A stretch of DNA of 64,000 bases. Source: Macrostomum lignano (Eukaryota). Below the pieces are notes generated by a model, which was not told the DNA's origin, searched no databases, and was given only the letters and a program-made list of their open reading frames with translations. This document shows positions 1 to 64,000 of this stretch, in pieces. A program made the position numbers and the translations under genes. How positions within the stretch are numbered: the first letter of the stretch is position 1; every line of letters starts with the position of its first letter. The DNA is taken from positions 1-64,000 of the forward strand of contig NIVC01000061.1 of the NCBI GenBank assembly GCA_002269645.1, written 5' to 3'.

Positions 1-652
1 TTGTTGCTGGTTTTGTTGTTGTGTCCACGCAATTGATACACAATAAACTAAGTTCTATGTTTTATACGCTTATAACATTTCAAGACTTTGCAGGCTTTTT
101 AAAATTTAGTCATTTACAGATTTGTCATCTATTTAAGAACCAAATCTTCAGACTGTACTTAATCAACTATCTGAGTCTTTAATAATCAAGAAAAATCACA
201 CCTCTGATCGAGTCAGTCACCTGAGCATCGGGAAAGCCCCAGCTTGGAGTTGTACAGCGAGTGCCCTCAGGTGCTGCACTGCACTTGAAGCCCAAAACTC
301 CCTGTGCAGGTATTGTGGCCTCTTATTGCTGCTTGATGAGTTTCTTTCACCTTTATTGAAGCTTGTCGATTGCGCTGAGTTGAGTCATCATTTGTTTTTG
401 AGAACTTGCAGACAAAGCCGAATGCGCGACTGCATTTTGTGAATCAACAGGCAGACTTCTTCAAGATCAGGGTCGCACATACGCCAGTCAATGTCAAAAG
501 TTCTCGAAGTCCTTGTGATTGATAATGTGACACCCGGTCTTCTGTATATTCAGCTCATGAACTAGATCGGAGAGAATTGAATTTACTGAGCGGATGTATT
601 GGCGCTTATCTCCAAACCAGCGGGCGTTTTAATCACTATATTTGGAAATATT

Positions 653-654
<2 letters not shown>

Positions 655-716
<62 letters not shown>
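655..716. repeat. (GA)n microsatellite
   Basis: Uninterrupted GA dinucleotide run of about 30 units; explains the ERERER ORF at 577-780. Confidence 0.97.
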
Positions 717-719
<3 letters not shown>

Positions 720-1257
720 GGTGAGAGACACTGGCATCGAACACAATTACCGGGCGGGGTTAAACTTTAAACAACACTAAAAAGAAAACAAGGCATGAGC
801 CACCTGGCTGAGGCATACACAAGCAGGGGTGATTCAAGAAAACAACAAAACAAGGGGAGACAAACGCATGGTGGTGACTCATTTGAGGACGGGGTGCACT
901 TGCACTGCAAGAGTGGGCGATGCAACACCACAACACGTCGAAAACCTTTTAACAGAAGTAGCTATTAGCTTTTCTGGAAAACCATTAAAACGCATTAGGA
1001 TGTATGGTATGCAAGTGTTTTGAAACAAATTTAGCAAGAAGACGTTTTATCAAAGGCCTTGAATACCTTCGTGTTGTAGATCACACCATAAACGTTGTTA
1101 CATGCATAGCGTAACTAGGCCGTAAATGTTTTTTTTCGCAAAGCAAAAAGGAAAATGAATTTCCAATTTTTATTTCCGATACGCTTGATTACTAAATCGG
1201 TCGAACATTGAAAGTAGCAATCGCTGGCGAAGAATTGAACAGGTGAATCAAAGCTAA

Positions 1258-1958
1258 TCAATGCAGACTGAACTTTTTCCAGTCCTCGCCAGTCTCTATA
1301 TGCATTTCACCTGCGAGTCGGTGAACAGCAGCAGTCGGCACTGTTTCAGCTTCCCATTGTACAGCGCGTGTCTGCAGCTGCGGCCGGCCCTCAGTGCGGC
1401 CGCCACGCACTGGATGGCGCTTGAAGCGGCAACGTCATTGAAGCAGCAGTTTGAGTTCGAGTTGAAGTCGACCCGCTTGAACTGAACTCTTCGCCAGTCG
1501 AGGCAACTCCGGTTGGCTGGACTGGTCCGACTTGCTGCTCACATACGTATCCGAATTTTTGTGAGCACATTGCATTCGCCAGTTGGTTGCTGGCTAAAAG
1601 CAGCAGGCAGTCCTGGTCTCCTCCGTCTGGCTCTGAGCTCACCCACAACGAGTGATCGGTGGGCAGAACGCCCCTGCCGTTCACGAGCTGCCATCCGGAT
1701 CTGCTCAATCCGCATTCGTCGGCAAGGTCAGCCGCTCCAATCCACGCTTTGATGCGAATGACCTCAACTTGATGACGTCATAGGACCACAGCAGCTCGCC
1801 TCCGATGAGTTGGCACTGTTGATTGGCGCACCAAGTAAACCTGGTCCGCGACTCATTGAACAAGCAGGTTCCGTGCGCTGGGAAGAAAGGCGGGGGGCAT
1901 GCGAGAGTCCGAGGCCTGGCAGCAGGAGCAGCAGGAGCAGCAGCATCAGCATCATCAT
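1258..1958 (-). pseudogene. Secreted C-type lectin plus PAN/apple-like protein, interrupted by three frameshifts (pseudogene or assembly errors)
   Basis: Minus strand reads as four consecutive frames: signal peptide MMMLMLLLLLLLLPGLG; CTL N-half TLACPPPFFPAHGTCLFNESRTRFTWCANQQCQLIGGEL; CTL C-half AWIGAADLADECG...WVSSEPDGGDQDC...NAMCSQKFGYVCEQ; then SAIQCVAAALRAGRSCRHALYNGKLKQCRLL (PAN-like Cys spacing). Each shift is in the same direction, consistent with one missing base. Confidence 0.7.
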
Positions 1959-3704
1959 TCGGTTAGACTAGACTAGATTAGACTAGATTAAATATTCTAA
2001 GAAAGATGTTCGGACAGGGCAGAAATCTAAATTTTGTTTTAATTCGAGTATAAGAGTTCGTATTTCATTTTTCAAGCGGAATGGTTTTCCTACGAGAGTA
2101 TATGGGTTCTCGACTACATCTAGAAGTAGGTTGTTGTTGCAGTATACATACAAACTTCTGTCAAATCGTCTTTTCCTGAAGTGACTGAAGTATTATTCAC
2201 CTACTCCCGCTGAGCTTCAGACTCAAAGACCTGACATAGGGAGAAGTGGCTGAGAGTCTGCTTTAGTCTGCTTTTTTGACTTTCCAGACTGTGGATAACT
2301 TGAGCAGTTGTTATATCAATATGCAAGATAGCGATTGCGAGAAAGCAGTTGAAATCCTTAATACTCATAAGTAGTACGTACACACAGTTTATCAATAAAA
2401 CATAGTGCTTAGAGTGTTCCACCTCTGTCACTAAAAACATTGGAATTCTTGATCTGTCACTCTGATTGATGCAAAAACTCAGTTGATTACAGTTTCAAAT
2501 CCCGATCATTACAATAAAACTGGTGATCTCAGTCCGGACACAATCAGTGATTTGCACTTTTAGCTTCCTCTTACTGGCGATATTGGCTCGCTATAGTAAC
2601 TCTGTACTCTTTGGTTGCCATTGTGGGACAGCAGAAAGGACTGTGTACTCGTATTGAGTAAAGCCAAAAGCCCGATGAATTTTAATATGAGACTCATTTT
2701 TTAATTAGTCTCATAAAGAGAAATGATGTCATTTAAAACGGAAATGGATAATTTCAGCCTAGTTTAGAACGCTTCACCCGAACTAGTAGAAATTTTATCA
2801 ATCTGCTTCGCTCAGACTGCGGTTATCTGACTTTATTTTTAGTTTGAAAATCTAAATTATGATGTAACAACGCTCTGGTCGCGGGATAGGGCAGGGGAAC
2901 TTTTTCGAAAGTGCCTCCTTATCGCCGTGCACCCCCTGCACAGAGCTGTTGAGACTCGGCCAGGTGTTCGACCAGGCCTGGAGACTCCCGCTCTGCTGCA
3001 CCCCCTGCTGCCTTGGCTCCGTCTCCCCTGCCGCCACACTTGCCTTTCCGGAGCTCCCCCTCCTCTTTGTACCTCCCCCTCTACCTTATCTCCCCTGCGC
3101 GCCTCCCTATTCTTTATGTACTTTTCCTGTCCCCTCTTTTTGTCTCTTTCTGCACTATCTTTCTGCGCTGTCCCCCCTTTCTCTGCGTCTACTTACAGTA
3201 TTTTGTGCGCTCACCGTCACCCCATCCCTTCTCAAACTCCCAAACGGTGACGCAAGTCGTGTGACCCCTTCTTACCCTCGATGACTCATCGATGACTCAT
3301 CCCCCTCTCTTGCGCAACCTTTTCTCACGCTATTGTTCTCCTCCCCAAATTTCTCATGCGACACCCACCCCACCTCCGCTTCTATTGTTCTCGTTTTTGA
3401 TTCTTTTGTTCTCTTTACCCCCACTAATTATCACATTTTCTCCGATTTTCTCTTTCTATTGTTCTCGTTTTCGCACCTAATTATCACCTTTTCTCCAATG
3501 TTTTCTTTTTTATTGTTCTCGATTCTCTCCAATTATCCCCGATTTCCAATTCCTTTGTTCTCGACCCCAGCCCCATTGTTCTCAATGTTTGCTTGCGCAA
3601 CACTTTTGCGACCTCCCGCTGCGCCAATTATCCCCACCCACCTCTCCGGATTGCGCAATTCTCCCATTTCTCATGTTGCTATGCCGGTCTCATGCTTCTC
3701 ATCA

Positions 3705-3795
3705 TGACTCATTCTGACGTCATTCTGCCGGCAGCCAATCAGAGAGAGGGAGTCATGGAAACGACCTTGGAGCGGCGGCTGGGAAGGCTATATAA
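3705..3795 (+). promoter_or_regulatory. Compact Pol II promoter-like cluster (AP-1, CRE, CCAAT, TATA)
   Basis: TGACTCA 3705-3711, TGACGTCA 3715-3722, CCAAT 3735-3739, TATATAA 3789-3795 in canonical order. No downstream coding region identified. Confidence 0.4.
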
Positions 3796-5243
3796 GGAAG
3801 CGGTTTTCGGCATGAGAATCTTTAGCCGTTCACGTTTCCCGTCTTGGGCGTCGTCTTCTCAAGCGTCCTATTGTGGACTTGCTGTCAGACCTTGATCTGA
3901 CCTATTCGTCTACAAGGCGAACCCCTGCCTGTCCGCGGTCTGTTACCGCCAAGTTATCTTCAGCTCCCCAAGCGAGCTCGCCTATCGGCCAGCGGTCTGA
4001 TACCGCTCAGCATCATCAGCATCGCCTGATCTACACCAGCGTCTCGTTGCTTCAGCGCATCGCCGCTTCACTGCCTGCCTGACTGCAGCCTACAGCCGCC
4101 CTCGGTCACTCCGTCTCTCTCTCTCTCTCTGTGCAGCTGCCGGTAAGTTCCTGTTACTAATTTGTGCTCTAATCGCCTTGCTTATCCGGGGTCTGCCTAT
4201 TTTTCCATTGCTTGACTAGAGAGCTGAGCCAATTGTGATACCGTAACTTTTTGCTGTATTTTACTCAATAGTGAAGCCGCCTGATTGCCTGATTATTTGC
4301 CTAAGGGCCTAATTATTAACTATTAACTAACCTCATCATTATTCACTCTTTCACCATCATTTCACTCATGGCTTGCTAAGCCTTTCTCCCGGGGTGGCAA
4401 AGCATAAGGAAGTTTGGGTAAGCTAATGGCCTCTCCCCGTGCAAAGCTCGCCTGTGAGTGCGTGCTGCGGGGCCGCGTGTGCGTGCAGTAGAGGGATTAG
4501 CGAGTCTTGGCACAGAATGGCAGTAGGAAGGTTGCACCCCCTTCGCCCTGAGCAATCTAAACTATAGACAGTACATGTTCACCTCATACTACTCTTAGTA
4601 ATCAAAGTCGCAAGTCAGCCTCGCTCACAGCCACAAAGGATCCCCTGCTGAGAAATCCTCCAGATTGAGCCCAGAGTTTCCGATCATGCCCCAAGCAGAG
4701 TCCCTGTACTCGGCTGCATGTGTCTCCCCTGTTAGCCTAAATCTCCTGGTAACCATCCCTCGAGAGGTCTGGTAGAGCCTCGAGAGGTCTGGTAGAAAGA
4801 TCCAGGTGCGCCAGGTCACATAGAGTGGTGGCAGCCACTCGGTCATACTATGACCGAGTGATTAACTATTGCACCTTGGCTGCAGGCGGAGTCCATGTGG
4901 GTCCTTGGCCCTCTGGTCACGAAGCGCTACCAAAGCTATCTATCATGTGGGCGGGACAGTCTGGTGCTGGAGGTCCGTCAGGTCATTGCCCGGTCATAGG
5001 CAGCCTACGGTCATTGCCCCCTCTAGCCAGGTGTTCGTCTCTCAACGGAGCGGACAGGCGACAAGGGCGGTTACATCAATTATAAAAACTTTTTAGAAAG
5101 TAGTGCGATAGCCGTCACAGCGGAATAAGCTGTAATTTTCTATTAAAACAATTGTAGGGTTTACTGAATAAATCCATAACCTAAAAATGTAAAACTTAAT
5201 CGCAACTGCAGAATTCCGTCATGTATTAGACATAGGCATGTAG

Positions 5244-6850
5244 TCATCCAGAAGCGGTCTGCTGGATCCAGCTGGTGTACATCTGCACTCGAGTGTACAC
5301 TCCCGGTCGCTGGGGCTTGGCGCAGCCCTCGCCCCAGCTCGTGATGCCCTGCAGGTACCAGACTCCGCCGGACTTGCACACCAGCGGCCCGCCGGAGTCG
5401 CCCTGGCACGCGTCCTTGCCGCCCTGCTCGTAGCCGGCGCACACCATGTAGCTGGTGATGGCGCCTCCGTAATGCGACGCGTCGCCGCAGATCGAGTTGG
5501 GTACGATCGGCACCATCACCTGCAGCAGCCTGGTGTTGTCCCCAGTGCCCTGCGTGCTGCCCCAGCCTGTGGCGAAACAGCTGGCCATGTTCGACACCGG
5601 CGAGCTCGGCAGGCACACCGGAGACACCTGCGAGTTGAACTGGAACGGCCGGTCCACCCGCATCATGGCCAGGTCCTGGTTAGTCCGGCTCGAGTCGTAG
5701 TTCGGATATCGAACTACCTGCGTCACCTTGCGTCTCTGCAGCGTCGCCTCAGTGCAGTCCCGGCAGTGTCGTCCCGCGTCAACGCCCCACATCGACGGCG
5801 ACATGTAGTTCTCGACGCAGTGCGCGGCCGTGATGATCCAGTTAGCGTTGTAGATGCTGCCGCCGCAGAAGTGGCCGCCGAAGAGACGCAGCGACACCAT
5901 CCAGGGCCAGCTGTTCTTGACAGCCTCCTTGCCGCCCACGATGCGAGTTTCGTCTGGCGGGATGGCGGGCCTGCCACAGCCTGACGGTGCTGGAAAGAAA
6001 TTTTTAACAAAATTTTAATCTAATAATTAAAGAATAGAAGCTCTAAATAAACTTTTTGATGCGTTTCATTCTTACATGGCGGCTTCGTTGTGGTGATGGG
6101 CGACACTGTGGTTGTAGTCACCGGTGGCCTGGCAGTTGTTGTCGTCTGGCCTCCACAAACCTCATCACTGCCATCTGAGCAGTCTCTGAAGCCATCGCAC
6201 CACCACTGGTTGAAGATGCATTTGGAGTTGTCCTTGCAGGGTCGCTGGTTTATCGGGCAGTCCAGCGTAATCGAGCAATACTTCTCATCGGAGCCGTCTG
6301 GACAGTCTTTGATGCCGTCGCACTTCCACTTTGAAGGGTAGCAGAATCCTCCAAATCGGCAGGAAATATAGCCACTTGGGCAGGGCACTCTGGTGCGGTA
6401 CTCGTCGTTTGACACGAATCGGTAGCGCAGCTGGAAGCCAGACTTCTGCAGGTAGGAATCGCTTTTGAATACCAGCAGTATCGACGAGGACTGCGACAGA
6501 ACCGACCAGGAGCCGCCGCCGCAGAAGCGACCAAGGACGGAGCTGGAGTCATTCCAGCCGTCGTACACAATCAGAGAGTCGCTCGAACACTCCGATGTGT
6601 ACTCGAGGTCGAAAGAGACTGAAATCACCTCGATGTGGTAGCTCGGGCCGTCGGCGCGGATGAAGTAGCGGCAAGTCGAGTCCGCGTCGTATGGAGTGCG
6701 GCCGAACAGGCGGTGGGAGGCGATGACTCCCTGGTTCGTCTGGTACAGAATATCGACGCCACAGTTCTTTTCGCTGGCAGTAGCCACTTCTTGGGCAGCG
6801 GCTGCAGACAGCAGGGCTGGACACAGTGCCAGCACGAATACCAAACTCAT
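5244..6850 (-). CDS. Secreted modular serine protease, copy A: signal-CUB-LDLa-LDLa-Thr/Pro linker-trypsin (S1A)
   Basis: Exons 6850-6076 and 5989-5244; phase-1 GTAAG...TTCCAG intron 6075-5990. CUB (CGVDILY...FDLE...CSSDSL...GRFCG...GFQLRY), two LDLa (C..SKWKCDGIKDCPDGSDE), activation site CGRPAIPPDETR/IVGG, catalytic TAAHC, DLAMM, GDSGGP, and S1 Asp in DACQG (trypsin-like). Confidence 0.93.
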
Positions 6851-7190
6851 TGTGCTTAACTTGTGTTTGGAAATTCAAAATACTTATTAAGAATTCACCC
6901 GTGCAGAACCGCATTTAAATATTCTTAGCGGAGAGGGTAATTATCAGCTAATTGCTTGCAGGTCAGGTAAAATTTTCTCTCACAATTAAAAACTGCAGGT
7001 GCTAATTTTCCGCAGTGATGCAATAATGGTGAGAAGGTTTTCCTCAGTAAGCATTTCCTTAACCTCCAAATGTTCCCGGCCGAAACACACAGCTCCACTC
7101 CATTGTCGAGATCAATGCGATTCCGAAATTTACGTCTTCCGGCTTCGACTTCCAAAGTCAGTGCCGGGATGATTGCTGCTGGGAAGGATT

Positions 7191-9092
<1,902 letters not shown>

Positions 9093-10803
9093 AATGGAAA
9101 GAGAAATACAATGAGGTCGCGTAGATTAAATTCTCAGAACAACTTAGAGGCTCTGTCCTGAATCGACCTGGATTGCTTTCAACAGCAGAAACACAGAAAA
9201 CGGCCTCACGGCAGTGCCGGCAGATTTTGCTGAGGCTGCAATAATCCGGATGAGAAGCAAGCGATGCAGAAAATCAAGGTACGAGCTCAGCTTCATTATC
9301 CGTCACTCGTGCAGAGCAATCGGTTATCAGTGATGGAAAATCTGCAAAAAGAATGCTTTGCAGAACTCACTGAGTCTGAAATATTTGTCTTGATAGCTGG
9401 AATCCTTTCGGAGTGTTTTATGGCCCTGCCCTCTGTTTCCTCGGATCATATACAAAGGCTTTGGTGTATTTCTTGTTTAAACTGTGCAGTTGCTGCGTGC
9501 TAATAATAATGGAAAATTAAAATCAATCCTAAACAGATGTTTCTAAAAATGGTTACTATCTACCTCGGGTCAAAGGGTCACGCCAGGGCTACCATCTGCA
9601 AAAGAGTTCTCATATGACACTTGCATATCCATGCCATGTGATTTTTTCTTACTCAAAATGGTGATCTGCGGCCTTATAAGTATAGAACTCCTTTGCAATA
9701 ACGTTAATCTTTTTCACAGATTTTCCCCAAGATAGTATCATTCTTATTCATTTATCCGTTTTGTTTTTCTTGAAGTGACCCCTTTGGAATTTAGAATAGC
9801 GGCAGAATTACATTTCAAAACCTGCTTACCCATGCAAATGAGAGTTCTCAGGGAGTTGGGGATTAGCTATTCAGCTCAATGTCACGCCAAACCTAGCTGT
9901 TTGGGAGGTAGATTAGTAGCATTGATTTTCTTTCCAATTCCACTGCGTGATTTAATGTACGTGTTTATTATTCAATTTTCTATGTACGCTGATTTAGCCC
10001 AGGCCCATCTCACCCACCCCCCTCCACGCTGGCTGATTCTGACTGACTGCAATAAATATATCATCGAGAGGGCTTATTAGCCCTGTGTACGGTTTACGCT
10101 TTTCGTTTTGTTAGCGTCTCGCTTGAGCCTCAGCTCCAAAACAGTTTGGCGGACCATCGGTCTTTTCATTTCTACAGTACACTAGCCTCTCTATCCGAGA
10201 ATCTTTCTCGCCCTGAATTAAAAATTTTCTGATGCAAATATTGCGCATAAATTAGCATAGACAGCTCTGAGGTTGGTAGGTACGATGGATAAAATTCAAA
10301 TCCGATTGTTGCTTCTCAAGTCAGTCATTGCAGCATAAATTGTTACTCAGGACAACAAGCCTGGCATGAGGAAGATCTCTTATAAGTTTCCTTTCCTTAT
10401 TAGCCCGTAATTTTAAAACAGTTTTTTTTACTTTGGAAAAGTTTTCCCCAAAGACACTACGTATAAGCAAAGTTTTCCAATTTTCGGAACTCCAAGGTTC
10501 AGCGAGGGTTTACCCTCGTAACCCTGCTTGAGACGTGCAAATACTTTTGCACGTGCAACCAATACAGTAATTATAATATTGATTGAGTCACCGCTCAGTT
10601 GCAGTCGGTGACTGGATGGGCACGTTAAATAAATTTAATTGCAGGCAGCTTGTACACCTGTGAGCAATTTATTAATTGTACATCAATTAAACTGTGCAGT
10701 ATAAGTATGCGACAATCGGCTGCTTGCAAACTAAGGCTACAATTTCAAGTTGTCAAGCCTTCTTACCTTGCTATAGGTACTAATAGGTACTATCAAAGTA
10801 GCC

Positions 10804-12479
10804 ATGCGACTGCCTAAACTGTTGCCATTGCTTCTAATTGGAGGACTGGCGACATTGAATGTCGCAATTGCCGACGAACTTAACTGCGGCGTCAACCTGC
10901 TGTACGAGACGGACCAGACCGTGATAGCGTCGCACCGGCTCTACGGCCGGAAGTCCTACCAGCCGAATTCTGTCTGCCGGTACATCATCCGCGCCTGGAG
11001 CCCCGACTACCGCATCGAGATCACATCGGTGAGTTTTGACCTCGAGTACACTTCCGAGTGTACGGGCGATTCCCTGACTGTCTATTCGGGCGGAAACGAT
11101 TCGAGTCCTGTGCTGGGCCGATTCTGCGGATCCCTAGACTGGTCGGTGCTCACGCAGAGCTCGTTTGTGGCTCTTGTGTTCTCTAGCGATGCCTACCTGG
11201 AGAAAGGCGGCTTCCAGCTGCGGTACCGGTTCGTGTCCAAAGACGAGTACCAGAAGCGAATCGCTTGTCCAAATGGCTACTTGGCCTGCAACAGTGGCAA
11301 CGGCTGCTACCCATCCAAGTGGAAGTGCGACGGAATCAAAGACTGCAAGGACGGATCGGACGAACAATTCTGCACGAGCACGCTTACCTGTCCAAGTGGC
11401 CAGGTTGCCTGCAAGGATAACTCCAAATGCATTTTTTCTGGCTGGTGGTGCGATGGCTTTCGCGACTGTGGTGATGGCAGCGATGAGACAAGCTGCAGCG
11501 GCGGTGGCAATACCGGTGGCAATACTGGTGGAGGCACTGGAGGCAGCACCGGTGGAAGTACGGGGGGAAGCACTGGAGGCGGCACAGGTGGCGGGACACG
11601 TAAGTTAACGTCTTTTAAGGTCTTTTCAACTCACTCAACGCAATCATGAATTTTCCGGTACTCGGATAGCAGCTTTCTTGCACTTGAATTACGCCAGACC
11701 AGTAACTCAATGCAATTTACTTTGCTCTTGCAGCACCTTCGGGCTGTGGCACGCCAGCCATCCCGCCAGACGAAACTCGCATCGTGGGCGGCAAGGAGGC
11801 TGTCAAGAACAGCTGGCCCTGGATGGTGTCGCTGCGTCTCTTCGGCGGCCACTTCTGCGGCGGCAGCATCTACAACGCTAACTGGATCATCACGGCCGCG
11901 CACTGCGTCGAGAACTACATGTCGCCGTCGATGTGGGGCGTTGACGCGGGACGACACTGCCGGGACTGCACTGAGGCGACGCTGCAGAGACGCAAGGTGA
12001 CGCAGGTAGTTCGATATCCGAACTACGACTCGAGCCGGACTAACCAGGACCTGGCCATGATGCGGGTGGACCGGCCGTTCCAGTTCAACTCGCAGGTGTC
12101 TCCGGTGTGCCTGCCGAGCTCGCCGGTGTCGAACATGGCCAGCTGTTTCGCCACAGGCTGGGGCAGCACGCAGGGCACTGGGGACAACACCAGGCTGCTG
12201 CAGGTGATGGTGCCGATCGTACCCAACTCGATCTGCGGCGACGCGTCGCATTACGGAGGCGCCATCACCAGCTACATGGTGTGCGCCGGCTACGAGCAGG
12301 GCGGCAAGGACGCGTGCCAGGGCGACTCCGGCGGGCCGCTCGTGTGCAAGTCCGGCGGAGTCTGGTACCTGCAGGGCATCACGAGCTGGGGCGAGGGCTG
12401 CGCCAAGCCCCAGCGACCGGGAGTGTATACTCGAGTGCAGATGTACACCAGCTGGATCCAGCAGACCGCTTCTGGATGA
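10804..12479 (+). CDS. Secreted modular serine protease, copy B: signal-CUB-LDLa-LDLa-Gly/Thr linker-trypsin (S1A)
   Basis: Exons 10804-11599 and 11734-12479; phase-1 GTAAG...TTGCAG intron 11600-11733. Same architecture as copy A; mature protease domain identical in translation. Confidence 0.94.
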
Positions 12480-13733
12480 GCTGCGAACAACTTGATACTT
12501 TTGTTGATTGCTGTCGGCTCTGCAGATTTCTGATCGGATGCAAATCATTATAGTGATAAGTTTAATGAGTTGTCAGGGTATTTGTTTGTTCATTTTATCA
12601 TAGTCGAATTTTTCTCAATAATATAGTATCTTTCATAGGCCTTTTAATCGTTGTTGCTTACTGAGCAGCCTCCCCCTACTCTCCTATAAAGTCTGCTCTA
12701 ATGGGTTTTGGAAATATATCCTTAAAAGTAATAGAACTCACTGTGATCTTATTTTTCGTGCCACATCCTATACTTAAATTTTTTGCTTGAGTGACCATGA
12801 TAATTAAATTTTAAGCCGAGGCTAATCAGTAAGAGATTTCACATGGTCACTTTGTATGCTAGCTCCTTTAGCACTTGAAATCGTGTTCCCATAATCGTCA
12901 TCGCCTCTTGAGCGGCCTGTTTCCGGGATTTTTTAATAGCGGTGCTCCTTAATTTTCCTGATCGGTTTGCATTCTACGAGGAACAAATGAAATTTATCGG
13001 TCTGGCTTTTGAATTTGCGTCTTAACACGCCGAATTTCTAGCCGTTTCGAAGTGTTACTTCCGACGGTAGCTCCAGACATGTTTTACTGAGAAGCACATT
13101 AAAAGTTCTTCTGTACCCGTGTGGAGCAGTTGTTGGGATTCGCAAGCCTTTGCAGGCAAAAGTGGACTGGATAGAATTTTAACCCCACCCCCACCCCCCC
13201 CCCCCACGCATTAGGGGGTGACGTTCTGACGCTCCACCTGTCAGCAGGGAAGCTTCCATTGTCTTTCACCTGGGCGGCTGGCCCAGTACAGGCCTCTGGA
13301 AGGCTAAGGATTCAAGACTGCGCGAGAACAAAACCTCACGCGGGCAAGTGAAGAGGGATCGATGCATACTGAGACACAATTCATAAGACGCAACGCATCT
13401 GCATGCTGTGACAGAAAGCAGCATGAAGGGTAGCAGTTCTCGTGGCCTTGCCCGCCTTCTCTACCTGGGAATGAAATCGTAGATGCGTGATGGAGAACTT
13501 TCTTTCTAGGGAGTTTCCCCACGCCTCTCCCTACTTTGTGGTGTTTTTTGTTCACACCACCATCTACTATGCTCCCCCTTCGTACTTCACGGACATAAAG
13601 ACTGGATATCGCCGTGTCTGGCTGCTTTTTTAGTCCTGATTTTCCTATTTTAAAACTGGCTGAAAGTTTGTCATTTCTAAGGAAAACTTCTAATTTCAGT
13701 AAACTCAAAAAAGCACATGAATTTTGTTTAACT

Positions 13734-13978
13734 ATTCAAACATCCACTCCGAGCGTGCAATGTTGTGACAGCATATTCAAACATCCACTCCGAGCGTGCA
13801 ATGTTGTGACAGCATATTCAAACATCCACTCCGAGCGTGCAATGTTGTGACAGCATATTCAAACATCCACTCCGAGCGTGCAATGTTGTGACAGCATATT
13901 CAAACATCCACTCCGAGCGTGCAATGTTGTGACAGCATATTCAAACATCCACTCCGAGCGTGCAATGTTGTGACAGCA
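13734..13978. repeat. 41-bp tandem repeat, 6 copies
   Basis: ATTCAAACATCCACTCCGAGCGTGCAATGTTGTGACAGCAT starts at 13734, 13775, 13816, 13857, 13898 and 13939, head to tail with no spacers. Confidence 0.96.
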
Positions 13979-16504
13979 AATACTGGCAAAAAATCCAATC
14001 AAATAAGGGTAAGCGTGCCTGCACTCTCAGATTCTTCCCAAGTAAAATAATATCTAAAATACCGCTCCGTAGGTCTGTAAGCCTGTACTTTCCGCTCTGG
14101 TATTAAATTTCAGCTGATGCATCCACAAACATACGGGCCTGAGGCCTTCGCTTATCTCTGCTTCTCCACTTCTCTCTCCTATTTTGTTTTTCCTCTTTCT
14201 GGCTTCGCTCTCGACTTCTCTCGGGCAGTGAGTAGGCGTTGGGCTCGACATCCTTCCGCTGACTCACCGGAGAGCTCTCGAATGGTGCCAAAGCTGGGAT
14301 CGCAAGACTGAGGGCCCAGTCTCTTCAAGGGTCAGGAAAGCAGCAGTCCTTGAAATCAGCTTCCGGATAATTGTTTTTGGATAGTACTTGGACTTTTCCC
14401 TTGATTTTTACGTCAAGTATACCACGATTAGACTCTTAACACCCCGACTCTCGTGTTTCTCAAGTCTCCGGGTTCTCAATGACAGGCCAACGCTAAGGCA
14501 CAGTGAGTGTTTGCATGTACATTCTACTGTGCATAAACCCTTTGCTTATTATCACACATTCACGAGTTACGATAGCTAAAATTGGTTTCTCAAACAGTTC
14601 TCATGATGCCGATTCGCACCTGTTTTACAACTCATAGAGGAGCTCAGTCAGAATCAAAATTCGCTTTCATGAGGATAATAGTGCATCTTCTTGGGTTGAA
14701 GTCCTGAGCTGTTCCAGGCACCCTATCCTACGAGATAATTGATCCTTTGTATCCATTTTTGCCTCACCTGGGAACTTCCATATCTGCTTCAGTTTCTCCT
14801 GCCTCTGTCGCAAGCCATCGCCAGTTCCTCATTTGCTCCCTCTCTTCATCACAGGTGACAACGTGGCGAATACGAGATTATGACGCACAAATTATTCTTT
14901 CCCCGCCCCATCATTTCCACTTCATCTTTTAAAAGCACCTGGGACGCTCCAAACCGGACAGAAATGCTCACATATGCGGCACAGAACCTGTAATTCGAGC
15001 GCCACTCGTGCATCACTAAAGTGCAACAGCACCTGTTTTCATTAAAACAGGTTAGACATTGAGACACTTGCGCCGAAACGAAAGTAAATCAAGATATTGA
15101 CTAATCGTCAAATTTTGTATGCATAGACGGATCGATAACAGCTCTGCCATATTGCTGTTGCCTTTGTTCATCCAGATATTTTTGCCTCGCCTGAGCAAGT
15201 CGCAGCCAAATCGATGGGCAGATTTCTCTTCCTCTCGCCAGGCTTCGGGGGATCGGAAAATTTAATTTGAGATCCCGATTGAGAATCTTGTTTCCTGTTT
15301 GTTCGAATCATGGCTGGAGGAAAGGAGGAACATACAGACATGTGAGGAACCCAGTGCTCGGCCCTTCCAACTAACTCTTGAATTCAATAAACCTGAGCCA
15401 ATCCAGGCGACTCTATCACGCCAGTCTGTAGCATGCGAGTTCCAGTGCCTTCTTTCCATTCAGTTTTGATCAGGTCTGTCAAACTAATCGGTTCTGTTAT
15501 TGATTTCTAATTTGCTTGGCTTGAACCGGTGTAGCCGGAAGTCACAAAAAGCTAAGGCCGTTTTATTCGCGAGTACGTCGACTCCGCCATTGTCTGCTTC
15601 CGTGGCACTCCCAGCTTACAAAAGTTCCGCCCTACCTCACTCCTCATCCTACTCGCTTCACCTCACTGACTCCTCATCCTTCTCAAGCGCACTCTTCTCC
15701 GCCTCAAGACCTGTACTGCCTTTCATCTCCACCTCTTGCTGGCCTGATCGTCAGCTGCAACTGAAGTGACTGGCTGCGAGAAAGAAGTGAAGGGAAACTG
15801 TAAACACGCTCGTGCTTGCACGGGGCTGCCTTCCGCCAACCCGCAGCGGCCGAACAACTCTTTACAGAACCGGCCGGTAACAGACAGGGTTCCGTCAGAA
15901 GTCTCAGGCACTGACGCGCAAAAGTGAGTGGATTCCCCCAAAAAAGTTAAGAAGCGGTATACTCGTAAGACCTACTTGAGACGCAGTTGCAGCCCTCCTG
16001 GCCTCTTTTGCCCTTTCTCATCTCTCTTATGCAGCCGCTTTCACAGAATTTAAATGTACAAAATAATTCACCTGAGAGAGTTTACTGAGGAAAAAAGTCC
16101 ACGTCTCGGAGGGGTGGCAGTTTCACTTAATGAGGCTCCGTTTCGCAGCGGGGATCCTGGTTGCTGAGTGTACCCTCTTCAGTGCCAAAAAGGTAGCTGC
16201 TTCTCAAGCATTAGCGGTAAATTTCCGATGCTAATAATGCCACCTCTTCCTGTCAATATTTAAACTCCAATTTAATACTTTTCAACACAATAGCAGCTTT
16301 CTCATTCTGCCTGGCATTGGAACTCAAGTTTGCCACAGAGGTTCCGGTAAGGCACTTATAGTAACTGCCATTATAGCTGCTGGGGACATGAATTGCAGTC
16401 CCAACTTTCAGCCACGAGTGGAAGCAATAAATTACCATTACTATATTATATATTATGTTCTTTTTTGGCAGCTCGTGCTTAGCGTATGCTGCCCAGTCCA
16501 AAAG

Positions 16505-17807
<1,303 letters not shown>

Positions 17808-19004
17808 TCCTTCTCCATTCCTCACCCTGCCTATGTGCAGCGTGGCGCAAGTTGTTTCCCTGATTCTAAGTCGATGCGTTTAACATATCCGCTCGCAGAA
17901 CAAACGATTCTTGAAACAAACGTTTTGTTGAAACAAACTTAAACAAGAACACTAGACGAGAAGCTTTGAAGTCAATGATTATTGCTTCTATTTTTTGCTT
18001 TCAAGCATTCACAAAAAACTAAAAGTAGCTGAAATTGTTGCGACTCCTTGAAAGTTGAGAGTTGAGTTAAAACAGTCAGTTAGAAAGTTAGCAAAGAAGG
18101 TCAGAAGCGCAAGCAAATGCGGGTTGCCTCTCGATGGCGAAGAAGGTCCAGTGCCTCTACCGCATGAGCACGGCTAGACGCAAGCCTCGGTATAATAACA
18201 TTTGCCGACCAATCTCTACTTTAAAGTGCACTGAGCAATAGAAAGAACTTCTATGCGCCACTGGCAGCCAATTTCCATGGCTGGCTGAGCCCAATCAGAA
18301 GGCCGAACGCACTTACTGGGCCAGCCCCCTGTGACAGCTTACCCGCCAGACTGTATTCCCTGATGCCTGTTTTCTGCCTTTTTTCCAACGAAAAATCCAC
18401 TCTGTTTCATTTTGTAATCAGAGAAATGGCCGATCCGACCCTGTCTGGGCCACTTGAATATGACTCTGCTGGGGGGGGGGGCATCATTTGATTGAGCCGA
18501 CACACTGAGACTTGCGATATTCACGCGCTTATACGGCTGGACTTGGCTGAAAATTTAATTACAGCGCCCGGTTTCGGCTCTAAATTCCAGCATATTTTAC
18601 AATTTCTCATTGAAATGAACCGCGCCAAATGCCCCGCTCTGTTTTAGCCAAGTTTTCACGGTTTTCAGCCTTGACGATGGAAAACTTATTTACGTCAATA
18701 TTTATTCAGCTCAGTTTCTAACTAATCAATCCTGATGAATCGAGATTTCATCCAACTCATTTTTTTGTTTTTCCCCACTGTCTAAGCCGCGGCAGTGTGA
18801 CTGGCCAGCGGGGCCCAGCGAATCGCCGCTGGTCGGATGTGGAAAGGAGCCGAGACAGCCCACACGGACTGAAATAGCAGGCCAGATAGTGCATAAAAAC
18901 AAGGACTGCCGCGGCCCAACTGCTAAAGACGCGCCGAGGAAGCTCAGGCGGAAAGTGAACTACGCTATACTTGGCTTCAAAGTCTGCGGCAGCCAGCTCC
19001 AGAT

Positions 19005-20310
19005 ATGCTCACGGGCGAGTGCTCAGTCGGAATCGGGAATTTGAGTGAGCCAATCAATGAGACGCTATATTTAAGTAAAAAAGCTCAAGCTGATGAGCTG
19101 ATATTCCACACCATCTGCATCGTGGTGGGCTTGGTTGGCCTCGTGCTGAACAGCCTGTCGCTTATCGTGTTCGCCAAAGTGTTCTTCAAGTCCAGCAAGC
19201 GCAATAACTTTCACCTGTTCTTTCTGCTGCTGAGCTTCTGCGAAATCACGTTCTGCATCGGCAGCGTGATGACCTACTCAATTCAAATGGTCAGCAATAC
19301 GGAGCCGTACAGTTGGACCGGGTTCGACCCTAGCCTCGGCGAGAAGGTCGACATCAGTTTTTACTCCTCCGTCAATCTGCCAGGCGGCAGCAGCAACGCT
19401 GCGGTGGTGCTCTTCGCCGGGGTGGCCAACCTGTCCAACTACCTGGCCGTGCTGTCGCAGTTCTCGCGCAACTGCTGGGTCGGCATCACCGCCCTGCTGC
19501 GCTGCTACATCGCTACTCGACGAACCAACGTTCAGGTAAGTCGGGCAATGCAGGATGCCTTTCGGATAGCTTCCAGCGCATCATTTGCTAATGACTGAAT
19601 AAATAAACATTCCACAGGTGAATAAGATTTACGCCACCAGACGCATACTACTAATGTTCTTCGTGAAGCTATTCATCATAATCGGGCTGGCCATCGTTCG
19701 TACTTACCTAAAGGACCCAGGTAGTTTTATGCGCATGGAAGTATACATGTGCAATACCAGCGACTGGGTGACCAGCTCTCGGCTGTTGCTGCATATGCCC
19801 AATAAGCAGCCAAAGTACTGGAGCCACGTGGACATGGGCTGGAACATCCTGGCGCAGTTTATTCCCCTGGTGGTCATCATCGCCAGCTCCGTGATCCTTG
19901 TGTTCTCGCTGCGCAACGGGGCCGGCGTCGGCAGCAGCAGCGCCGAGAGGAACAAGCGGGTCACTCGCATGGTGATCATCTTTGCCATCACCTTCGCGGT
20001 GCTGGAGGGCCCGAGGGCCATCGTCTACGCTATTCCACGGCATTTGCGCTTGCGCAGACTGCCTCAGGTTACATTTTTTCTGTCGCAAGCGGACTCAATC
20101 GTGAACGTGTTCATTTATTTCTTCAATGATCAGCACTTTCGGAAGGCTCTGTGCGGAGAGCAACAAGCGAACGGCTCTCGTCAGCCGCGGCCGCCGCAGA
20201 CGCAGCAGCAACGGGGCTCTTGCGACGCCTGCGAGGAGGTTGGCATGCTACCAACCAGAGACAGACGGAAAAGCTCTGGCCTGGAGGGACAGGACCCAGC
20301 CGAGGAATAA
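19005..20310 (+). CDS. Class A (rhodopsin-like) orphan GPCR, peptide/chemosensory-receptor-like
   Basis: Exons 19005-19535 and 19618-20310 joined by a phase-0 GTAAGT...CACAG intron. Seven hydrophobic segments, N-terminal NLS and NET sequons, TM1 GLVLN, TM3 end LLRC, TM5 QFIP, TM6 FAVLEGP, TM7 DSIVNVFIY, helix 8 FRKAL. Confidence 0.9.
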
Positions 20311-22164
20311 CTCATTTTAGCATCGCACGCTAAGCATCGGCTTGCGCAAACAGCGGTACCCGAAAAGCCTGGGAACTTGGTTGGCTGTCCCAACCTCGCA
20401 GGTCTTGGGAGGGCGTTGTGGTGCATAATGCATGAAAATTAAACAAAAATGCTTTGCTGTCATTCTTAACTGCCTGGCTTGGACAAACTTTCTCCCCATC
20501 CCTACTCTTTCCGCCGCTGTCGTATTTTCTTTTTTTGCCTCCCCCTACCGCTGCTAGTTTCCAGTTTCCTATAAATTCCCTCCTGAGCATCGGCAAGCGA
20601 GCAGCAAAAGAAAATAAGAAGGTAGAAATTTCTGGACTTGGAAGAGAACTCACCCTCAGAAGGTGCGTCCTCACGTGCATACCCGGCGTTCGATTCTCGC
20701 TAATTTCACACAACTTTTTTGACACCTGTGTTTGCTTGTTCGTTCTGTCGGTTAGCATGTCTTTTAGAATGAAATTCGCCAGTTCGGTGTTGACCTACCC
20801 GAGTGAAATGTCAATTTGGACAGCCGGCTGAGGGCTGCCAGGCTAATTTGTTCTTCGATAAGAGTCGCTGACTTTGGCAAAGAAGCAAGACTAACACAGT
20901 TTAGCGTAGCTGAGCCCCAGCACAGATAGCTGTGCAAGCTGTCAGCGCATTGAGCCAGTCCGATCTGCACCTTTGTTTTTTAGTCAGTAATTAATTAGCC
21001 TGTTTTGTATCACGTCCGACTTTATACTTTCTCATCACCAATGGCGCCATCACGCTCTGTTCAATATGCTATACGAGCTCTATTTTGTTTATTTCGAAAA
21101 CTAGACTGTTGTAGAAATAAAGCCAGATAAGACGCTTACCTGTCGCTGACCGGGTCCTGGCTGGGTCCTGCATGGCCAGCCCGAAAAAGTTGGCATTCGA
21201 CTTGACGATTTGTTGAAAAAGCAGGAGAGGGTGGGGAGGGGAGCAGAAATCCAACTTCAGATGGGCTCCGGCTCTCGATCAAGATTGTGCCTCAGTTGTT
21301 CTTTTTCCAATTGCCTTCGTCAATGTTTGTCCAGTCATTGCCATTCAGAAGTCGCATGTGTCCCCTGGCCTTCCCTCCCTCTGAGTTGGAATGCTAAATA
21401 AAAGACAGAAAAATGGGGAGCTTTGTGACCGCCTCCGAGCGCTCGGGGACGCTTGCTGGACAGAAATTTCCGCTAACAAACCTGGAAATATTAGAACCCA
21501 CCTGCTGCCTAGTCTTTACCTCTCGCTTCACAATTTCTTGGCTTGCCCAGAAATTTCTACCTCTCAGCCGTGCCCCTCTCTGCTTGCTGCCCGTCAGTTC
21601 CCAGATGCCGTTCCTCACCGATCTCGGAGCAGCCCCCGTCTGCTGCCTGTCACAAAGAAGCATTCTCAGCTTACTCGGACGAAGAACGAAGTCTCGCTCA
21701 GCCTGTCTATTCCTATGCCGCCGCTATTTCCCCTGCATCATGCGGCGCCTTCGTGTCCAACTGTGCGCCTGGCGTTCCGTCTGGCTAAGGCCGAGTGCGC
21801 CTACGAAGTTCGTAGATAGTAAATTTCTCTGCGAAGATTTGACAGCTATTAATTCGGATAATCACGCTTCTGTGCCAAGTTGGCAACTCTAAATTTAGTT
21901 TAGATAATCTTACAGCCGCTCAATCAGCGGCTTTGTGTGATATTAGCACCATCCCTACCCATAAAAGACAATGCAAAAGTCAAGCTAAAAACACCGAAGT
22001 CCAAATTAAGCTTGACTTTTCATCCAAAAAGTCTCCAAAATTTTGACAGACGAAAAGTTGCGGTGCCACATTACGATTACCATACGATACGATAATATGC
22101 TACGAAAACTTCTAAATATTCTTGTACCAACCTCTCTGTGTCCCAACCCCCAACCCGGACTCCC

Positions 22165-23325
22165 CTACTCCCCCCAGAAACCATAACCTCAGACTCCCGA
22201 CCCCAAACTCCCCACCCCAGACTCTCTACCCCAAACTCCCCAATCCAGACTCCCTACCTCAGACTCCTCACCCTAGACTCCCTACCCCAGACTCCCCACT
22301 TCAGACTCCCCATTCCAGACCCCCCACCCCAGACTCCCCACCCCAGACGACTCCCTACCCCAGACTCCCCACCCCAGACGACTCCCTACCCCAGACTCCC
22401 TACCCCAGACTCCCTACCCCAGAATCCCTACCCCAGAATCCCTACCCCAGACTCCCTACCCCAGACTCCCTACCCCAGACTCCCTACCCCAGAATCCCTA
22501 CCCCAGACTCCCTACCCCAGACTCCCTACCCCAGACTCCCTACCCCAGACTCCCTACCCCAGACTCCCTACCCCAGAATCCCTACCCCAGACTCCCTACC
22601 CCAGACTCCCTACCCCAGTCTCCCACCCCAGACTCCCTACCCCAGACTCCCTACCCCAGACTCCCTACCCCAGACTCCATACCCCAGACTCCCACCCCAG
22701 ACTCCCTACCCCAGACTCCCTACCCCAGACTCCCTACCCCAGACTCCCTACCCCAGACTCCCTACCCCAGACTCCCTACCCCAGACTCCATACCCCAGAC
22801 TCCCTACCCCAGACTCCCTACCCCAGACTCCCTACCCCAGACTCCCTACCCCAGACTCCCTACCCCAGACTCTCTACCCCAGACTCCCTACCCCAGACTC
22901 CCTACCCCAGACTCCCTACCCCAGACTCCCTACCCCAGACTCCCTACCCCAGACTCCCTACCCAGACTCCCTACCCCAGACTCCCTACCCCAGACTCTCT
23001 ACCCCAGACTCCCTACCCCAGACTCCCTACCCCAGACTCCCTACCCCAGACTCTCTACCCCAGACTCCCTACCCCAGACTCCCACCCCAGACTCCCTACC
23101 CCAGACTCCCTACCCAGACTCCCTACCCCAGACTCCCTACCCCAGACTCTCTACCCCAGACTCCCTACCCCAGACTCCCTACCCCAGACTCCCTACCCCA
23201 GACTCTCTACCCCAGACTCCCTACCCCAGACTCCCACCCCAGACTCCCTACCCCAGACTCCCTACCCAGACTCCCACCCCAGACTCCCTACCCCAGACTC
23301 CCTACCCCAGACTCCCCACCCCAGA
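22165..23325. repeat. 14-bp C-rich minisatellite (CCCCAGACTCCCTA)n
   Basis: About 1.15 kb array with point variants; explains the PQTPYPRLPTPDSL ORFs. Confidence 0.95.
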
Positions 23326-24115
23326 GCCAGAATCCCGCAAGCCCATCATTCAGACCCTTATAGCCGGTTTCCACACTATTTGAAATATGCGTGACCGTCT
23401 CTACCCTGTTGAAAGCGGCAATGAATGAAATCTTGCTGTCTTGCCAATACAAAGCTAATGGTGTGGGACTCAAAATTAATCAATCGCACGGAAAAGTGTT
23501 CGAAAGTCAGCTAATTCCCAATGGTTCGCCAATCTGGACTATATTTCTGTATTAAGGTAAAACACACGAAGAGGAGAGAAGGGAGGAAGGCTGCTTAGTC
23601 GCAGTCGAGCCGCGAGTGTCCCAGTCTAACAGCCACGGCCTGGCGCATGACAATATAAATCAACACCTGGGTGGGCAGAATGAATCAAAGCCGAGATTTT
23701 AGAGCCTCTGCCCAGCCACCTCTTGCCGACAGTAGATTCTGATAACTAGTGCGTGACAGCTCCGCGGAATCGCAGGCGTGCCGTGAATGCCTGCTTCACA
23801 GCTTAAACAGCTTAAGCTTTGCTGTTCTGTTGGCTTTTAATGGATCAGACTCTGCTAACTGATATAAAAAATGTGCATGCATATATACATATACTCGTAT
23901 TTACGGACTTATCGAACTTGATTTTCCCCCATGTAGAAGATCTGCAACTCAAATTATGAAATTGCCATTGATGCTGCAATGCTGACTCAGTTTTTTTAAT
24001 AGAACCTCACCATATCGTTAAGGGAGTTCAAGGAGGATGGCTTTTTGTTCGTTTTTTTGTTTTTACCGGGCATATATTACCAGTATCGAATGGCCAATGC
24101 TTTGTCCATGAGCTC

Positions 24116-24263
24116 GCTGTAAAATGGGTGCCAGCATTAGCTGGGGTAATTGAGGGTGAGGGTGTGGCGACCCTCCAGTCCTTGGACTGAACAGCCGTGC
24201 AATAGCTGCGGCTGAGCTGTCGGTTGCACATCTAGCTGTCCATTAGGGCAGGTGTAAGAAAAA
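24116..24263 (+). mobile_element. 5'-truncated copy of the SINE seen at 45145-45440
   Basis: Shares GCTGTAAAATGGGTGCCAGCATTAGCTGGGGTAATTGAGGGT, then GCAATAGCTG..GCTG.GCTGTCGGTTGCACATCT and GGGCAGGTGTAA, with the full-length copy; ends in an A-rich tail. Confidence 0.8.
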
Positions 24264-24388
24264 ATGTGGGAGCACCAGTATGGACTGCCTCTGTCAGTGA
24301 ACGAGAGACCTCGAGCCTTAGCCGGCTAGGCAGCGAAAGGAATAGGAAATGCATCAGAACTGTTCATTGTTCTTTCAGAAGTACTAAG

Positions 24389-25685
24389 TAGGGGTGTTCG
24401 GGGTTCGGGGTCGGGTCGGGTTTCGGGTCGGGTTTTGGTACCGGGTTCGGGGTTCGGGGTAGGTGTTCCGGGTCGGGTTCGGGGTTCGGGGTAGGGTTAC
24501 CGGGTTCGGGGTTCGGGTCGGGTTTGGCCACCGGGTTTTCGGGGTTTTCGGGGTTTTGAACAATTATCATTCTCAAGAGTATTTTCAAGCACTTTTTACT
24601 CCTTATGCAAAATCCACAATGCGAAAGATATGCATTGAGTTTCAGGTACAACTTAAGTTATATTTTACATACAATTTGAAACGGAAATAGCAGATAGAAC
24701 CATGGATTCATTTACACTTTCTGGTAAATAAGGATTGTCGTTTTTCGACCCATTCAGTCTTGCAGTTGATGATTTAAAAAATTTCGTTCAGTAATAATTT
24801 TACATGTGCTACGTGTAACATGGTCTGAACTTCTGGATTGGATGAGGAAGCTTAAAATTTATAAATACACTATTATTCTCCACGCATCAGTCGCCAATAA
24901 TCAATTATCACAATGATTACCTACTCATATCAGCATACAATTTTATGTAAAGACGTCACTTTAGTTTTTACATAGCAATTCTGTTATACCACTACTGACT
25001 TACTGTTAACTGTAGTCAAAAGTAAAAATAAATATATATTTGTGATTAACTCTCCTGTTTCATTGTATCATTGTTTTATCTGTGCTATCTCTTTATCGCT
25101 CTAGTTCTATCTCTACTGATATCTACACTACAGGGTATAATCTAATTTTATTGTACTCTATTTTTGCAGCTTAAATAAACTCATAGATGTAATATTACTA
25201 TTATTATTCATTTACTTTGTCTATGAGCCCAGTATGTAGTCTACTATCTAGCATCTACTGAAAATAAATGACAAAGGACCGAATTAACTAACATTGTAAC
25301 TAACAATTACAGTTTGAATTTCCTGAAGCTGAAGGATAAGAATTGTGCAATATAATTTACACTTATCCAACAAATATAAACTGTGTTTGTCCCAAGTCAT
25401 TCATGAGCTAACGTCGCGCCCAAAAGGCTTACAATTGAAGTGAAATACAAATTAATATTGTACCTTTATCGGTGGAAAAAGTGTATTAATTTATTAAAAT
25501 GATTGACCAAAATAAGCGTGAAAATGTTCGGGGTTACGTTCGGGGTCGGGTCGGGTTTTGGTACCGGGTTCGGGGTTCGGGGGTTGGAAGAAATGTTTGG
25601 GACGGGGTTCGGGGTTCGGGGTAGGGGTACCGGGTTCGGGGTAAACCCCCGAACCCCGAAAAAATGACCGACCCGAACACCCCTA
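24389..25685. mobile_element. Non-autonomous hAT-superfamily DNA transposon (1,297 bp)
   Basis: Perfect 14-bp TIR TAGGGGTGTTCGGG (24389-24402; reverse complement at 25672-25685), perfect 8-bp TSD GTACTAAG (24381-24388 and 25686-25693), subterminal CGGGTT/CGGGGT arrays at both ends, AT-rich interior without a transposase ORF. Confidence 0.92.
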
Positions 25686-28600
25686 GTACTAAGTGTCTAT
25701 TAAGATTAAAAAATGTCTTTTAGACGAACCGTCGGAGTTTCATTGCAAGCAGAGTACATCTTACTTCAATGATTGCTTTTTCTACGTAAATTGGTCTAGA
25801 CCTGGACAGGAGCTTAGCTATGTAGGAAAATCGTTAGAATTTAGCACGGCAATGCGGACTATGCTATGGAAAATTCTTGGAATTTTTTTTACAAGATTAA
25901 AAAATATCCAGCTGTCTGAAATCTTTTTTCAGTATTTAGTAAAAAATAAGTTTCACGGCTTGTCTAACGATTGAGGCCCGGTTTTCGGGGAGCCTGTCGC
26001 CTCGGCGTTGTTGGGGAATTAGGCTAGATAAAATCGCAATTTTTCGCATGCATGACTGAAGAGCCTCGGTGGGTTGTTGGTGGGAGTGGCCAAATTGGCC
26101 GACCTCAGCCTGGCTTCTCGGCTACTTGCGCAAATCGGCTACTTGAAAAAATCAATGGTGTCGGCAGGAAGGGAGAAAATATGGCTGAGACAAAAATCCC
26201 CACGCATGCAGATGATTTCATTCCTGCAGCGGCCGCACGGATTGTCAAACGGATTTAGGATTAATGGTTTCTCTACTCTGGCCTCATCCAGAGGGGGGCT
26301 AGACGACAGCAATTATCGGCGCAGTTGTCTCTCAATTAGCGAGGCTCTCCCTCCCATCAGGCTGGGAAAGGAGACACCGGGGAAATTCTCCAAAGCACTC
26401 GAATCCCTGGTGTCTACTCTTTCGCTTCGCTTCGCTCTTAAGAAATCGTTCGGTCAATACTAGCTTTGTGAATTCTCAGAATCTCGCATAAATCCCCGCT
26501 ATTTCGCTTTTCGCCGTTTTCACTTTCGTCCCGCAATCGGGCGCCAATCGCGAGTAATTCGACTACTAAAGCAGCTTAGGCAGGGTGGGCGGGTCTGGGC
26601 TGGTCTTGAGAGGCCTGAAAGGCAAATTCGCAAAACGGAGAAAGCGCAGGCTTTCAGAGCAGCGCAAATCGTTGGAGGGGGGGGGCAAAGGCAGGAGGAG
26701 GACAAAAATGTGCGCCATGCAAAATGCTAACGAGATTACAGCTGTCTATCAGCTGGGAGTGAGGGGCGGAGAGGTCGGCTGATCTCTGCACCAGAGAGGA
26801 CTCCAGGCGAGGGGGGAGGTCCATGAGCAAACTGAGAAACTCAATCGATGCAATTGCTCTACTGCTGCTCCAATGCGGCTTTCCCAGCTAGCTTTTTTCG
26901 AGGCGTTTGGTCTGAAACAAAATTTGAGTCTCCCGAGAAGAATTGGCCAATCTATTTAGCGCAGACTGGGCAGCCGGCCTCATCTCGAGGCGTATCGGTG
27001 TCGCACAGAAGCTGGGCTCTGCTGCTCAATCAATCAGATGGCACTGGCTCGATATGAAGTGCAGGGCCAGGCCCTACGAGCCAAGGACAAAGTGTGTTTT
27101 GAGCGACACACTATACAGACAAACACTCATTGTTTCACTGAGAAACTCAGCCGGGTTAGCTTCAACGATTGCAGAGTAGCAGAGGCGTAAGTAAAGGCGA
27201 GCGCTTGTGTCAATAGCTCAACACGCTGTTTGCTCTCCAGACACAATCAATATAACCTTTATCACACGATCGGTTACCTCTCGCGCTCCCGTTTCAGTAA
27301 GACAATGAAAATTAGAGGGTAAAGATAATATTGTGCGGGTTTGGGCATTGGAGGATTAACGGGAATTAGGAGGTGTGGGTTCTCCATTGAGCAGTGTCTG
27401 ACCGTGCGAGAGCTAGCAACAGTGAGGTATGAGGTGCGGTCGATCTGCAGGCGCATTGATCGAGTCCAAGAATCCTCGACCACTCGATTCACAGCGCCCG
27501 TCCTTGCATTAGCCCAGACACTCCTAATCGTTACAGACAAGAACATTTCTGGCCATGGCATTGTCTCGGGGGTAAATGCAGTGTTGGCAACCTTGGGCAA
27601 GGAGACATAATTTCGGTGCAGAATCCATGCAGTTCACAAGGCACAAAAAAGTAACACAACCGAGATTCTGGCTATCTAACTAATGCGTTTTGTGGAAAAT
27701 TAGGGGCTCAAATGATCCATGTCACCCCAAGCGGTCTTATAACCTGAGCTCTGCTTGCCTAATTAAAATACCCTGCGCAAAAAATTTCAGCAAAAATATG
27801 AGGAAATTAAAAACAAATTCAAGGCAAACTCAAGCTTTTAGTGTTAGCAAAGAAAAGTACATTGCTGAAATTTTGCTTTCTTCGAAAAATTTAATCATCT
27901 AAAAACTTTTGCTGTTTGGAATATTTATCTGATAATAGCCTGGTTTTATTACCAAGCTCTGGTTTGCTTATTAATTAAGGGTTCCTTCCCCAAAGCGAAG
28001 CTTGAGCAATGCACAAAAGGGTATGTTTAATTTGTCTCTCAGTAGTGAGCGTTAATAACCACTTCGATTTTGAGAGAAGCAACTGCCAAGCTGCTCACAG
28101 ATCTGCTTTGAAGAAAACAAAATTATTTGTCACGTGCTCACATTCCTACATGTACTGACTTCCATCTTAGGTGAAAAAAGGATATGCAAAAGCTGTGTAA
28201 GTTGCAAAGTTCTTGCGGCACTTCAAGCAGGCAGACTGTTGTTCTGCAAAATGAAAGTTGCTTGAACGAAGAACTCTCCAGCTAAAAGGTGTCTTCTGGC
28301 TCTCATATTAAACAGCAATTATCCGTTAACGTAAACTCCGGATATATTAGCTGTTAGCTGTTAGCTGCCAACATATTATTGCAAAATTATTTGGAGTCCC
28401 GCTTGTTTGCAGTGCAGCTGAACTTTAAATGCTCATAACTTTGAATCGGTTGCACTTGCGAGTCGTAAAACGATAATTTGTCAACTTTCTAGAAGAATAT
28501 TGCAGAAAAAATGCATCACATGTTTTAAAATTGTAAAATAATAACATTAATACTTTAAATATTGCACTGTATGTAGATTTAACAGTTCAAGCCTTAATAA

Positions 28601-31600
28601 ATCATGCTTTTCTGAAAGGAAACATCGTTAAGTACGCGTAAACTTTAGTCTTAAAAAAACTGATACAACGGTAACTATGTACTATTGGTCCTTGGTGTTA
28701 CACCTAGGTGCCTGCAAACCTATGCTTATTGTTGTTATTCCTTTCCCATATCCAAATATGGCTGCTCTCCTTTACTTCAAGCGCTGACTGACGTGCGGAA
28801 AATCGCATTCAATTTGATCGATGGATGATGAGGCAGAGAACTGGCTGGGTCAGCTGCACTGCCAGCGAGAGTCATATCAGACAGCATTATAGCCACTGGG
28901 CCGCTAAACACCAGCCTATCCGCCCCCTTAGCCTTTTCCTTTGACAGAATAATAAAACAAGTAAAAGTACACGGTTGGGCGAGAGAGAGGGACCGGCGGC
29001 CACTCAGACAAGGAGCGAAATGGAAGCCAGGGCTTGAGAGAGAGAGAGCAAGCCCAGTGGCAAATGCACCGGCCCAAGAGAGCCCCACTAATGCGGTGGT
29101 TAGCGGCTGGGCGCCCGCGAACTTTGCAGACAGGAGAAAGTGTGCGCCGCGCGCTTTCAAGACGAAACGAGAGCCTGGAATGAGCTTGAAGTAAAGCGAA
29201 TAAGTACGACCCCGGGAGCCCTGCCGTCTCTTGCTCTCTCTCACCTCGGCGGACCTCCTCTTCATCTTGATGAGCCGCCTCTCTCGCTGTCTTTCCCGCG
29301 GCGGCGGCGGCTGCGGAGGCGACGGCGACTGAATAATTGAAAAGATAAGCGAAAAAGAAAGAGGCGATCCTATCGAAGCAACCGGGGAAGATATATTTTT
29401 TTCTCAACGACTGCGAAGCGAGAGAAAGTGGGTCTGAAGTGTTTTTTTTCCTTTTCAACTTTTTCGATAGTGTGTCCGCTTAGACCCTCAAGTTCGCGCA
29501 GGTGATGGAGCGCCCAGCAGCAGCTCAAGCGAGAGAGCCGGAGGGTATCTTTAAGAAAACTTTTCCTGCTTCTATTTTTTTTTCTAGAGCAGACACGGAT
29601 CGACGAGGACTTGATAGGTCTTAAAGTGGCTGCCCCGCCTCGGTCGAGGTTGAAAAACTGGCCTTGAGTTTTCTTGAGTTTTTGATGGTTTCAGCGCTAG
29701 TTTTAACTTTTAAATAACTTTTAAATTTCGCATCCCATCTTGGCATCAGAAGGCCGAGTCCTCTGTCATCAAGTTGAGAACTTGCAGTTTCCTTTCGCAG
29801 ACATGCGGTAATTACATTCATTAACGGTGAAAAATAATTAATATCTGAATAATCAATGCCCCCCCACCCGATGTGAGCAAGACAGTCGGTCGATAACTCG
29901 CACTGAGCCAATGCTGCTCAGAAAGTCCAACTGGCCGTCTGTCTGGCTGCCAGCTGCTCTGGGGAGCCTTGATGCAGCTTTTTATGGCCCGAAAAGCCGG
30001 CTGCATTCAAGACTTGGGTAAGACACTGGTAGGGGCTTACCGCCAGCTCATAAAGGAGATGAAGGAAGAGAATCAGCGCGGACGGAATATCGCTCAGCGG
30101 CTAATCAAGTCTTCGCCATTTAGTGCCGCCTCGCTTGCCCCCCCCCCCCCCTGGCTTGCCGCACTTCTGCAGGCTAAGCTCGCGCGTTTCAACTCAGCAA
30201 ACACATTCGGAAGTTCGCGAAAGTGAGTGCCAGCTAGCAGTGACAGCTCGGGTCGGGGCTCAGATTTCCGAACAAATGCAGCCCTGCCTCGGTTGGAAGC
30301 TCTCAGGGTTGGAGGGCAGCTCCACGTGGAACTGCAGGATGCGAACTTCTCGCAGTTTCTCCCAGAGGCGCCTCTCCTCGCCTCATCTGCCACTCGCTGC
30401 TCCATTTGCAGCTGAAGCTGGATAGCGCCGAGACATTCTAGAATCGAATCAAGGCCCGAACTGCCCTCAATCAGCCGGCCGCAGCATCCTTCGCCTACCT
30501 CTCCATCGCCAGAACTGACCAGCAAAGGGAGGTGCCCTGTTGGCTGCTGCACAACTTCATTTCCTCGCCTCTCCCGCCCGAGCTGAAAGAAGGCTTGCCT
30601 TGTCTTGCTTTGCCTTGCCGTAATTGGTTAATTAGCATGACAGGGGTCATTGGCACGCCCGCAGGACAAAATGCGATTTCCACACGCCTGCAATTAAGCA
30701 AGTCCAGTGGAAAGAAAACTATAGGGGATAAATTCTTACAATTAAGAAATAACTCGCTCAAGCGATCCTTCTTGATGCTAAGGTATCGACTGGGCAGATG
30801 ACGCCACTATTGTCGGCTTCAGTCTGTAGCTGCGCTGTTCTTAACTGCGCATCGATGCTATTGGAATGAAATGAATGGATTAAAGTCAATTTATTTGGAC
30901 TTTTGCAGATAGTAGTTAAGTTCTTAGACTGCGCAGGCTGTTCTGCACTTATTCTCAAACTTGTTGAACTTCTGTCCAAATTCATTTAAAATGATTCTAT
31001 GCTACTAATAGTAGCTCTGAAGCCCATTAAGTGTAGGAGTAGGTTTATCTTAGCCATTTAACCATTTAAAAATTCTAATAATGTATGAAACAGAAGCACG
31101 ACTTCTACAAGTAAAATTATGGTACAGCTCGTATTTCTTATTTCAGTAAAAAATTTGTTTTTGATTCAGCAGCTGCATAAAGCTTTGAAAAAAAATTTCT
31201 ACGTAGGGAGACAATTCGGTGAAAGTGCTTCTGACTTTCTGTTTTGCTAGTTAGAGAAGCGCCAGACAGTGTTTGCGCACCCAGTAGAAGCGCATCATTG
31301 GTGGGTACAGCGCTGCGACCGCGACCGGATCCTCCTAATGAGCTCGGCGCATCCGTGTTTAAGTCTGAGGTTCCTCCCCTTCCCCTGCTTCTGCAGTTGC
31401 AGGCCATTGACAGTAGCGTCTTCGGCTGCTGCTTATCTTCCTGTGTGCCCCAGCGCTAATTGAGCCACTGCCACGCGACCTTTTCTGGACAGCTGTGAAC
31501 TGAGCGGCCCCGCCCTCGAGGCTTCACTGCTTGGTTGGGGGAGACTTTGTTTTTTTTTTGGGAGGAATTTTAGCACACAGAGATAGTGCTTGCTAGCTTC

Positions 31601-32449
31601 TGTGTGTGTCCAGAAGTGAGATTCGAATTCGCCAGGACCAGATTCTACTTTAAAGTAAGCGTTCACTATTCGTCAGGTCAGGCCAACTTCATCCTACTGG
31701 CGAGCCAACTCGGCCAAAGCATACTCAATTCTATTTCGAAAACGTCCGGATTGAACACAAACGGGGCCTGCGAAATGACTGCCAGAAAGTTGACTGCCTG
31801 TCCTAGAATTTGTAACGCTAAGCCTAGCATGATACAAACGCATTATGAATCCCACGATACAAACCCATGTAACGTTATAGAACGCATTTACGAGCCGTAT
31901 CAGTTGTCTTTTAAGCTGTTGACCAGTTGCCATTGGATGGACTAAAGTCTCACGGATCCAAAAACATTTCTATGTGGCCATAGACATCTTTGGCGAGCAA
32001 AATTCATACAAAGATCGGCGCTAATGGTTATAGCACTCATTGTCCTGAAGTTGGACCTTCGATCAGCTCTCAGTATTTTAGCTCGGGCGGCTTCAACTAC
32101 AGTAGAAAACGGTTGTACTTCAAAACAGACTTAGGAAACAGAATTAATCATCTGGGATCCCCTGTTCGCTAGTCTGGGGGCAGCGTTTTGGCTCCGAACT
32201 TTCGTAGAATTTATGATCGGTTAAAGCTTGCTTAGCGAACTGCTTCGTTAGCTGCTTTTCGGTTTAACGCAACCTTTTCCAGTCTTTGCCTTCCTGCCTC
32301 TGACATTTATAGTCAGCAACATTGAAAGCCGCCATCCCAGCGAGATTTGAAGAACCTCATTTGCAGTGCGTCATTTGCAGTGCAGTGAGCCGATGCTCTA
32401 TGGTAGAAGTTTCAATTTTGCTGAGTATATAGCCACCCCTCCAAGTGCA

Positions 32450-32982
32450 GGGGGGTCTTTCTCGAAAGCAACTTACGATCGATCATAGACGTAAGTTGGG
32501 TAAGCTACACTTACGGGTTGCTCGAAGGGCTCGCAAGTTAGCTATGCGTAAGATTGATCGCAACTTTACGAGTTCGTAACTTTGCGCAAAATACTGTTTC
32601 TCTAAACGTTCGTATGTCTATGGTCTTTCGTAAGGTTGATCTTAACCCTACGACTGCTCTGTATCAGTCGTAAGACGCACTTAAGCACTAATCGCATAGT
32701 ACGTGAAGCTTTAGTCAAGCCAAGTCAAGTTAAACTTTATCGAAGGTGGGTCTTTATCGAAAGCAACTTACGATAGACTAAGTAAAGATATTTGCAGATT
32801 TATTACCATAGACATGCAACTTTTTGTTTCAGATACGACTTACGAACAGCGTAAGCCACCCAAAGTCTAAGTGAGTTTTGAGAAAGCGTCTTACGAGCAA
32901 ACTTACGCTACACGTAAATTTCTTTCTTACGATCTAACTTACCATAGAACTTACGTGAGTTTCGAGAAACACCCCCCCCCCC
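32450..32982. mobile_element. Degenerate MITE-like element, possibly PIF/Harbinger-type
   Basis: GGGGGGTCTTTCTCGAAA at the left end versus TTTCGAGAAACACCCCCC at the right (16 of 17 bases complementary); extra internal end-like copies near 32745 and 32871; many CTTACG/CGTAAG motifs. No matching TSD. Confidence 0.5.
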
Positions 32983-34917
32983 TTAGAACTGTCGAGCTCG
33001 AGTCACTATCGTTAACGCCGGCTGGCGAGATGTACCAAACAACCAAGCTTTGTGGTTGGACATAGTACACGATCTCTAATTTGAGGATCTCGGCGTTACG
33101 CCAAAGGAGAGGTTCCGAGAGGACTTGGTGCATGGGTCCTTCGCCGAACTTTTGACCACAAGTTTCGTCCTCCGCAGAGTAGGCGTGAGGCAATTGACCA
33201 GCCAGGGGAAATCGAGTCTTGAGTAATAAGATCAGATCATTCGATTCAGCTTATCATTCAATCCGCCGCTACTATTGGAGAAGAACGGTAGAACTGTCGA
33301 CCTGGAAAAAAGCAAATAGCACCGGCTTTAAAGTCTCTTTTGATCCAAGTAGGTTTGTCTCGGGCTATCTATTGTAGATTTGTTTTAGGGGGTCAGAAAA
33401 GGCTTGGCTACTGCGCGGCCTTGAGCGCCAATATATAGATTTAGAAATCGATATTTGCGTGGGGTGGAGTTGCGCCTGATAAACAAGAAGCGTGCAAGCT
33501 GATTAGCTGCAGAGTGACGGGGGCAGACATTGTACACTCGATGGTCAGAGAGTTAAACGATGTACGGCCAAAATCCTTCCCCAAGCAGATAAAAGTTAGG
33601 AGATAAGAGCAAATGGGAAGCTAAGTAAACATTTCGAAGTGGGAATCAGAGGAGAATGGATGCGACTGAATAGCATAAAAATATACGGGTGTGAGAACGA
33701 ATATTCATTAGGGCATAAACACAAATACGAGCATGGATACGAGTTTTAGCATTAGTTGCGATAAAATGAGCATTGCTTATGAAAATGAACACGACGTCTG
33801 TTATCTGTGAAAATATTTACACTCCCATTTTTGCCCTGACTGGGACCTGGAAAGCTGCAGCTTCCCAAGGCCTTTAGGCGCGGTGCTCACCGCTCTATAC
33901 AGGTAAATAGAGGCGAGACCACAAAATTTGTCTTGATAGATACCCTTCACTAGCTACTCACATGCCGGTTATCAGTAGTATCCTAGGTTCATTTTAAGTA
34001 ACTGTCTCTCTTTCATTCGCTGTGTGAACGCGTTGTTACCTGAACAAATGATTAGAAAAATTTTCGAAGGTTAAATGGATCAGAAAGAAATTTAGTTCTG
34101 CGAATTTAAGCGCAACTCTAGTTGTTAATGTGCCTTCTATCAACTGCATAATTTTGATACAAGAACGCAAGACGGAAAAGTTAGGGCCTGGTCACTAAAA
34201 AACCATCGCAGATCCCAAAGCGCATTTTAGCTCTTTATATTGAATCATAAATCATAAATCATAATGCTCAAATTCTCGTGACGCGGCATCCGGAGACGCA
34301 GTTGCAACCTCGCTGACTTTTGCCTGGCTATTAATAGGCTTCTGGTGATGCTTTCCTCCTGTAAGCCTTGCCAAGCGCTAAGTGAATGATTTACAGCTGA
34401 ACGCAACCGAAGCCGTTTTATTTATAGGGATTTTATCCAGTCGCAGACCGGAATCCCCATTCTAAATCTCTTAATCGGGAAGAAAAGCCGTTGGCCCCAG
34501 CCCGGCAGGAAATGGGCGTGTTAAACCGATTCCATTCTCAGGGCTGATGGGCAGCCCGTCTGGCCGGGTTAAATTTAGCATGGACTGCCACCAGTTCACT
34601 GCTTTCCAGGCCATTGTTCGGTCTGGTTTTGCGTGCCGCTCAGCCCAGCGACCCGCGGGTTCAGCTGCCTGGACTGCCGGCTGACTGACAGACCTGACCG
34701 GTGACTGCTGCAGGTCGCGTGACCTCTGACGACCATGATGCGGAGGAAGTTTGAGAGCAGACTTGTCAGCGCAGTGTCGCGGGAGTGGATTCTTTTTCTA
34801 AAGTATCTCAGTGCTTTTGCAGCTTCAAGAAATAACTGCGGCCAGCCTCCGGGGACCTTGCGGATACAATCTTCAGCTCGACCCTTGGAACGCTAGCTTT
34901 CAATGGTGGCTATTTCT

Positions 34918-36240
34918 CCTCTCATCTTCTCATATCTCATCTCTCATCTCTTCGAGTCTCATCTCTTCCAGTCGCATCTCTTCCAGTCGCTTCTCTTCCA
35001 GTCTCATCTCTTCCAGTCTCATCTCTTCCAGTCTCCTCTCTTCCATTCTCATCTCTTCTAGTCTCCTCTCTTCCATTCTCATCTCTTCCAGTCCCATCTC
35101 TTCGAGTCTCATCTCTTCCAGTCTCATCTCTTCGAGCCTCATCTCTACTGCAGTCTCATCTCTTCCAGCCTCATCTCTTCGAGTCTTATCTATACTGCAG
35201 TCTCATCTCTTCCAGTCTCATCTATTCCTGTCTCATCTCTTCCAGTCTCCTCTCTTCCATTCTCATCTCTTCCAGTCCCATATTTTTGAGTCTCATCTCT
35301 TCCAGTCTCATCTCTACCAGCCTCATCTCTACCAGCCTCATCTCTACCAGCCTCATCTCTACCAGCCTCATCTCATCCAGTCTCATCTCATCCAGTCGCT
35401 TCTCTTCCAGTCTCATCTCTTCCAGTCTCATCTCTTCCAGTCTCCTCTCTTCCATTCTCATCTCTTCTAGTCTCCTCTCTTCCATTCTCATCTCTTCCAG
35501 TCCCCTCTCTTCGAGTCTCATCTCTTCCAGTCTCATCTCTTCGAGCCTCATCTCTACTGCAGTCTCATCTCTTCCAGTCTCATCTCTTCGAGTCTTATCT
35601 CTACTGCAGTCTCATCTCTTCCAGTCTCATCTATTCCTGTCTCATCTCTTCCAGTCTCCTCTCTTCCATTCTCATCTCTTCCAGTCCCATATTTTTGAGT
35701 CTCATCTCTTCCAGTCTCATCTCTTCGAGTCTCATCTCTACTGCAGTCTCATCTCTTCCAGTCTCATCTATTCCTGTCTCATCTCTTCCAGTCCCCTCTC
35801 TTCCATTCTCATCTCTTCCAGTCCCATATTTTTGAGTCTCATCTCTTCCAGTCTCATCTCTTCGAGTCTCATCTCTACTGCAGTCTCATCTCTTCCAGCT
35901 TCATCTCTTCCAATCTCAAATCTTCCAGCCTCATCTCTTCCAGTCTCATCTCTACCGGCCTCATTTCTTTGAGTCTCATAATCTCTTCGAGTCTCATCTC
36001 TTTTAGTCTTATCTCTTCGATTCTCATCTCTACCGGTCTAATATCTACCAGCCTCATCTTATCCAATCTCATCTCTTCCAGTCTCATCTCTTCTAGTCTC
36101 ATTTCTACCAGTCTCATCTCTACCAACCTCATCTCTCCCAACCTCATCTCTTCCAACCTTATCTCTCCCAACCTCATCTCTCCCAATCTCATCTCTTTCA
36201 ACCTCATCTCTTCCAATCTCATCTCTTTCAGTCATCTCTC
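34918..36240. repeat. Pyrimidine-rich 15-bp minisatellite (TCTCATCTCTTCCAG)n with higher-order duplication
   Basis: About 1.3 kb array; the block starting near 34982 recurs near 35391 (offset about 410 bp); explains the MRLEE/SLISS ORFs. Confidence 0.92.
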
Positions 36241-36797
36241 CGCTAGTCTCCTATCCTCTGTCTCATATCCTTCAGTCTCAAAAAGAATCCACTCTCATTT
36301 GCTGTCTCCTTTTGTCTTTTCTTCACTCTTCTTGGACCCGTCTCCCGCAGTTCCTCATCTTTACTGCCATCGTATCTCCTCTTGTCCCCCTGTTGTTTTG
36401 TCCGGACTCTAATCTCTAGTCTCGTTTCTTTTCATCTTCTTTCCCGTTAGTTTTGTCTCTTCTCATATGGATGCCTCTTCTCTTCTTGCTTACTGTAGAA
36501 CAACATATTAAAATAAATTTGGAATTCCAAAACTATATTAAGAATATTTGAGTAGACAGAATTATCATATATTTAAATTGATACACAATAAAACCAAATA
36601 CAAAAAGTAAGGTAGGATATGAAGCCTGAAGATGTTTTTCAAACCATTTTTTGATCGAAATTCTTTCCTAGCAGAGTGTAGGGTTCCTCATCCGTTCTCT
36701 CATTACGCTACTCCCCCTCTAGCGCACGAACCCAGCCAGTCAGTCTTGTTGACCTTGGCAACCCGCTCGTGTTGTGGTTGGTTACAATCTCCAAGCC

Positions 36798-36804
36798 TAT
36801 AAAA
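36798..36804 (+). promoter_or_regulatory. Probable TATA box of the neuropeptide-like gene
   Basis: CCTATAAAAGG about 120 bp upstream of the ATG at 36920. Confidence 0.5.
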
Positions 36805-36919
36805 GGCGACACTGTAGGCCCAGGCCGAGGCCTCTCTTCACTGTGGCCGCAGACTCTATAAAGTGCTCAAGTGTCCAATCTTGCCGTTAAGCTTAAACTA
36901 AAGCGACACACGCCGCACC

Positions 36920-37222
36920 ATGCCGACCGTCGCCAAGCTGCAGCCGCTGCTGCCAGCGGCCGCCCTGCTAATGACGCTGCTGCTGGCGCTGGACGGCAGC
37001 TGCGAGGCTTCTCCACTGGCGCGCCACTCGACCGTCGCCCAGCCAGCCGTCGCTGAGAGCGGTCGGCACAGGCCGATTCAAGCCACTGACAATGAGCTGC
37101 AACTGCTGCTTGAGTACCTGAGCGAGGCGGCCAGGGGGCGGCAGCACCTGGTGCAGCGCCGGAACGGGGAGGACCTGTCCCCGCCCAGGGAGCCACCTGG
37201 CATTTGGAGGCGGCGGCGGTGA
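36920..37222 (+). CDS. Probable neuropeptide precursor (100 aa, single exon)
   Basis: Hydrophobic signal peptide (LLPAAALLMTLLLALDGSCEA/SP), acidic/helical spacer, dibasic RR, then NGEDLSPPREPPGIW followed by RRRR and stop; GC-rich codon pattern distinct from the flanks. Confidence 0.75.
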   Translation: MPTVAKLQPLLPAAALLMTLLLALDGSCEASPLARHSTVAQPAVAESGRHRPIQATDNELQLLLEYLSEAARGRQHLVQRRNGEDLSPPREPPGIWRRRR

Positions 37223-38472
37223 ACCGATTCAGATGGAAAACATGGAGACACCTGGTCTTCACCTAGGCGGTGAAATTCGAGCTCTGCTCCCAATGCAACC
37301 TGATCCAGTACCCCCTATACCGTTGACTGCTTGTATGTTTTAAGATTTGGTATAATCCACCAAATACACTTCTCTTTAACAGAGTTACATACAACTGCTT
37401 GCGCGCAATGACTTTGATCATTCGATCGCAAAAAATCACGAAAAACGAGTCAGCTTCGTGCACATTGGCGTTGACAGCTGTTTAAATCTCTACCAAGCCT
37501 GGGTTTTGATCTGGTCTCGGCTTAGAGTGGCATTTTAATTCGACACATTTGAGTCCATCGCAGCACTTGGAGTTGTAGTTTATGCCGCCGTACGAGCTGT
37601 AGCCGTAGAACAGGTAGCAGGCCTCGCCTTCCAAGCCGCACCTGTTGGCTATTTGTGATTTTGAATACGCGCTCTAGAAGGTGGCGGAGTGCGTTAAAAG
37701 CCAGCCCCGAAGCACAGAGAGTGTACATGCCTGACGATCAAAATGCCAGAGCTGCGGTACACCCTGCGTGAGCTGTGCATGAGTGCTGTGCCTGCGTACA
37801 GTATTGGCGCGCTTGTACATGTGCCCAGGAGCCTCAGCTTGGGTTGATGGACGGGTGTCGCCGAAGGCGTAGCGCCAGACTGTCCATAACCTTGCAAATA
37901 ATAATTATTTACTTTCTACGATCTTGAAAATGTTTAATCACTGTGATGATGCGACGTTGTAAAGGGAATAGGATGTGGAATTGCGATAGGATGAGTAACG
38001 GCTGAGATACAATGAGCAAGATGTAGTCAAAAATAATTCTGTACCCGAGATGCGCAAAGCCTGGATGGCTGGCAAACTCACTGGCTCCGCATGCAGCCGC
38101 GTCACCGCACAGCAGGCACAGGACCGTCACTGCAACAATTGGAGTCACGCAAGTGGATCCGCTTCCTCCTCGGCGCAGCATCAACAGGCAGTAATATGAA
38201 TTGAATATCATAAGTTGCTACGCGAATCCAACTTGAAAATGAAATTATGACTTAATTCTCAATTTAAGCTAGAAACTTTTTTTGCCAAACTTCAACCATA
38301 GAGTTTTATGACAGTTTGTAGATAATCCAGTTATTTACATTTGTATGCATTCAAATTACAAGTTGCTGCCTGAAACTTTAGAGTACAAGCGTAGCTTTTA
38401 TATTTTAAATCTCGCACAACATCAATGAAGTGCTCAAAACGATGCGCGGAGACCCCCGGCGGTGCGTCAAAC

Positions 38473-41130
38473 ATGGCGGACCTGCTGTCCTCGGTTAACA
38501 CCCTCATTGACAACCTCAGCGACAGTCGTCAGCAGCCGCGCTCAGCAGCAAAGGTAGGTCTCTGGACTGTAGACCGTAGGACTTCATTCGGTTCTGGTCT
38601 AGTTGGGTTAATGGATAATGCATCTGCATCCACAGTGTAGCGATGCATCAAATGCGACCAGGCCTAGAGTAGTGGAGGGGATATCAAGAGAAGTTTCCAG
38701 CTGGTCAGACTTGTTGAACTTGCTTGGCTGTCAAACGCTCAGCAGCCTGTCGAGCCGACCGGAACCGCAACTTCCGCTGCTTCATCGGCGGCCGCAGCAG
38801 CCGCAGCGGAGATCGACAAGCAGCTGGAACGGCTGGACCGCCTGTTCGCCAAGTCGAAAGAACGCCGGCGAAGAAGGCAGCGAAACCGGAAACAGCCTGA
38901 GCAGAAGCAGCAGCAGAAGGAATCGCAGAAACGCGATGCTTGCGGTGGCGGCGGTGGCGGCGGTGGAGGCTGCAGTCGGAGTCCCTGCAGCAACTGCACT
39001 ACCAGCAACTGCAACGCTCTGAACGTCCTTTCAATCAGCGACAGCTCGGAGGAGAGCCCCAAAATTGGACGATGTTGTGAGTCCGGCTTATCGTACTGGA
39101 GTTGTTTCCACTTTTGCAAGCAATAATCCGAGCTATTTACCTAGGAGTTCAATGTAACAATGTACTGTGTAGGTGCAGTTAACGCCGCAACCAAGTGCGC
39201 GCCTGCAACGAAACAAGTAAAAGTCGAGGCTCGACAAACCCAGATTGAGCAGCAGCAACAAGAGCAGCCGCAGAAAAGGCAGCAAGTGCAGCAACCGGCT
39301 GCAACCAGCAGCAGCAATCGCCAAGCCGGAATGGCGGGCATCAGCGACACCCTGTCGCTTGTGTCGCAGAACGCGTCCAACCGAAGGCAGTACATTGTAC
39401 GCCGCGGTCGAAAGCCGCCGCCGGAGCACACAAAGAAGAAGCATCGACTGCAGCAGGGTGGCGGCAGCTGGCGAGCCGCCAGCCCGGACGGCCCGAACAC
39501 TGGCGGCAACGTGGACTTCAACTACCTCAAGGACGGCTTAGGTGGCGGCCATGGAGGCAGCGGGATTAGTGGAAACGAGCCGCCCGAGGGCCGCGAGAAT
39601 TGCGCGTGAGTTTGGAGCGGCTCGGGGGACAGCGAGATAGCTTTCAGTTAGGAAGGGAGTGAATCTGACATTAGGATGGAGTGACTCTGGGATTATGTGA
39701 GATATATTCTCAGAAGTATATGAGTACTCAACTACTCGTAAATTAAAATTAAAATAAGTATCGCAAAGCAAAGACAAAGGGACATTAAGATGAAGTGACA
39801 TAAGGATGGAGTGACGTGATAATGGAGTGACATTAGAATCGAATGACATTAGGATGGAGTGACATTAGGATGGAGTGACATTAGGATGGAGTGACATTAG
39901 GATGGAGTGACATTAGGATGGAGTGACATTAGGATTGAATTACATTAGGATGGAGTGACATTAGGGTGGAGTGACATTAGGATGGAGTGACATTAGGGTG
40001 GAGTGACATTAGGTGGAGTGACATCAGGATTGAGTGACATTAGGATTGAATTACATTAGGATGGAGTGACATTAGGGTGGAGTGGCATTAGGATGGAGTG
40101 ACATTCGGATGGAGTGACATTAGGATTGAATTACATTAGGATGGAGTGACATTAGGGTGGAGTGACATTAGGTGGAGTGACATTAGGATGAAGTGACATT
40201 AGGATGGAGTGACATTAGGGTGGAGTGACATTAGGGTGGAGTGACATTAGGGTGGAGTGACATTAGGGTGGAGTGACATTAGGATGGAGTGACATTAGGA
40301 TGGAGTGACATTAGGATTGAATTACATTAGGATGGAGTGACATTAGGATGGAGTGACATTAGGATGAAGTGACATTAGGATGGAGTGACATTAGGGTGGA
40401 GTGGCATTAGGATGGAGTGACATTCGGATGGAGTGACATTAGGATTGAATTACATTAGGATGGAGTGACATTAGGGTGGAGTGACATTAGGATTGAATTA
40501 CATTAGGATGGAGTGACATTAGGGTGGAGTGACATTAAGGTGGAGTGACATTAGGGTGGAGTGACATTAGGATGGAGTGACATTAGGATGGAGTGACATT
40601 AGGATTGAATTACATTAGGATGGAGTGACATTAGGGTGGAGTGACATTAGGTGGAGTGACATCAGGATTGAGTTATATCAGGATGGTGTGACAATGCTGC
40701 TTATTTTTATCAATCCAGTAACACGGTGGTCCAAGTGGAGAGGATGGTGAAGAGTCTGCAGCTGCTCACCGACCGTTTAAAGCGCCAGTACGAGCAGCGC
40801 CAGCGCCGGAAGCGGGTCGATCAGCAGCGGCGCGGCTTCGGCGGCTGCAGCTGGGAAAACTCGATGCCGGCCGCCCGCATGAAGGCGGAGATTCGCCAGG
40901 CGCAGGCGCGGGCCACGTGTCTGCGCAACTGCCTGCGAGCCGCGCTCGGCAGCGGCGGCGCCTGCGGTCCTCGCGGCCCCGCTGGCTGCGCAAGTGGCGA
41001 CGGACCGGCAACCGCCGCTGTCGGCTGCAGACATCGGGGAGTCGCTACAGAGCAGGCCAGAGATCCCATCACCGACATCAAGTGCAAATACGAGCGCTGC
41101 CTGCTGTACAGCCGCTACGATGTCAAGTAG
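38473..41130 (+). CDS. 4-exon gene for a 419-aa low-complexity protein of unknown function
   Basis: Exons 38473-38553, 38743-39076, 39173-39605, 40719-41130; GT-AG introns with consistent phases 0, 1, 2; total 1,260 nt in frame. Poly-A, poly-G and poly-Q tracts, basic helical segments; no domain recognised. Confidence 0.75.
39780..40693. repeat. 16-bp minisatellite (TAGGATGGAGTGACAT)n inside intron 3 of the orphan gene
   Basis: More than 50 units with TAGGGT and TAGGATTGAATTACAT variants. Confidence 0.95.
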
Positions 41131-41358
41131 GAATGGGATGGGATGGGATGGAATGGGATGGAATGGGATGGGATGGGATGGGATGGAATGGGATGGGATG
41201 GGATGGGATGGGATGGGATGGGATGGGATGGAATGGGATGGGATGGGATGGGATGGGATGGGATGGGATGGGATGGGTTGGGATGGGATTGGATGGGATG
41301 GGATGGGATGGGATGGGATGGGATGGGATGGGATGGGATGGGATGGGTTGGGATGGGA
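41131..41358. repeat. (GGGAT)n pentanucleotide microsatellite immediately after the stop codon at 41130
   Basis: About 45 units; explains the MGWDG/HPIPS ORFs. Confidence 0.96.
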
Positions 41359-43019
41359 TGAAGATGATAAAAAGTGAGATCAGATCGGACAAGCATTTAT
41401 GCGATGAGATTAAGCGGTATAAGTTTTGATTCTGATTGAATGCAAGCATGGGATAAGCCTGCATGGGATCATGGGAAGCATCGATGTCATCTTGCCCCGC
41501 CACTGCTCCGTCGCACTCCAGCTGGCCCTTTCTGCACATCATCGCCCCCACGCCGCCAATATTCGTTGACCCAATCTGCTGCGAGAATGACTGACCCCAG
41601 CAATTTCCAGTCAGAGCAAGCGGCCAAGATCTATTGACATTTTTCTCAGGTTTGAATTCTCGTGCGAACATTTTTTTGCCTTCGTATCTCTGCCCGAGTT
41701 CCTGTGTTATTTTTCCCGGAGACGGCTGCTTTTATTTGATGCCCTGTCCGCCTTTCCCGATCGCAGTACTTTAAATCATAAATTGTACATCGCTCAGTAC
41801 AACACAGACCGGTTCTGTCCATTGCGTCTCCGGCAGAAGATAACTAACTGACTTTCGTATCCGTGTACAGAAGTGCGGTTCCGCTGTAATGTAAGACATT
41901 TTTTGCTTGAAAATTACCTTTCAGTGAAGACCCCCTTCTCTGCTCAAGGCGACCAAGTCAGTGCTATATTATTCAGATTCAATGCAACTTTGGACTTTGG
42001 GACTTTCTTACTTCAGTTTAAAACGAATTTATTGAATTGAGTAGTATGTACAGCTTTTAACGGATCAATAATTCAGAGCTGATAGAAAACAGGTAACTTT
42101 TACAGGCAGCAAGCAGAATGGACGGAAGCAAAGTAGCTAGCATTAAATTAGTGTAACCATACTTTTGAACTGCAGACTAAAGAGAAACTTCTACCGGATG
42201 AGGCTGGCAAGCAAAGTGCTGGCAAAATTTCAGTTTTCCCTGCCTTCTCAATGTTTCTTTTGCCGAATCGATTTTTTTTCATGGCCAATAATAAATCTTT
42301 CTTTAAACTTTATCTAGACAGACCTGTACATCAGCCCTAAAGACACAATGCTGGCTCCATTTGCAAATTGAAGTTCAGAAACTGAGATACTCGTACATTT
42401 GGTGCATTCAGTGCTCAAACACTGACAATATCCTACTCGCTAATGCAGTTTACGGCGATAGTATGTCTGCTTGAGTTTTTCAGGAGTGCGTCGTGTGCTT
42501 TTGCCGTGGACCCACAAGTTTGAGTTCTTGAATCACATTCTCGTTTCATTCTGCGTGTGTTAATGATGTTTTGCCATAGAAATAAGCAATTCTGCACGAT
42601 TGAGCCAAGGACTTACGAGCTACTCAAATAAAAGGACGTGAAACTATAGGTATCTTGGAAAATTTTAGAAGGCAGGTTTTTACAGAAAAATACATTATGG
42701 AGATAGGAAGTTTTCATTTTTCAGCACAAAAATTGTTATTGCTTTTGATAGAAGGGAGACCCAGTGTAGGCAGACGAGAATGTGTGATCAAATGTGACAC
42801 TCCGCGGACATGCACGGCTCGTTTAGAAGCTGCACTCGCTGCCAATGAAGAAGCGAATGGATTTGCCGCTGCAGCTGCTCCGCGCGTCTTCGAGCTCTAA
42901 CTCAACGAAGTCCTGCTTTGAAGTGTCGTCGGACATTGGACCGCCGTCCGTGCAGCCCACTGGGATGAACACAAAACTGCTGGTGGCGTCTACTGGAAGC
43001 TGCAGGGAGCCGTCCGAGA

Positions 43020-43363
43020 TCACCGCAACTGAAATTCCAGATGGGGATTCTGCTGGCGTAGACATTTTCCTGAGGCAAAGACTCTGCGAAAATAGAACTT
43101 ACTAGAATGGCCTGAAGTGCCGACCTCCATGCTTGAGCTGGAGCGTCTTAGTTCCGGTTTTTCGAGTCCACAACAGCGGGTGCACAAGGAGCATCGGTGA
43201 GACTGGCTAACCGCTCTGATCCTCGCATGGGGCAGACCCAGCACCCGTTCATGGAGGTGACGCTGCCGAGCTCTCCTCCTCCAGCGGTGCACAATAGCGA
43301 TGGTGAGTGTGACAGCCAGTAGGGCAGAGGTCAAGGCCACTGTGACTACAAACACAAGCGATC
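43020..43363 (-). CDS. Probable exon encoding a single transmembrane helix and cytoplasmic tail of an unidentified gene
   Basis: TTGCAG acceptor, then FVVTVALTSALLAVTLTIAIV followed by the stop-transfer sequence HRWRRRAR; possible GTAAG donor at 43102. Upstream exons not established. Confidence 0.45.
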
Positions 43364-45008
43364 TGCAAGTTAGGAATTGAATAATAGGAACACAGAAAAC
43401 TCTTTAAAAATTTGAAATCAACTATGAGTGAGAATAGTATTGTAACTTACGCGCTAAAGTCATAGTTCTCCATGAAAAGGGAATTTTTATTGAAAAGAAT
43501 GCATTGCAGGCTAGACAGTGGCGGAGCATTTAAAGATTTTTTTACAACCGAGTCTCAATAAATAGTTGATTCAGCCAATTAGTTGTGAAATTATAGGCTG
43601 TAAACAGCACAGGAGGCGTGTGCAACCATCGTTTGAACACAGCGAATGCTCCTGGGTGCTATTTTTAGATATGCTAGGCACACAGCTGAGTCACACTCAC
43701 TCTTGTTGACGGCGAAGCACGCAGGTGAAAGAATGCCAACTCCATTTCCTGAGATTCTCAGGATTCGCTTCTACTGATAAACTATCTTTATTATTGTGCC
43801 AGCAGCTCTGTAAGCATGCTTATTTCTCACTATAGCTGACTTCAGCAGTATATGCCGCAAAAACCTGCTGAGACAGAATCTGGCTTCAAGAAAGTTTAGA
43901 GCGAGTTAAATTGGAAACAACTGGGCATTTTGATCGTTGCCGATGGAAAACAACACGGGGGAAATTATTGACACAAAGAAATCGACACGAGGTGGTGTCA
44001 GTTTTCAGCTAGAAATTGATAGTTTCTGACAGCAAATTTCTTAGTGACAGAGTTCAACAGCTGACGTATTGCTGCGTTTCACCTTTTTCTACACTGTATT
44101 GAAAGCAGAAATATGGCCCAAAGCAGATTAAGAAATTGCTGTATTTTTAGACTATCGAGTCATGATAATCAATTTACCTGATTACCCTACCAGAGTTACT
44201 TAAGACTTTACACTTATCCAACAGATGCATAGCTAAAGTAAAAGCCGTACAAGAAAAGGGAGATTGTACTTCTATCCCGCTCAGCCTGCACCAAGTCAAA
44301 AAGTGAATTCACTCGCTGTTGGAGTCTAACTCTTTCTCGAAGGCACTCGTGGCAAAATTGAGCTGTACCCCATAGCCGTAGCCTTCCAAAATCTTTTAGA
44401 ACGACAAAAATAGAATTCAACTTTGTAGCCACTGAAACCTGATCTTCAGCCGAAAGCTTCCGTTTTTTTAACTGAGCAATCAGTTTCTGCAACTGTCGGA
44501 AAATTCTTTTGGGGAAAAACCGACCTTGATTTTTTGAGAAACTTTTTGTCTATTCTTTCAAATGAAGCCGGGCATTGAATGGCCGCGGCGAAAATCTCCG
44601 AGTTTAGCGTTTTTTTTTACAACTCTTCGGATCAAATGCCCTGCGAGTGTGCAGAACCTGGGCAACAAGCATATCGATTTGATCTTGGCTGACTCTGCAG
44701 AAGAGAAAGGCGCTGTGGGGGTGGGGCTCGAGTGACGCAGGACTTCGCAGCTGACACGGATCTGATTCCACAGCTCAGCAGATTTTGCTCCAAATAAATT
44801 CCCGGCCCCGCAGAGCGACTGCGATTTCTGTGGTCCCCTTCAGAACTTCTGCTTTCAAAACTGTTGTCTTCAAAACTTTCGTTCTCAAACTGCAGGGCTG
44901 GACGCATTGGTGAGTGGTGATTGTCTTTTCTAGCGATTCCACGACTAGCACACCTAGTTTACAGAATCTTAAGCGGAACTCAACCTCGGATTGCTTTCAG
45001 ATTACAAG

Positions 45009-48000
45009 ATGCGTCTCGCACTGCTACTCCTCAGTGCTCTTCTATTTGTGACTGTCTTCTGCGAGCTTGCCGATGCTCGTCAAGGCAAAAGGTGAGCTAA
45101 AAGCTAAGGTTGATTTTGTAGATATAACCTTTTCAAGGGATTTTAGCCTAGTGGTTTACAGCGTCGGACTCACGACTTATAGGTCGGGGGTTCGAGTCCT
45201 GAACTTTGTGTCCTTGAGCAAGAAACTTAACTCTGCATCGCTTCAGTTTACCCAGCTGTAAAATGGGTGCCAGCATTAGCTGGGGTAATTGAGGGTCTTT
45301 GGATTAAACAGCCATTACACAGCCTTCAGATGCGCCGCGCAATAGCTGAGGCTGTGCTGTCGGTTGCACATCTGGCCTAATTGGGGCAGGTGTAATCAAT
45401 TGTTATTATTATTACTACTATTAGTATTATTTTTATTTTATTATCGTAGAGAAAACAGCTATCATTGCAAAAATTGTTGCCTCGGTCGTCGCGTATCAGG
45501 CAGTCACAATTTCTCGAGTTCAAATTTATAAGGGGTCACCTTTTTTATTTTTTTGTAAAAAAAGTGAAATCGAGAAAAATCGGGAAATCGCTGCCTAAGT
45601 AGCCGTTAAAACCTCGGAGAGTGAACAAGCGAACCAAATGCGCATCGTCCCATCTTGCAGCAGAAGCATGCGCAGCTACTACAAGCGCATGCGCAGCAGC
45701 ATGGTTAAGCTGAAAGGCCTGTCCTACAGTCGGACTCGCAGGGCCGCAGCCATGCGCGGCCGCAAAGCCCGGGTCAGATGGGCCCGCCGCTTGAAGGCCC
45801 GGCGAGTGCGACGAGCGGCGATTCGATATCGCGTCACTCGCGTCAGCCGGCGGATACGCAGGACCAGCTCGGTGGTGCGGCGGTCTCGAGTGACTAGCAG
45901 AGCGCGGGTCAGACGGGTCGCTAGGCGATCCAGCTACTCGCGCTGCAAGCTGGCTGCCACTCGCTTCGTCTCCTGCACCAGGCGGCTGTACACTCGCTGC
46001 CCTGCTGGCTACAAGCGCAGAGGCAACATGTGCTTCCGGGTCTACTGTCCGAAGCCGTACGTCCGTCGGGGAGCAAAGTGCGTCCGTTACAGACGCGTTG
46101 TTGCTCGCCGGATGGCCTGCCCTCGCGGCTTCACCCGCTACGGCAGCCGATGCGTCCAGCGGCTTGGACTGACCTGCAGCGCCGGCTACCGTGTCTACAA
46201 GGGCCGCTGCCACCTGGTCCGCTGTCCTGCCGGGTTCACCAAAATTGGCAACAGCTGCCGCAAGAGCTGCCGGAAAGGCTTCACTCTGAAAGGCTTCACT
46301 TGCGTCCGAATCCGGACCAGATGCCCCAAGAACTACTACCGCGTTGGTGCTCGGTGTGTGCGCTATCGCAGCGGTCGGGCAAGGTAAGAATTTACTGAAT
46401 CCATCTGGTTGCCTCTCAAAGTAAAATTTCAGTTGTTTTTAACTCTCAATACCATTGTTGCAACATTTCAGATGTCGATCTGGTTATAAGAGAAAAGGCA
46501 GCAAGTGCATTCGCATATTAAAATCTTGCCCGCGCAACTACAAGCGGCGGGGTAGGCGTTGTGTCCTTACCTGTCCTAGTGGACGGATTCCAAGGCGAAC
46601 AAGAGACGGTCGCGTTCGTTGTGTCGTTGTGGTATCCAGGTGCCCTGTTGGCTACAAGATAAAACGGATCCGAACGCGTCGTGGCTATAGGTAAGTGACA
46701 TTGTTGGGACTTTGTCGCCTCAGAAAATCTGGAACAGAAATACATCACATCTGTCTATCTACACCTAATCTAGAATCCAGTGCACAATGAACAGCGGCAG
46801 CTGCGCTAAAGGTTTCCGCAAGATCAGACGCTATAAACGCGGCTACTCCTGCGTGAGGATCGCTTGTCCAAAGAACTACGTGAAGCGCGGTAGCGCCTGC
46901 GTTTATCGCTATAAAAAGCGTCGTCGATGCCCCAGCGGCTACACTCGGATGGGATCCACGTGTCGGAGGATCCGCTGCCCCGGAGGCTATGTAAGGCGCG
47001 GCAGTCGATGCGTTTTCGTTCGGTGTCCAAGTGGCTACAGGCGAGCTGGTCGCATGTGCGTCAGGACAAGATTCGTTAAAACCTGCCCATCTGGCTGGGT
47101 GCGACACGGCAAGCTTTGCAGGCGGTTGATTTGCCCCTCTGGCTACAAAAAGGTCGGCCAGTACTGCATTAGTAAGTAGCAAACTCGACAAGACATATCT
47201 AAGCGTTACTTCTAAACCAAAACAAAGGAACTAAAGTGACTTATCTCTTACTCCTCCAGACAACTCATGTCCCTCCGGTTTTGTGAGAAGGCGACGCATG
47301 TGCGTGCGAAGTAAGTTCCATTTAACAATTGTACAACTGCAAAACTTTAGGCAGCGGGAACTGCTGCAATAACAATTAGTCATTCAATTATTCACTTTCA
47401 GCTCACTGCACAACTGGATACAAGAAGAAAGGAAAGCTATGCGTTCGTAAGCGAAAAAATCTCAACTTCGAATCTCAGAACTATGAGATTTAAATTATTC
47501 AATGCAATTTGCTTTCTACGAGTATATTCCAAAATTTTCAGGGAATTGTCCGAAAGGCACAAAGAAATCTGGACGATTCTGTGTCAGAATGAGATGCCCA
47601 AAACGTTTTCGACGAGTAGGAAAAAGTTGCGTCCGAAGTAAGCACTCATTAAATAAATTCTCGAAAGTGCTGTGAAATGCAGAGAGCATCTTAAGATACC
47701 AGCTTATGCAAAATCTGACCTTCCAGCAAAATGTCCCAGTGGTTACGCTAAGCGATATGTCCGACAGAAAGTCTACACAGGGCGCACAGTCTCCGGATCA
47801 GTGAGAAAGTGCAGCTGCATCGGAGCCAAGACTGGCAAGAAACCGTCCAAAAAGAACGCCATCGACATGGCATTCGTGGTCGACGTGACCGGCAGCATGG
47901 GATCGGTGATCCGCGCGATCAAGGCCAAGATCCGCGAGGTTATCAATGCGAACGCTAAGTCGCGCATCGTAAGTGGTTTTCAATCTAAATTTCAGAGCCC

Positions 48001-51000
48001 TAAATAAAGAAGACCAATTTTCTAACGTGGCAAACGAAACGCTACCTGGCCATTTCAGGTAAACAAATTCGTGCTTGTACCGTACGGCGATCCGAAAGTT
48101 GGTCCAGTGACGGCGACTCGTGCGCGATCTCGCAGCTCCGTGAACTCTCTCATCAGAGCAGTGAACGCAATGCGCGCATCTGGCGGAGGCGACTGCGCCG
48201 AGTTCGGCTTCTCGGGAATATACGAAGCGCTGACCAGAGTAAAGAAGAACTCAATTGTGTACGTGTTCACCGATGCGAGTCCGTCAGCTCGAGACAGACG
48301 GTGAGCAGACATGGCATGTGTAGCATGCAGTCTTTTGCTGCAATACCAAGATATCAGCGGAGAAATATTACGAATCTATGATATGGTCCTTATTAATTTT
48401 CAATCAGTACCTAAAGAATAGTCACTTCCGAATATAGTTGAGCACGAAAAAGCAATTAATAATCAGTTTATGAGTGGAAATACCTCAGATTTCATCTGAC
48501 GGGGCCCATAGATTCCCACGCAGTAGAAATTAGCCAAGAGTGCGGCAATTCTATAATGCTTCTAAGCAATTTAGTTGGCCTTTGAACAGTAGTAAGGAAC
48601 CGGCAACTCCTTCTCTTTTGTACTGCCGTGGTTGAAAGCATGTTCTTTAATTGACGCCTCTGATGTCTGGGGGGCTTTCGTTTCCTGGAACCGGGGACCC
48701 TGAAGACCCTGAAGCCCAATCGAGAGGATCAACTGCAGATCAAGGACTACTAGACTAGGAAAAGGCAACACTTGCAAATCGTGGAAAAATAGTTGAAGGC
48801 CGAACATTAAAACTGTCTCTATCTCTGAATCGATTGCATGTAGAAACATCCTGTACAATGGAGACATCCTATATTTTGGTGCGATTGGTATTTAAGTATA
48901 AGTTTAGGAAGCAAAATAAAGTAGCCAAAAATCTTCGGCGTAACATTTGTTATTACGCTCATAGTTCACTTCTAAACATTACAGAATATACTTAGCCTTG
49001 GCATATACCCAATATGACAAAGCAATGTTGGGTTTCTTTCCTATAGTTTAAGAGTAGGCCTGGTTATGAAAATTACTTATAATTTGCAGACACAAATCGC
49101 AATCAGTAAAAAATCTACGAGTAAGTTGAGCAATAAAATAGGCCTAGGCCCATTAAAATAATCTCCTATAGTCGATAAAAATAATTACAAGTAATTTAAA
49201 AATTGTAAAGGTGTATTACGCTCGTAATGTATCTGCTGATAACGAGGGAGTGTCGCAATAAAAACTGAGCCGCGAGGGCGAGGAACACAAAAACGCGTAA
49301 AAAATTAATTTGCGGTAAAACCATCTTAATTAAACCTAAGATGCCTATCAGAAATTATATTTTATATGAGAATTCTTCTAGCTTAAAGCCCAACTCTCGC
49401 TTCTAAAAACAGTCCATTTATCTAGTTCGTATCGTGTGAAAGTGAGATCCAGTGAGCTCCAAGCACTGCAAGTTGCATCAACCTTTTTTAGCAACTTGAG
49501 CTAAAAAGTCGTTTCTAACCCACAGTCCGTCCCATTCGCTGAATGTAGAGATGTTCTGAATTTTGAAGCTCTTCATGGACAGCAGGGAGAAGTTTCTCGA
49601 GGTCATGAAGCGCGTCACAAACTCGTAATTTTTGGACAATTGCGGTCTGTTACTGAGTTTTTTCCGCCAGAACTCCATCTGCAGCGCCATGATGTTGAGC
49701 TCTCTAAACAGCTTCTCGCCATTCTTCATGAACAGGTGCTCACCGGACTCGATGTCCATCTTGATGACCACATTCTTGGTGCCGATGTGCGCTCGAAGCT
49801 CGTCCGCTTTGACAGTGGTCACAGGAATCGTGTCCTCGATTAACTTCGTGACCTGCCGTTTCCAGTCAGCCAATCCGCCTGAGCCGCTTCCAGCGTTGCA
49901 ATCCATGCCGTCAGCGTCCCAACTGATCCGCTTGAGCGCCACGTCGTCACTGATGAAGCCCCAGAAAAGCTTCAGCTTGTCGTCAAGCAAGTTCAGCCGC
50001 TTCGCTGACATTTGCAGCCTGACCAGTACGCGAATGTTAGCATCGATGGCCACCACGGGATACCCGAGCTCTCTGGCTTGCAGGCTGTAGATGCTAAGGT
50101 TGCTGCCGATATCGAGGAACGTCGCAGAGTTTGTCGGAAACTTCTTTAACAGGTCGAGCATCGTATGAATTGCGCTACTTTCCCATTTATTGTATCTTAG
50201 AATTAGTCCGGAAATCATGTCCTCCTTGCCGAAGGTGACTATCGGCATTAAAGGGCCGCCCATCGCTCGGGTCACATTGGCCAGAGGAGACCCTTGTCTG
50301 ACAATGGTGTACAACTGCTGCGGTAAGTTCCTGTTCAGCTCGCACAGGGGAAACTTGCCCCTGACTAACTGGTAGGCCGGCGTCTCCTGACATAGTCGGT
50401 GCTTCAGGCTGGGGTTCGTGAAGTCGACATTGCGGAGCTCGTTGAATGGAGGACAGTTTTTTTATCATTTTGACATCGCTCAGCGTTGGCAGCGACTCTT
50501 CGGCGGTCAGGCTTTTGCTTCCAATGAGATTTAGTTTTGAAGCGGTCAATATTTTGGACCGATAGGTATAGGACTCCGAAGCGGTGAATTTTTGTTTCCG
50601 GGAGACGAAATACGTGACAGTGATTAGCGCAATCGATGCGCATGCCACAAGAAATACGTGTGTTATTCGCATTCTGTCACTTAAATTTTTTTTTGCTTTA
50701 AATTTGTTTCGAATTTCTCTATCTGCTTACGGTGATGTAGACTGTTATACAGAATTGCATTCTTCAATGTATACAATAGAGTACTGCCTGTCTATCCGAA
50801 TGTAAAAGCTTTGCTCCGTGCAGATTCTTTGAGCTCCTGTCGGACAATGCAGCGCATAACTTACCAAAGTTGTTTCGAAGGTAGACAATTGATACCACAG
50901 GTGCACATAATGAGATGTGCACCTGTGGAGGGACAGACCAATGGGGCCTCTGCTGTAAACGCATCTGACTGTCCCACCCCACCCCCCTTTCGGTTCGATT

Positions 51001-54000
51001 TTGTGCGCCGCGGCATTATTAATTTGGGGTATGTGCTCAAAAATTTGGCAGGGGGGGGGGGTTGTCGTGCCACTCACACCTACTGGGGGCCAACCCTAAG
51101 GCACAGAGCTCGTCTGGGCTACTAGAAAGTTAGGGCACTTTGTGAGAGCGTGCCTGCATACAATAACCGCGCGCTTGAATCAGACTCAGCGCTAGGTTGC
51201 CCGAAACTCTCCTGCAACTATTACTTATTGTCATAGGAATAGGCCGGGTCCAAGCGCAGGGAAGCTCGCGCGTGACAGTGGGTAGATCATTCAGTATCGG
51301 GATAATTTAGAAAAAATCAGAAATGCATAGCTCGAACTTTGGAAGCTAGAACAGCGACAAAAAATTAAACAAAAAAATTAAACGTAAAAACATACTCTCG
51401 ACAACCTGTTTTAGTTTCCACCCCGAAACCAGAAATTAACAAGTGGCAGGTTTAATCCAACTCTAGCCGTAACTCTCTACTCTCTCATCACCAGCCTAAG
51501 CTAGGGCCTTATGACGCAGGCTGCCTTTTTACTCCCGAACAGAGAGTAGTTACACAGAACATAGTAGCATACTATGATAGAGGGCACATTTACAGTCTAA
51601 AAGAAGTTCGCATGTCTTTACGATGCTACACTTATCGCATTGAATAAGTAGTATGCACTGTATGTGCGACTGCGCGTGTATGATTCGATTAAATTTATAG
51701 TACTGCATTAAACTCCACTGTCAACCCCACAAACAAATCTGGTTAAAGCAAACTGGCCCCCAAACCGGGTGTTGAGCAAAAATAACGACCCCAGAACACA
51801 GGCGAAGGGGTTGGGGTAGCCAAAAGAGGGTGGAAGTGTGCGCAAACGCCGGATACGCAAACCACCCAGTAAAATTTCTTGACTGCAGAAAGGAGAGCAA
51901 TGTCCGATCGCTGGCTCGAAAAAAGAAAGCTCAGCTGAACTTCCTCATAACCGGAAATCTGTGCGGAAGACGCAACTCGTACCGCAGTTTGTCTCGATCG
52001 ACTCGAGGCGCTTGGATCAAGATGAGCAGAACTCGGGCTAGCCGAGTGATGAGCTTCGTGAGTCGCGCTCTGAAACACGGCGCCACTGCGTTGAGAGGCT
52101 TGAACCGTGACGGTCTGTCGACGTTCGTATCGAGGCGCGAGAAGTGTAAGTGTCGTAGAGTTCCTCGAATCACGCCCAAGTACGCATATGTGAACGCGGT
52201 GAGATGCATAAGAAAATCGTCAAAGAAATGCCGCCGAGGCTATCGACTGCTGAAAGGACGGTGTGTTCGTCGTGCAGTGTCTCGAAGGTGTCCTAAAGGC
52301 TATCGTATGCAGACAACTCGACAGAAGAAGCGCGCTGGTAAGAGAGCAGTCGGCGGCTTCGTGAAGAAGTGCCGCTGTCTCCACGGCAAGCCGCCAGCCA
52401 AGGTCACGAAGCGAGCTCTTGACATGGCGTTTGTTGTCGACGTGACTGGCAGCATGAGCCGCGTCATCAGCGGAATCAAGGCCAAGATCAGAGAGGTTAT
52501 CGATGCGAACTCACGCTTCGGAGTGGTAAGCATGCAGCTTCGATTGCATTTCTTATTTTTATCGATAGTAAAGACAATTACTTATATTTGTGTCCATTGA
52601 TATTTTAGGTGGACAAATTTGTGTTGGTCCCATTCGCTGATCCAGTGGTCGGTCCTCGAGTCGTGAGTCGAGCAAACAATGCGAGATCGAGACGGCGACT
52701 GCTGAGTGCAGTGAACCGATTGAGAGCATCTGGCGGTGGCGACTGTCCTGAGCTGAGTCGCTCAGGCATGTACCAGGCAGCGTCGGTGCTGAAGCCGGGC
52801 TCTATCATGTACGTGTTCACCGACGCCAGCTCATCGAGAAAGGACAAGGTGTAAGTATTTCGCTTAGGTGTTAGATGTTGTAAGATGTAGTAAGATGTGC
52901 AGCTTGTTAGCTTGCTGTACAAAAAGACACCGAGGCATTGGGGCGTCAGTGGAATTGCAGCTATGGAGGGGAAAATTAGTTACACACAATCTGCTGACCC
53001 GTGGGCACTGACCCGTACACAAATACGTACACGGGCACGAACTCACGTGGTGTGTCCAGCGTTACTCGTCTACTTACTCGTTAGGAATGTACACGTTCGG
53101 TTGGTTGTGGATAGGCCCTCTTGAAAACCAGCTAAAACAAGCATGTGTACTAATTTTGTAAAGGAGTTTTGAATTAATGTGAAATCACACTGAACTACAG
53201 TCGCGTTTACCACTGAACTACTCTGACCCCGCTTAGCTATTGCATGTAGGAGCGTAGTAATGTTAATTATCGTTTTAAATTCATCGCTTCTCCGTAAATT
53301 CATATTAAATGTAAGTTTTTCCTTTGGTTTGTTACTCAGGAGCCAAGCAGCTTTGCAGAAACTGATCAGCAGCAGAAAAATCCAGGTGAACTTCCTCATC
53401 TCTGGAAACCTCTGCGGACGTCGCAGTTCGTACAAGAACCTCGCAAAGAAAAGCAGCGGCTCGTGGACCGCAATGAACAAACGAATGTCCAACCGAGTTC
53501 TGTCGTTCATCAGCAGCGCTTTGGCTTTCGGAGCCAGACGCATGCGACAGCTGAACCGCAGCGGTCTGGCCAGATTCGTGAGACACCGCAAACGCTGCCG
53601 CTGTACCCGAACTCGGCGCACGGTGAACACCTACAAGTACGTGACGGTGCGCAGGTGCGTGAGGCGCAGTGCTGCCCGGACTGGCGGCAGCAGTTCGAGC
53701 GGCAGTCGAGGACGTCGAAGGTGCCCGCCAGGATTCCGGACAGTTCGGTCTGGTCGGCGCGGTAGTGTCAGATGCGTGCGCAGGAGCTCCAGTGAGTATC
53801 TACAGACGATTGTACTGAGTTTAAATGTACATGATTTTGTAAATTCTTGAGTCTGAAACCCAGTCAAATTATCTGCGAAAATCTTTCACAAGTAAGGCTC
53901 AAGCTTTCCTGTCTATGACTCCTATTAATCGAAACGCTGTATAAATGCAGGCACTAAATTTATTTTGTTGCAAATTTGTGGTAGTATTTGATAAAAATTA

Positions 54001-57000
54001 GGATTGATTTCGTTAAAATCTGAATTTAATTTTTCGATAATTTTATAATATTGAAGAGTCTTTCTGCTTCACACACAGTATTCGAAACTCCGGTTTTATC
54101 GATGCACTGCCGGCTACTTTATTAGTTAGTTTATCGCTCGTTCGTTCGAATCATAGGGGCTCTGAACAGCTCACTAATCAAAGCGACAGACGTCTCATAG
54201 CCATAAAGGGCAGGTGGTAACGTCTCAGGATGCCTCACAATGTATAAAACTTATTTAAACCTTTGTATTTTGTGACACTTTCTGACATTGTCCTAGTATA
54301 TTTTTAGGTGAACGCGGCGTTAAGTAACACATTCAACTAAGATTCCATTGCTGAAAACAAGAGAGAAATTCTATCGCACAAACAAGCCACACAGTAACCC
54401 ACCCCACCCCACACACGCAACAACCACAACACGCATCACCACCCCTAACGCCTACCCCCCACTAACCCCGGTTAGCACTAGCGATTTTTGCTTTGATGTG
54501 CAAATGCCTAAAACCATAGACATCTCGTCTCATTATCTACTCCATTTCTTTTGTTAAGGACGCTCTATCCACTGACGTATTTTAATTTGTCGTTGTTGCT
54601 ATCTGAGGAAAATGAAGGAGTCAGTGTGTAAAACCCTCTGAAAAATCTAGTTCAAGCAATGCTCACAGGCGCAGCAAATAGTTGCACAAATTTTCTACTT
54701 CAACTTAAATTCTTTTTATAATTAACATCAGAGTAAATCATTCTTTACTTGGCTACATGTGTCCTTAAATCGAATTGTAACTGCTGCATTATTACCACTG
54801 ACTCATGAACCTTGAAGCATAATTTTGTAACTATTTGTCACTTTCACTGTTTCAGAACGTTGTGGAAAATACTTCCGACGATATGGCAGAAAGTGCATCA
54901 GAGGTGAGAAATGATTGACTGCTAAATAGCTCGAGGTAAATTTATTTAAATATGTGCGTATGCACCGAGTAAAATTGAAACTGCTTTGTGCAATCGGTTG
55001 CAGTTCGCTGCCCGCGCAGCATGAAGTCAAGGCGCATTCGCTCGAGAGTCCGAGTCGGCAAGCGTGTGGCTGGCTACACTAAGAAGTGCAGCTGCATCGG
55101 AGCCAAGACTGGCAAGAAACCGTCCAAAAAGAACGCCATCGACATGGCATTCGTGGTCGACGTGACCGGCAGCATGGGATCGGTGATCCGCGCGATCAAG
55201 GCCAAGATCCGCGAGGTTATCAATGCGAACGCTAAGTCGCGCATCGTAAGTGGATTTCAATCTAAATTTCAGAGCCCTACATAAAGAAGACCAATTTTCT
55301 AACATGGCAAACGAAACGCTACCTGGCCATTTCAGGTAAACAAATTCGTGCTTGTACCTTACGGCGATCCGAAAGTTGGTCCAGTGACGGCGACTCGTGC
55401 GCGATCTCGCAGCTCCGTGAACTCCCTCATCAGAGCAGTGAACGCAATGCGCGCATCTGGCGGAGGCGACTGCGCCGAGTTCGGCTTCTCAGGAATATAC
55501 GAAGCGCTGACCAGAGTAAAGAAGAACTCAATTGTGTACGTGTTCACCGATGCGAGTCCGTCAGCTCGAGACAGACGGTGAGCAGACATGGCATGTGTTG
55601 ATTAAGTTAATTTTGCTTTTTTGCTACCAATACCAAGATATCAGCTGAAAAAATATTATAACTCAATTTTCATGACTCCAGAAAGGAGAGCAACGTCCGA
55701 TCGCTGGCTCGAAGAAAGAACGCTCAGCTGAACTTCCTCATAACCGGAAATCTGTGCGGAAGACGCAACTCGTACCGCGGTTTGTCTCGATCGACTCGAG
55801 GTGCTTGGATCAAGATGAGCAGAACTCGGGCTAGCCGAGTGATGAGCTTCGTGAGTCGCGCTCTGAAACACGGCGCCAGTACGCTGAGAGGCTTGAACCG
55901 TGACGGTCTGTCGACGTTCGTATCGAGACGCGAGAAGTGCAGGTGTCGCAGAGTTCCTCGATTTACAGCAAAGTACTCGTATGTAAATTCTGTAAAGTGC
56001 GTTAAGCGTTCTACATCCAAATGTCGTCGAGGATACAGACGCGTGAAGGGCAGGTGCGTGAGGTACTCGAGAAGGTGCCGTCGAGGATACAGACGCGTGA
56101 AGGGCAGGTGTGTAAGGTACTCGAGAAGATGCCGTCGAGGATACAGACGCGTGAAGGGCAGGTGCGTGAGGTACTCTAGAAGGTGCCGTCGAGGATACAG
56201 ACGCGTGAAGGGCAAGTGTGTGAGGTACTCGAGAAGGTGCCGTCGAGGATACAGACGCGTGAAGGGCAGGTGCGTGAGGTACTCGAGAAGGTGCCGTCGA
56301 GGATACAGACGCGTGAAGGGCAGGTGTGTGAGGTACTCGAGAAGGTGCCGTCGAGGATACAGACGCATGAAGGGCAGGTGCGTGAGGTACTCTAGAAGGT
56401 GCCGTCGAGGATACAGACGCGTGAAGGGCAGGTGCGTGAGGTACTCGAGAAGGTGCCGTCGAGGATACAGACGCGTGAAGGGCAAGTGTGTGAGGTACTC
56501 GAGAAGGTGCCGTCGAGGATACAGACGCGTGAAGGGCAGGTGCGTGAGGTACTCGAGAAGGTGCCGTCGAGGATACAGACGCGTGAAGGGCAGGTGCGTG
56601 AGGTACTCGAGAAGGTGCCGTCGAGGATACAGACGCGTGAAGGGCAGGTGTGTAAGGTACTCGAGAAGGTGCCGTCGAGGATACAGACGCATGAAGGGCA
56701 AGTGTGTGAGGTACTCGAGAAGGTGCCGTCGAGGATACAGACGCGTGAAGGGCAAGTGTGTGAGGTACTCGAGAAGGTGCCGTCGAGGATACAGACGCGT
56801 GAAGGGCAAGTGTGTGAGGTACTCGAGAAGATGCCGTCGGGATACAGACGCGTGAAGGGCAGGTGTGTGAGGTACTCGAGAAGGTGCCGTCGAGGATACA
56901 GACGCGTGAAGGGCAAGTGCGTGAGGTACTCGAGAAGTTGCCGTCGAGGATACAGACGCGTGAAGGGCAAGTGCGTGAGGTACTCGAGAAGGTGCCGTCG

Positions 57001-60000
57001 AGGATACAGACGCGTGAAGGGCAAGTGTGTGAGGCACTCGAGAAGGTGCCGTCGAGGATATAGACGCGTGAAGGGCAGGTGCGTGAGGCGCGGGGCTGCC
57101 CGGACTGGCGGCAGCAGTTCGAGCGGCAGTCGAGGACGTCGAAGGTGCCCGCCAGGATTCCAGACAGTTCGGTCTGGTCGGCGCCGTCGTGTCAGATGCG
57201 TGCGCAGGAGCTCCAGTGAGTATCTTTAGACATTTGTACCGTGTTTACATGTTCATCGTTTTGTAAAGTATTGAGTTTTTAATGGAATCAAGTAATTTGC
57301 CAAAAGTGTTTCCTAGTAAGACTTCAACCTTTCCTGTGACTCTCATAAATAGAAACTCCGTATCAATGTGGACCCACTTAATGCTCCGTAAAATTGGATT
57401 TTATAGAAAGAACGATTGATTAATTCCGTGAAAAGTTCGACTACTTCGTGTACAGAGATTTTTTGTAATTTCAATGACACAGACAATTTTTTCTAGCTGG
57501 TATTTTAGAAACAGTAAACGAAACTCATAATTTACTAATTTACGAGCGTACTGACGGCAACTTTATTAGTTACTTTATGGTTCGTTTGGTCGAACCATAG
57601 GGTCTCTGAAAAACTCCGCCAATCAAAGCGACAGTCATCTCACAACAATTGAAGGCAGATGGTAGGGCTTCAGTATGCCTCACAATACACAAAACTTAAA
57701 CTGTAAACTTTTGTACGCTCGTATTTCGTGAGAGTTGTTGAAATTGTCCTGCATTTTTGGTAAACGATGTCTCAAGGTGTAAAAATTTGGGTTGGGACTT
57801 TCCTTGGCTCCACTACTCGAAAGTCGGCTTTGGGACTCTCTGTTGTGCGCTCGCAGTTGCTGATTTTTGTAAAGCCAGCTTATTTGACTAGTGAAATACT
57901 TAGTGAGCCGAAAATCAATTCTCAATCTTGCAATGAAAGATCTGCAAGTCTGTAACAGTAATTAACATAAATAGCTGATATAATTTATTGCCAAACATCT
58001 GAAAATGAGACGCAAGCCAGCACGAAGCCCCTCGAAATATAAATTGTAAAGTTAATACGCTCGAACGATGTGGCATAAAATAACACATTTAAGTAAGATT
58101 CACAAGCAAGTTGACACAGCTAAGAGGAAGAAACAATCTATTGCGCAAACCACTCGCACAGGGCCAGGCCCGTACCTACACACAACCACACATGCAACAA
58201 GTACCATAGCGCGCAACACCACCCCAAACATCTACTCATACAAACTCCGGTTAGCCACTAGCGATGCTCGTCAAGCCGGTAGATTACTGCGCCAACGCCT
58301 AAAACCAGAGATATCCCTGAGCATTATCTTCTTTTCTTTTGAGAAGGGGAAGAATAAAGGTGTTTGCTCGTACAGTCTGGATAAGAGCCAATTTTTTACT
58401 TCAAATTAAATTCTTTCAAAACATCAACTTCAGGGTCAATAATTACTTATTATGGCCATATTTGCCGGTTCATTGGATTGTAATCGTTGCTTTACGAGTG
58501 TATAACCACTGAATTATTGAGCACGTTTATTTAAACTAGCTTGTATTACAACTTTTACTATTTTAGAACGTTGTGGAAAATACTTCCGACGATATGGCAG
58601 AAAGTGCATCAGAGGTGAGAAATGATTGACTGCTAAATAGCTCGAGATAAATTTATTTAAATATGTGCGTATGCACCGAGTAAAATTGAAACTGCTTTGT
58701 GCAATCGGTTGCAGTTCGCTGCCCGCGCAGCATGAAGTCAAGGCGCATTCGCTCGAGAGTCCGAGTCGGCAAGCGTGTGGCTGGCTACACTAAGAAGTGC
58801 AGCTGCATCGGAGCCAAGACTGGCAAGAAACCGTCCAAAAAGAACGCCATCGACATGGCATTCGTGGTCGACGTGACCGGCAGCATGGGATCGGTGATCC
58901 GCGCGATCAAGGCCAAGATCCGCGAGGTTATCAATGCGAACGCTAAGTCGCGCATCGTAAGTGGTTTTCAATCTAAATTTCAGAGCCCTAAATAAAGAAG
59001 ACCAATTTTCTAACATGGCAAACGAAACGCTACCTGGCCATTTCAGGTAAACAAATTCGTGCTTGTACCGTACGGCGATCCGAAAGTTGGTCCAGTGACG
59101 GCGACTCGTGCGAGATCTCGCAGCTCCGTGAACTCCCTCATCAGAGCAGTGAACGCAATGCGCGCATCTGGCGGAGGCGACTGCGCCGAGTTCGGCTTCT
59201 CGGGAATATACGAAGCGCTGACCAGAGTAAAGAAGAACTCAATTGTGTACGTGTTCACCGATGCGAGTCCGTCAGCTCGAGACAGACGGTGAGCAGACAT
59301 GGCATGTATTGATTAAGTTAATTTTGCTTTTTTGCTACCAATACCAAGATATCAGCTGAAAAAATATTATAACTCAATTTTCATGACTGCAGAAAGGAGA
59401 GCAACGTCCGATCGCTGGCTCGACGCAAGAACGCTCAGCTGAACTTCCTCATAACCGGAAATCTGTGCGGAAGACGCAACTCGTACCGCGGTTTGTCACG
59501 ATCGACTCGAGGCGCTTGGATCAAGATGGGCAGAACTCGGGCTAGCCGAGTGATGAGCTTCGTGAGTCGCGCTCTGAAACACGGCGCCAGTACGCTGAGA
59601 GGCTTGAACCGTGACGGTCTGTCGACGTTCGTATCGAGGCGCGAGAAGTGCAGGTGTCGCAGAGTTCCTCGATTTACAGCAAAGTACTCGTATGTAAATT
59701 CCGTAAAGTGCGTTAAGCGTTCTACATCCAAATGTCGTCGAGGATACAGACGCGTGAAGGGCAGGTGCGTGAGGTACTCGAGAAGGTGCCGTCGAGGATA
59801 TAAACGTATCGGCGGCAAATGCAAGAAAGCAGTTAGCGTTGGAGGTGAGTTTAATGGATGCTGTTTTGAGTCACTTGAGTCCCTTTTATAGCGCAAAGCA
59901 AGGTTTAAAAGCTACTCCACCTTGATTATAGTATCCTGTGGAACTTTCCGGTGCACTCGAGGCATGAGTTGTCTGAAGAAATACCGATACGATGCCCGCG

Positions 60001-63000
60001 TTAGATCTTCTGCACGAGCAGCTTACAGCGCTCGATTGGTTCGCGCCACCCGCTGGTTCAACTCTAGACGAGCAGCCGAAGCTCGACGTCACAAACTATT
60101 TTTAAGAAACATGAAACCTCGCCTATCAGGTGAGCCAAACAGGATTTATGATTTTCGTAAAAATGCGATAAAAAGTCATCAGAAAAATTGCTTTCAGCCA
60201 AACGAGTGAGCCGCTTCTGCGAGCATAAAACTGGCACCGTCAGCTGCCCGCGAGGTACCACGATCGACATTGTTTCCGGATTATACGGCCGCGTATCCAA
60301 TAAGTACTGCACTCGGGGACCCAGACGCACCACCTCTTGTTCAGCTCGTACAGCCAGTTCGCGTATAAGAAGCTCTTGTCAGAACAGGCAGTCGTGCCGA
60401 CTTTCAGCTAGCAATAGCGTCTTTGGCGACCCTTGCGTTGGTACGCTGAAGTACGTGGAGATTCGCTACAGATGCAAGGCGACGCGAGCCACGACCGGTG
60501 CACGAAAGGCCGAGAAAGCAAGATACGCCGCCGCTTTGAAGAAACTTTCAAGAAGTTACAACATGATGAAGGCGAAACTAAACGCCTCCTTAAAACGCTT
60601 GCAATCCAGGGTCAGCCGGTGTGCATTTGTAGCCCCGAAAAAAAGTAAGTAACTTTTTATCCATCACTTCTTTCATTCTTCTTTCATCACATGTTCAGGA
60701 GAGTCTTTTCGTTTATTACGCAATTCAGCTGGCTGCAAGGCGGTCAGGTGCGGCAGAGGCAAGAAGTGCGTGATGAGAAGACGGCGCTTTGCTGGTCGAA
60801 TGGCCTACAAACCGGCCTGCGTTAGGGTGCCGCCGAGTGGTAAGATTTGCACGTTTCTGTAAAATAAGCTGCCGTTCTTCAAGCCAAATAGAAAGTGCAC
60901 ACTTCAACCAAAATTGCAGCTCTGTGTGCCAGAATCAGATGCGGTCGCGGGCGTCGCTGCGTGATTCGGACGACAAGGCGTCGAATTGGGCGTCGAGTGC
61001 GAGTTTTCAAGTCGGCTAAATGTCAGCCCAGGAAAAGTAAGCTTCGAGGCGAATTTGGACAACAAAATCTATTTTTTATAGAGTGAAACAATTACTTTTG
61101 AGCAAAGATTTCACGAATGACCGATGTGCTAATCCCTGTATTGGTTACTGAGTCTAAGTCAGTCTACTCTAAATTGTCCTTTTCGGCAGGTCTCTACACG
61201 GTGGAATTAATGAAAGGACTCAACTTTAGGATTTAACATCCACAAATCAGATCTTTCCATGTATATATATATATATATATACGCCCTCCAAATCAAGACT
61301 ACTTGGCGCTTTGAATGCGATATAAATACTTCTAAAATATTTCTAAAACCTTCCTAATCACAAGACGTTCAACAATTTACCTTTCCAAAGCAGGAATATC
61401 AGTAATATTTAAATACTCTTTGAATTTCATCTTCTGAAATATTTCTTAAAAAGTTGAAATTGCTGAGACAGATATGTGCCTTTAAATCAAGGTCTGTTAC
61501 GTTAAGTATCCATTATAAATAGGTTCTTGAAATCGCTTGAAATGTTAGTTAGTAAGCATCGTATTGTAAAACCGTTCTTTTTTATCCTACTGTGAGAATG
61601 AGTCGCCGTCATGGCGATATTTCGGATTTTCAAGTCAGATCGTCCAGAATTTTCAGTAAGAAATAGACTCACCGTAAAAACATTCGACACCCTTTCTTGT
61701 GACTTTTCCAACAGACCTGTGCAGCACCATGAAGTGCCGCTCGGGCTCGCGGTGCCGAGTTGTCTATCAAACCAAGACTGTGCGTCGCCGGGTGCGCAGG
61801 CGTCAGAAGCGATGCTCCTGTAATCGGGCAGTCAAATCGAAGGCGGCGAAATCCGCAGCAAGAGGCTCCGCTGTTGACATGGCGTTCGTGATTGATACGA
61901 CCGGAAGCATGGGCCGAGTGATTCGCAGCATTCAGAGCAACATAATTAAGATTGTGAAGGCTAACAGAGGCACAGTCAGTCGGTTTGTTGTCGCTCCATT
62001 TAATGATCCTAAGGTAAGACGCTGGAGTTTTGAAAGTAATTCAGTGACAAAATATCTGAAAAGACTCAGCTCTCTCAAAATCTATTTAAAGTTTACTAAG
62101 TTTGAGCTTTGATGGCAAATTTAATGCCAGTTTTAAGGAGCCTCGAGCCCATTCCACTGACCCTTGACTACGCACACGGATACGCAGCCAAGTACACTCT
62201 CACAGGGTGGCCAGTGGCCCTTACTTTCACATCGTCAGGTAGTGTAAAGAATCTGTGAATTGCAGAGCTTGGTCCTCATGGGGGAAAATTCCCAGACAAA
62301 GGGCCTGTCAACTTAAGCTCACAAAGTGGAGCCCGAGTAACCTATGTGCACAAATTATGCGTCGTTCTGCTCACAGTGACACTAGGAAGCTATATTTGGC
62401 AAAAATGCGACAAAAATTGGACTTGGGATAGGGAAGAATAACCAAGGGGATGATTAGTGACTTATATTAACTTAAGCTTATAAAGTCCCTAATTATGTCC
62501 TTGCTTGTTCTCCCCGAACCCAAGTCAAATTTTTGTCGCATTTTTGCCAAACCCAGCTTCCTGGTGTCACTGTGAGCAGAACAACGCATCATTTTTGTGG
62601 TTACCCGGGCTCCACTTTATGAGCTTAAGTTGACAGGCTGTTTTTGTGCTCAAATCCTAAACTAATTTGGCTGCGCCTGGACGGCTTCTCTGCCCCTTCT
62701 AAGTCGCTAGGGAATGTGGTGAAAAATGATTGTTAAGTGATTCTCGGTTTTAGAGTTCTGCTTCTTTAAAATTGACGACCTCCTTTCTTACGAGATATGT
62801 TTTCCAAGCAGCGCCACACAAGTTAAAGCCTGGATATAATGTTTTAAGCCCATCTTAGATGTGCTTTCATGATTCACTATTTTTGCTTATCATTTAGGTC
62901 GGGCCGCTGACAGTCAGCACGAAGGCGGGATCAATAGTATCAGCAGTGAGACGCCTGAGGGCTCGAGGCGGCGGCGACTGTCCAGAGTTAGCGATGCGCG

Positions 63001-64000
63001 GCATTCTGGCCGCAGCCAGAAAGGTTAAGCGCGGCTCCGTGATCTACGTGTTTACCGACGCCAGCGCTAAAGATTACAGGTTGCAGAAAAAGGTAAAATG
63101 ATTTTGCAATGGTGCATGTCTTTAGGAAAACTATATACGCAAATCTGACAATAAATATTTTTTTTCAACTACACATGTAGGTACGCAGAGTCATCGACAA
63201 CAAGAACCTGCAGATGGTGTTTATTGTCACGGGAAGACTTTGCGGAAGAAATTACCACAAAGAGTACCAGGCTCTTTCCAGAGGCAATGGCCGTGTCATC
63301 ACTTTGAACAGCCGAAAAGTCAACAAGGTGCTGAGCTTCATCCGTCGAGCCGTCGCCCTGGGCAGCTCCCGTCTTAGACGCTTGAATCTGTCTGATCTTG
63401 GAAGCTACATCCGGAAGTGTAAGTGCAGAAGTGTGACACGTGTTATCACGAGGACCTACAAGAAATACCGACGGGTGGCCAGGTGCACAAAGAGGGCTCC
63501 TGGTGACTGCAAATCTCGCAAGTGCAGCAAGGGCTTCAAGTGTGTTGCAATCAAGACTCGATCGATACCGAGCAGAACAGTGACGCGCTGCGTCCGGTCC
63601 AGCAGTAAGTTTATTTCTGTCATTATGAAGGCAGATTTTTTGTTTAGTAAAGTAAATAGTGTATAAAAAGTAGCACATTTGTTTTTTTTACATAATTACC
63701 CGATTAATTAATTTTGTAATAATTTTGAGAGATGAGCAATTTTAAGTAACTGTACTGAGAGGACTATTCTACTTCTATGCTGCCACTATGATATCTTATT
63801 GACTTCTTTCACGAGTAAAAGGTTACTTTAATCAATTAATAAATGAGCTACTTTTTAATTTACAGACCTTTGCAACAACATCAAATGCCGCAAGGGCTAC
63901 GCGTGCAAGGTGCGCAAGTTTGGTCGCATGTACACCAGACGAGGACGCCGATACAGACTTGTCCGATTCAAGGCCCGTTGCGTTCGTGTCAAAACTGGTG
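45009..64000 (+). CDS. Giant secreted Arg/Lys/Cys-rich protein with five hemicentin-type VWA domains, CxxG[YF]xxxGxxC repeats, a SUEL lectin domain and follistatin-N-like repeats; 3' end beyond the window
   Basis: Signal peptide MRLALLLLSALLFVTVFCELADA. Exons: 45009-45091, ~45560/45638-46383 (5' end unresolved), 46472-46690, 46774-47171, 47260-47310, 47402-47446, 47542-47637, 47727-47968, 48059-48300, 51889-52525, 52609-52850, 53340-53791, 55004-55245, 55336-55577, 55682-57215 (1-nt deletion near 56840), 58715-58956, 59047-59288, 59393-59844, 59932-60129, 60198-60644, 60729-60839, 60920-61036, 61715-62013, 62898-63092, 63181-63604, 63866-beyond 64000. Phases match at every junction from exon 2 onward; over 8.3 kb coding. 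Confidence 0.88.
45145..45440 (+). mobile_element. tRNA-derived CORE-type SINE in intron 1 of the giant gene
   Basis: A-box-like TAGTGGTTTACAGCG, B-box GTTCGAGTCC (45190-45199), CORE-like GTGTCCTTGAGCAAGAAACTTAAC...CTTCAGTTTACCCAGCTGTAAAATGGG, (TTA)n tail; second partial copy at 24116. Confidence 0.85.
47858..52130 (+). other. VWA domain 1 of the giant protein (exons 8-10, split by the 3.6-kb intron holding the methyltransferase)
   Basis: DMAFVVDVTGSM ... FVLVPYGDPKVGPV ... SGGGDCAEFGFSG ... VYVFTDAS ... LNFLITG: the motif series of the hemicentin/VWA7-type VWA domain. Confidence 0.88.
49478..50672 (-). CDS. Intronless FkbM-family (Methyltransf_21-like) SAM-dependent methyltransferase with N-terminal type II membrane anchor; one frameshift in the T7 run at 50457-50463
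   Basis: N-terminal MRITHVFLVACASIALITVTYFVSRK. After the homopolymer, the other frame continues KNCPPFNELRNVDF... into ORF 49478-50314 with FLDIGSNLSIYS, VVAIDAN, IKMDIESGE, QMEF. Removing one base gives a 397-aa ORF. Confidence 0.85.
52415..53580 (+). other. VWA domain 2 of the giant protein (exons 10-12)
   Basis: LDMAFVVDVTGSM ... FVLVPFADPVVGP ... SGGGDCPELSRSG ... MYVFTDAS ... VNFLISG. Confidence 0.88.
55135..55920 (+). other. VWA domain 3 of the giant protein (exons 13-15), near-identical to VWA1
   Basis: Same motifs, near-identical DNA including the 90-bp intron. Confidence 0.88.
56026..57085 (+). repeat. Coding 54-bp tandem repeat, about 19-20 copies, encoding RRCRRGYRRVKGRCVRYS
   Basis: Unit CGTCGAGGATACAGACGCGTGAAGGGCAGGTGCGTGAGGTACTCGAGAAGGTGC within exon 15; one unit lacks an A near 56840. 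Confidence 0.95.
58846..59640 (+). other. VWA domain 4 of the giant protein (exons 16-18), near-identical to VWA1 and VWA3
   Basis: Same motifs and intron positions; near-identical DNA. Confidence 0.88.
60212..60475 (+). other. SUEL/rhamnose-binding (Gal_lectin) domain of the giant protein
   Basis: CEHKTGTVSCPRGTTIDIVSGLYGR...C...C...CQNRQSC.L.ASNSVFGDPCVGTLKYVEIRYRC: eight Cys plus the YGR, DPC and KY motifs of the family. Confidence 0.92.
61870..63410 (+). other. VWA domain 5 of the giant protein (exons 23-25), most similar to canonical hemicentin VWA
   Basis: DMAFVIDTTGSM ... FVVAPFNDPKVGPL ... RGGGDCPELAMRG ... IYVFTDASAKDYRL ... MVFIVTG ... KVNKVLSFIRRAV. Confidence 0.9.
62303..62638. 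mobile_element. ~336-bp imperfect palindrome (foldback/MITE-like) in intron 23 of the giant gene
   Basis: GCCTGTCAACTTAAGCTCACAAAGTGGAGCCCGAGTAACC (62303) is complemented by GGTTACCCGGGCTCCACTTTATGAGCTTAAGTTGACAGGC (ending 62638); complementarity continues inward (CTGCTCACAGTGACAC/GTGTCACTGTGAGCAG, TGCGACAAAAATT/AATTTTTGTCGCA) to a centre near 62470. Confidence 0.8.

What the first reader, a model, noticed from the sequence alone, without database searches (positions are those of the whole stretch)
45009..64000. Giant polycationic, Cys-rich secreted protein with five hemicentin-type VWA domains: candidate undescribed adhesive, cement or wall protein
Seen: signal peptide, over 2,700 aa, five VWA domains with DxTGS MIDAS-like motifs, each flanked by CxC motifs. 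Linkers are dominated by Arg/Lys with almost no acidic residues, and even the VWA surfaces are Arg-rich. Known: hemicentin carries one such VWA at its N-terminus followed by Ig repeats; short CPxG...C repeats build coccidian oocyst wall proteins (COWP); the Macrostomum glue protein Mlig-ap1 is Lys/Arg-rich with VWA, C-type lectin and EGF domains. Inference: this architecture matches neither, so it may be a distinct material-forming secretion (glue, rhabdite/mucus, or egg capsule) that assembles by electrostatic complexation with polyanions and disulfide cross-linking.
Basis: partly seen in the sequence, partly recalled or inferred. Interest (0 to 1): 0.88.

Follow-up and report, generated by a model that had tools for sequence, protein, structure and literature searches.

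The report
Giant polycationic five-VWA flatworm secreted protein
This is a real but uncharacterised gene of the flatworm Macrostomum lignano that encodes a secreted protein of about 3,300 residues with roughly +970 net charge, built from cysteine hairpins, five charge-inverted von Willebrand A domains and a sugar-binding lectin, and it is most likely a building block of a secreted sticky material rather than any described glue protein.

Summary
The window is the first 64 kb of Macrostomum lignano contig NIVC01000061.1. It runs about 2 kb past the window, giving about 3,298 aa, pI 11.9 and net charge about +974. The VWA domains themselves have pI 11.4-11.7, against 4.0-5.3 in hemicentin and VWA7.

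GenBank annotates it as two hypothetical genes. The split falls at a single-base deletion in one of about 20 copies of a 54-nt repeat, so I read it as one gene.

It is not Mlig-ap1, hemicentin or VWA7. It belongs to a family of basic tandem-VWA_4 proteins whose named members are all from M. lignano. A 62%-identical paralogue (3,863 aa, pI 12.1) appears, undiscussed, in published footprint mass-spectrometry tables. No peptide of this gene was found there, and no expression site is known.

Best reading: a secreted polycationic, multivalent cross-linker of an extracellular material. This is a new variant of a known kind, of moderate interest. The function is inferred, not shown.

The parts
44810..44908 (+). 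5' untranslated exon of the transcript-based GenBank model
   Evidence: Residues 1-33 of P0002, which read through the UTR, map here at 100%.
45009..45091 (+). Exon 1: start codon and signal peptide MRLALLLLSALLFVTVFCELADA
   Evidence: Direct reading shows a GTGAGC donor. The same N-terminus is present in P0002-P0004.
45661..47637 (+). Six exons (45661-46383, 46472-46690, 46774-47171, 47260-47310, ~47404-47448, 47542-47637). They encode a Cys-free Arg-rich stretch of about 95 aa and then about 24 hairpins of the type CPxG[YF]xRxGxxC.
   Evidence: Splice model and exact mapping of P0002. No Pfam family reaches its cut-off. CpCOWP1 matches at E 2e-30.
47727..48300 (+). VWA1, exons A (47727-47968, CSC and DVTGSM) and B (48059-48300, GGGDC and VFTDA)
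   Evidence: Pfam VWA_4 E 1.6e-36; unit limits.
51889..52525 (+). A single exon holding the last third of VWA1, a hairpin linker and the first third of VWA2. It ties the units into one reading frame.
   Evidence: ORF 51776-52597. The acceptor is homologous to those of units 3 and 4. P0002 residues 737-949 map exactly.
52609..53791 (+). VWA2, exons B (52609-52850) and C plus linker (~53340-53791)
54856..55577 (+). Small hairpin exon (54856-54903) and VWA3 exons A (55004-55245) and B (55336-55577)
   Evidence: 54840-56089 is 98.6% identical to 58551-59800, introns included.
55682..57215 (+). Exon with the end of VWA3, the 18-aa hairpin array and a Gly/Ser/Arg linker
56022..57088 (+). Tandem array, period 54 nt, 19.7 copies, 95% matches. 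Each copy encodes CRRGYRRVKGRCVRYSRR.
   Evidence: Tandem Repeats Finder; repeat families; copies listed in register.
56839..56840 (+). One-base deletion (CGAGGA to CGGGA) in one repeat copy. It shifts the frame and coincides with the split of the GenBank annotation into two genes.
   Evidence: Start-to-start spacing is 53 here instead of 54. The frame-2 ORF stops at 56852 and the frame-1 ORF carries on. The second annotated gene starts at 56945.
58567..59844 (+). Small hairpin exon (58567-58614) and VWA4 exons A (58715-58956), B (59047-59288) and C plus hairpins (59393-59844)
59932..60130 (+). Exon with a CxxxxCxxGxxC knot and a basic segment. The 3' end of this exon is uncertain: my model stops at 60087, while the allele P0001 implies about 13 more codons.
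60198..60644 (+). SUEL-type (D-galactoside/L-rhamnose) lectin domain with eight Cys and the YGR, DPC and KYV motifs, followed by a basic helix-like segment
   Evidence: Pfam PF02140 E 2.5e-19, 69.9 bits against a 31.4-bit cut-off. The motifs were read from the translation.
60729..61036 (+). Two small exons (60729-60839, 60920-61036), each with a CxxxxCxxGxxC...C knot
   Evidence: present in P0001.
61715..63604 (+). VWA5, exons A (61715-62013), B (62898-63092) and C (63181-63604). This is the most divergent unit.
   Evidence: Pfam VWA_4 E 1.4e-38.
63866..64000 (+). Next Cys-knot exon. The gene leaves the window here and continues on the contig to a stop at about 65.9-66.0 kb, adding about 520 aa of basic helices and Cys knots.
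   Evidence: L002 extension and tblastn of P0001.

Best explanation
One gene of Macrostomum lignano encodes a secreted polycationic modular protein of about 3,300 aa and about 383 kDa. GenBank splits it into BOX15_Mlig001212g3 and the model that follows it.

Shown:
- Gene structure, signal peptide and domain content.
- Extreme charge, including charge-inverted VWA_4 domains that still keep every family-invariant residue.
- Conservation under purifying selection against an old paralogue.
- Membership of a family of basic tandem-VWA_4 proteins whose named members are all from M. lignano.
- Presence of the closest paralogue in surface-deposited footprint material.

Inferred mechanism: after secretion from a gland or epidermal cell, the protein acts as a multivalent cross-linker of an extracellular material such as an adhesive footprint, mucus or rhabdite-type secretion. 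The proposed contributions are:
- About +970 charges bind polyanionic partners such as sulfated or acidic glycans, glycocalyx and anionic surfaces.
- The SUEL lectin docks on galactose- or rhamnose-type glycans.
- The five VWA domains offer MIDAS-like, metal-dependent protein contacts.
- About 54 disulfide-closed 12-residue beta-hairpins act as protease-resistant, stiff spacers like those of oocyst wall proteins.
- The paired CxC motifs probably staple the N- and C-termini of each VWA domain.
For: Identity and structure of the gene:
- Searches give the gene model and its extension beyond the window.
- P0002 maps exactly onto the exons.
- One exon spans the end of VWA1 and the start of VWA2.

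One gene rather than two:
- The annotation split sits at a 1-nt deletion in one of about 20 repeat copies, and the frame stays open afterwards for more than 1,400 codons across about a dozen introns.
- The paralogue's complete transcript (11,590 nt, 3,863 aa) carries both VWA and galactose-lectin annotation in one ORF.

Domains:
- Pfam VWA_4 and SUEL lectin.
- AlphaFold2 model of VWA1: pLDDT 84.6, pTM 0.85.
- Foldseek finds VWA folds, including mussel byssus PTMP1, integrin I domains and vWF A1.
- The invariant D..T.GSM, DP, GGGD..E and FTDA residues are kept.

Charge.

Selection: pN 0.26-0.31 with saturated pS 0.71-0.83 against paralogue P0006, rough dN/dS 0.14 in the VWA, and the same exon pattern in both genes.

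Family: named basic VWA_4 proteins (pI above 10) come only from M. lignano, alongside unnamed fragments.

Secretion:
- Four peptides (NSIVYVFTDASPSR, NIVNVINVNAK, VGPVTISR, FILVPFADPK) are exact matches to P0006.
- The matching entry appears in both footprints_Trypsin_intact sheets of Wunderer et al. 2019 (PMC6410801), and these peptides are absent from the held part of the tail-tissue sheets.
- Other family members (P0047, P0051) occur in the footprint, tail and PNA pull-down tables.

Precedent: Mlig-ap1 is a giant Lys/Arg-rich cohesive protein whose function is blocked by heparin.
Against: - No peptide of this protein itself was found in the held (truncated) MS tables.
- No expression site is known, and no paper names the gene.
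- The footprint samples are not clean. Their top entry is a vitellogenin-like lipoprotein, and ribosomal proteins and tubulin are present. Presence there therefore does not prove a role in adhesion.
- The frameshift is in the assembly as it stands. If it is real in this haplotype, the protein would stop after VWA3 and the array.
- The protein has 64-74 RX[K/R]R motifs, so it may be cut into pieces in the secretory pathway.
- Metal binding, glycan binding and the disulfide pattern are untested.
- The hairpin model is of low confidence: pLDDT 60, pTM 0.21.
Confidence: 0.55

Rival explanations
1. The protein is an egg-capsule, shell-gland or cement-gland wall protein. It would be built into a hardened protective layer, as COWP hairpin proteins are in coccidian oocyst walls, rather than into glue or mucus.
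For: - The hairpin region is the part most like CpCOWP1.
- It has high Cys content and 4.6% Tyr.
- The footprint samples contain a vitellogenin-like protein as their top entry, so egg-derived material may be present in them.
Against: - The one published shell/cement-gland transcript I could compare by sequence (RNA815_13) is a different gene.
- Nothing links this gene to the ovary or tail region.
- COWPs are not basic and carry no VWA or lectin domains.
Confidence: 0.15
2. The protein is a polyprotein precursor. Furin-type convertases would cut at the many RX[K/R]R sites and release about 20 identical 18-aa Arg-rich disulfide hairpins plus other hairpins. These would act as cationic antimicrobial peptides in mucus, comparable to bactenecin-, arenicin- or tachyplesin-like beta-hairpins (comparison from my own knowledge). 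The VWA and lectin modules would anchor them.
For: - About 20 copies of CRRGYRRVKGRCVRYSRR at 95-97% nucleotide identity, each ending in a dibasic site.
- 64-74 RX[K/R]R motifs in the protein.
- Each unit is predicted as a two-strand hairpin.
Against: - With 32% Arg+Lys, about 46 such motifs are expected by chance (my estimate), so the sites are not evidence of processing.
- The hairpins elsewhere in the protein are diverse and contiguous, like structural repeats.
- The paralogue was identified through peptides spread over several domains of one 3,863-aa entry.
- No mature peptide is known.
Confidence: 0.08
3. The protein is a reproductive secretion, either seminal fluid from the prostate or a sperm- or antrum-binding protein. 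In that role the polycation, the lectin and the VWA domains would bind partner tissue or sperm.
For: - Family members are abundant in amputated-tail proteomes, and tails contain the prostate and antrum.
- The family is an expansion whose named members are all from M. lignano, a pattern also seen in fast-evolving reproductive genes.
Against: - The BLAST table of the prostate in situ screen holds no hemicentin, von Willebrand or lectin hit.
- The paralogue is found in footprints on glass.
- Nothing ties this gene to the tail.
Confidence: 0.07
4. The locus is not one intact gene. Either the frameshift is real, giving a truncated protein of about 1,800 aa plus an untranslated or separately expressed 3' half, or the near-identical VWA units 1, 3 and 4 and the array are partly assembly artefacts.
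For: - A 1-nt deletion is present in the assembly.
- GenBank has two models.
- Units 1, 3 and 4 are 99-100% identical at the DNA level, introns included. This is where long-read assemblies of a polyploid genome can collapse or duplicate sequence.
- UniProt models P0003 and P0004 join the exons differently.
Against: - The downstream frame stays open for more than 1,400 codons with canonical introns.
- A 96-98%-identical second copy (P0001) encodes the same 3' half.
- The paralogue is a single 3,863-aa ORF.
- Single-base indels are the usual residual error of PacBio assemblies (my own knowledge).
Confidence: 0.1

Closest known systems
Hemicentin-1 and VWA7 N-terminal VWA domain (Pfam VWA_4, PF25106)
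   Same: The VWA domains belong to this family. The two units scanned (VWA1, VWA5) score 126-133 bits. The DxTGSM, VPFxDP, GGGDCPE, VFTDA and LTGxC motifs and the VWA fold are all present.
   Different: - There are five tandem copies instead of one.
- There are no Ig, TSP1, G2F or EGF modules as in hemicentin, and none of the flanking domains PF23560, PF25107 or PF23619 of VWA7.
- The charge is inverted: pI 11.4-11.7 against 4.0-5.3.
- Each domain is bracketed by CxC.
Mlig-ap1, the cohesive glue protein of the same species (Wunderer et al. 2019, PMC6410801)
   Same: Both are giant secreted Lys/Arg-rich proteins that carry a lectin domain and Cys-rich modules. For Mlig-ap1, function by charge is supported by heparin inhibition.
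   Different: - Mlig-ap1 has 5,407 aa, with KR regions made of SRKPRRKNRKSRKP-type repeats, a C-type lectin, vWD-C8-TIL and 17 calcium-binding EGF modules.
- None of its repeat peptides occurs in this protein or anywhere in the window.
- This protein instead has VWA_4, a SUEL lectin and hairpin repeats, and it is Arg-dominated.
Paralogue Mlig000911g8, the 3,863-aa pI 12.13 entry in the footprint MS tables of PMC6410801
   Same: It is 61-62% identical over hairpins and VWA, has the same exon pattern, and carries the same combination of SUEL lectin and hemicentin-type VWA in one ORF.
   Different: It is a different locus and a longer protein. It was detected in footprints, whereas this gene's peptides were not found in the held tables. 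It is not discussed in the paper.
Cryptosporidium oocyst wall protein COWP1, type I repeats
   Same: Both have tandem CPxG[YF]...G..C hairpin units. Sequence matches are significant: E 3e-37 over 8 stretches, and 2e-30 pairwise.
   Different: COWP1 is not basic. It also has type II and His-rich repeats and no VWA or lectin domain, and it is apicomplexan. Identity is only about 26% and is carried mostly by Cys, Pro and Gly. Convergence of a simple motif cannot be excluded.
Sea star footprint protein Sfp1 and mussel byssus PTMP1
   Same: Sfp1 is a Cys-rich cohesive footprint protein with galactose-binding lectin domains (PMC6410801 discussion). PTMP1 is a tandem-VWA matrix protein of an extracorporeal material and is among the structural matches.
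   Different: There is no sequence relationship beyond the domain class. Neither is described as polycationic in the sources I read, and neither has VWA_4-type domains or hairpin arrays.

Membership tests
VWA_4 (hemicentin/VWA7-type VWA domain, PF25106) | Match to the Pfam model above the gathering score | tested here: met
   The two units scanned, VWA1 and VWA5, score 125.9 and 132.6 bits against a cut-off of 27. VWA2-4 share the same motifs, and VWA2 aligns with them.
VWA_4 (hemicentin/VWA7-type VWA domain, PF25106) | Family-invariant residues (D, G-S-M of DxTGSM; D-P; G-G-D..E; F-T-D-A) | tested here: met
   These residues are invariant in alignment A1 of three of the window's units with hemicentin and VWA7 segments.
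VWA_4 (hemicentin/VWA7-type VWA domain, PF25106) | Alpha/beta VWA fold | tested here: met
   AlphaFold2 model with pLDDT 84.6 and pTM 0.85. Foldseek gives 326 PDB matches at E<=0.001; the 50 listed are all chains or complexes that contain a VWA domain, with TM 0.5-0.63.
VWA_4 (hemicentin/VWA7-type VWA domain, PF25106) | Metal ion bound at the MIDAS-like site | not testable with these tools
   The candidate ligand residues are present, but binding needs biochemistry or a solved structure.
Hemicentin orthologue | One N-terminal VWA followed by a long Ig array, TSP1, G2F and EGF/fibulin modules | tested here: not met
   Pfam finds only VWA-type and SUEL lectin domains and there are five VWA units. 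The array stretch (model residues about 1410-1860) was not scanned, but it consists of the 18-aa hairpin repeat. True hemicentins hit only at E 1e-24 and over the VWA alone.
VWA7 orthologue | VWA_4 flanked by PF23560 on the N-terminal side and PF25107/PF23619 on the C-terminal side | tested here: not met
   These families are listed for the VWA7 hits but were not found in this protein.
Mlig-ap1 | KR regions of SRKPRRKNRKSRKP, KNNKRRVRKARKNN and KSRKVN repeats | tested here: not met
   Zero occurrences in the protein model and in all six frames of the window.
Mlig-ap1 | C-type lectin, vWD-C8-TIL and 17 calcium-binding EGF modules; 5,407 aa | tested here: not met
   None of these domains appears in the Pfam scans. 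The description of Mlig-ap1 is taken from PMC6410801.
SUEL-type lectin domain (PF02140) | Pfam match above the gathering score, with eight conserved Cys and the YGR, DPC and KY[LV] motifs | tested here: met
   69.9 bits against a cut-off of 31.4. The Cys count and motifs were read from the translation of 60198-60644. Which motifs are diagnostic comes from my own knowledge.
SUEL-type lectin domain (PF02140) | Binding of galactose or rhamnose | not testable with these tools
   This needs a glycan array or haemagglutination inhibition assay.
COWP (coccidian oocyst wall proteins) | Tandem type I Cys repeats | tested here: inconclusive
   Matches to CpCOWP1 are significant, but identity is 24-26%, is carried by Cys, Pro and Gly, and there are many gaps.
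COWP (coccidian oocyst wall proteins) | Type II and His-rich repeats, and location in the oocyst wall | tested here: not met
   His is only 0.4% of the protein, no such segment is seen, and the organism is a flatworm.
Basic tandem-VWA_4 family of Macrostomum | Two or more VWA_4 units with pI above 10 in a secreted protein | tested here: met
   This protein has five units of pI 11.4-11.7. Relatives P0006, P0040, P0044, P0047, P0051 and P0198-P0201 are described.

The most novel reading that the evidence does not exclude
The basic tandem-VWA_4 proteins, so far named only from M. lignano, would be a so far unrecognised third component of the flatworm's temporary adhesive or of its mucus and rhabdite secretion. 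This gene and its footprint-detected 3,863-aa paralogue are their largest known members. They would be charge-inverted VWA modules on a disulfide-hairpin backbone that condense with polyanions in a coacervate-like way. Through the SUEL lectin they would dock on the Gal-beta(1-3)-GalNAc glycans reported for Mlig-ap2. This would link adhesive, cohesive and glycocalyx layers and provide further targets for the proposed anionic releasing factor.
Probability: 0.15. Interest if true: 0.75.

Novelty: new variant of a known kind. Interest (0 to 1): 0.5.

Why it matters
Macrostomum lignano is the best-understood model of reversible underwater adhesion, and its current model rests on two proteins. The published proteomic tables already contain several very basic hemicentin-type VWA proteins that nobody has discussed, and this locus is one of the two largest members of that family.

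If these proteins are part of the glue, mucus or egg coat, three things follow:
- They add multivalent, charge-driven and lectin-driven cross-linkers to the model.
- They give a natural example of a whole globular domain family recoded from acidic to strongly basic while keeping its metal-site residues.
- They offer compact design elements for biomimetic materials: 12-residue disulfide hairpins and cationic VWA modules.

On the practical side, the work shows that the GenBank annotation splits the gene at a probable single-base assembly error.

Tried and rejected
- Mlig-ap1 and Mlig-ap2 identity: rejected. The paper's description differs, and their repeat peptides are absent from the window.
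- RNA815_13, the shell/cement-gland transcript of Arbore et al. 2015: its sequence is a different gene.
- Searching the footprint, tail and pull-down tables of PMC6410801 for 12 tryptic peptides of this protein: no peptide of this protein was found; hits to two truncated queries (NSIVYVFTDASPS, GSVIYVFTDASAK) belong to the paralogue's peptides. The files are truncated as held.
- Gene IDs Mlig001212 and Mlig000911 in full texts and in the supplements of PMC6410801 and PMC5816591: no hits.
- Blast table of the prostate in situ screen (PMC5977470): no hemicentin, VWA or lectin entries.
- Positional RNA-seq table for family members RNA815_1151 and RNA815_2254: not in the held part of the file.
- Lengerer et al. 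2018, the tail in situ screen: not held.
- Pfam on the hairpin region and the C-terminal tail: nothing above threshold. Only weak EGF_MSP1, Lustrin_cystein and cEGF hints appeared.
- AlphaFold2 on ten hairpins: the local hairpins are consistent, but confidence is low (pLDDT 60), so I did not use the model for a fold search.
- ARAGORN on the SINE-like stretch in intron 1: no tRNA.
- Literature on rhabdites and single-cell atlases of Macrostomum: nothing usable.
- My first splice model contained a false 44-nt intron (56819-56862) bridging the frameshift, a too-long VWA1 C exon (51802 instead of 51889), and it missed the exon at about 47404-47448. All three were corrected using P0002.

Full report
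WHAT IS THERE

The window is eukaryotic. A homology search with the 3' third of the predicted protein returned Macrostomum lignano proteins at 97-100% identity. The contig look-up showed that window coordinates equal the coordinates of GenBank contig NIVC01000061.1, assembly GCA_002269645.1. I verified this base for base for 34810-64000.

On the plus strand, from 45009, stop-free segments with an extreme Arg/Lys/Cys composition follow each other with GT-AG junctions. A simple dynamic-programming splice model gave 28 exons and 2,777 aa running off the window end.

GenBank protein BOX15_Mlig001212g3 ('hypothetical protein, partial', P0002) maps residue for residue onto exons 45009..56399. That mapping corrected three details of my model. 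The contig beyond the window carries the rest of the gene to a stop near 65.9-66.0 kb. The total is about 3,298 aa and 383 kDa. The last few dozen residues are uncertain, because the allele P0001 ends differently.

CHECK OF THE OBSERVATION

- Exon 1 encodes MRLALLLLSALLFVTVFCELADA, a textbook signal peptide by inspection.
- Five units of 214-222 aa run from a CxC through DxTGSM to a second CxC.
- The two units scanned against Pfam (VWA1, VWA5) match VWA_4, the hemicentin/VWA7-type VWA, at E 1e-36 to 1e-38. VWA2-4 are assigned by motif and alignment.
- The units keep every residue that is invariant in an alignment with hemicentin and VWA7 domains.
- An AlphaFold2 model of unit 1 is confident (pLDDT 84.6, pTM 0.85) and is a VWA fold by Foldseek.
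- In that model both termini, which carry the CxC motifs, are short beta strands. This is compatible with a double disulfide staple, but confidence there is only about 60 and I could not inspect coordinates.
- The protein has 22.6% Arg, 9.3% Lys, 5.7% Cys and 2.4% Asp+Glu, with pI 11.9 and net charge about +974.
- The VWA units have pI 11.4-11.7, whereas ten hemicentin/VWA7 VWA_4 domains have pI 4.0-5.3. The globular domains themselves have been recoded to basic.

- A complete SUEL-type galactose/rhamnose lectin domain at 60198-60644.
- A 54-nt tandem array encoding about 20 copies of CRRGYRRVKGRCVRYSRR.
- The C-terminal 520 aa outside the window, made of long basic helix-like segments separated by CxxxxCxxGxxC knots.
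- The recent internal duplications. Units 1, 3 and 4 are 99-100% identical in DNA, introns included, and 54840-56089 is 98.6% identical to 58551-59800.

ONE GENE OR SEVERAL

GenBank has two models: 44810-56399 (1,596 aa, partial) and 56945-65901 (1,542 aa). The boundary lies inside the 54-nt array. There, one copy reads CGGGA instead of CGAGGA, a single missing A at 56839/56840. This gives a start-to-start spacing of 53 instead of 54 and a stop at 56853.

Four points favour one gene:

- After the deletion the other frame stays open through four more repeats and then for more than 1,400 codons across about a dozen canonical introns.
- The exon 51889-52525 contains the end of VWA1, a linker and the start of VWA2 in one ORF, so the units are joined.
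- A second, 96-98% identical copy in the database (P0001) encodes the same 3' half.
- The paralogue's complete transcript encodes 3,863 aa with both VWA and lectin.

I therefore treat the split as the consequence of a probable assembly indel. A real haplotype-specific frameshift cannot be excluded. My estimate for 'not one intact gene' is 0.1.

RELATIVES

An exhaustive HMMER search of 1.84 billion representatives with residues about 100-1190 found 1,740 hits. The strongly basic ones with VWA_4 units are these:

- M. lignano proteins: P0006 (Mlig000911g8, 61%), P0040 (which also has an LCCL domain), P0044, P0047 and P0051.
- Unnamed read-assembly fragments.

A profile of basic units gave the same picture. 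All named hits above 180 bits are M. lignano and have pI 10.9-11.8. From the next hit downward the proteins are hemicentin/VWA7-like and almost all acidic to neutral (pI 4.3-7.6; one, P0205, is 9.2). This looks like a lineage-specific, charge-inverted expansion, although flatworm coverage in the databases is thin.

Against P0006 the nonsynonymous difference is 0.26-0.31, while synonymous sites are saturated at 0.71-0.83. The exon pattern is the same in both genes. The duplication is therefore old and both copies are constrained.

The hairpin region has no Pfam family. It does match Cryptosporidium COWP1 type I repeats (E 3e-37 in the exhaustive search, 2e-30 pairwise at about 26% identity). 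It also matches a Lys-rich hairpin protein of unknown origin (P0039). A low-confidence AlphaFold2 model (pLDDT 60) shows one two-strand hairpin per repeat and no fixed packing between repeats.

WHAT IS KNOWN ABOUT IT

No held paper mentions the gene.

It is not Mlig-ap1. That protein has 5,407 aa, with KR regions of SRKPRRKNRKSRKP-type repeats, a C-type lectin, vWD-C8-TIL and 17 EGF modules (PMC6410801). None of its repeat peptides occurs in the window.

The supplementary mass-spectrometry tables of that paper contain an undiscussed entry in both 'footprints_Trypsin_intact' sheets. It is annotated as a complete CDS on an 11,590-nt transcript, with a galactose-binding lectin domain, a hemicentin hit, 3,863 aa, 457 kDa and pI 12.13. 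Four of its peptides are exact matches to paralogue P0006 and not to this protein. Those peptides are absent from the held part of the tail-tissue sheets. Peptides of P0047 and P0051 occur in the footprint, tail and PNA pull-down tables.

Twelve tryptic peptides of this gene's product were not found; two truncated queries hit only the paralogue's peptides. The stored files are truncated. The footprint samples also contain vitellogenin-like, ribosomal and cytoskeletal proteins, so presence there shows deposition, not function.

HOW IT MOST LIKELY WORKS

Shown: a secreted, constrained, giant polycation with five VWA_4 domains, one SUEL lectin and about 54 Cys-x(9-12)-Cys loops, of which 43 span exactly 12 residues.

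Inferred: it is a multivalent cross-linker of a secreted extracellular material.

- The charge would bind acidic or sulfated glycans and anionic surfaces. The precedent is Mlig-ap1, whose deposition is abolished by heparin.
- The lectin would bind Gal- or Rha-type glycans. Mlig-ap2 carries Gal-beta(1-3)-GalNAc, which makes a direct link conceivable but untested.
- The VWA domains would make metal-dependent protein contacts, as in other matrix VWA proteins such as byssal PTMP1.
- The hairpins would serve as disulfide-locked spacers.

I put 0.55 on this general reading. Within it, the type of secretion (glue, mucus or rhabdite) is open.

The rivals are:

- An egg-capsule or cement wall protein (0.15).
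- A broken or mis-assembled locus (0.10).
- A convertase-processed polyprotein releasing cationic hairpin peptides (0.08). The 64-74 RX[K/R]R motifs are close to what the composition alone predicts.
- A reproductive secretion (0.07).

NOVELTY AND VERDICT

The gene is annotated only as hypothetical. Its family appears only in supplementary tables. Its architecture is not that of any described protein I could find. It combines signal peptide, Arg-rich stretch, COWP-like hairpins, five basic VWA_4 domains with hairpin linkers, a SUEL lectin, and basic helices with Cys knots.

The ingredients, however, are those of known marine adhesive and matrix proteins, and a polycationic giant glue protein is already known in this species. 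I rate it a new variant of a known kind, with interest 0.5.

Its interpretation is partly supported, and its score was too high.

Noticed in passing
window 49478-50672, minus strand: An unannotated nested gene lies inside the 3.6-kb intron between VWA1 exons B and C. The ORF 50672..50187 starts with a membrane-anchor-like segment. The ORF 50314..49478 (278 aa) has a weak FkbM-type methyltransferase match (PF05050, E 0.0015, below the cut-off). It is absent from the GenBank gene list for this stretch.
   Followed up: partly
window 45093-45660 (intron 1), about 45130-45290: A tRNA-like or SINE-like stretch with a GGTTCGAGTCC-type box B is followed by an A/T-rich simple repeat. ARAGORN calls no tRNA here.
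   Followed up: partly
window 5244-6850 (-) and 10804-12479 (+): There is an inverted pair of genes encoding CUB-LDLa-LDLa-trypsin-like serine proteases. The 231-aa protease ORFs are identical in protein, while the CUB/LDLa exons have diverged.
   Followed up: no
window 7192-9093, 16505-17808, 22186-23325, 34942-36280, 39781-40693: Very long simple repeats are present: (GACA)n of 1.9 kb, (GTA)n of 1.3 kb, and 14-, 15- and 16-nt arrays of about 1 kb each. They explain the strong skews in base composition.
   Followed up: no
L006 (ENA ERZ24794637 NODE_34325), 891-6431: P0039 is an intronless 1,846-aa protein with 27% Lys+Arg and 9% Cys, made of about 39 CPKGYKKxGxxC hairpins and with no VWA domain. 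It sits on a 7.9-kb metagenome contig with tightly packed ORFs. This is a polycationic hairpin-repeat protein outside flatworms, and its organism is unknown.
   Followed up: partly
P0040 (UniProt A0A1I8JEL7) and P0038 (A0A1I8I2M0), M. lignano: Other family members vary the theme. P0040 has basic VWA_4 units plus an LCCL domain. P0038 has three VWA_4 units, is not basic, and ends in a His-rich tail.
   Followed up: partly
contig NIVC01000061.1 from 66112 (L002 31303-31590): Another large annotated gene (1,671-aa product) starts only about 200 bp after this gene ends. I did not check whether it is a further family member.
   Followed up: no
L002, record 65840-66060: The 3' end reads differently in this locus and in the allele P0001. 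Here it is a roughly 55-aa RRxRR-type poly-Arg tail up to a stop at about 66036. In P0001 it is '...RRARRVNEQGE*'. The true C-terminus is unresolved.
   Followed up: partly

What the first reader, a model, noticed from the sequence alone, without database searches (positions are those of the whole stretch)
48301..51888. Antisense FkbM-family methyltransferase nested in the intron that splits VWA1, absent from the homologous introns of VWA3 and VWA4
Seen: the intron after ...ARDR is 3,588 bp here but only 104 bp in the paralogous units (55578-55681, 59289-59392). The first ~70 nt (GTGAGCAGACATGGCATGT...ATACCAAGATATCAGC..AATATTA) and the TGACTGCAG acceptor are shared, so about 3.5 kb was either inserted here or lost from the duplicates. 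That segment holds an intronless, type II-anchored methyltransferase on the opposite strand. Known: the FkbM family includes the rhizobial sugar O-methyltransferase NoeI, and planarians and molluscs carry O-methylated glycans whose enzymes are poorly defined. Inference: a candidate Golgi-lumen glycan O-methyltransferase, physically embedded in a secreted lectin-bearing matrix gene, which raises the possibility of co-regulation or transcriptional interference in one secretory cell type.
Basis: partly seen in the sequence, partly recalled or inferred. Interest (0 to 1): 0.78.

Follow-up and report, generated by a model that had tools for sequence, protein, structure and literature searches.

The report
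Broken methyltransferase gene inside a flatworm intron
One intron of a secreted-protein gene of the flatworm Macrostomum lignano has gained a 3.5 kb insert carrying an antisense FkbM-type methyltransferase gene, but a real frameshift separates that gene's membrane anchor from its catalytic domain, so it is more likely a decaying duplicate than a working Golgi sugar-methylating enzyme.

Summary
The sequence observation holds. The intron at 48301-51888 is 3,588 nt, against 104 nt in units 3 and 4, and the intron ends are shared. Four of the five VWA units have a short intron at this position (87-489 nt), so the 3.5 kb is a gain.

The insert carries an intronless antisense gene of an FkbM-like methyltransferase family. 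Support comes from the family HMMs, an AlphaFold model, and best fold matches to viral FkbM proteins. Its named relatives are M. lignano paralogues and uncharacterised mollusc proteins, not bacterial ones.

The gene is not intact. One extra base in an A-run (T7 at 50457-50463 on the + strand) separates the start codon and membrane anchor from the catalytic domain.
- A second genomic copy about 97% identical (NIVC01003288.1) has the same extra base and also a 2-nt indel just after its ATG.
- Both copies have Ser in place of a SAM-motif glycine that is invariant in 38 relatives.
- No intact allele appears in public protein collections.

One thing points the other way. The catalytic ORF is as conserved between the two copies as the host exons are, so an anchorless product under selection is not excluded.

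Intact paralogues lie elsewhere in the genome and are not nested in VWA genes. Co-regulation with the host is untested.

The parts
48059..48300 (+). Host exon encoding the middle of VWA unit 1 (VNKFVLVPYG...TDASPSARDR). It ends in codon phase 2 at the donor.
   Evidence: Acceptor CAG at 48056-48058 and donor GTGAGC at 48301 read directly. 98.8-99.4% identical to the matching exons of units 3 and 4. Part of the VWA_4 match.
48301..51888 (+). Host intron, 3,588 nt, GTGAGC...TGACTGCAG. The equivalent intron is 104 nt in units 3 and 4, 489 nt in unit 2 and about 87 nt in unit 5.
   Evidence: The VWA_4 domain is continuous across the junction.
48301..48372 (+). 5' intron segment shared with the 104-nt introns of units 3 and 4.
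   Evidence: Alignment. blastn gives 74-76% over 82 columns.
48373..51866 (.). Inserted block of about 3.5 kb, unique within the window. It has no terminal inverted repeats, long terminal repeats, target-site duplication or poly(A) tract at its borders.
   Evidence: It is present, collinear and about 97% identical, in the second genomic copy L001.
51867..51888 (+). 3' intron end (TAAAATTTCTTGACTGCAG) shared with the short introns.
50464..50672 (-). Methyltransferase gene, part 1: ATG (50670-50672), hydrophobic anchor VFLVACASIALITVTYFVS, and stem. Read onward in this frame it gives a 161-aa product with an out-of-frame tail, ending at 50187.
   Evidence: Kyte-Doolittle 19-residue maximum 2.24. 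3.8% diverged from L001 plus a 2-nt indel, with no sign of constraint.
50457..50463 (-). Frameshift site: A7 on the coding strand, where the intact paralogue has A6. The second copy, L001, has AAAAGAA, which is also 7 nt.
   Evidence: Three-way alignment. Stops TGA TAA lie immediately upstream in the catalytic frame.
49478..50458 (-). Methyltransferase gene, part 2: 326 codons plus stop (49478-49480). It contains the Cys-bearing N-terminal extension, SAM motif I (DIGSNLS, with Ser in place of the invariant Gly) and the KMDIESGE motif. The first in-frame Met is at 50261-50263, which would give a 261-aa product.
   Evidence: TIGR01444 E 8.6e-9. AF2 model mean pLDDT 82.5. FkbM fold matches. 5 mismatches in 978 nt and no gaps against L001.
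51889..52525 (+). Host exon encoding the end of VWA unit 1, a basic Cys-containing linker, and the start of VWA unit 2.
   Evidence: ORF and splice sites read. 93% identical to units 3 and 4 over 51872-52191.
55578..55681 (+). Homologous 104-nt intron of unit 3 (acceptor variant TGACTCCAG).
59289..59392 (+). Homologous 104-nt intron of unit 4.
52851..53339 (+). Homologous intron of the more divergent unit 2 (489 nt, same phase 2).
   Evidence: with splice sites read from the printed flanks.

Best explanation
A block of about 3.5 kb carrying a single-exon gene of a Macrostomum FkbM-like methyltransferase family was inserted, antisense, into the short intron that splits VWA unit 1 of a large secreted VWA/SUEL-lectin gene. 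The host still has canonical GTGAG...CAG splice sites, so for the host the insert is simply a longer intron.

The inserted gene has since been disabled at its 5' end. One extra base in an A-run puts the start codon and signal anchor out of frame with the catalytic domain, and an invariant SAM-binding glycine has become serine. The locus therefore cannot make the membrane-anchored, lumen-facing enzyme that its intact paralogue (BOX15_Mlig013827g5, 373 aa) encodes.

It is most likely a young duplicated pseudogene that may still be transcribed. Any translation would give a 161-aa anchor with a nonsense tail, or a 261-aa anchorless fragment.

Shown: the anatomy, the shared lesion, the family and fold, and the direction of the insertion. 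Inferred: loss of function, transcription, and the ancestral enzyme being a Golgi sugar O-methyltransferase.
For: - Frameshift. Read directly and placed by alignment with the intact paralogue.
- Second copy. L001 (NIVC01003288.1) is collinear over about 21 kb at about 94-99% identity. It has the same extra base written differently (AAAAGAA), so this is not a homopolymer miscall. It also has a 2-nt indel that takes its ATG out of frame.
- The N-terminal part and 5' flank are the most diverged stretch of the locus: 3.8% and 5.5%, with 30 mismatches in 50400-50899.
- The motif-I Gly is conserved in 38 of 38 other family members but is Ser in both copies.
- No protein at least 90% identical with an intact N-terminus was found among 5.8 billion clusters. 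Exact products of this window are not on record.
- Branch estimates suggest relaxed constraint on this lineage: omega about 0.48, against 0.33 on the intact-paralogue branch and 0.73 on a definite pseudogene branch.
- The family shows birth and death. There are four identical intact copies (L002-L005) and a fragmented third paralogue (L006).
- Gain of the insert: four of five VWA units have introns of 87-489 nt at this position.
Against: - The 978-nt catalytic ORF has only 5 differences (2 non-synonymous, 3 synonymous) and no indel between the two copies. That places it in the lowest 2-3% of same-size windows over 12.7 kb, comparable to host coding exons. This suggests continued constraint after the shared frameshift, unless gene conversion homogenised it.
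- The ORF is still open for 326 codons in both copies.
- GenBank carries a 261-aa model for the L001 copy, and that annotation was derived from RNA-seq-based transcripts plus TransDecoder (PMC5730564). The locus is therefore probably transcribed.
- Both sequences could come from long-read assemblies, in which indel errors occur.
- Ser at the last motif-I position is tolerated in some class I methyltransferases (general knowledge, not tested here).
Confidence: 0.55

Rival explanations
1. The catalytic domain is still a functional gene without its anchor. It would be translated from the internal Met (261 aa) or from an AUG supplied by the spliced leader, giving a soluble, probably cytosolic, methyltransferase with a changed role. 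The old 5' end decays freely.
For: - The post-frameshift ORF is as conserved as host exons and free of gaps between the two copies (5 mismatches in 978 nt; lowest 2-3% of windows), while the 5' part diverges fast.
- dN/dS between the copies is 0.19, though on only 5 changes.
- All seven columns that are invariant across the whole alignment, this copy included, are by definition kept: D, G, G, K, D, E, E. The only column fully conserved in the other 38 members that this copy breaks is the motif-I Gly.
- The GenBank model of the L001 copy is transcript-derived.
- The M. lignano spliced leader ends in ATG, and 30-39% of genes are trans-spliced.
Against: - A start at the internal Met deletes 66 conserved residues, including modelled secondary structure and the conserved cysteines. 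Those cysteines suggest a secretory-pathway domain.
- Gly to Ser in motif I.
- Five substitutions are too few for a selection test, and gene conversion between the duplicates would give the same pattern.
- I saw no [T/C]TNCAG trans-splice motif between the stops and the first Met when reading the sequence. This was an inspection only, not a scan.
Confidence: 0.25
2. The gene is intact in the animal and encodes the type II-anchored Golgi-lumen sugar O-methyltransferase the first reader proposed. The frameshift would be an assembly artefact, or be bypassed by slippage on the A-run.
For: - The lesion sits in a homopolymer.
- Removing one A restores a 397-aa protein collinear with the intact 373-aa paralogue.
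- The catalytic ORF is well conserved.
Against: - A second contig has the same 7-nt length with an internal G (AAAAGAA), which is neither a pure homopolymer nor slippery. Its ATG region is additionally broken by a 2-nt indel.
- N-terminal changes between the copies are mostly non-synonymous.
- Motif-I Gly to Ser.
- No intact protein in the collections.
Confidence: 0.12
3. The methyltransferase is bacterial contamination, or a recent horizontal transfer from bacteria.
For: - The FkbM family is mainly bacterial (family knowledge).
- The gene is intronless.
Against: - It lies inside a spliceosomal intron between exons of one VWA domain, on two independent contigs.
- Every named relative among 30 sampled hits is M. 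lignano, a mollusc or a dinoflagellate.
- Only 664 of 1.84 billion representatives reach E 1e-3, so ordinary bacterial FkbM proteins are remote.
Confidence: 0.02

Closest known systems
BOX15_Mlig013827g5 (P0001), an intact 373-aa M. lignano FkbM-domain protein present as four identical gene copies
   Same: 75% protein identity, 84% DNA identity over the coding sequence. Single exon. Same N-terminal hydrophobic anchor, Cys-bearing extension, and DxGxNxG and KMDIESGE motifs.
   Different: Its frame is continuous (A6), its motif-I Gly is present and its stem is shorter. It is not located inside a VWA/lectin gene within 10 kb on either side. dS against the window copy is 0.37.
BOX15_Mlig033454g1 (P0002), the annotated 261-aa product of the second copy of this locus (NIVC01003288.1)
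   Same: 99% identical. Same nested position in the same host intron, same frameshift, and same Gly to Ser change.
   Different: Two amino-acid differences. AAAAGAA rather than A7. An extra 2-nt indel after the ATG. Several 77-112-nt indels in the flanks.
Bacterial and viral FkbM-family O-methyltransferases (Pfam PF05050 / TIGR01444; e.g. FkbM of FK506 biosynthesis, NoeI of rhizobial Nod-factor fucose methylation, V. cholerae RfbT; giant-virus FkbM proteins)
   Same: Class I SAM-methyltransferase fold. Best structural matches are viral FkbM proteins (TM-score normalised to the target 0.75, rmsd 3.9 A, E 2.6e-11). HMM matches; PF05575 RfbT is hit by 3 relatives. The substrate classes of NoeI, FkbM and RfbT are from my own knowledge, not tested here.
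   Different: The sequence relationship is remote: this protein scores just under both curated cut-offs, and PDB 2py6 reaches only E 0.0018 with the family profile. The animal clade adds an N-terminal membrane anchor and a Cys-containing extension. No substrate is known.
Uncharacterised FkbM-domain proteins of molluscs (Haliotis, Mytilus, Crassostrea, Ostrea, Mya, Pinctada, Bulinus, Potamilus)
   Same: Nearest named relatives outside Macrostomum, at 21-30% identity with E down to 1e-29. Mostly 300-450 aa with an N-terminal hydrophobic segment and the same invariant residues.
   Different: No function is assigned to any of them. I did not examine their gene structure or genomic context.
Antisense genes nested in introns of larger genes (a common arrangement in animal genomes, e.g. 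OMG/EVI2A/EVI2B in a human NF1 intron; from my own knowledge)
   Same: A whole small gene on the opposite strand inside one host intron, with host splicing signals intact.
   Different: Here the nested gene is frame-broken, and the host intron's paralogous copies in the same gene show the empty state.

Membership tests
FkbM-family methyltransferase (PF05050 / TIGR01444) | Match to the family HMM above the curated cut-off | tested here: inconclusive
   The repaired protein scores 18.3 bits against a 22.7 cut-off for PF05050 (E 0.0027), and 36.0 against 37.7 for TIGR01444 (E 8.6e-9). 22 of 23 aligned relatives hit PF05050, best E 4e-18.
FkbM-family methyltransferase (PF05050 / TIGR01444) | Class I SAM-methyltransferase fold whose nearest structural neighbours are FkbM proteins | tested here: met
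   AF2 model mean pLDDT 82.5, pTM 0.86. PDB hits are generic class I methyltransferases at E about 1e-5. Most of the top 30 BFVD hits are named FkbM methyltransferases, best E 2.6e-11 with TM-score normalised to the target 0.75.
FkbM-family methyltransferase (PF05050 / TIGR01444) | SAM-binding motif I (D-x-G-x-N-x-G) intact | tested here: not met
   The window and L001 copies read DIGSNLS. The final Gly is present in 38 of 38 other family members.
FkbM-family methyltransferase (PF05050 / TIGR01444) | Conserved K-x-D-x-E-x-x-E motif and the other invariant acidic residues | tested here: met
   K232, D234, E239 and E261 are invariant in the 40-sequence alignment, this copy included.
FkbM-family methyltransferase (PF05050 / TIGR01444) | SAM-dependent methyl transfer | not testable with these tools
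   Needs a recombinant enzyme assay.
Type II-anchored Golgi glycan-modifying enzyme | N-terminal signal anchor in the same reading frame as the catalytic domain | tested here: not met
   A +1 frameshift at 50457-50463, shared with the second copy. The intact paralogue does meet this feature.
Type II-anchored Golgi glycan-modifying enzyme | Single hydrophobic segment near the N-terminus | tested here: met
   VFLVACASIALITVTYFVS, Kyte-Doolittle 19-residue mean 2.24. Orientation cannot be decided from flanking charges: +1 plus the N-terminus on one side, +3 on the other.
Type II-anchored Golgi glycan-modifying enzyme | Golgi-lumen location and a sugar acceptor | not testable with these tools
   The only support is taxonomic association with lineages that carry methylated glycans (PMC3155867, PMC6272458). 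As of 2023 the animal enzymes were unidentified (PMC7614267).
Nested intronic antisense gene | Lies wholly within one spliceosomal intron of a host gene, on the opposite strand | tested here: met
   GTGAG...CAG intron at 48301-51888. The VWA_4 domain is continuous across the junction. The ORF at 50672-49478 is on the minus strand. The same arrangement is seen in L001.
Nested intronic antisense gene | Independent transcription of the nested gene | not testable with these tools
   Indirect evidence only: the GenBank model of the L001 copy comes from an RNA-seq-based annotation (PMC5730564). No Logan or ENA transcript-derived protein was found.
Pseudogene (duplicated, non-processed) | Frame-disrupting lesion relative to an intact paralogue, and not an assembly artefact | tested here: met
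   Same extra base in two contigs, with different sequence at the site. A second lesion in L001.
Pseudogene (duplicated, non-processed) | Neutral evolution of the coding sequence after the lesion | tested here: inconclusive
   The N-terminal part looks neutral (3.8% plus an indel). The catalytic part is unusually conserved (0.5%, dN/dS 0.19 on 5 changes). Branch omega is about 0.48.
Processed retrogene or transposon-borne insertion | Poly(A) tract, target-site duplication, or terminal repeats at the insert borders | tested here: not met
   No terminal inverted repeats, long terminal repeats or target-site duplication. No poly(A) tract or AATAAA within 580 nt of the stop. No transposase or RT domain in the remaining ORFs. 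Being intronless is uninformative, because the intact paralogue is intronless too.

The most novel reading that the evidence does not exclude
This clade of membrane-anchored FkbM-like enzymes from flatworms and molluscs is the still-unidentified animal glycan O-methyltransferase family (methyl-mannose and methyl-galactose of planarians and molluscs). In addition, the nested copy is not dead: selection maintains its catalytic domain as an anchorless enzyme, expressed from within the intron of a secreted lectin-bearing gene. The family-level half alone I put at about 0.35. The figure given here is for both halves holding together for this locus.
Probability: 0.12. Interest if true: 0.6.

Novelty: new member of a known kind. 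Interest (0 to 1): 0.27.

Why it matters
As it stands this is a tidy example of intron growth by gene insertion, with the empty site preserved in paralogous repeats of the same gene, followed by decay of the inserted gene. That is useful for annotating a heavily duplicated genome but is not surprising.

The wider lead is at the family level. M. lignano has at least half a dozen divergent FkbM-like genes, mostly with N-terminal anchors, and their nearest named relatives are in molluscs. Flatworms and molluscs are lineages known for O-methylated glycans, and the enzymes responsible have not been identified in any animal (PMC7614267, PMC3155867). The intact paralogue BOX15_Mlig013827g5 would be the sensible gene to test, not the copy in this window.

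Tried and rejected
- Transposon or retrogene origin of the insert. No terminal repeats, target-site duplication, poly(A) tract or transposon domains. Homology to the intact paralogue stops at the coding-sequence ends, so the mode of insertion stays open.
- Other features in the intron. No Rfam family, no tRNA, and only two trivial tandem repeats. A perfect 14-nt palindrome at 50895-50928 was left unexplained.
- Rescue of the frame by splicing. In the catalytic frame, TGA TAA lie directly before AAA AAC TGT, and the window has no AG between them and the conserved NCPPF. L001 does have AAAAG|AAC, but the window does not, so this is not a shared solution.
- Spliced-leader AUG rescue. The leader ends in ATG, but I saw no consensus acceptor. 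Untestable without reads.
- Host being the adhesive proteins Mlig-ap1 or Mlig-ap2. Rejected: those carry vWD, C-type lectin or TSP domains, not VWA_4 plus SUEL.
- Bacterial contamination or horizontal transfer. Rejected.
- Sequence search of solved structures with the family profile gave only weak generic methyltransferase hits, with FkbM 2py6 at E 0.0018.
- The second word-indexed homologue search, run with the family alignment as query, added little because of the candidate cap.
- Exact-sequence look-ups of three possible products of the window found nothing.
- Literature searches for an animal FkbM glycan methyltransferase found none.

Full report
**Source and observation.** The window is Macrostomum lignano DNA. 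The antisense protein's only close database relatives are BOX15_Mlig proteins, and a second contig of assembly GCA_002269645.1 (L001, NIVC01003288.1) is collinear with window 39.8-60.7 kb at about 94-99% identity.

- The donor 22-mer and the acceptor 21-mer each occur three times, at units 1, 3 and 4. Chance expectation is 0.01 or less.
- The intron is 3,588 nt in unit 1 and 104 nt in units 3 and 4.
- About 72 nt at the 5' end and about 20 nt at the 3' end are shared.
- Nothing in between recurs in the window.

**The intron is real and the host is as described.** Joining 48300 to 51889 gives a product whose Pfam VWA_4 match (E 3.8e-37) runs across the junction. A SUEL lectin domain (E 9e-21) lies at 60188-60652. 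The splice sites GTGAG and CAG fit the M. lignano consensus reported in PMC8629364. The host is not one of the described adhesive proteins Mlig-ap1 or Mlig-ap2, which have vWD and C-type lectin or TSP domains (PMC6410801).

**Gain, not loss.** All five VWA units have an intron at, or within a few codons of, this position. The sizes are 3,588, 489, 104, 104 and about 87 nt. Unit 5's intron differs in phase and sits a few codons away. A short intron is therefore the ancestral state, and the 3.5 kb in unit 1 is an insertion.
- It predates the split between the window and L001, because both copies have it. In L001 the two exon matches lie about 3.7 kb apart.
- I found no terminal repeats, target-site duplication, poly(A) tract or transposon domains at its borders.
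- Homology to the intact paralogue ends at the coding sequence. How it was inserted is unknown.

**The antisense gene.** On the minus strand an ATG at 50670-50672 opens a frame encoding a 19-residue hydrophobic segment (Kyte-Doolittle 2.24) and a stem. After ...LSDVKMIK the frame runs on into nonsense (161 aa in total).

The methyltransferase homology continues in the +1 frame from 50458 to the stop at 49478-49480 (326 codons). At the switch the window reads ATGATAAAAAAACTGTCC where the intact paralogue reads TTGATCAAAAACTGTCCC, which is one base more. Deleting one A gives a 397-aa protein collinear with the paralogue's 373 aa.

**The frameshift is real.** L001 has the same length at the site but reads AAAAGAA. 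This is not a pure homopolymer, so a homopolymer miscall is unlikely there. L001 also has a 2-nt indel a few codons after its ATG, so its start is out of frame as well.

Between the two copies the N-terminal part differs by 3.8% plus that indel, mostly at non-synonymous sites, and the 5' flank differs by 5.5%. No protein at least 90% identical with an intact N-terminus appears in the 5.8-billion-cluster collection. The exact products of the window are not on record.

**Family.**
- The repaired protein sits just under the curated cut-offs of PF05050 and TIGR01444 (E 0.0027 and 8.6e-9). However, 22 of 23 aligned relatives hit PF05050, and three hit the V. cholerae RfbT family.
- An AlphaFold model built on a 40-sequence alignment is confident (mean pLDDT 82.5, pTM 0.86).
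- Against the PDB it matches class I methyltransferases in general.
- Against predicted viral structures, most of its best matches are named FkbM methyltransferases (E 2.6e-11, TM-score normalised to the target 0.75, rmsd 3.9 A).
- A full HMMER scan of 1.84 billion representatives found only 664 relatives at E 1e-3 or better.
- Of the 30 hits I looked up, the named ones are other M. lignano paralogues (at least six 50%-identity clusters), eight mollusc genera and one dinoflagellate.

This is an animal clade, not a recent bacterial acquisition or contamination.

**Functional state: evidence for decay.**
- The shared frameshift, and the second lesion in L001.
- The free divergence of the anchor region.
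- Ser in place of the final Gly of SAM motif I (DIGSNLS), in both copies. That Gly is present in 38 of 38 other members.
- Branch estimates on 218 codons: omega is about 0.48 for this lineage, 0.33 for the intact-paralogue branch and 0.73 for a third paralogue (L006). L006 is plainly a pseudogene, being interrupted and truncated.

**Functional state: evidence against simple decay.**
- The 978-nt catalytic ORF differs at only 5 sites (2 non-synonymous, 3 synonymous; dN/dS 0.19) and has no indel between the copies.
- Only 2-3% of same-size windows across 12.7 kb are that similar. Those that are either overlap this ORF or start at the extreme left edge (41400-41413), and the ORF's 500-nt mismatch counts match those of the host coding-exon bins.
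- Five changes cannot carry a selection test, and gene conversion between duplicates would look the same. Still, the pattern is real and I leave it as the main unexplained point.
- The GenBank annotation of this assembly was derived from genome-guided RNA-seq transcripts with TransDecoder ORFs (PMC5730564). The 261-aa model on L001 therefore implies some transcription.

**Mechanism and rivals.**
- Best reading (0.55). The locus is a duplicated, inserted paralogue that can no longer make the anchored enzyme and is decaying from its 5' end. For the host it is only extra intron.
- First rival (0.25). The catalytic domain survives as an anchorless product, started at the internal Met or at an AUG donated by the spliced leader, which ends in ATG.
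- Second rival (0.12). The gene is intact in vivo and the frameshift is an artefact or is bypassed. The AAAAGAA copy argues against slippage.
- Third rival (0.02). Contamination or horizontal transfer. Effectively excluded.

**Comparison with the known, and novelty.** Antisense genes nested in introns are common in animals (my own knowledge). UniProt already labels the close relatives 'Methyltransferase FkbM domain-containing protein'.

New here are the nested position, the evidence that the insert is a gain, and the demonstration that both known copies are frame-broken.

It fits the family: an N-terminal anchor, conserved cysteines, mollusc relatives, methylated mannose in planarian N-glycans (PMC3155867), and animal glycan methyltransferases still unidentified in 2023 (PMC7614267). 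The right test object is the intact paralogue, which is not in this window and is not nested in a VWA/lectin gene.

Nothing here bears on co-regulation or transcriptional interference.

Noticed in passing
window 56025-57088: Long in-frame array of a 54-nt (18-aa) unit, CRRGYRRVKGRCVRYSRR, in the host gene: an extremely basic, Cys-containing repeat between VWA units 3 and 4. The array length seems to differ from the L001 copy, judging from the staggered BLAST hits.
   Followed up: partly
window 45638-47179 and 51889-52525: Further Lys/Arg- and Cys-rich segments with recurring C-P-x-G-[YF] motifs upstream of and between the VWA units. There is only a faint cEGF hit (E 0.024). The overall host architecture is five VWA_4 units, basic Cys repeats and one SUEL lectin domain at 60188-60652. 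[quoted passage not shown]
   Followed up: partly
window 39780-40700 and 40990-41400: Two tandem-repeat arrays upstream of the host gene. One is about 900 nt and gives many staggered self-similar BLAST hits at 16-nt offsets against L001. The other encodes (GMGWD)n in one frame. Both are probably satellites or microsatellites.
   Followed up: no
L006 9484-10525 (NIVC01000869.1): A third paralogue of the methyltransferase, about 90-92% identical in DNA to the window copy. It is clearly a pseudogene: its coding sequence is interrupted by roughly 290 nt of unrelated sequence, has frameshifts, and is truncated at ...RLFSELN*. GenBank annotates a 146-aa 'partial' protein from it (BOX15_Mlig024470g2). 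It keeps the motif-I Gly, so the Gly to Ser change is specific to the window/L001 lineage.
   Followed up: yes
L002-L005 (NIVC01001090.1, NIVC01000986.1, NIVC01002787.1 twice): The intact paralogue occurs four times with identical protein sequence, in blocks more than 99% identical that share a common breakpoint about 1 kb upstream of the gene. Two of the copies are in opposite orientation on one contig. This is an example of the recent large-scale duplication of this genome.
   Followed up: partly
window 50895-50928: Perfect 14-nt inverted repeat with a 6-nt spacer (CCACAGGTGCACAT / ATGTGCACCTGTGG), about 220 nt upstream of the methyltransferase ATG. It is followed by C-rich and G-rich runs (50975-50990, 51053-51063). 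No Rfam match. It could be a promoter element or a repeat remnant.
   Followed up: no
window 55673-55681: Unit 3's intron acceptor reads TGACTCCAG where units 1 and 4 read TGACTGCAG. The AG is kept.
   Followed up: no
window 7001-9000, 17001-18000, 22001-23000, 35001-36000: Strong strand-composition anomalies: AT skew up to 0.91, and GC skew of +0.74, -0.73 and -0.66. These probably reflect simple-sequence or satellite arrays.
   Followed up: no
window 45136-45424 and L002 6551-6867: An 81% identical 300-nt match between the host-gene upstream region and the flank of the intact methyltransferase paralogue, in a different relative orientation. Probably a dispersed repeat.
   Followed up: no
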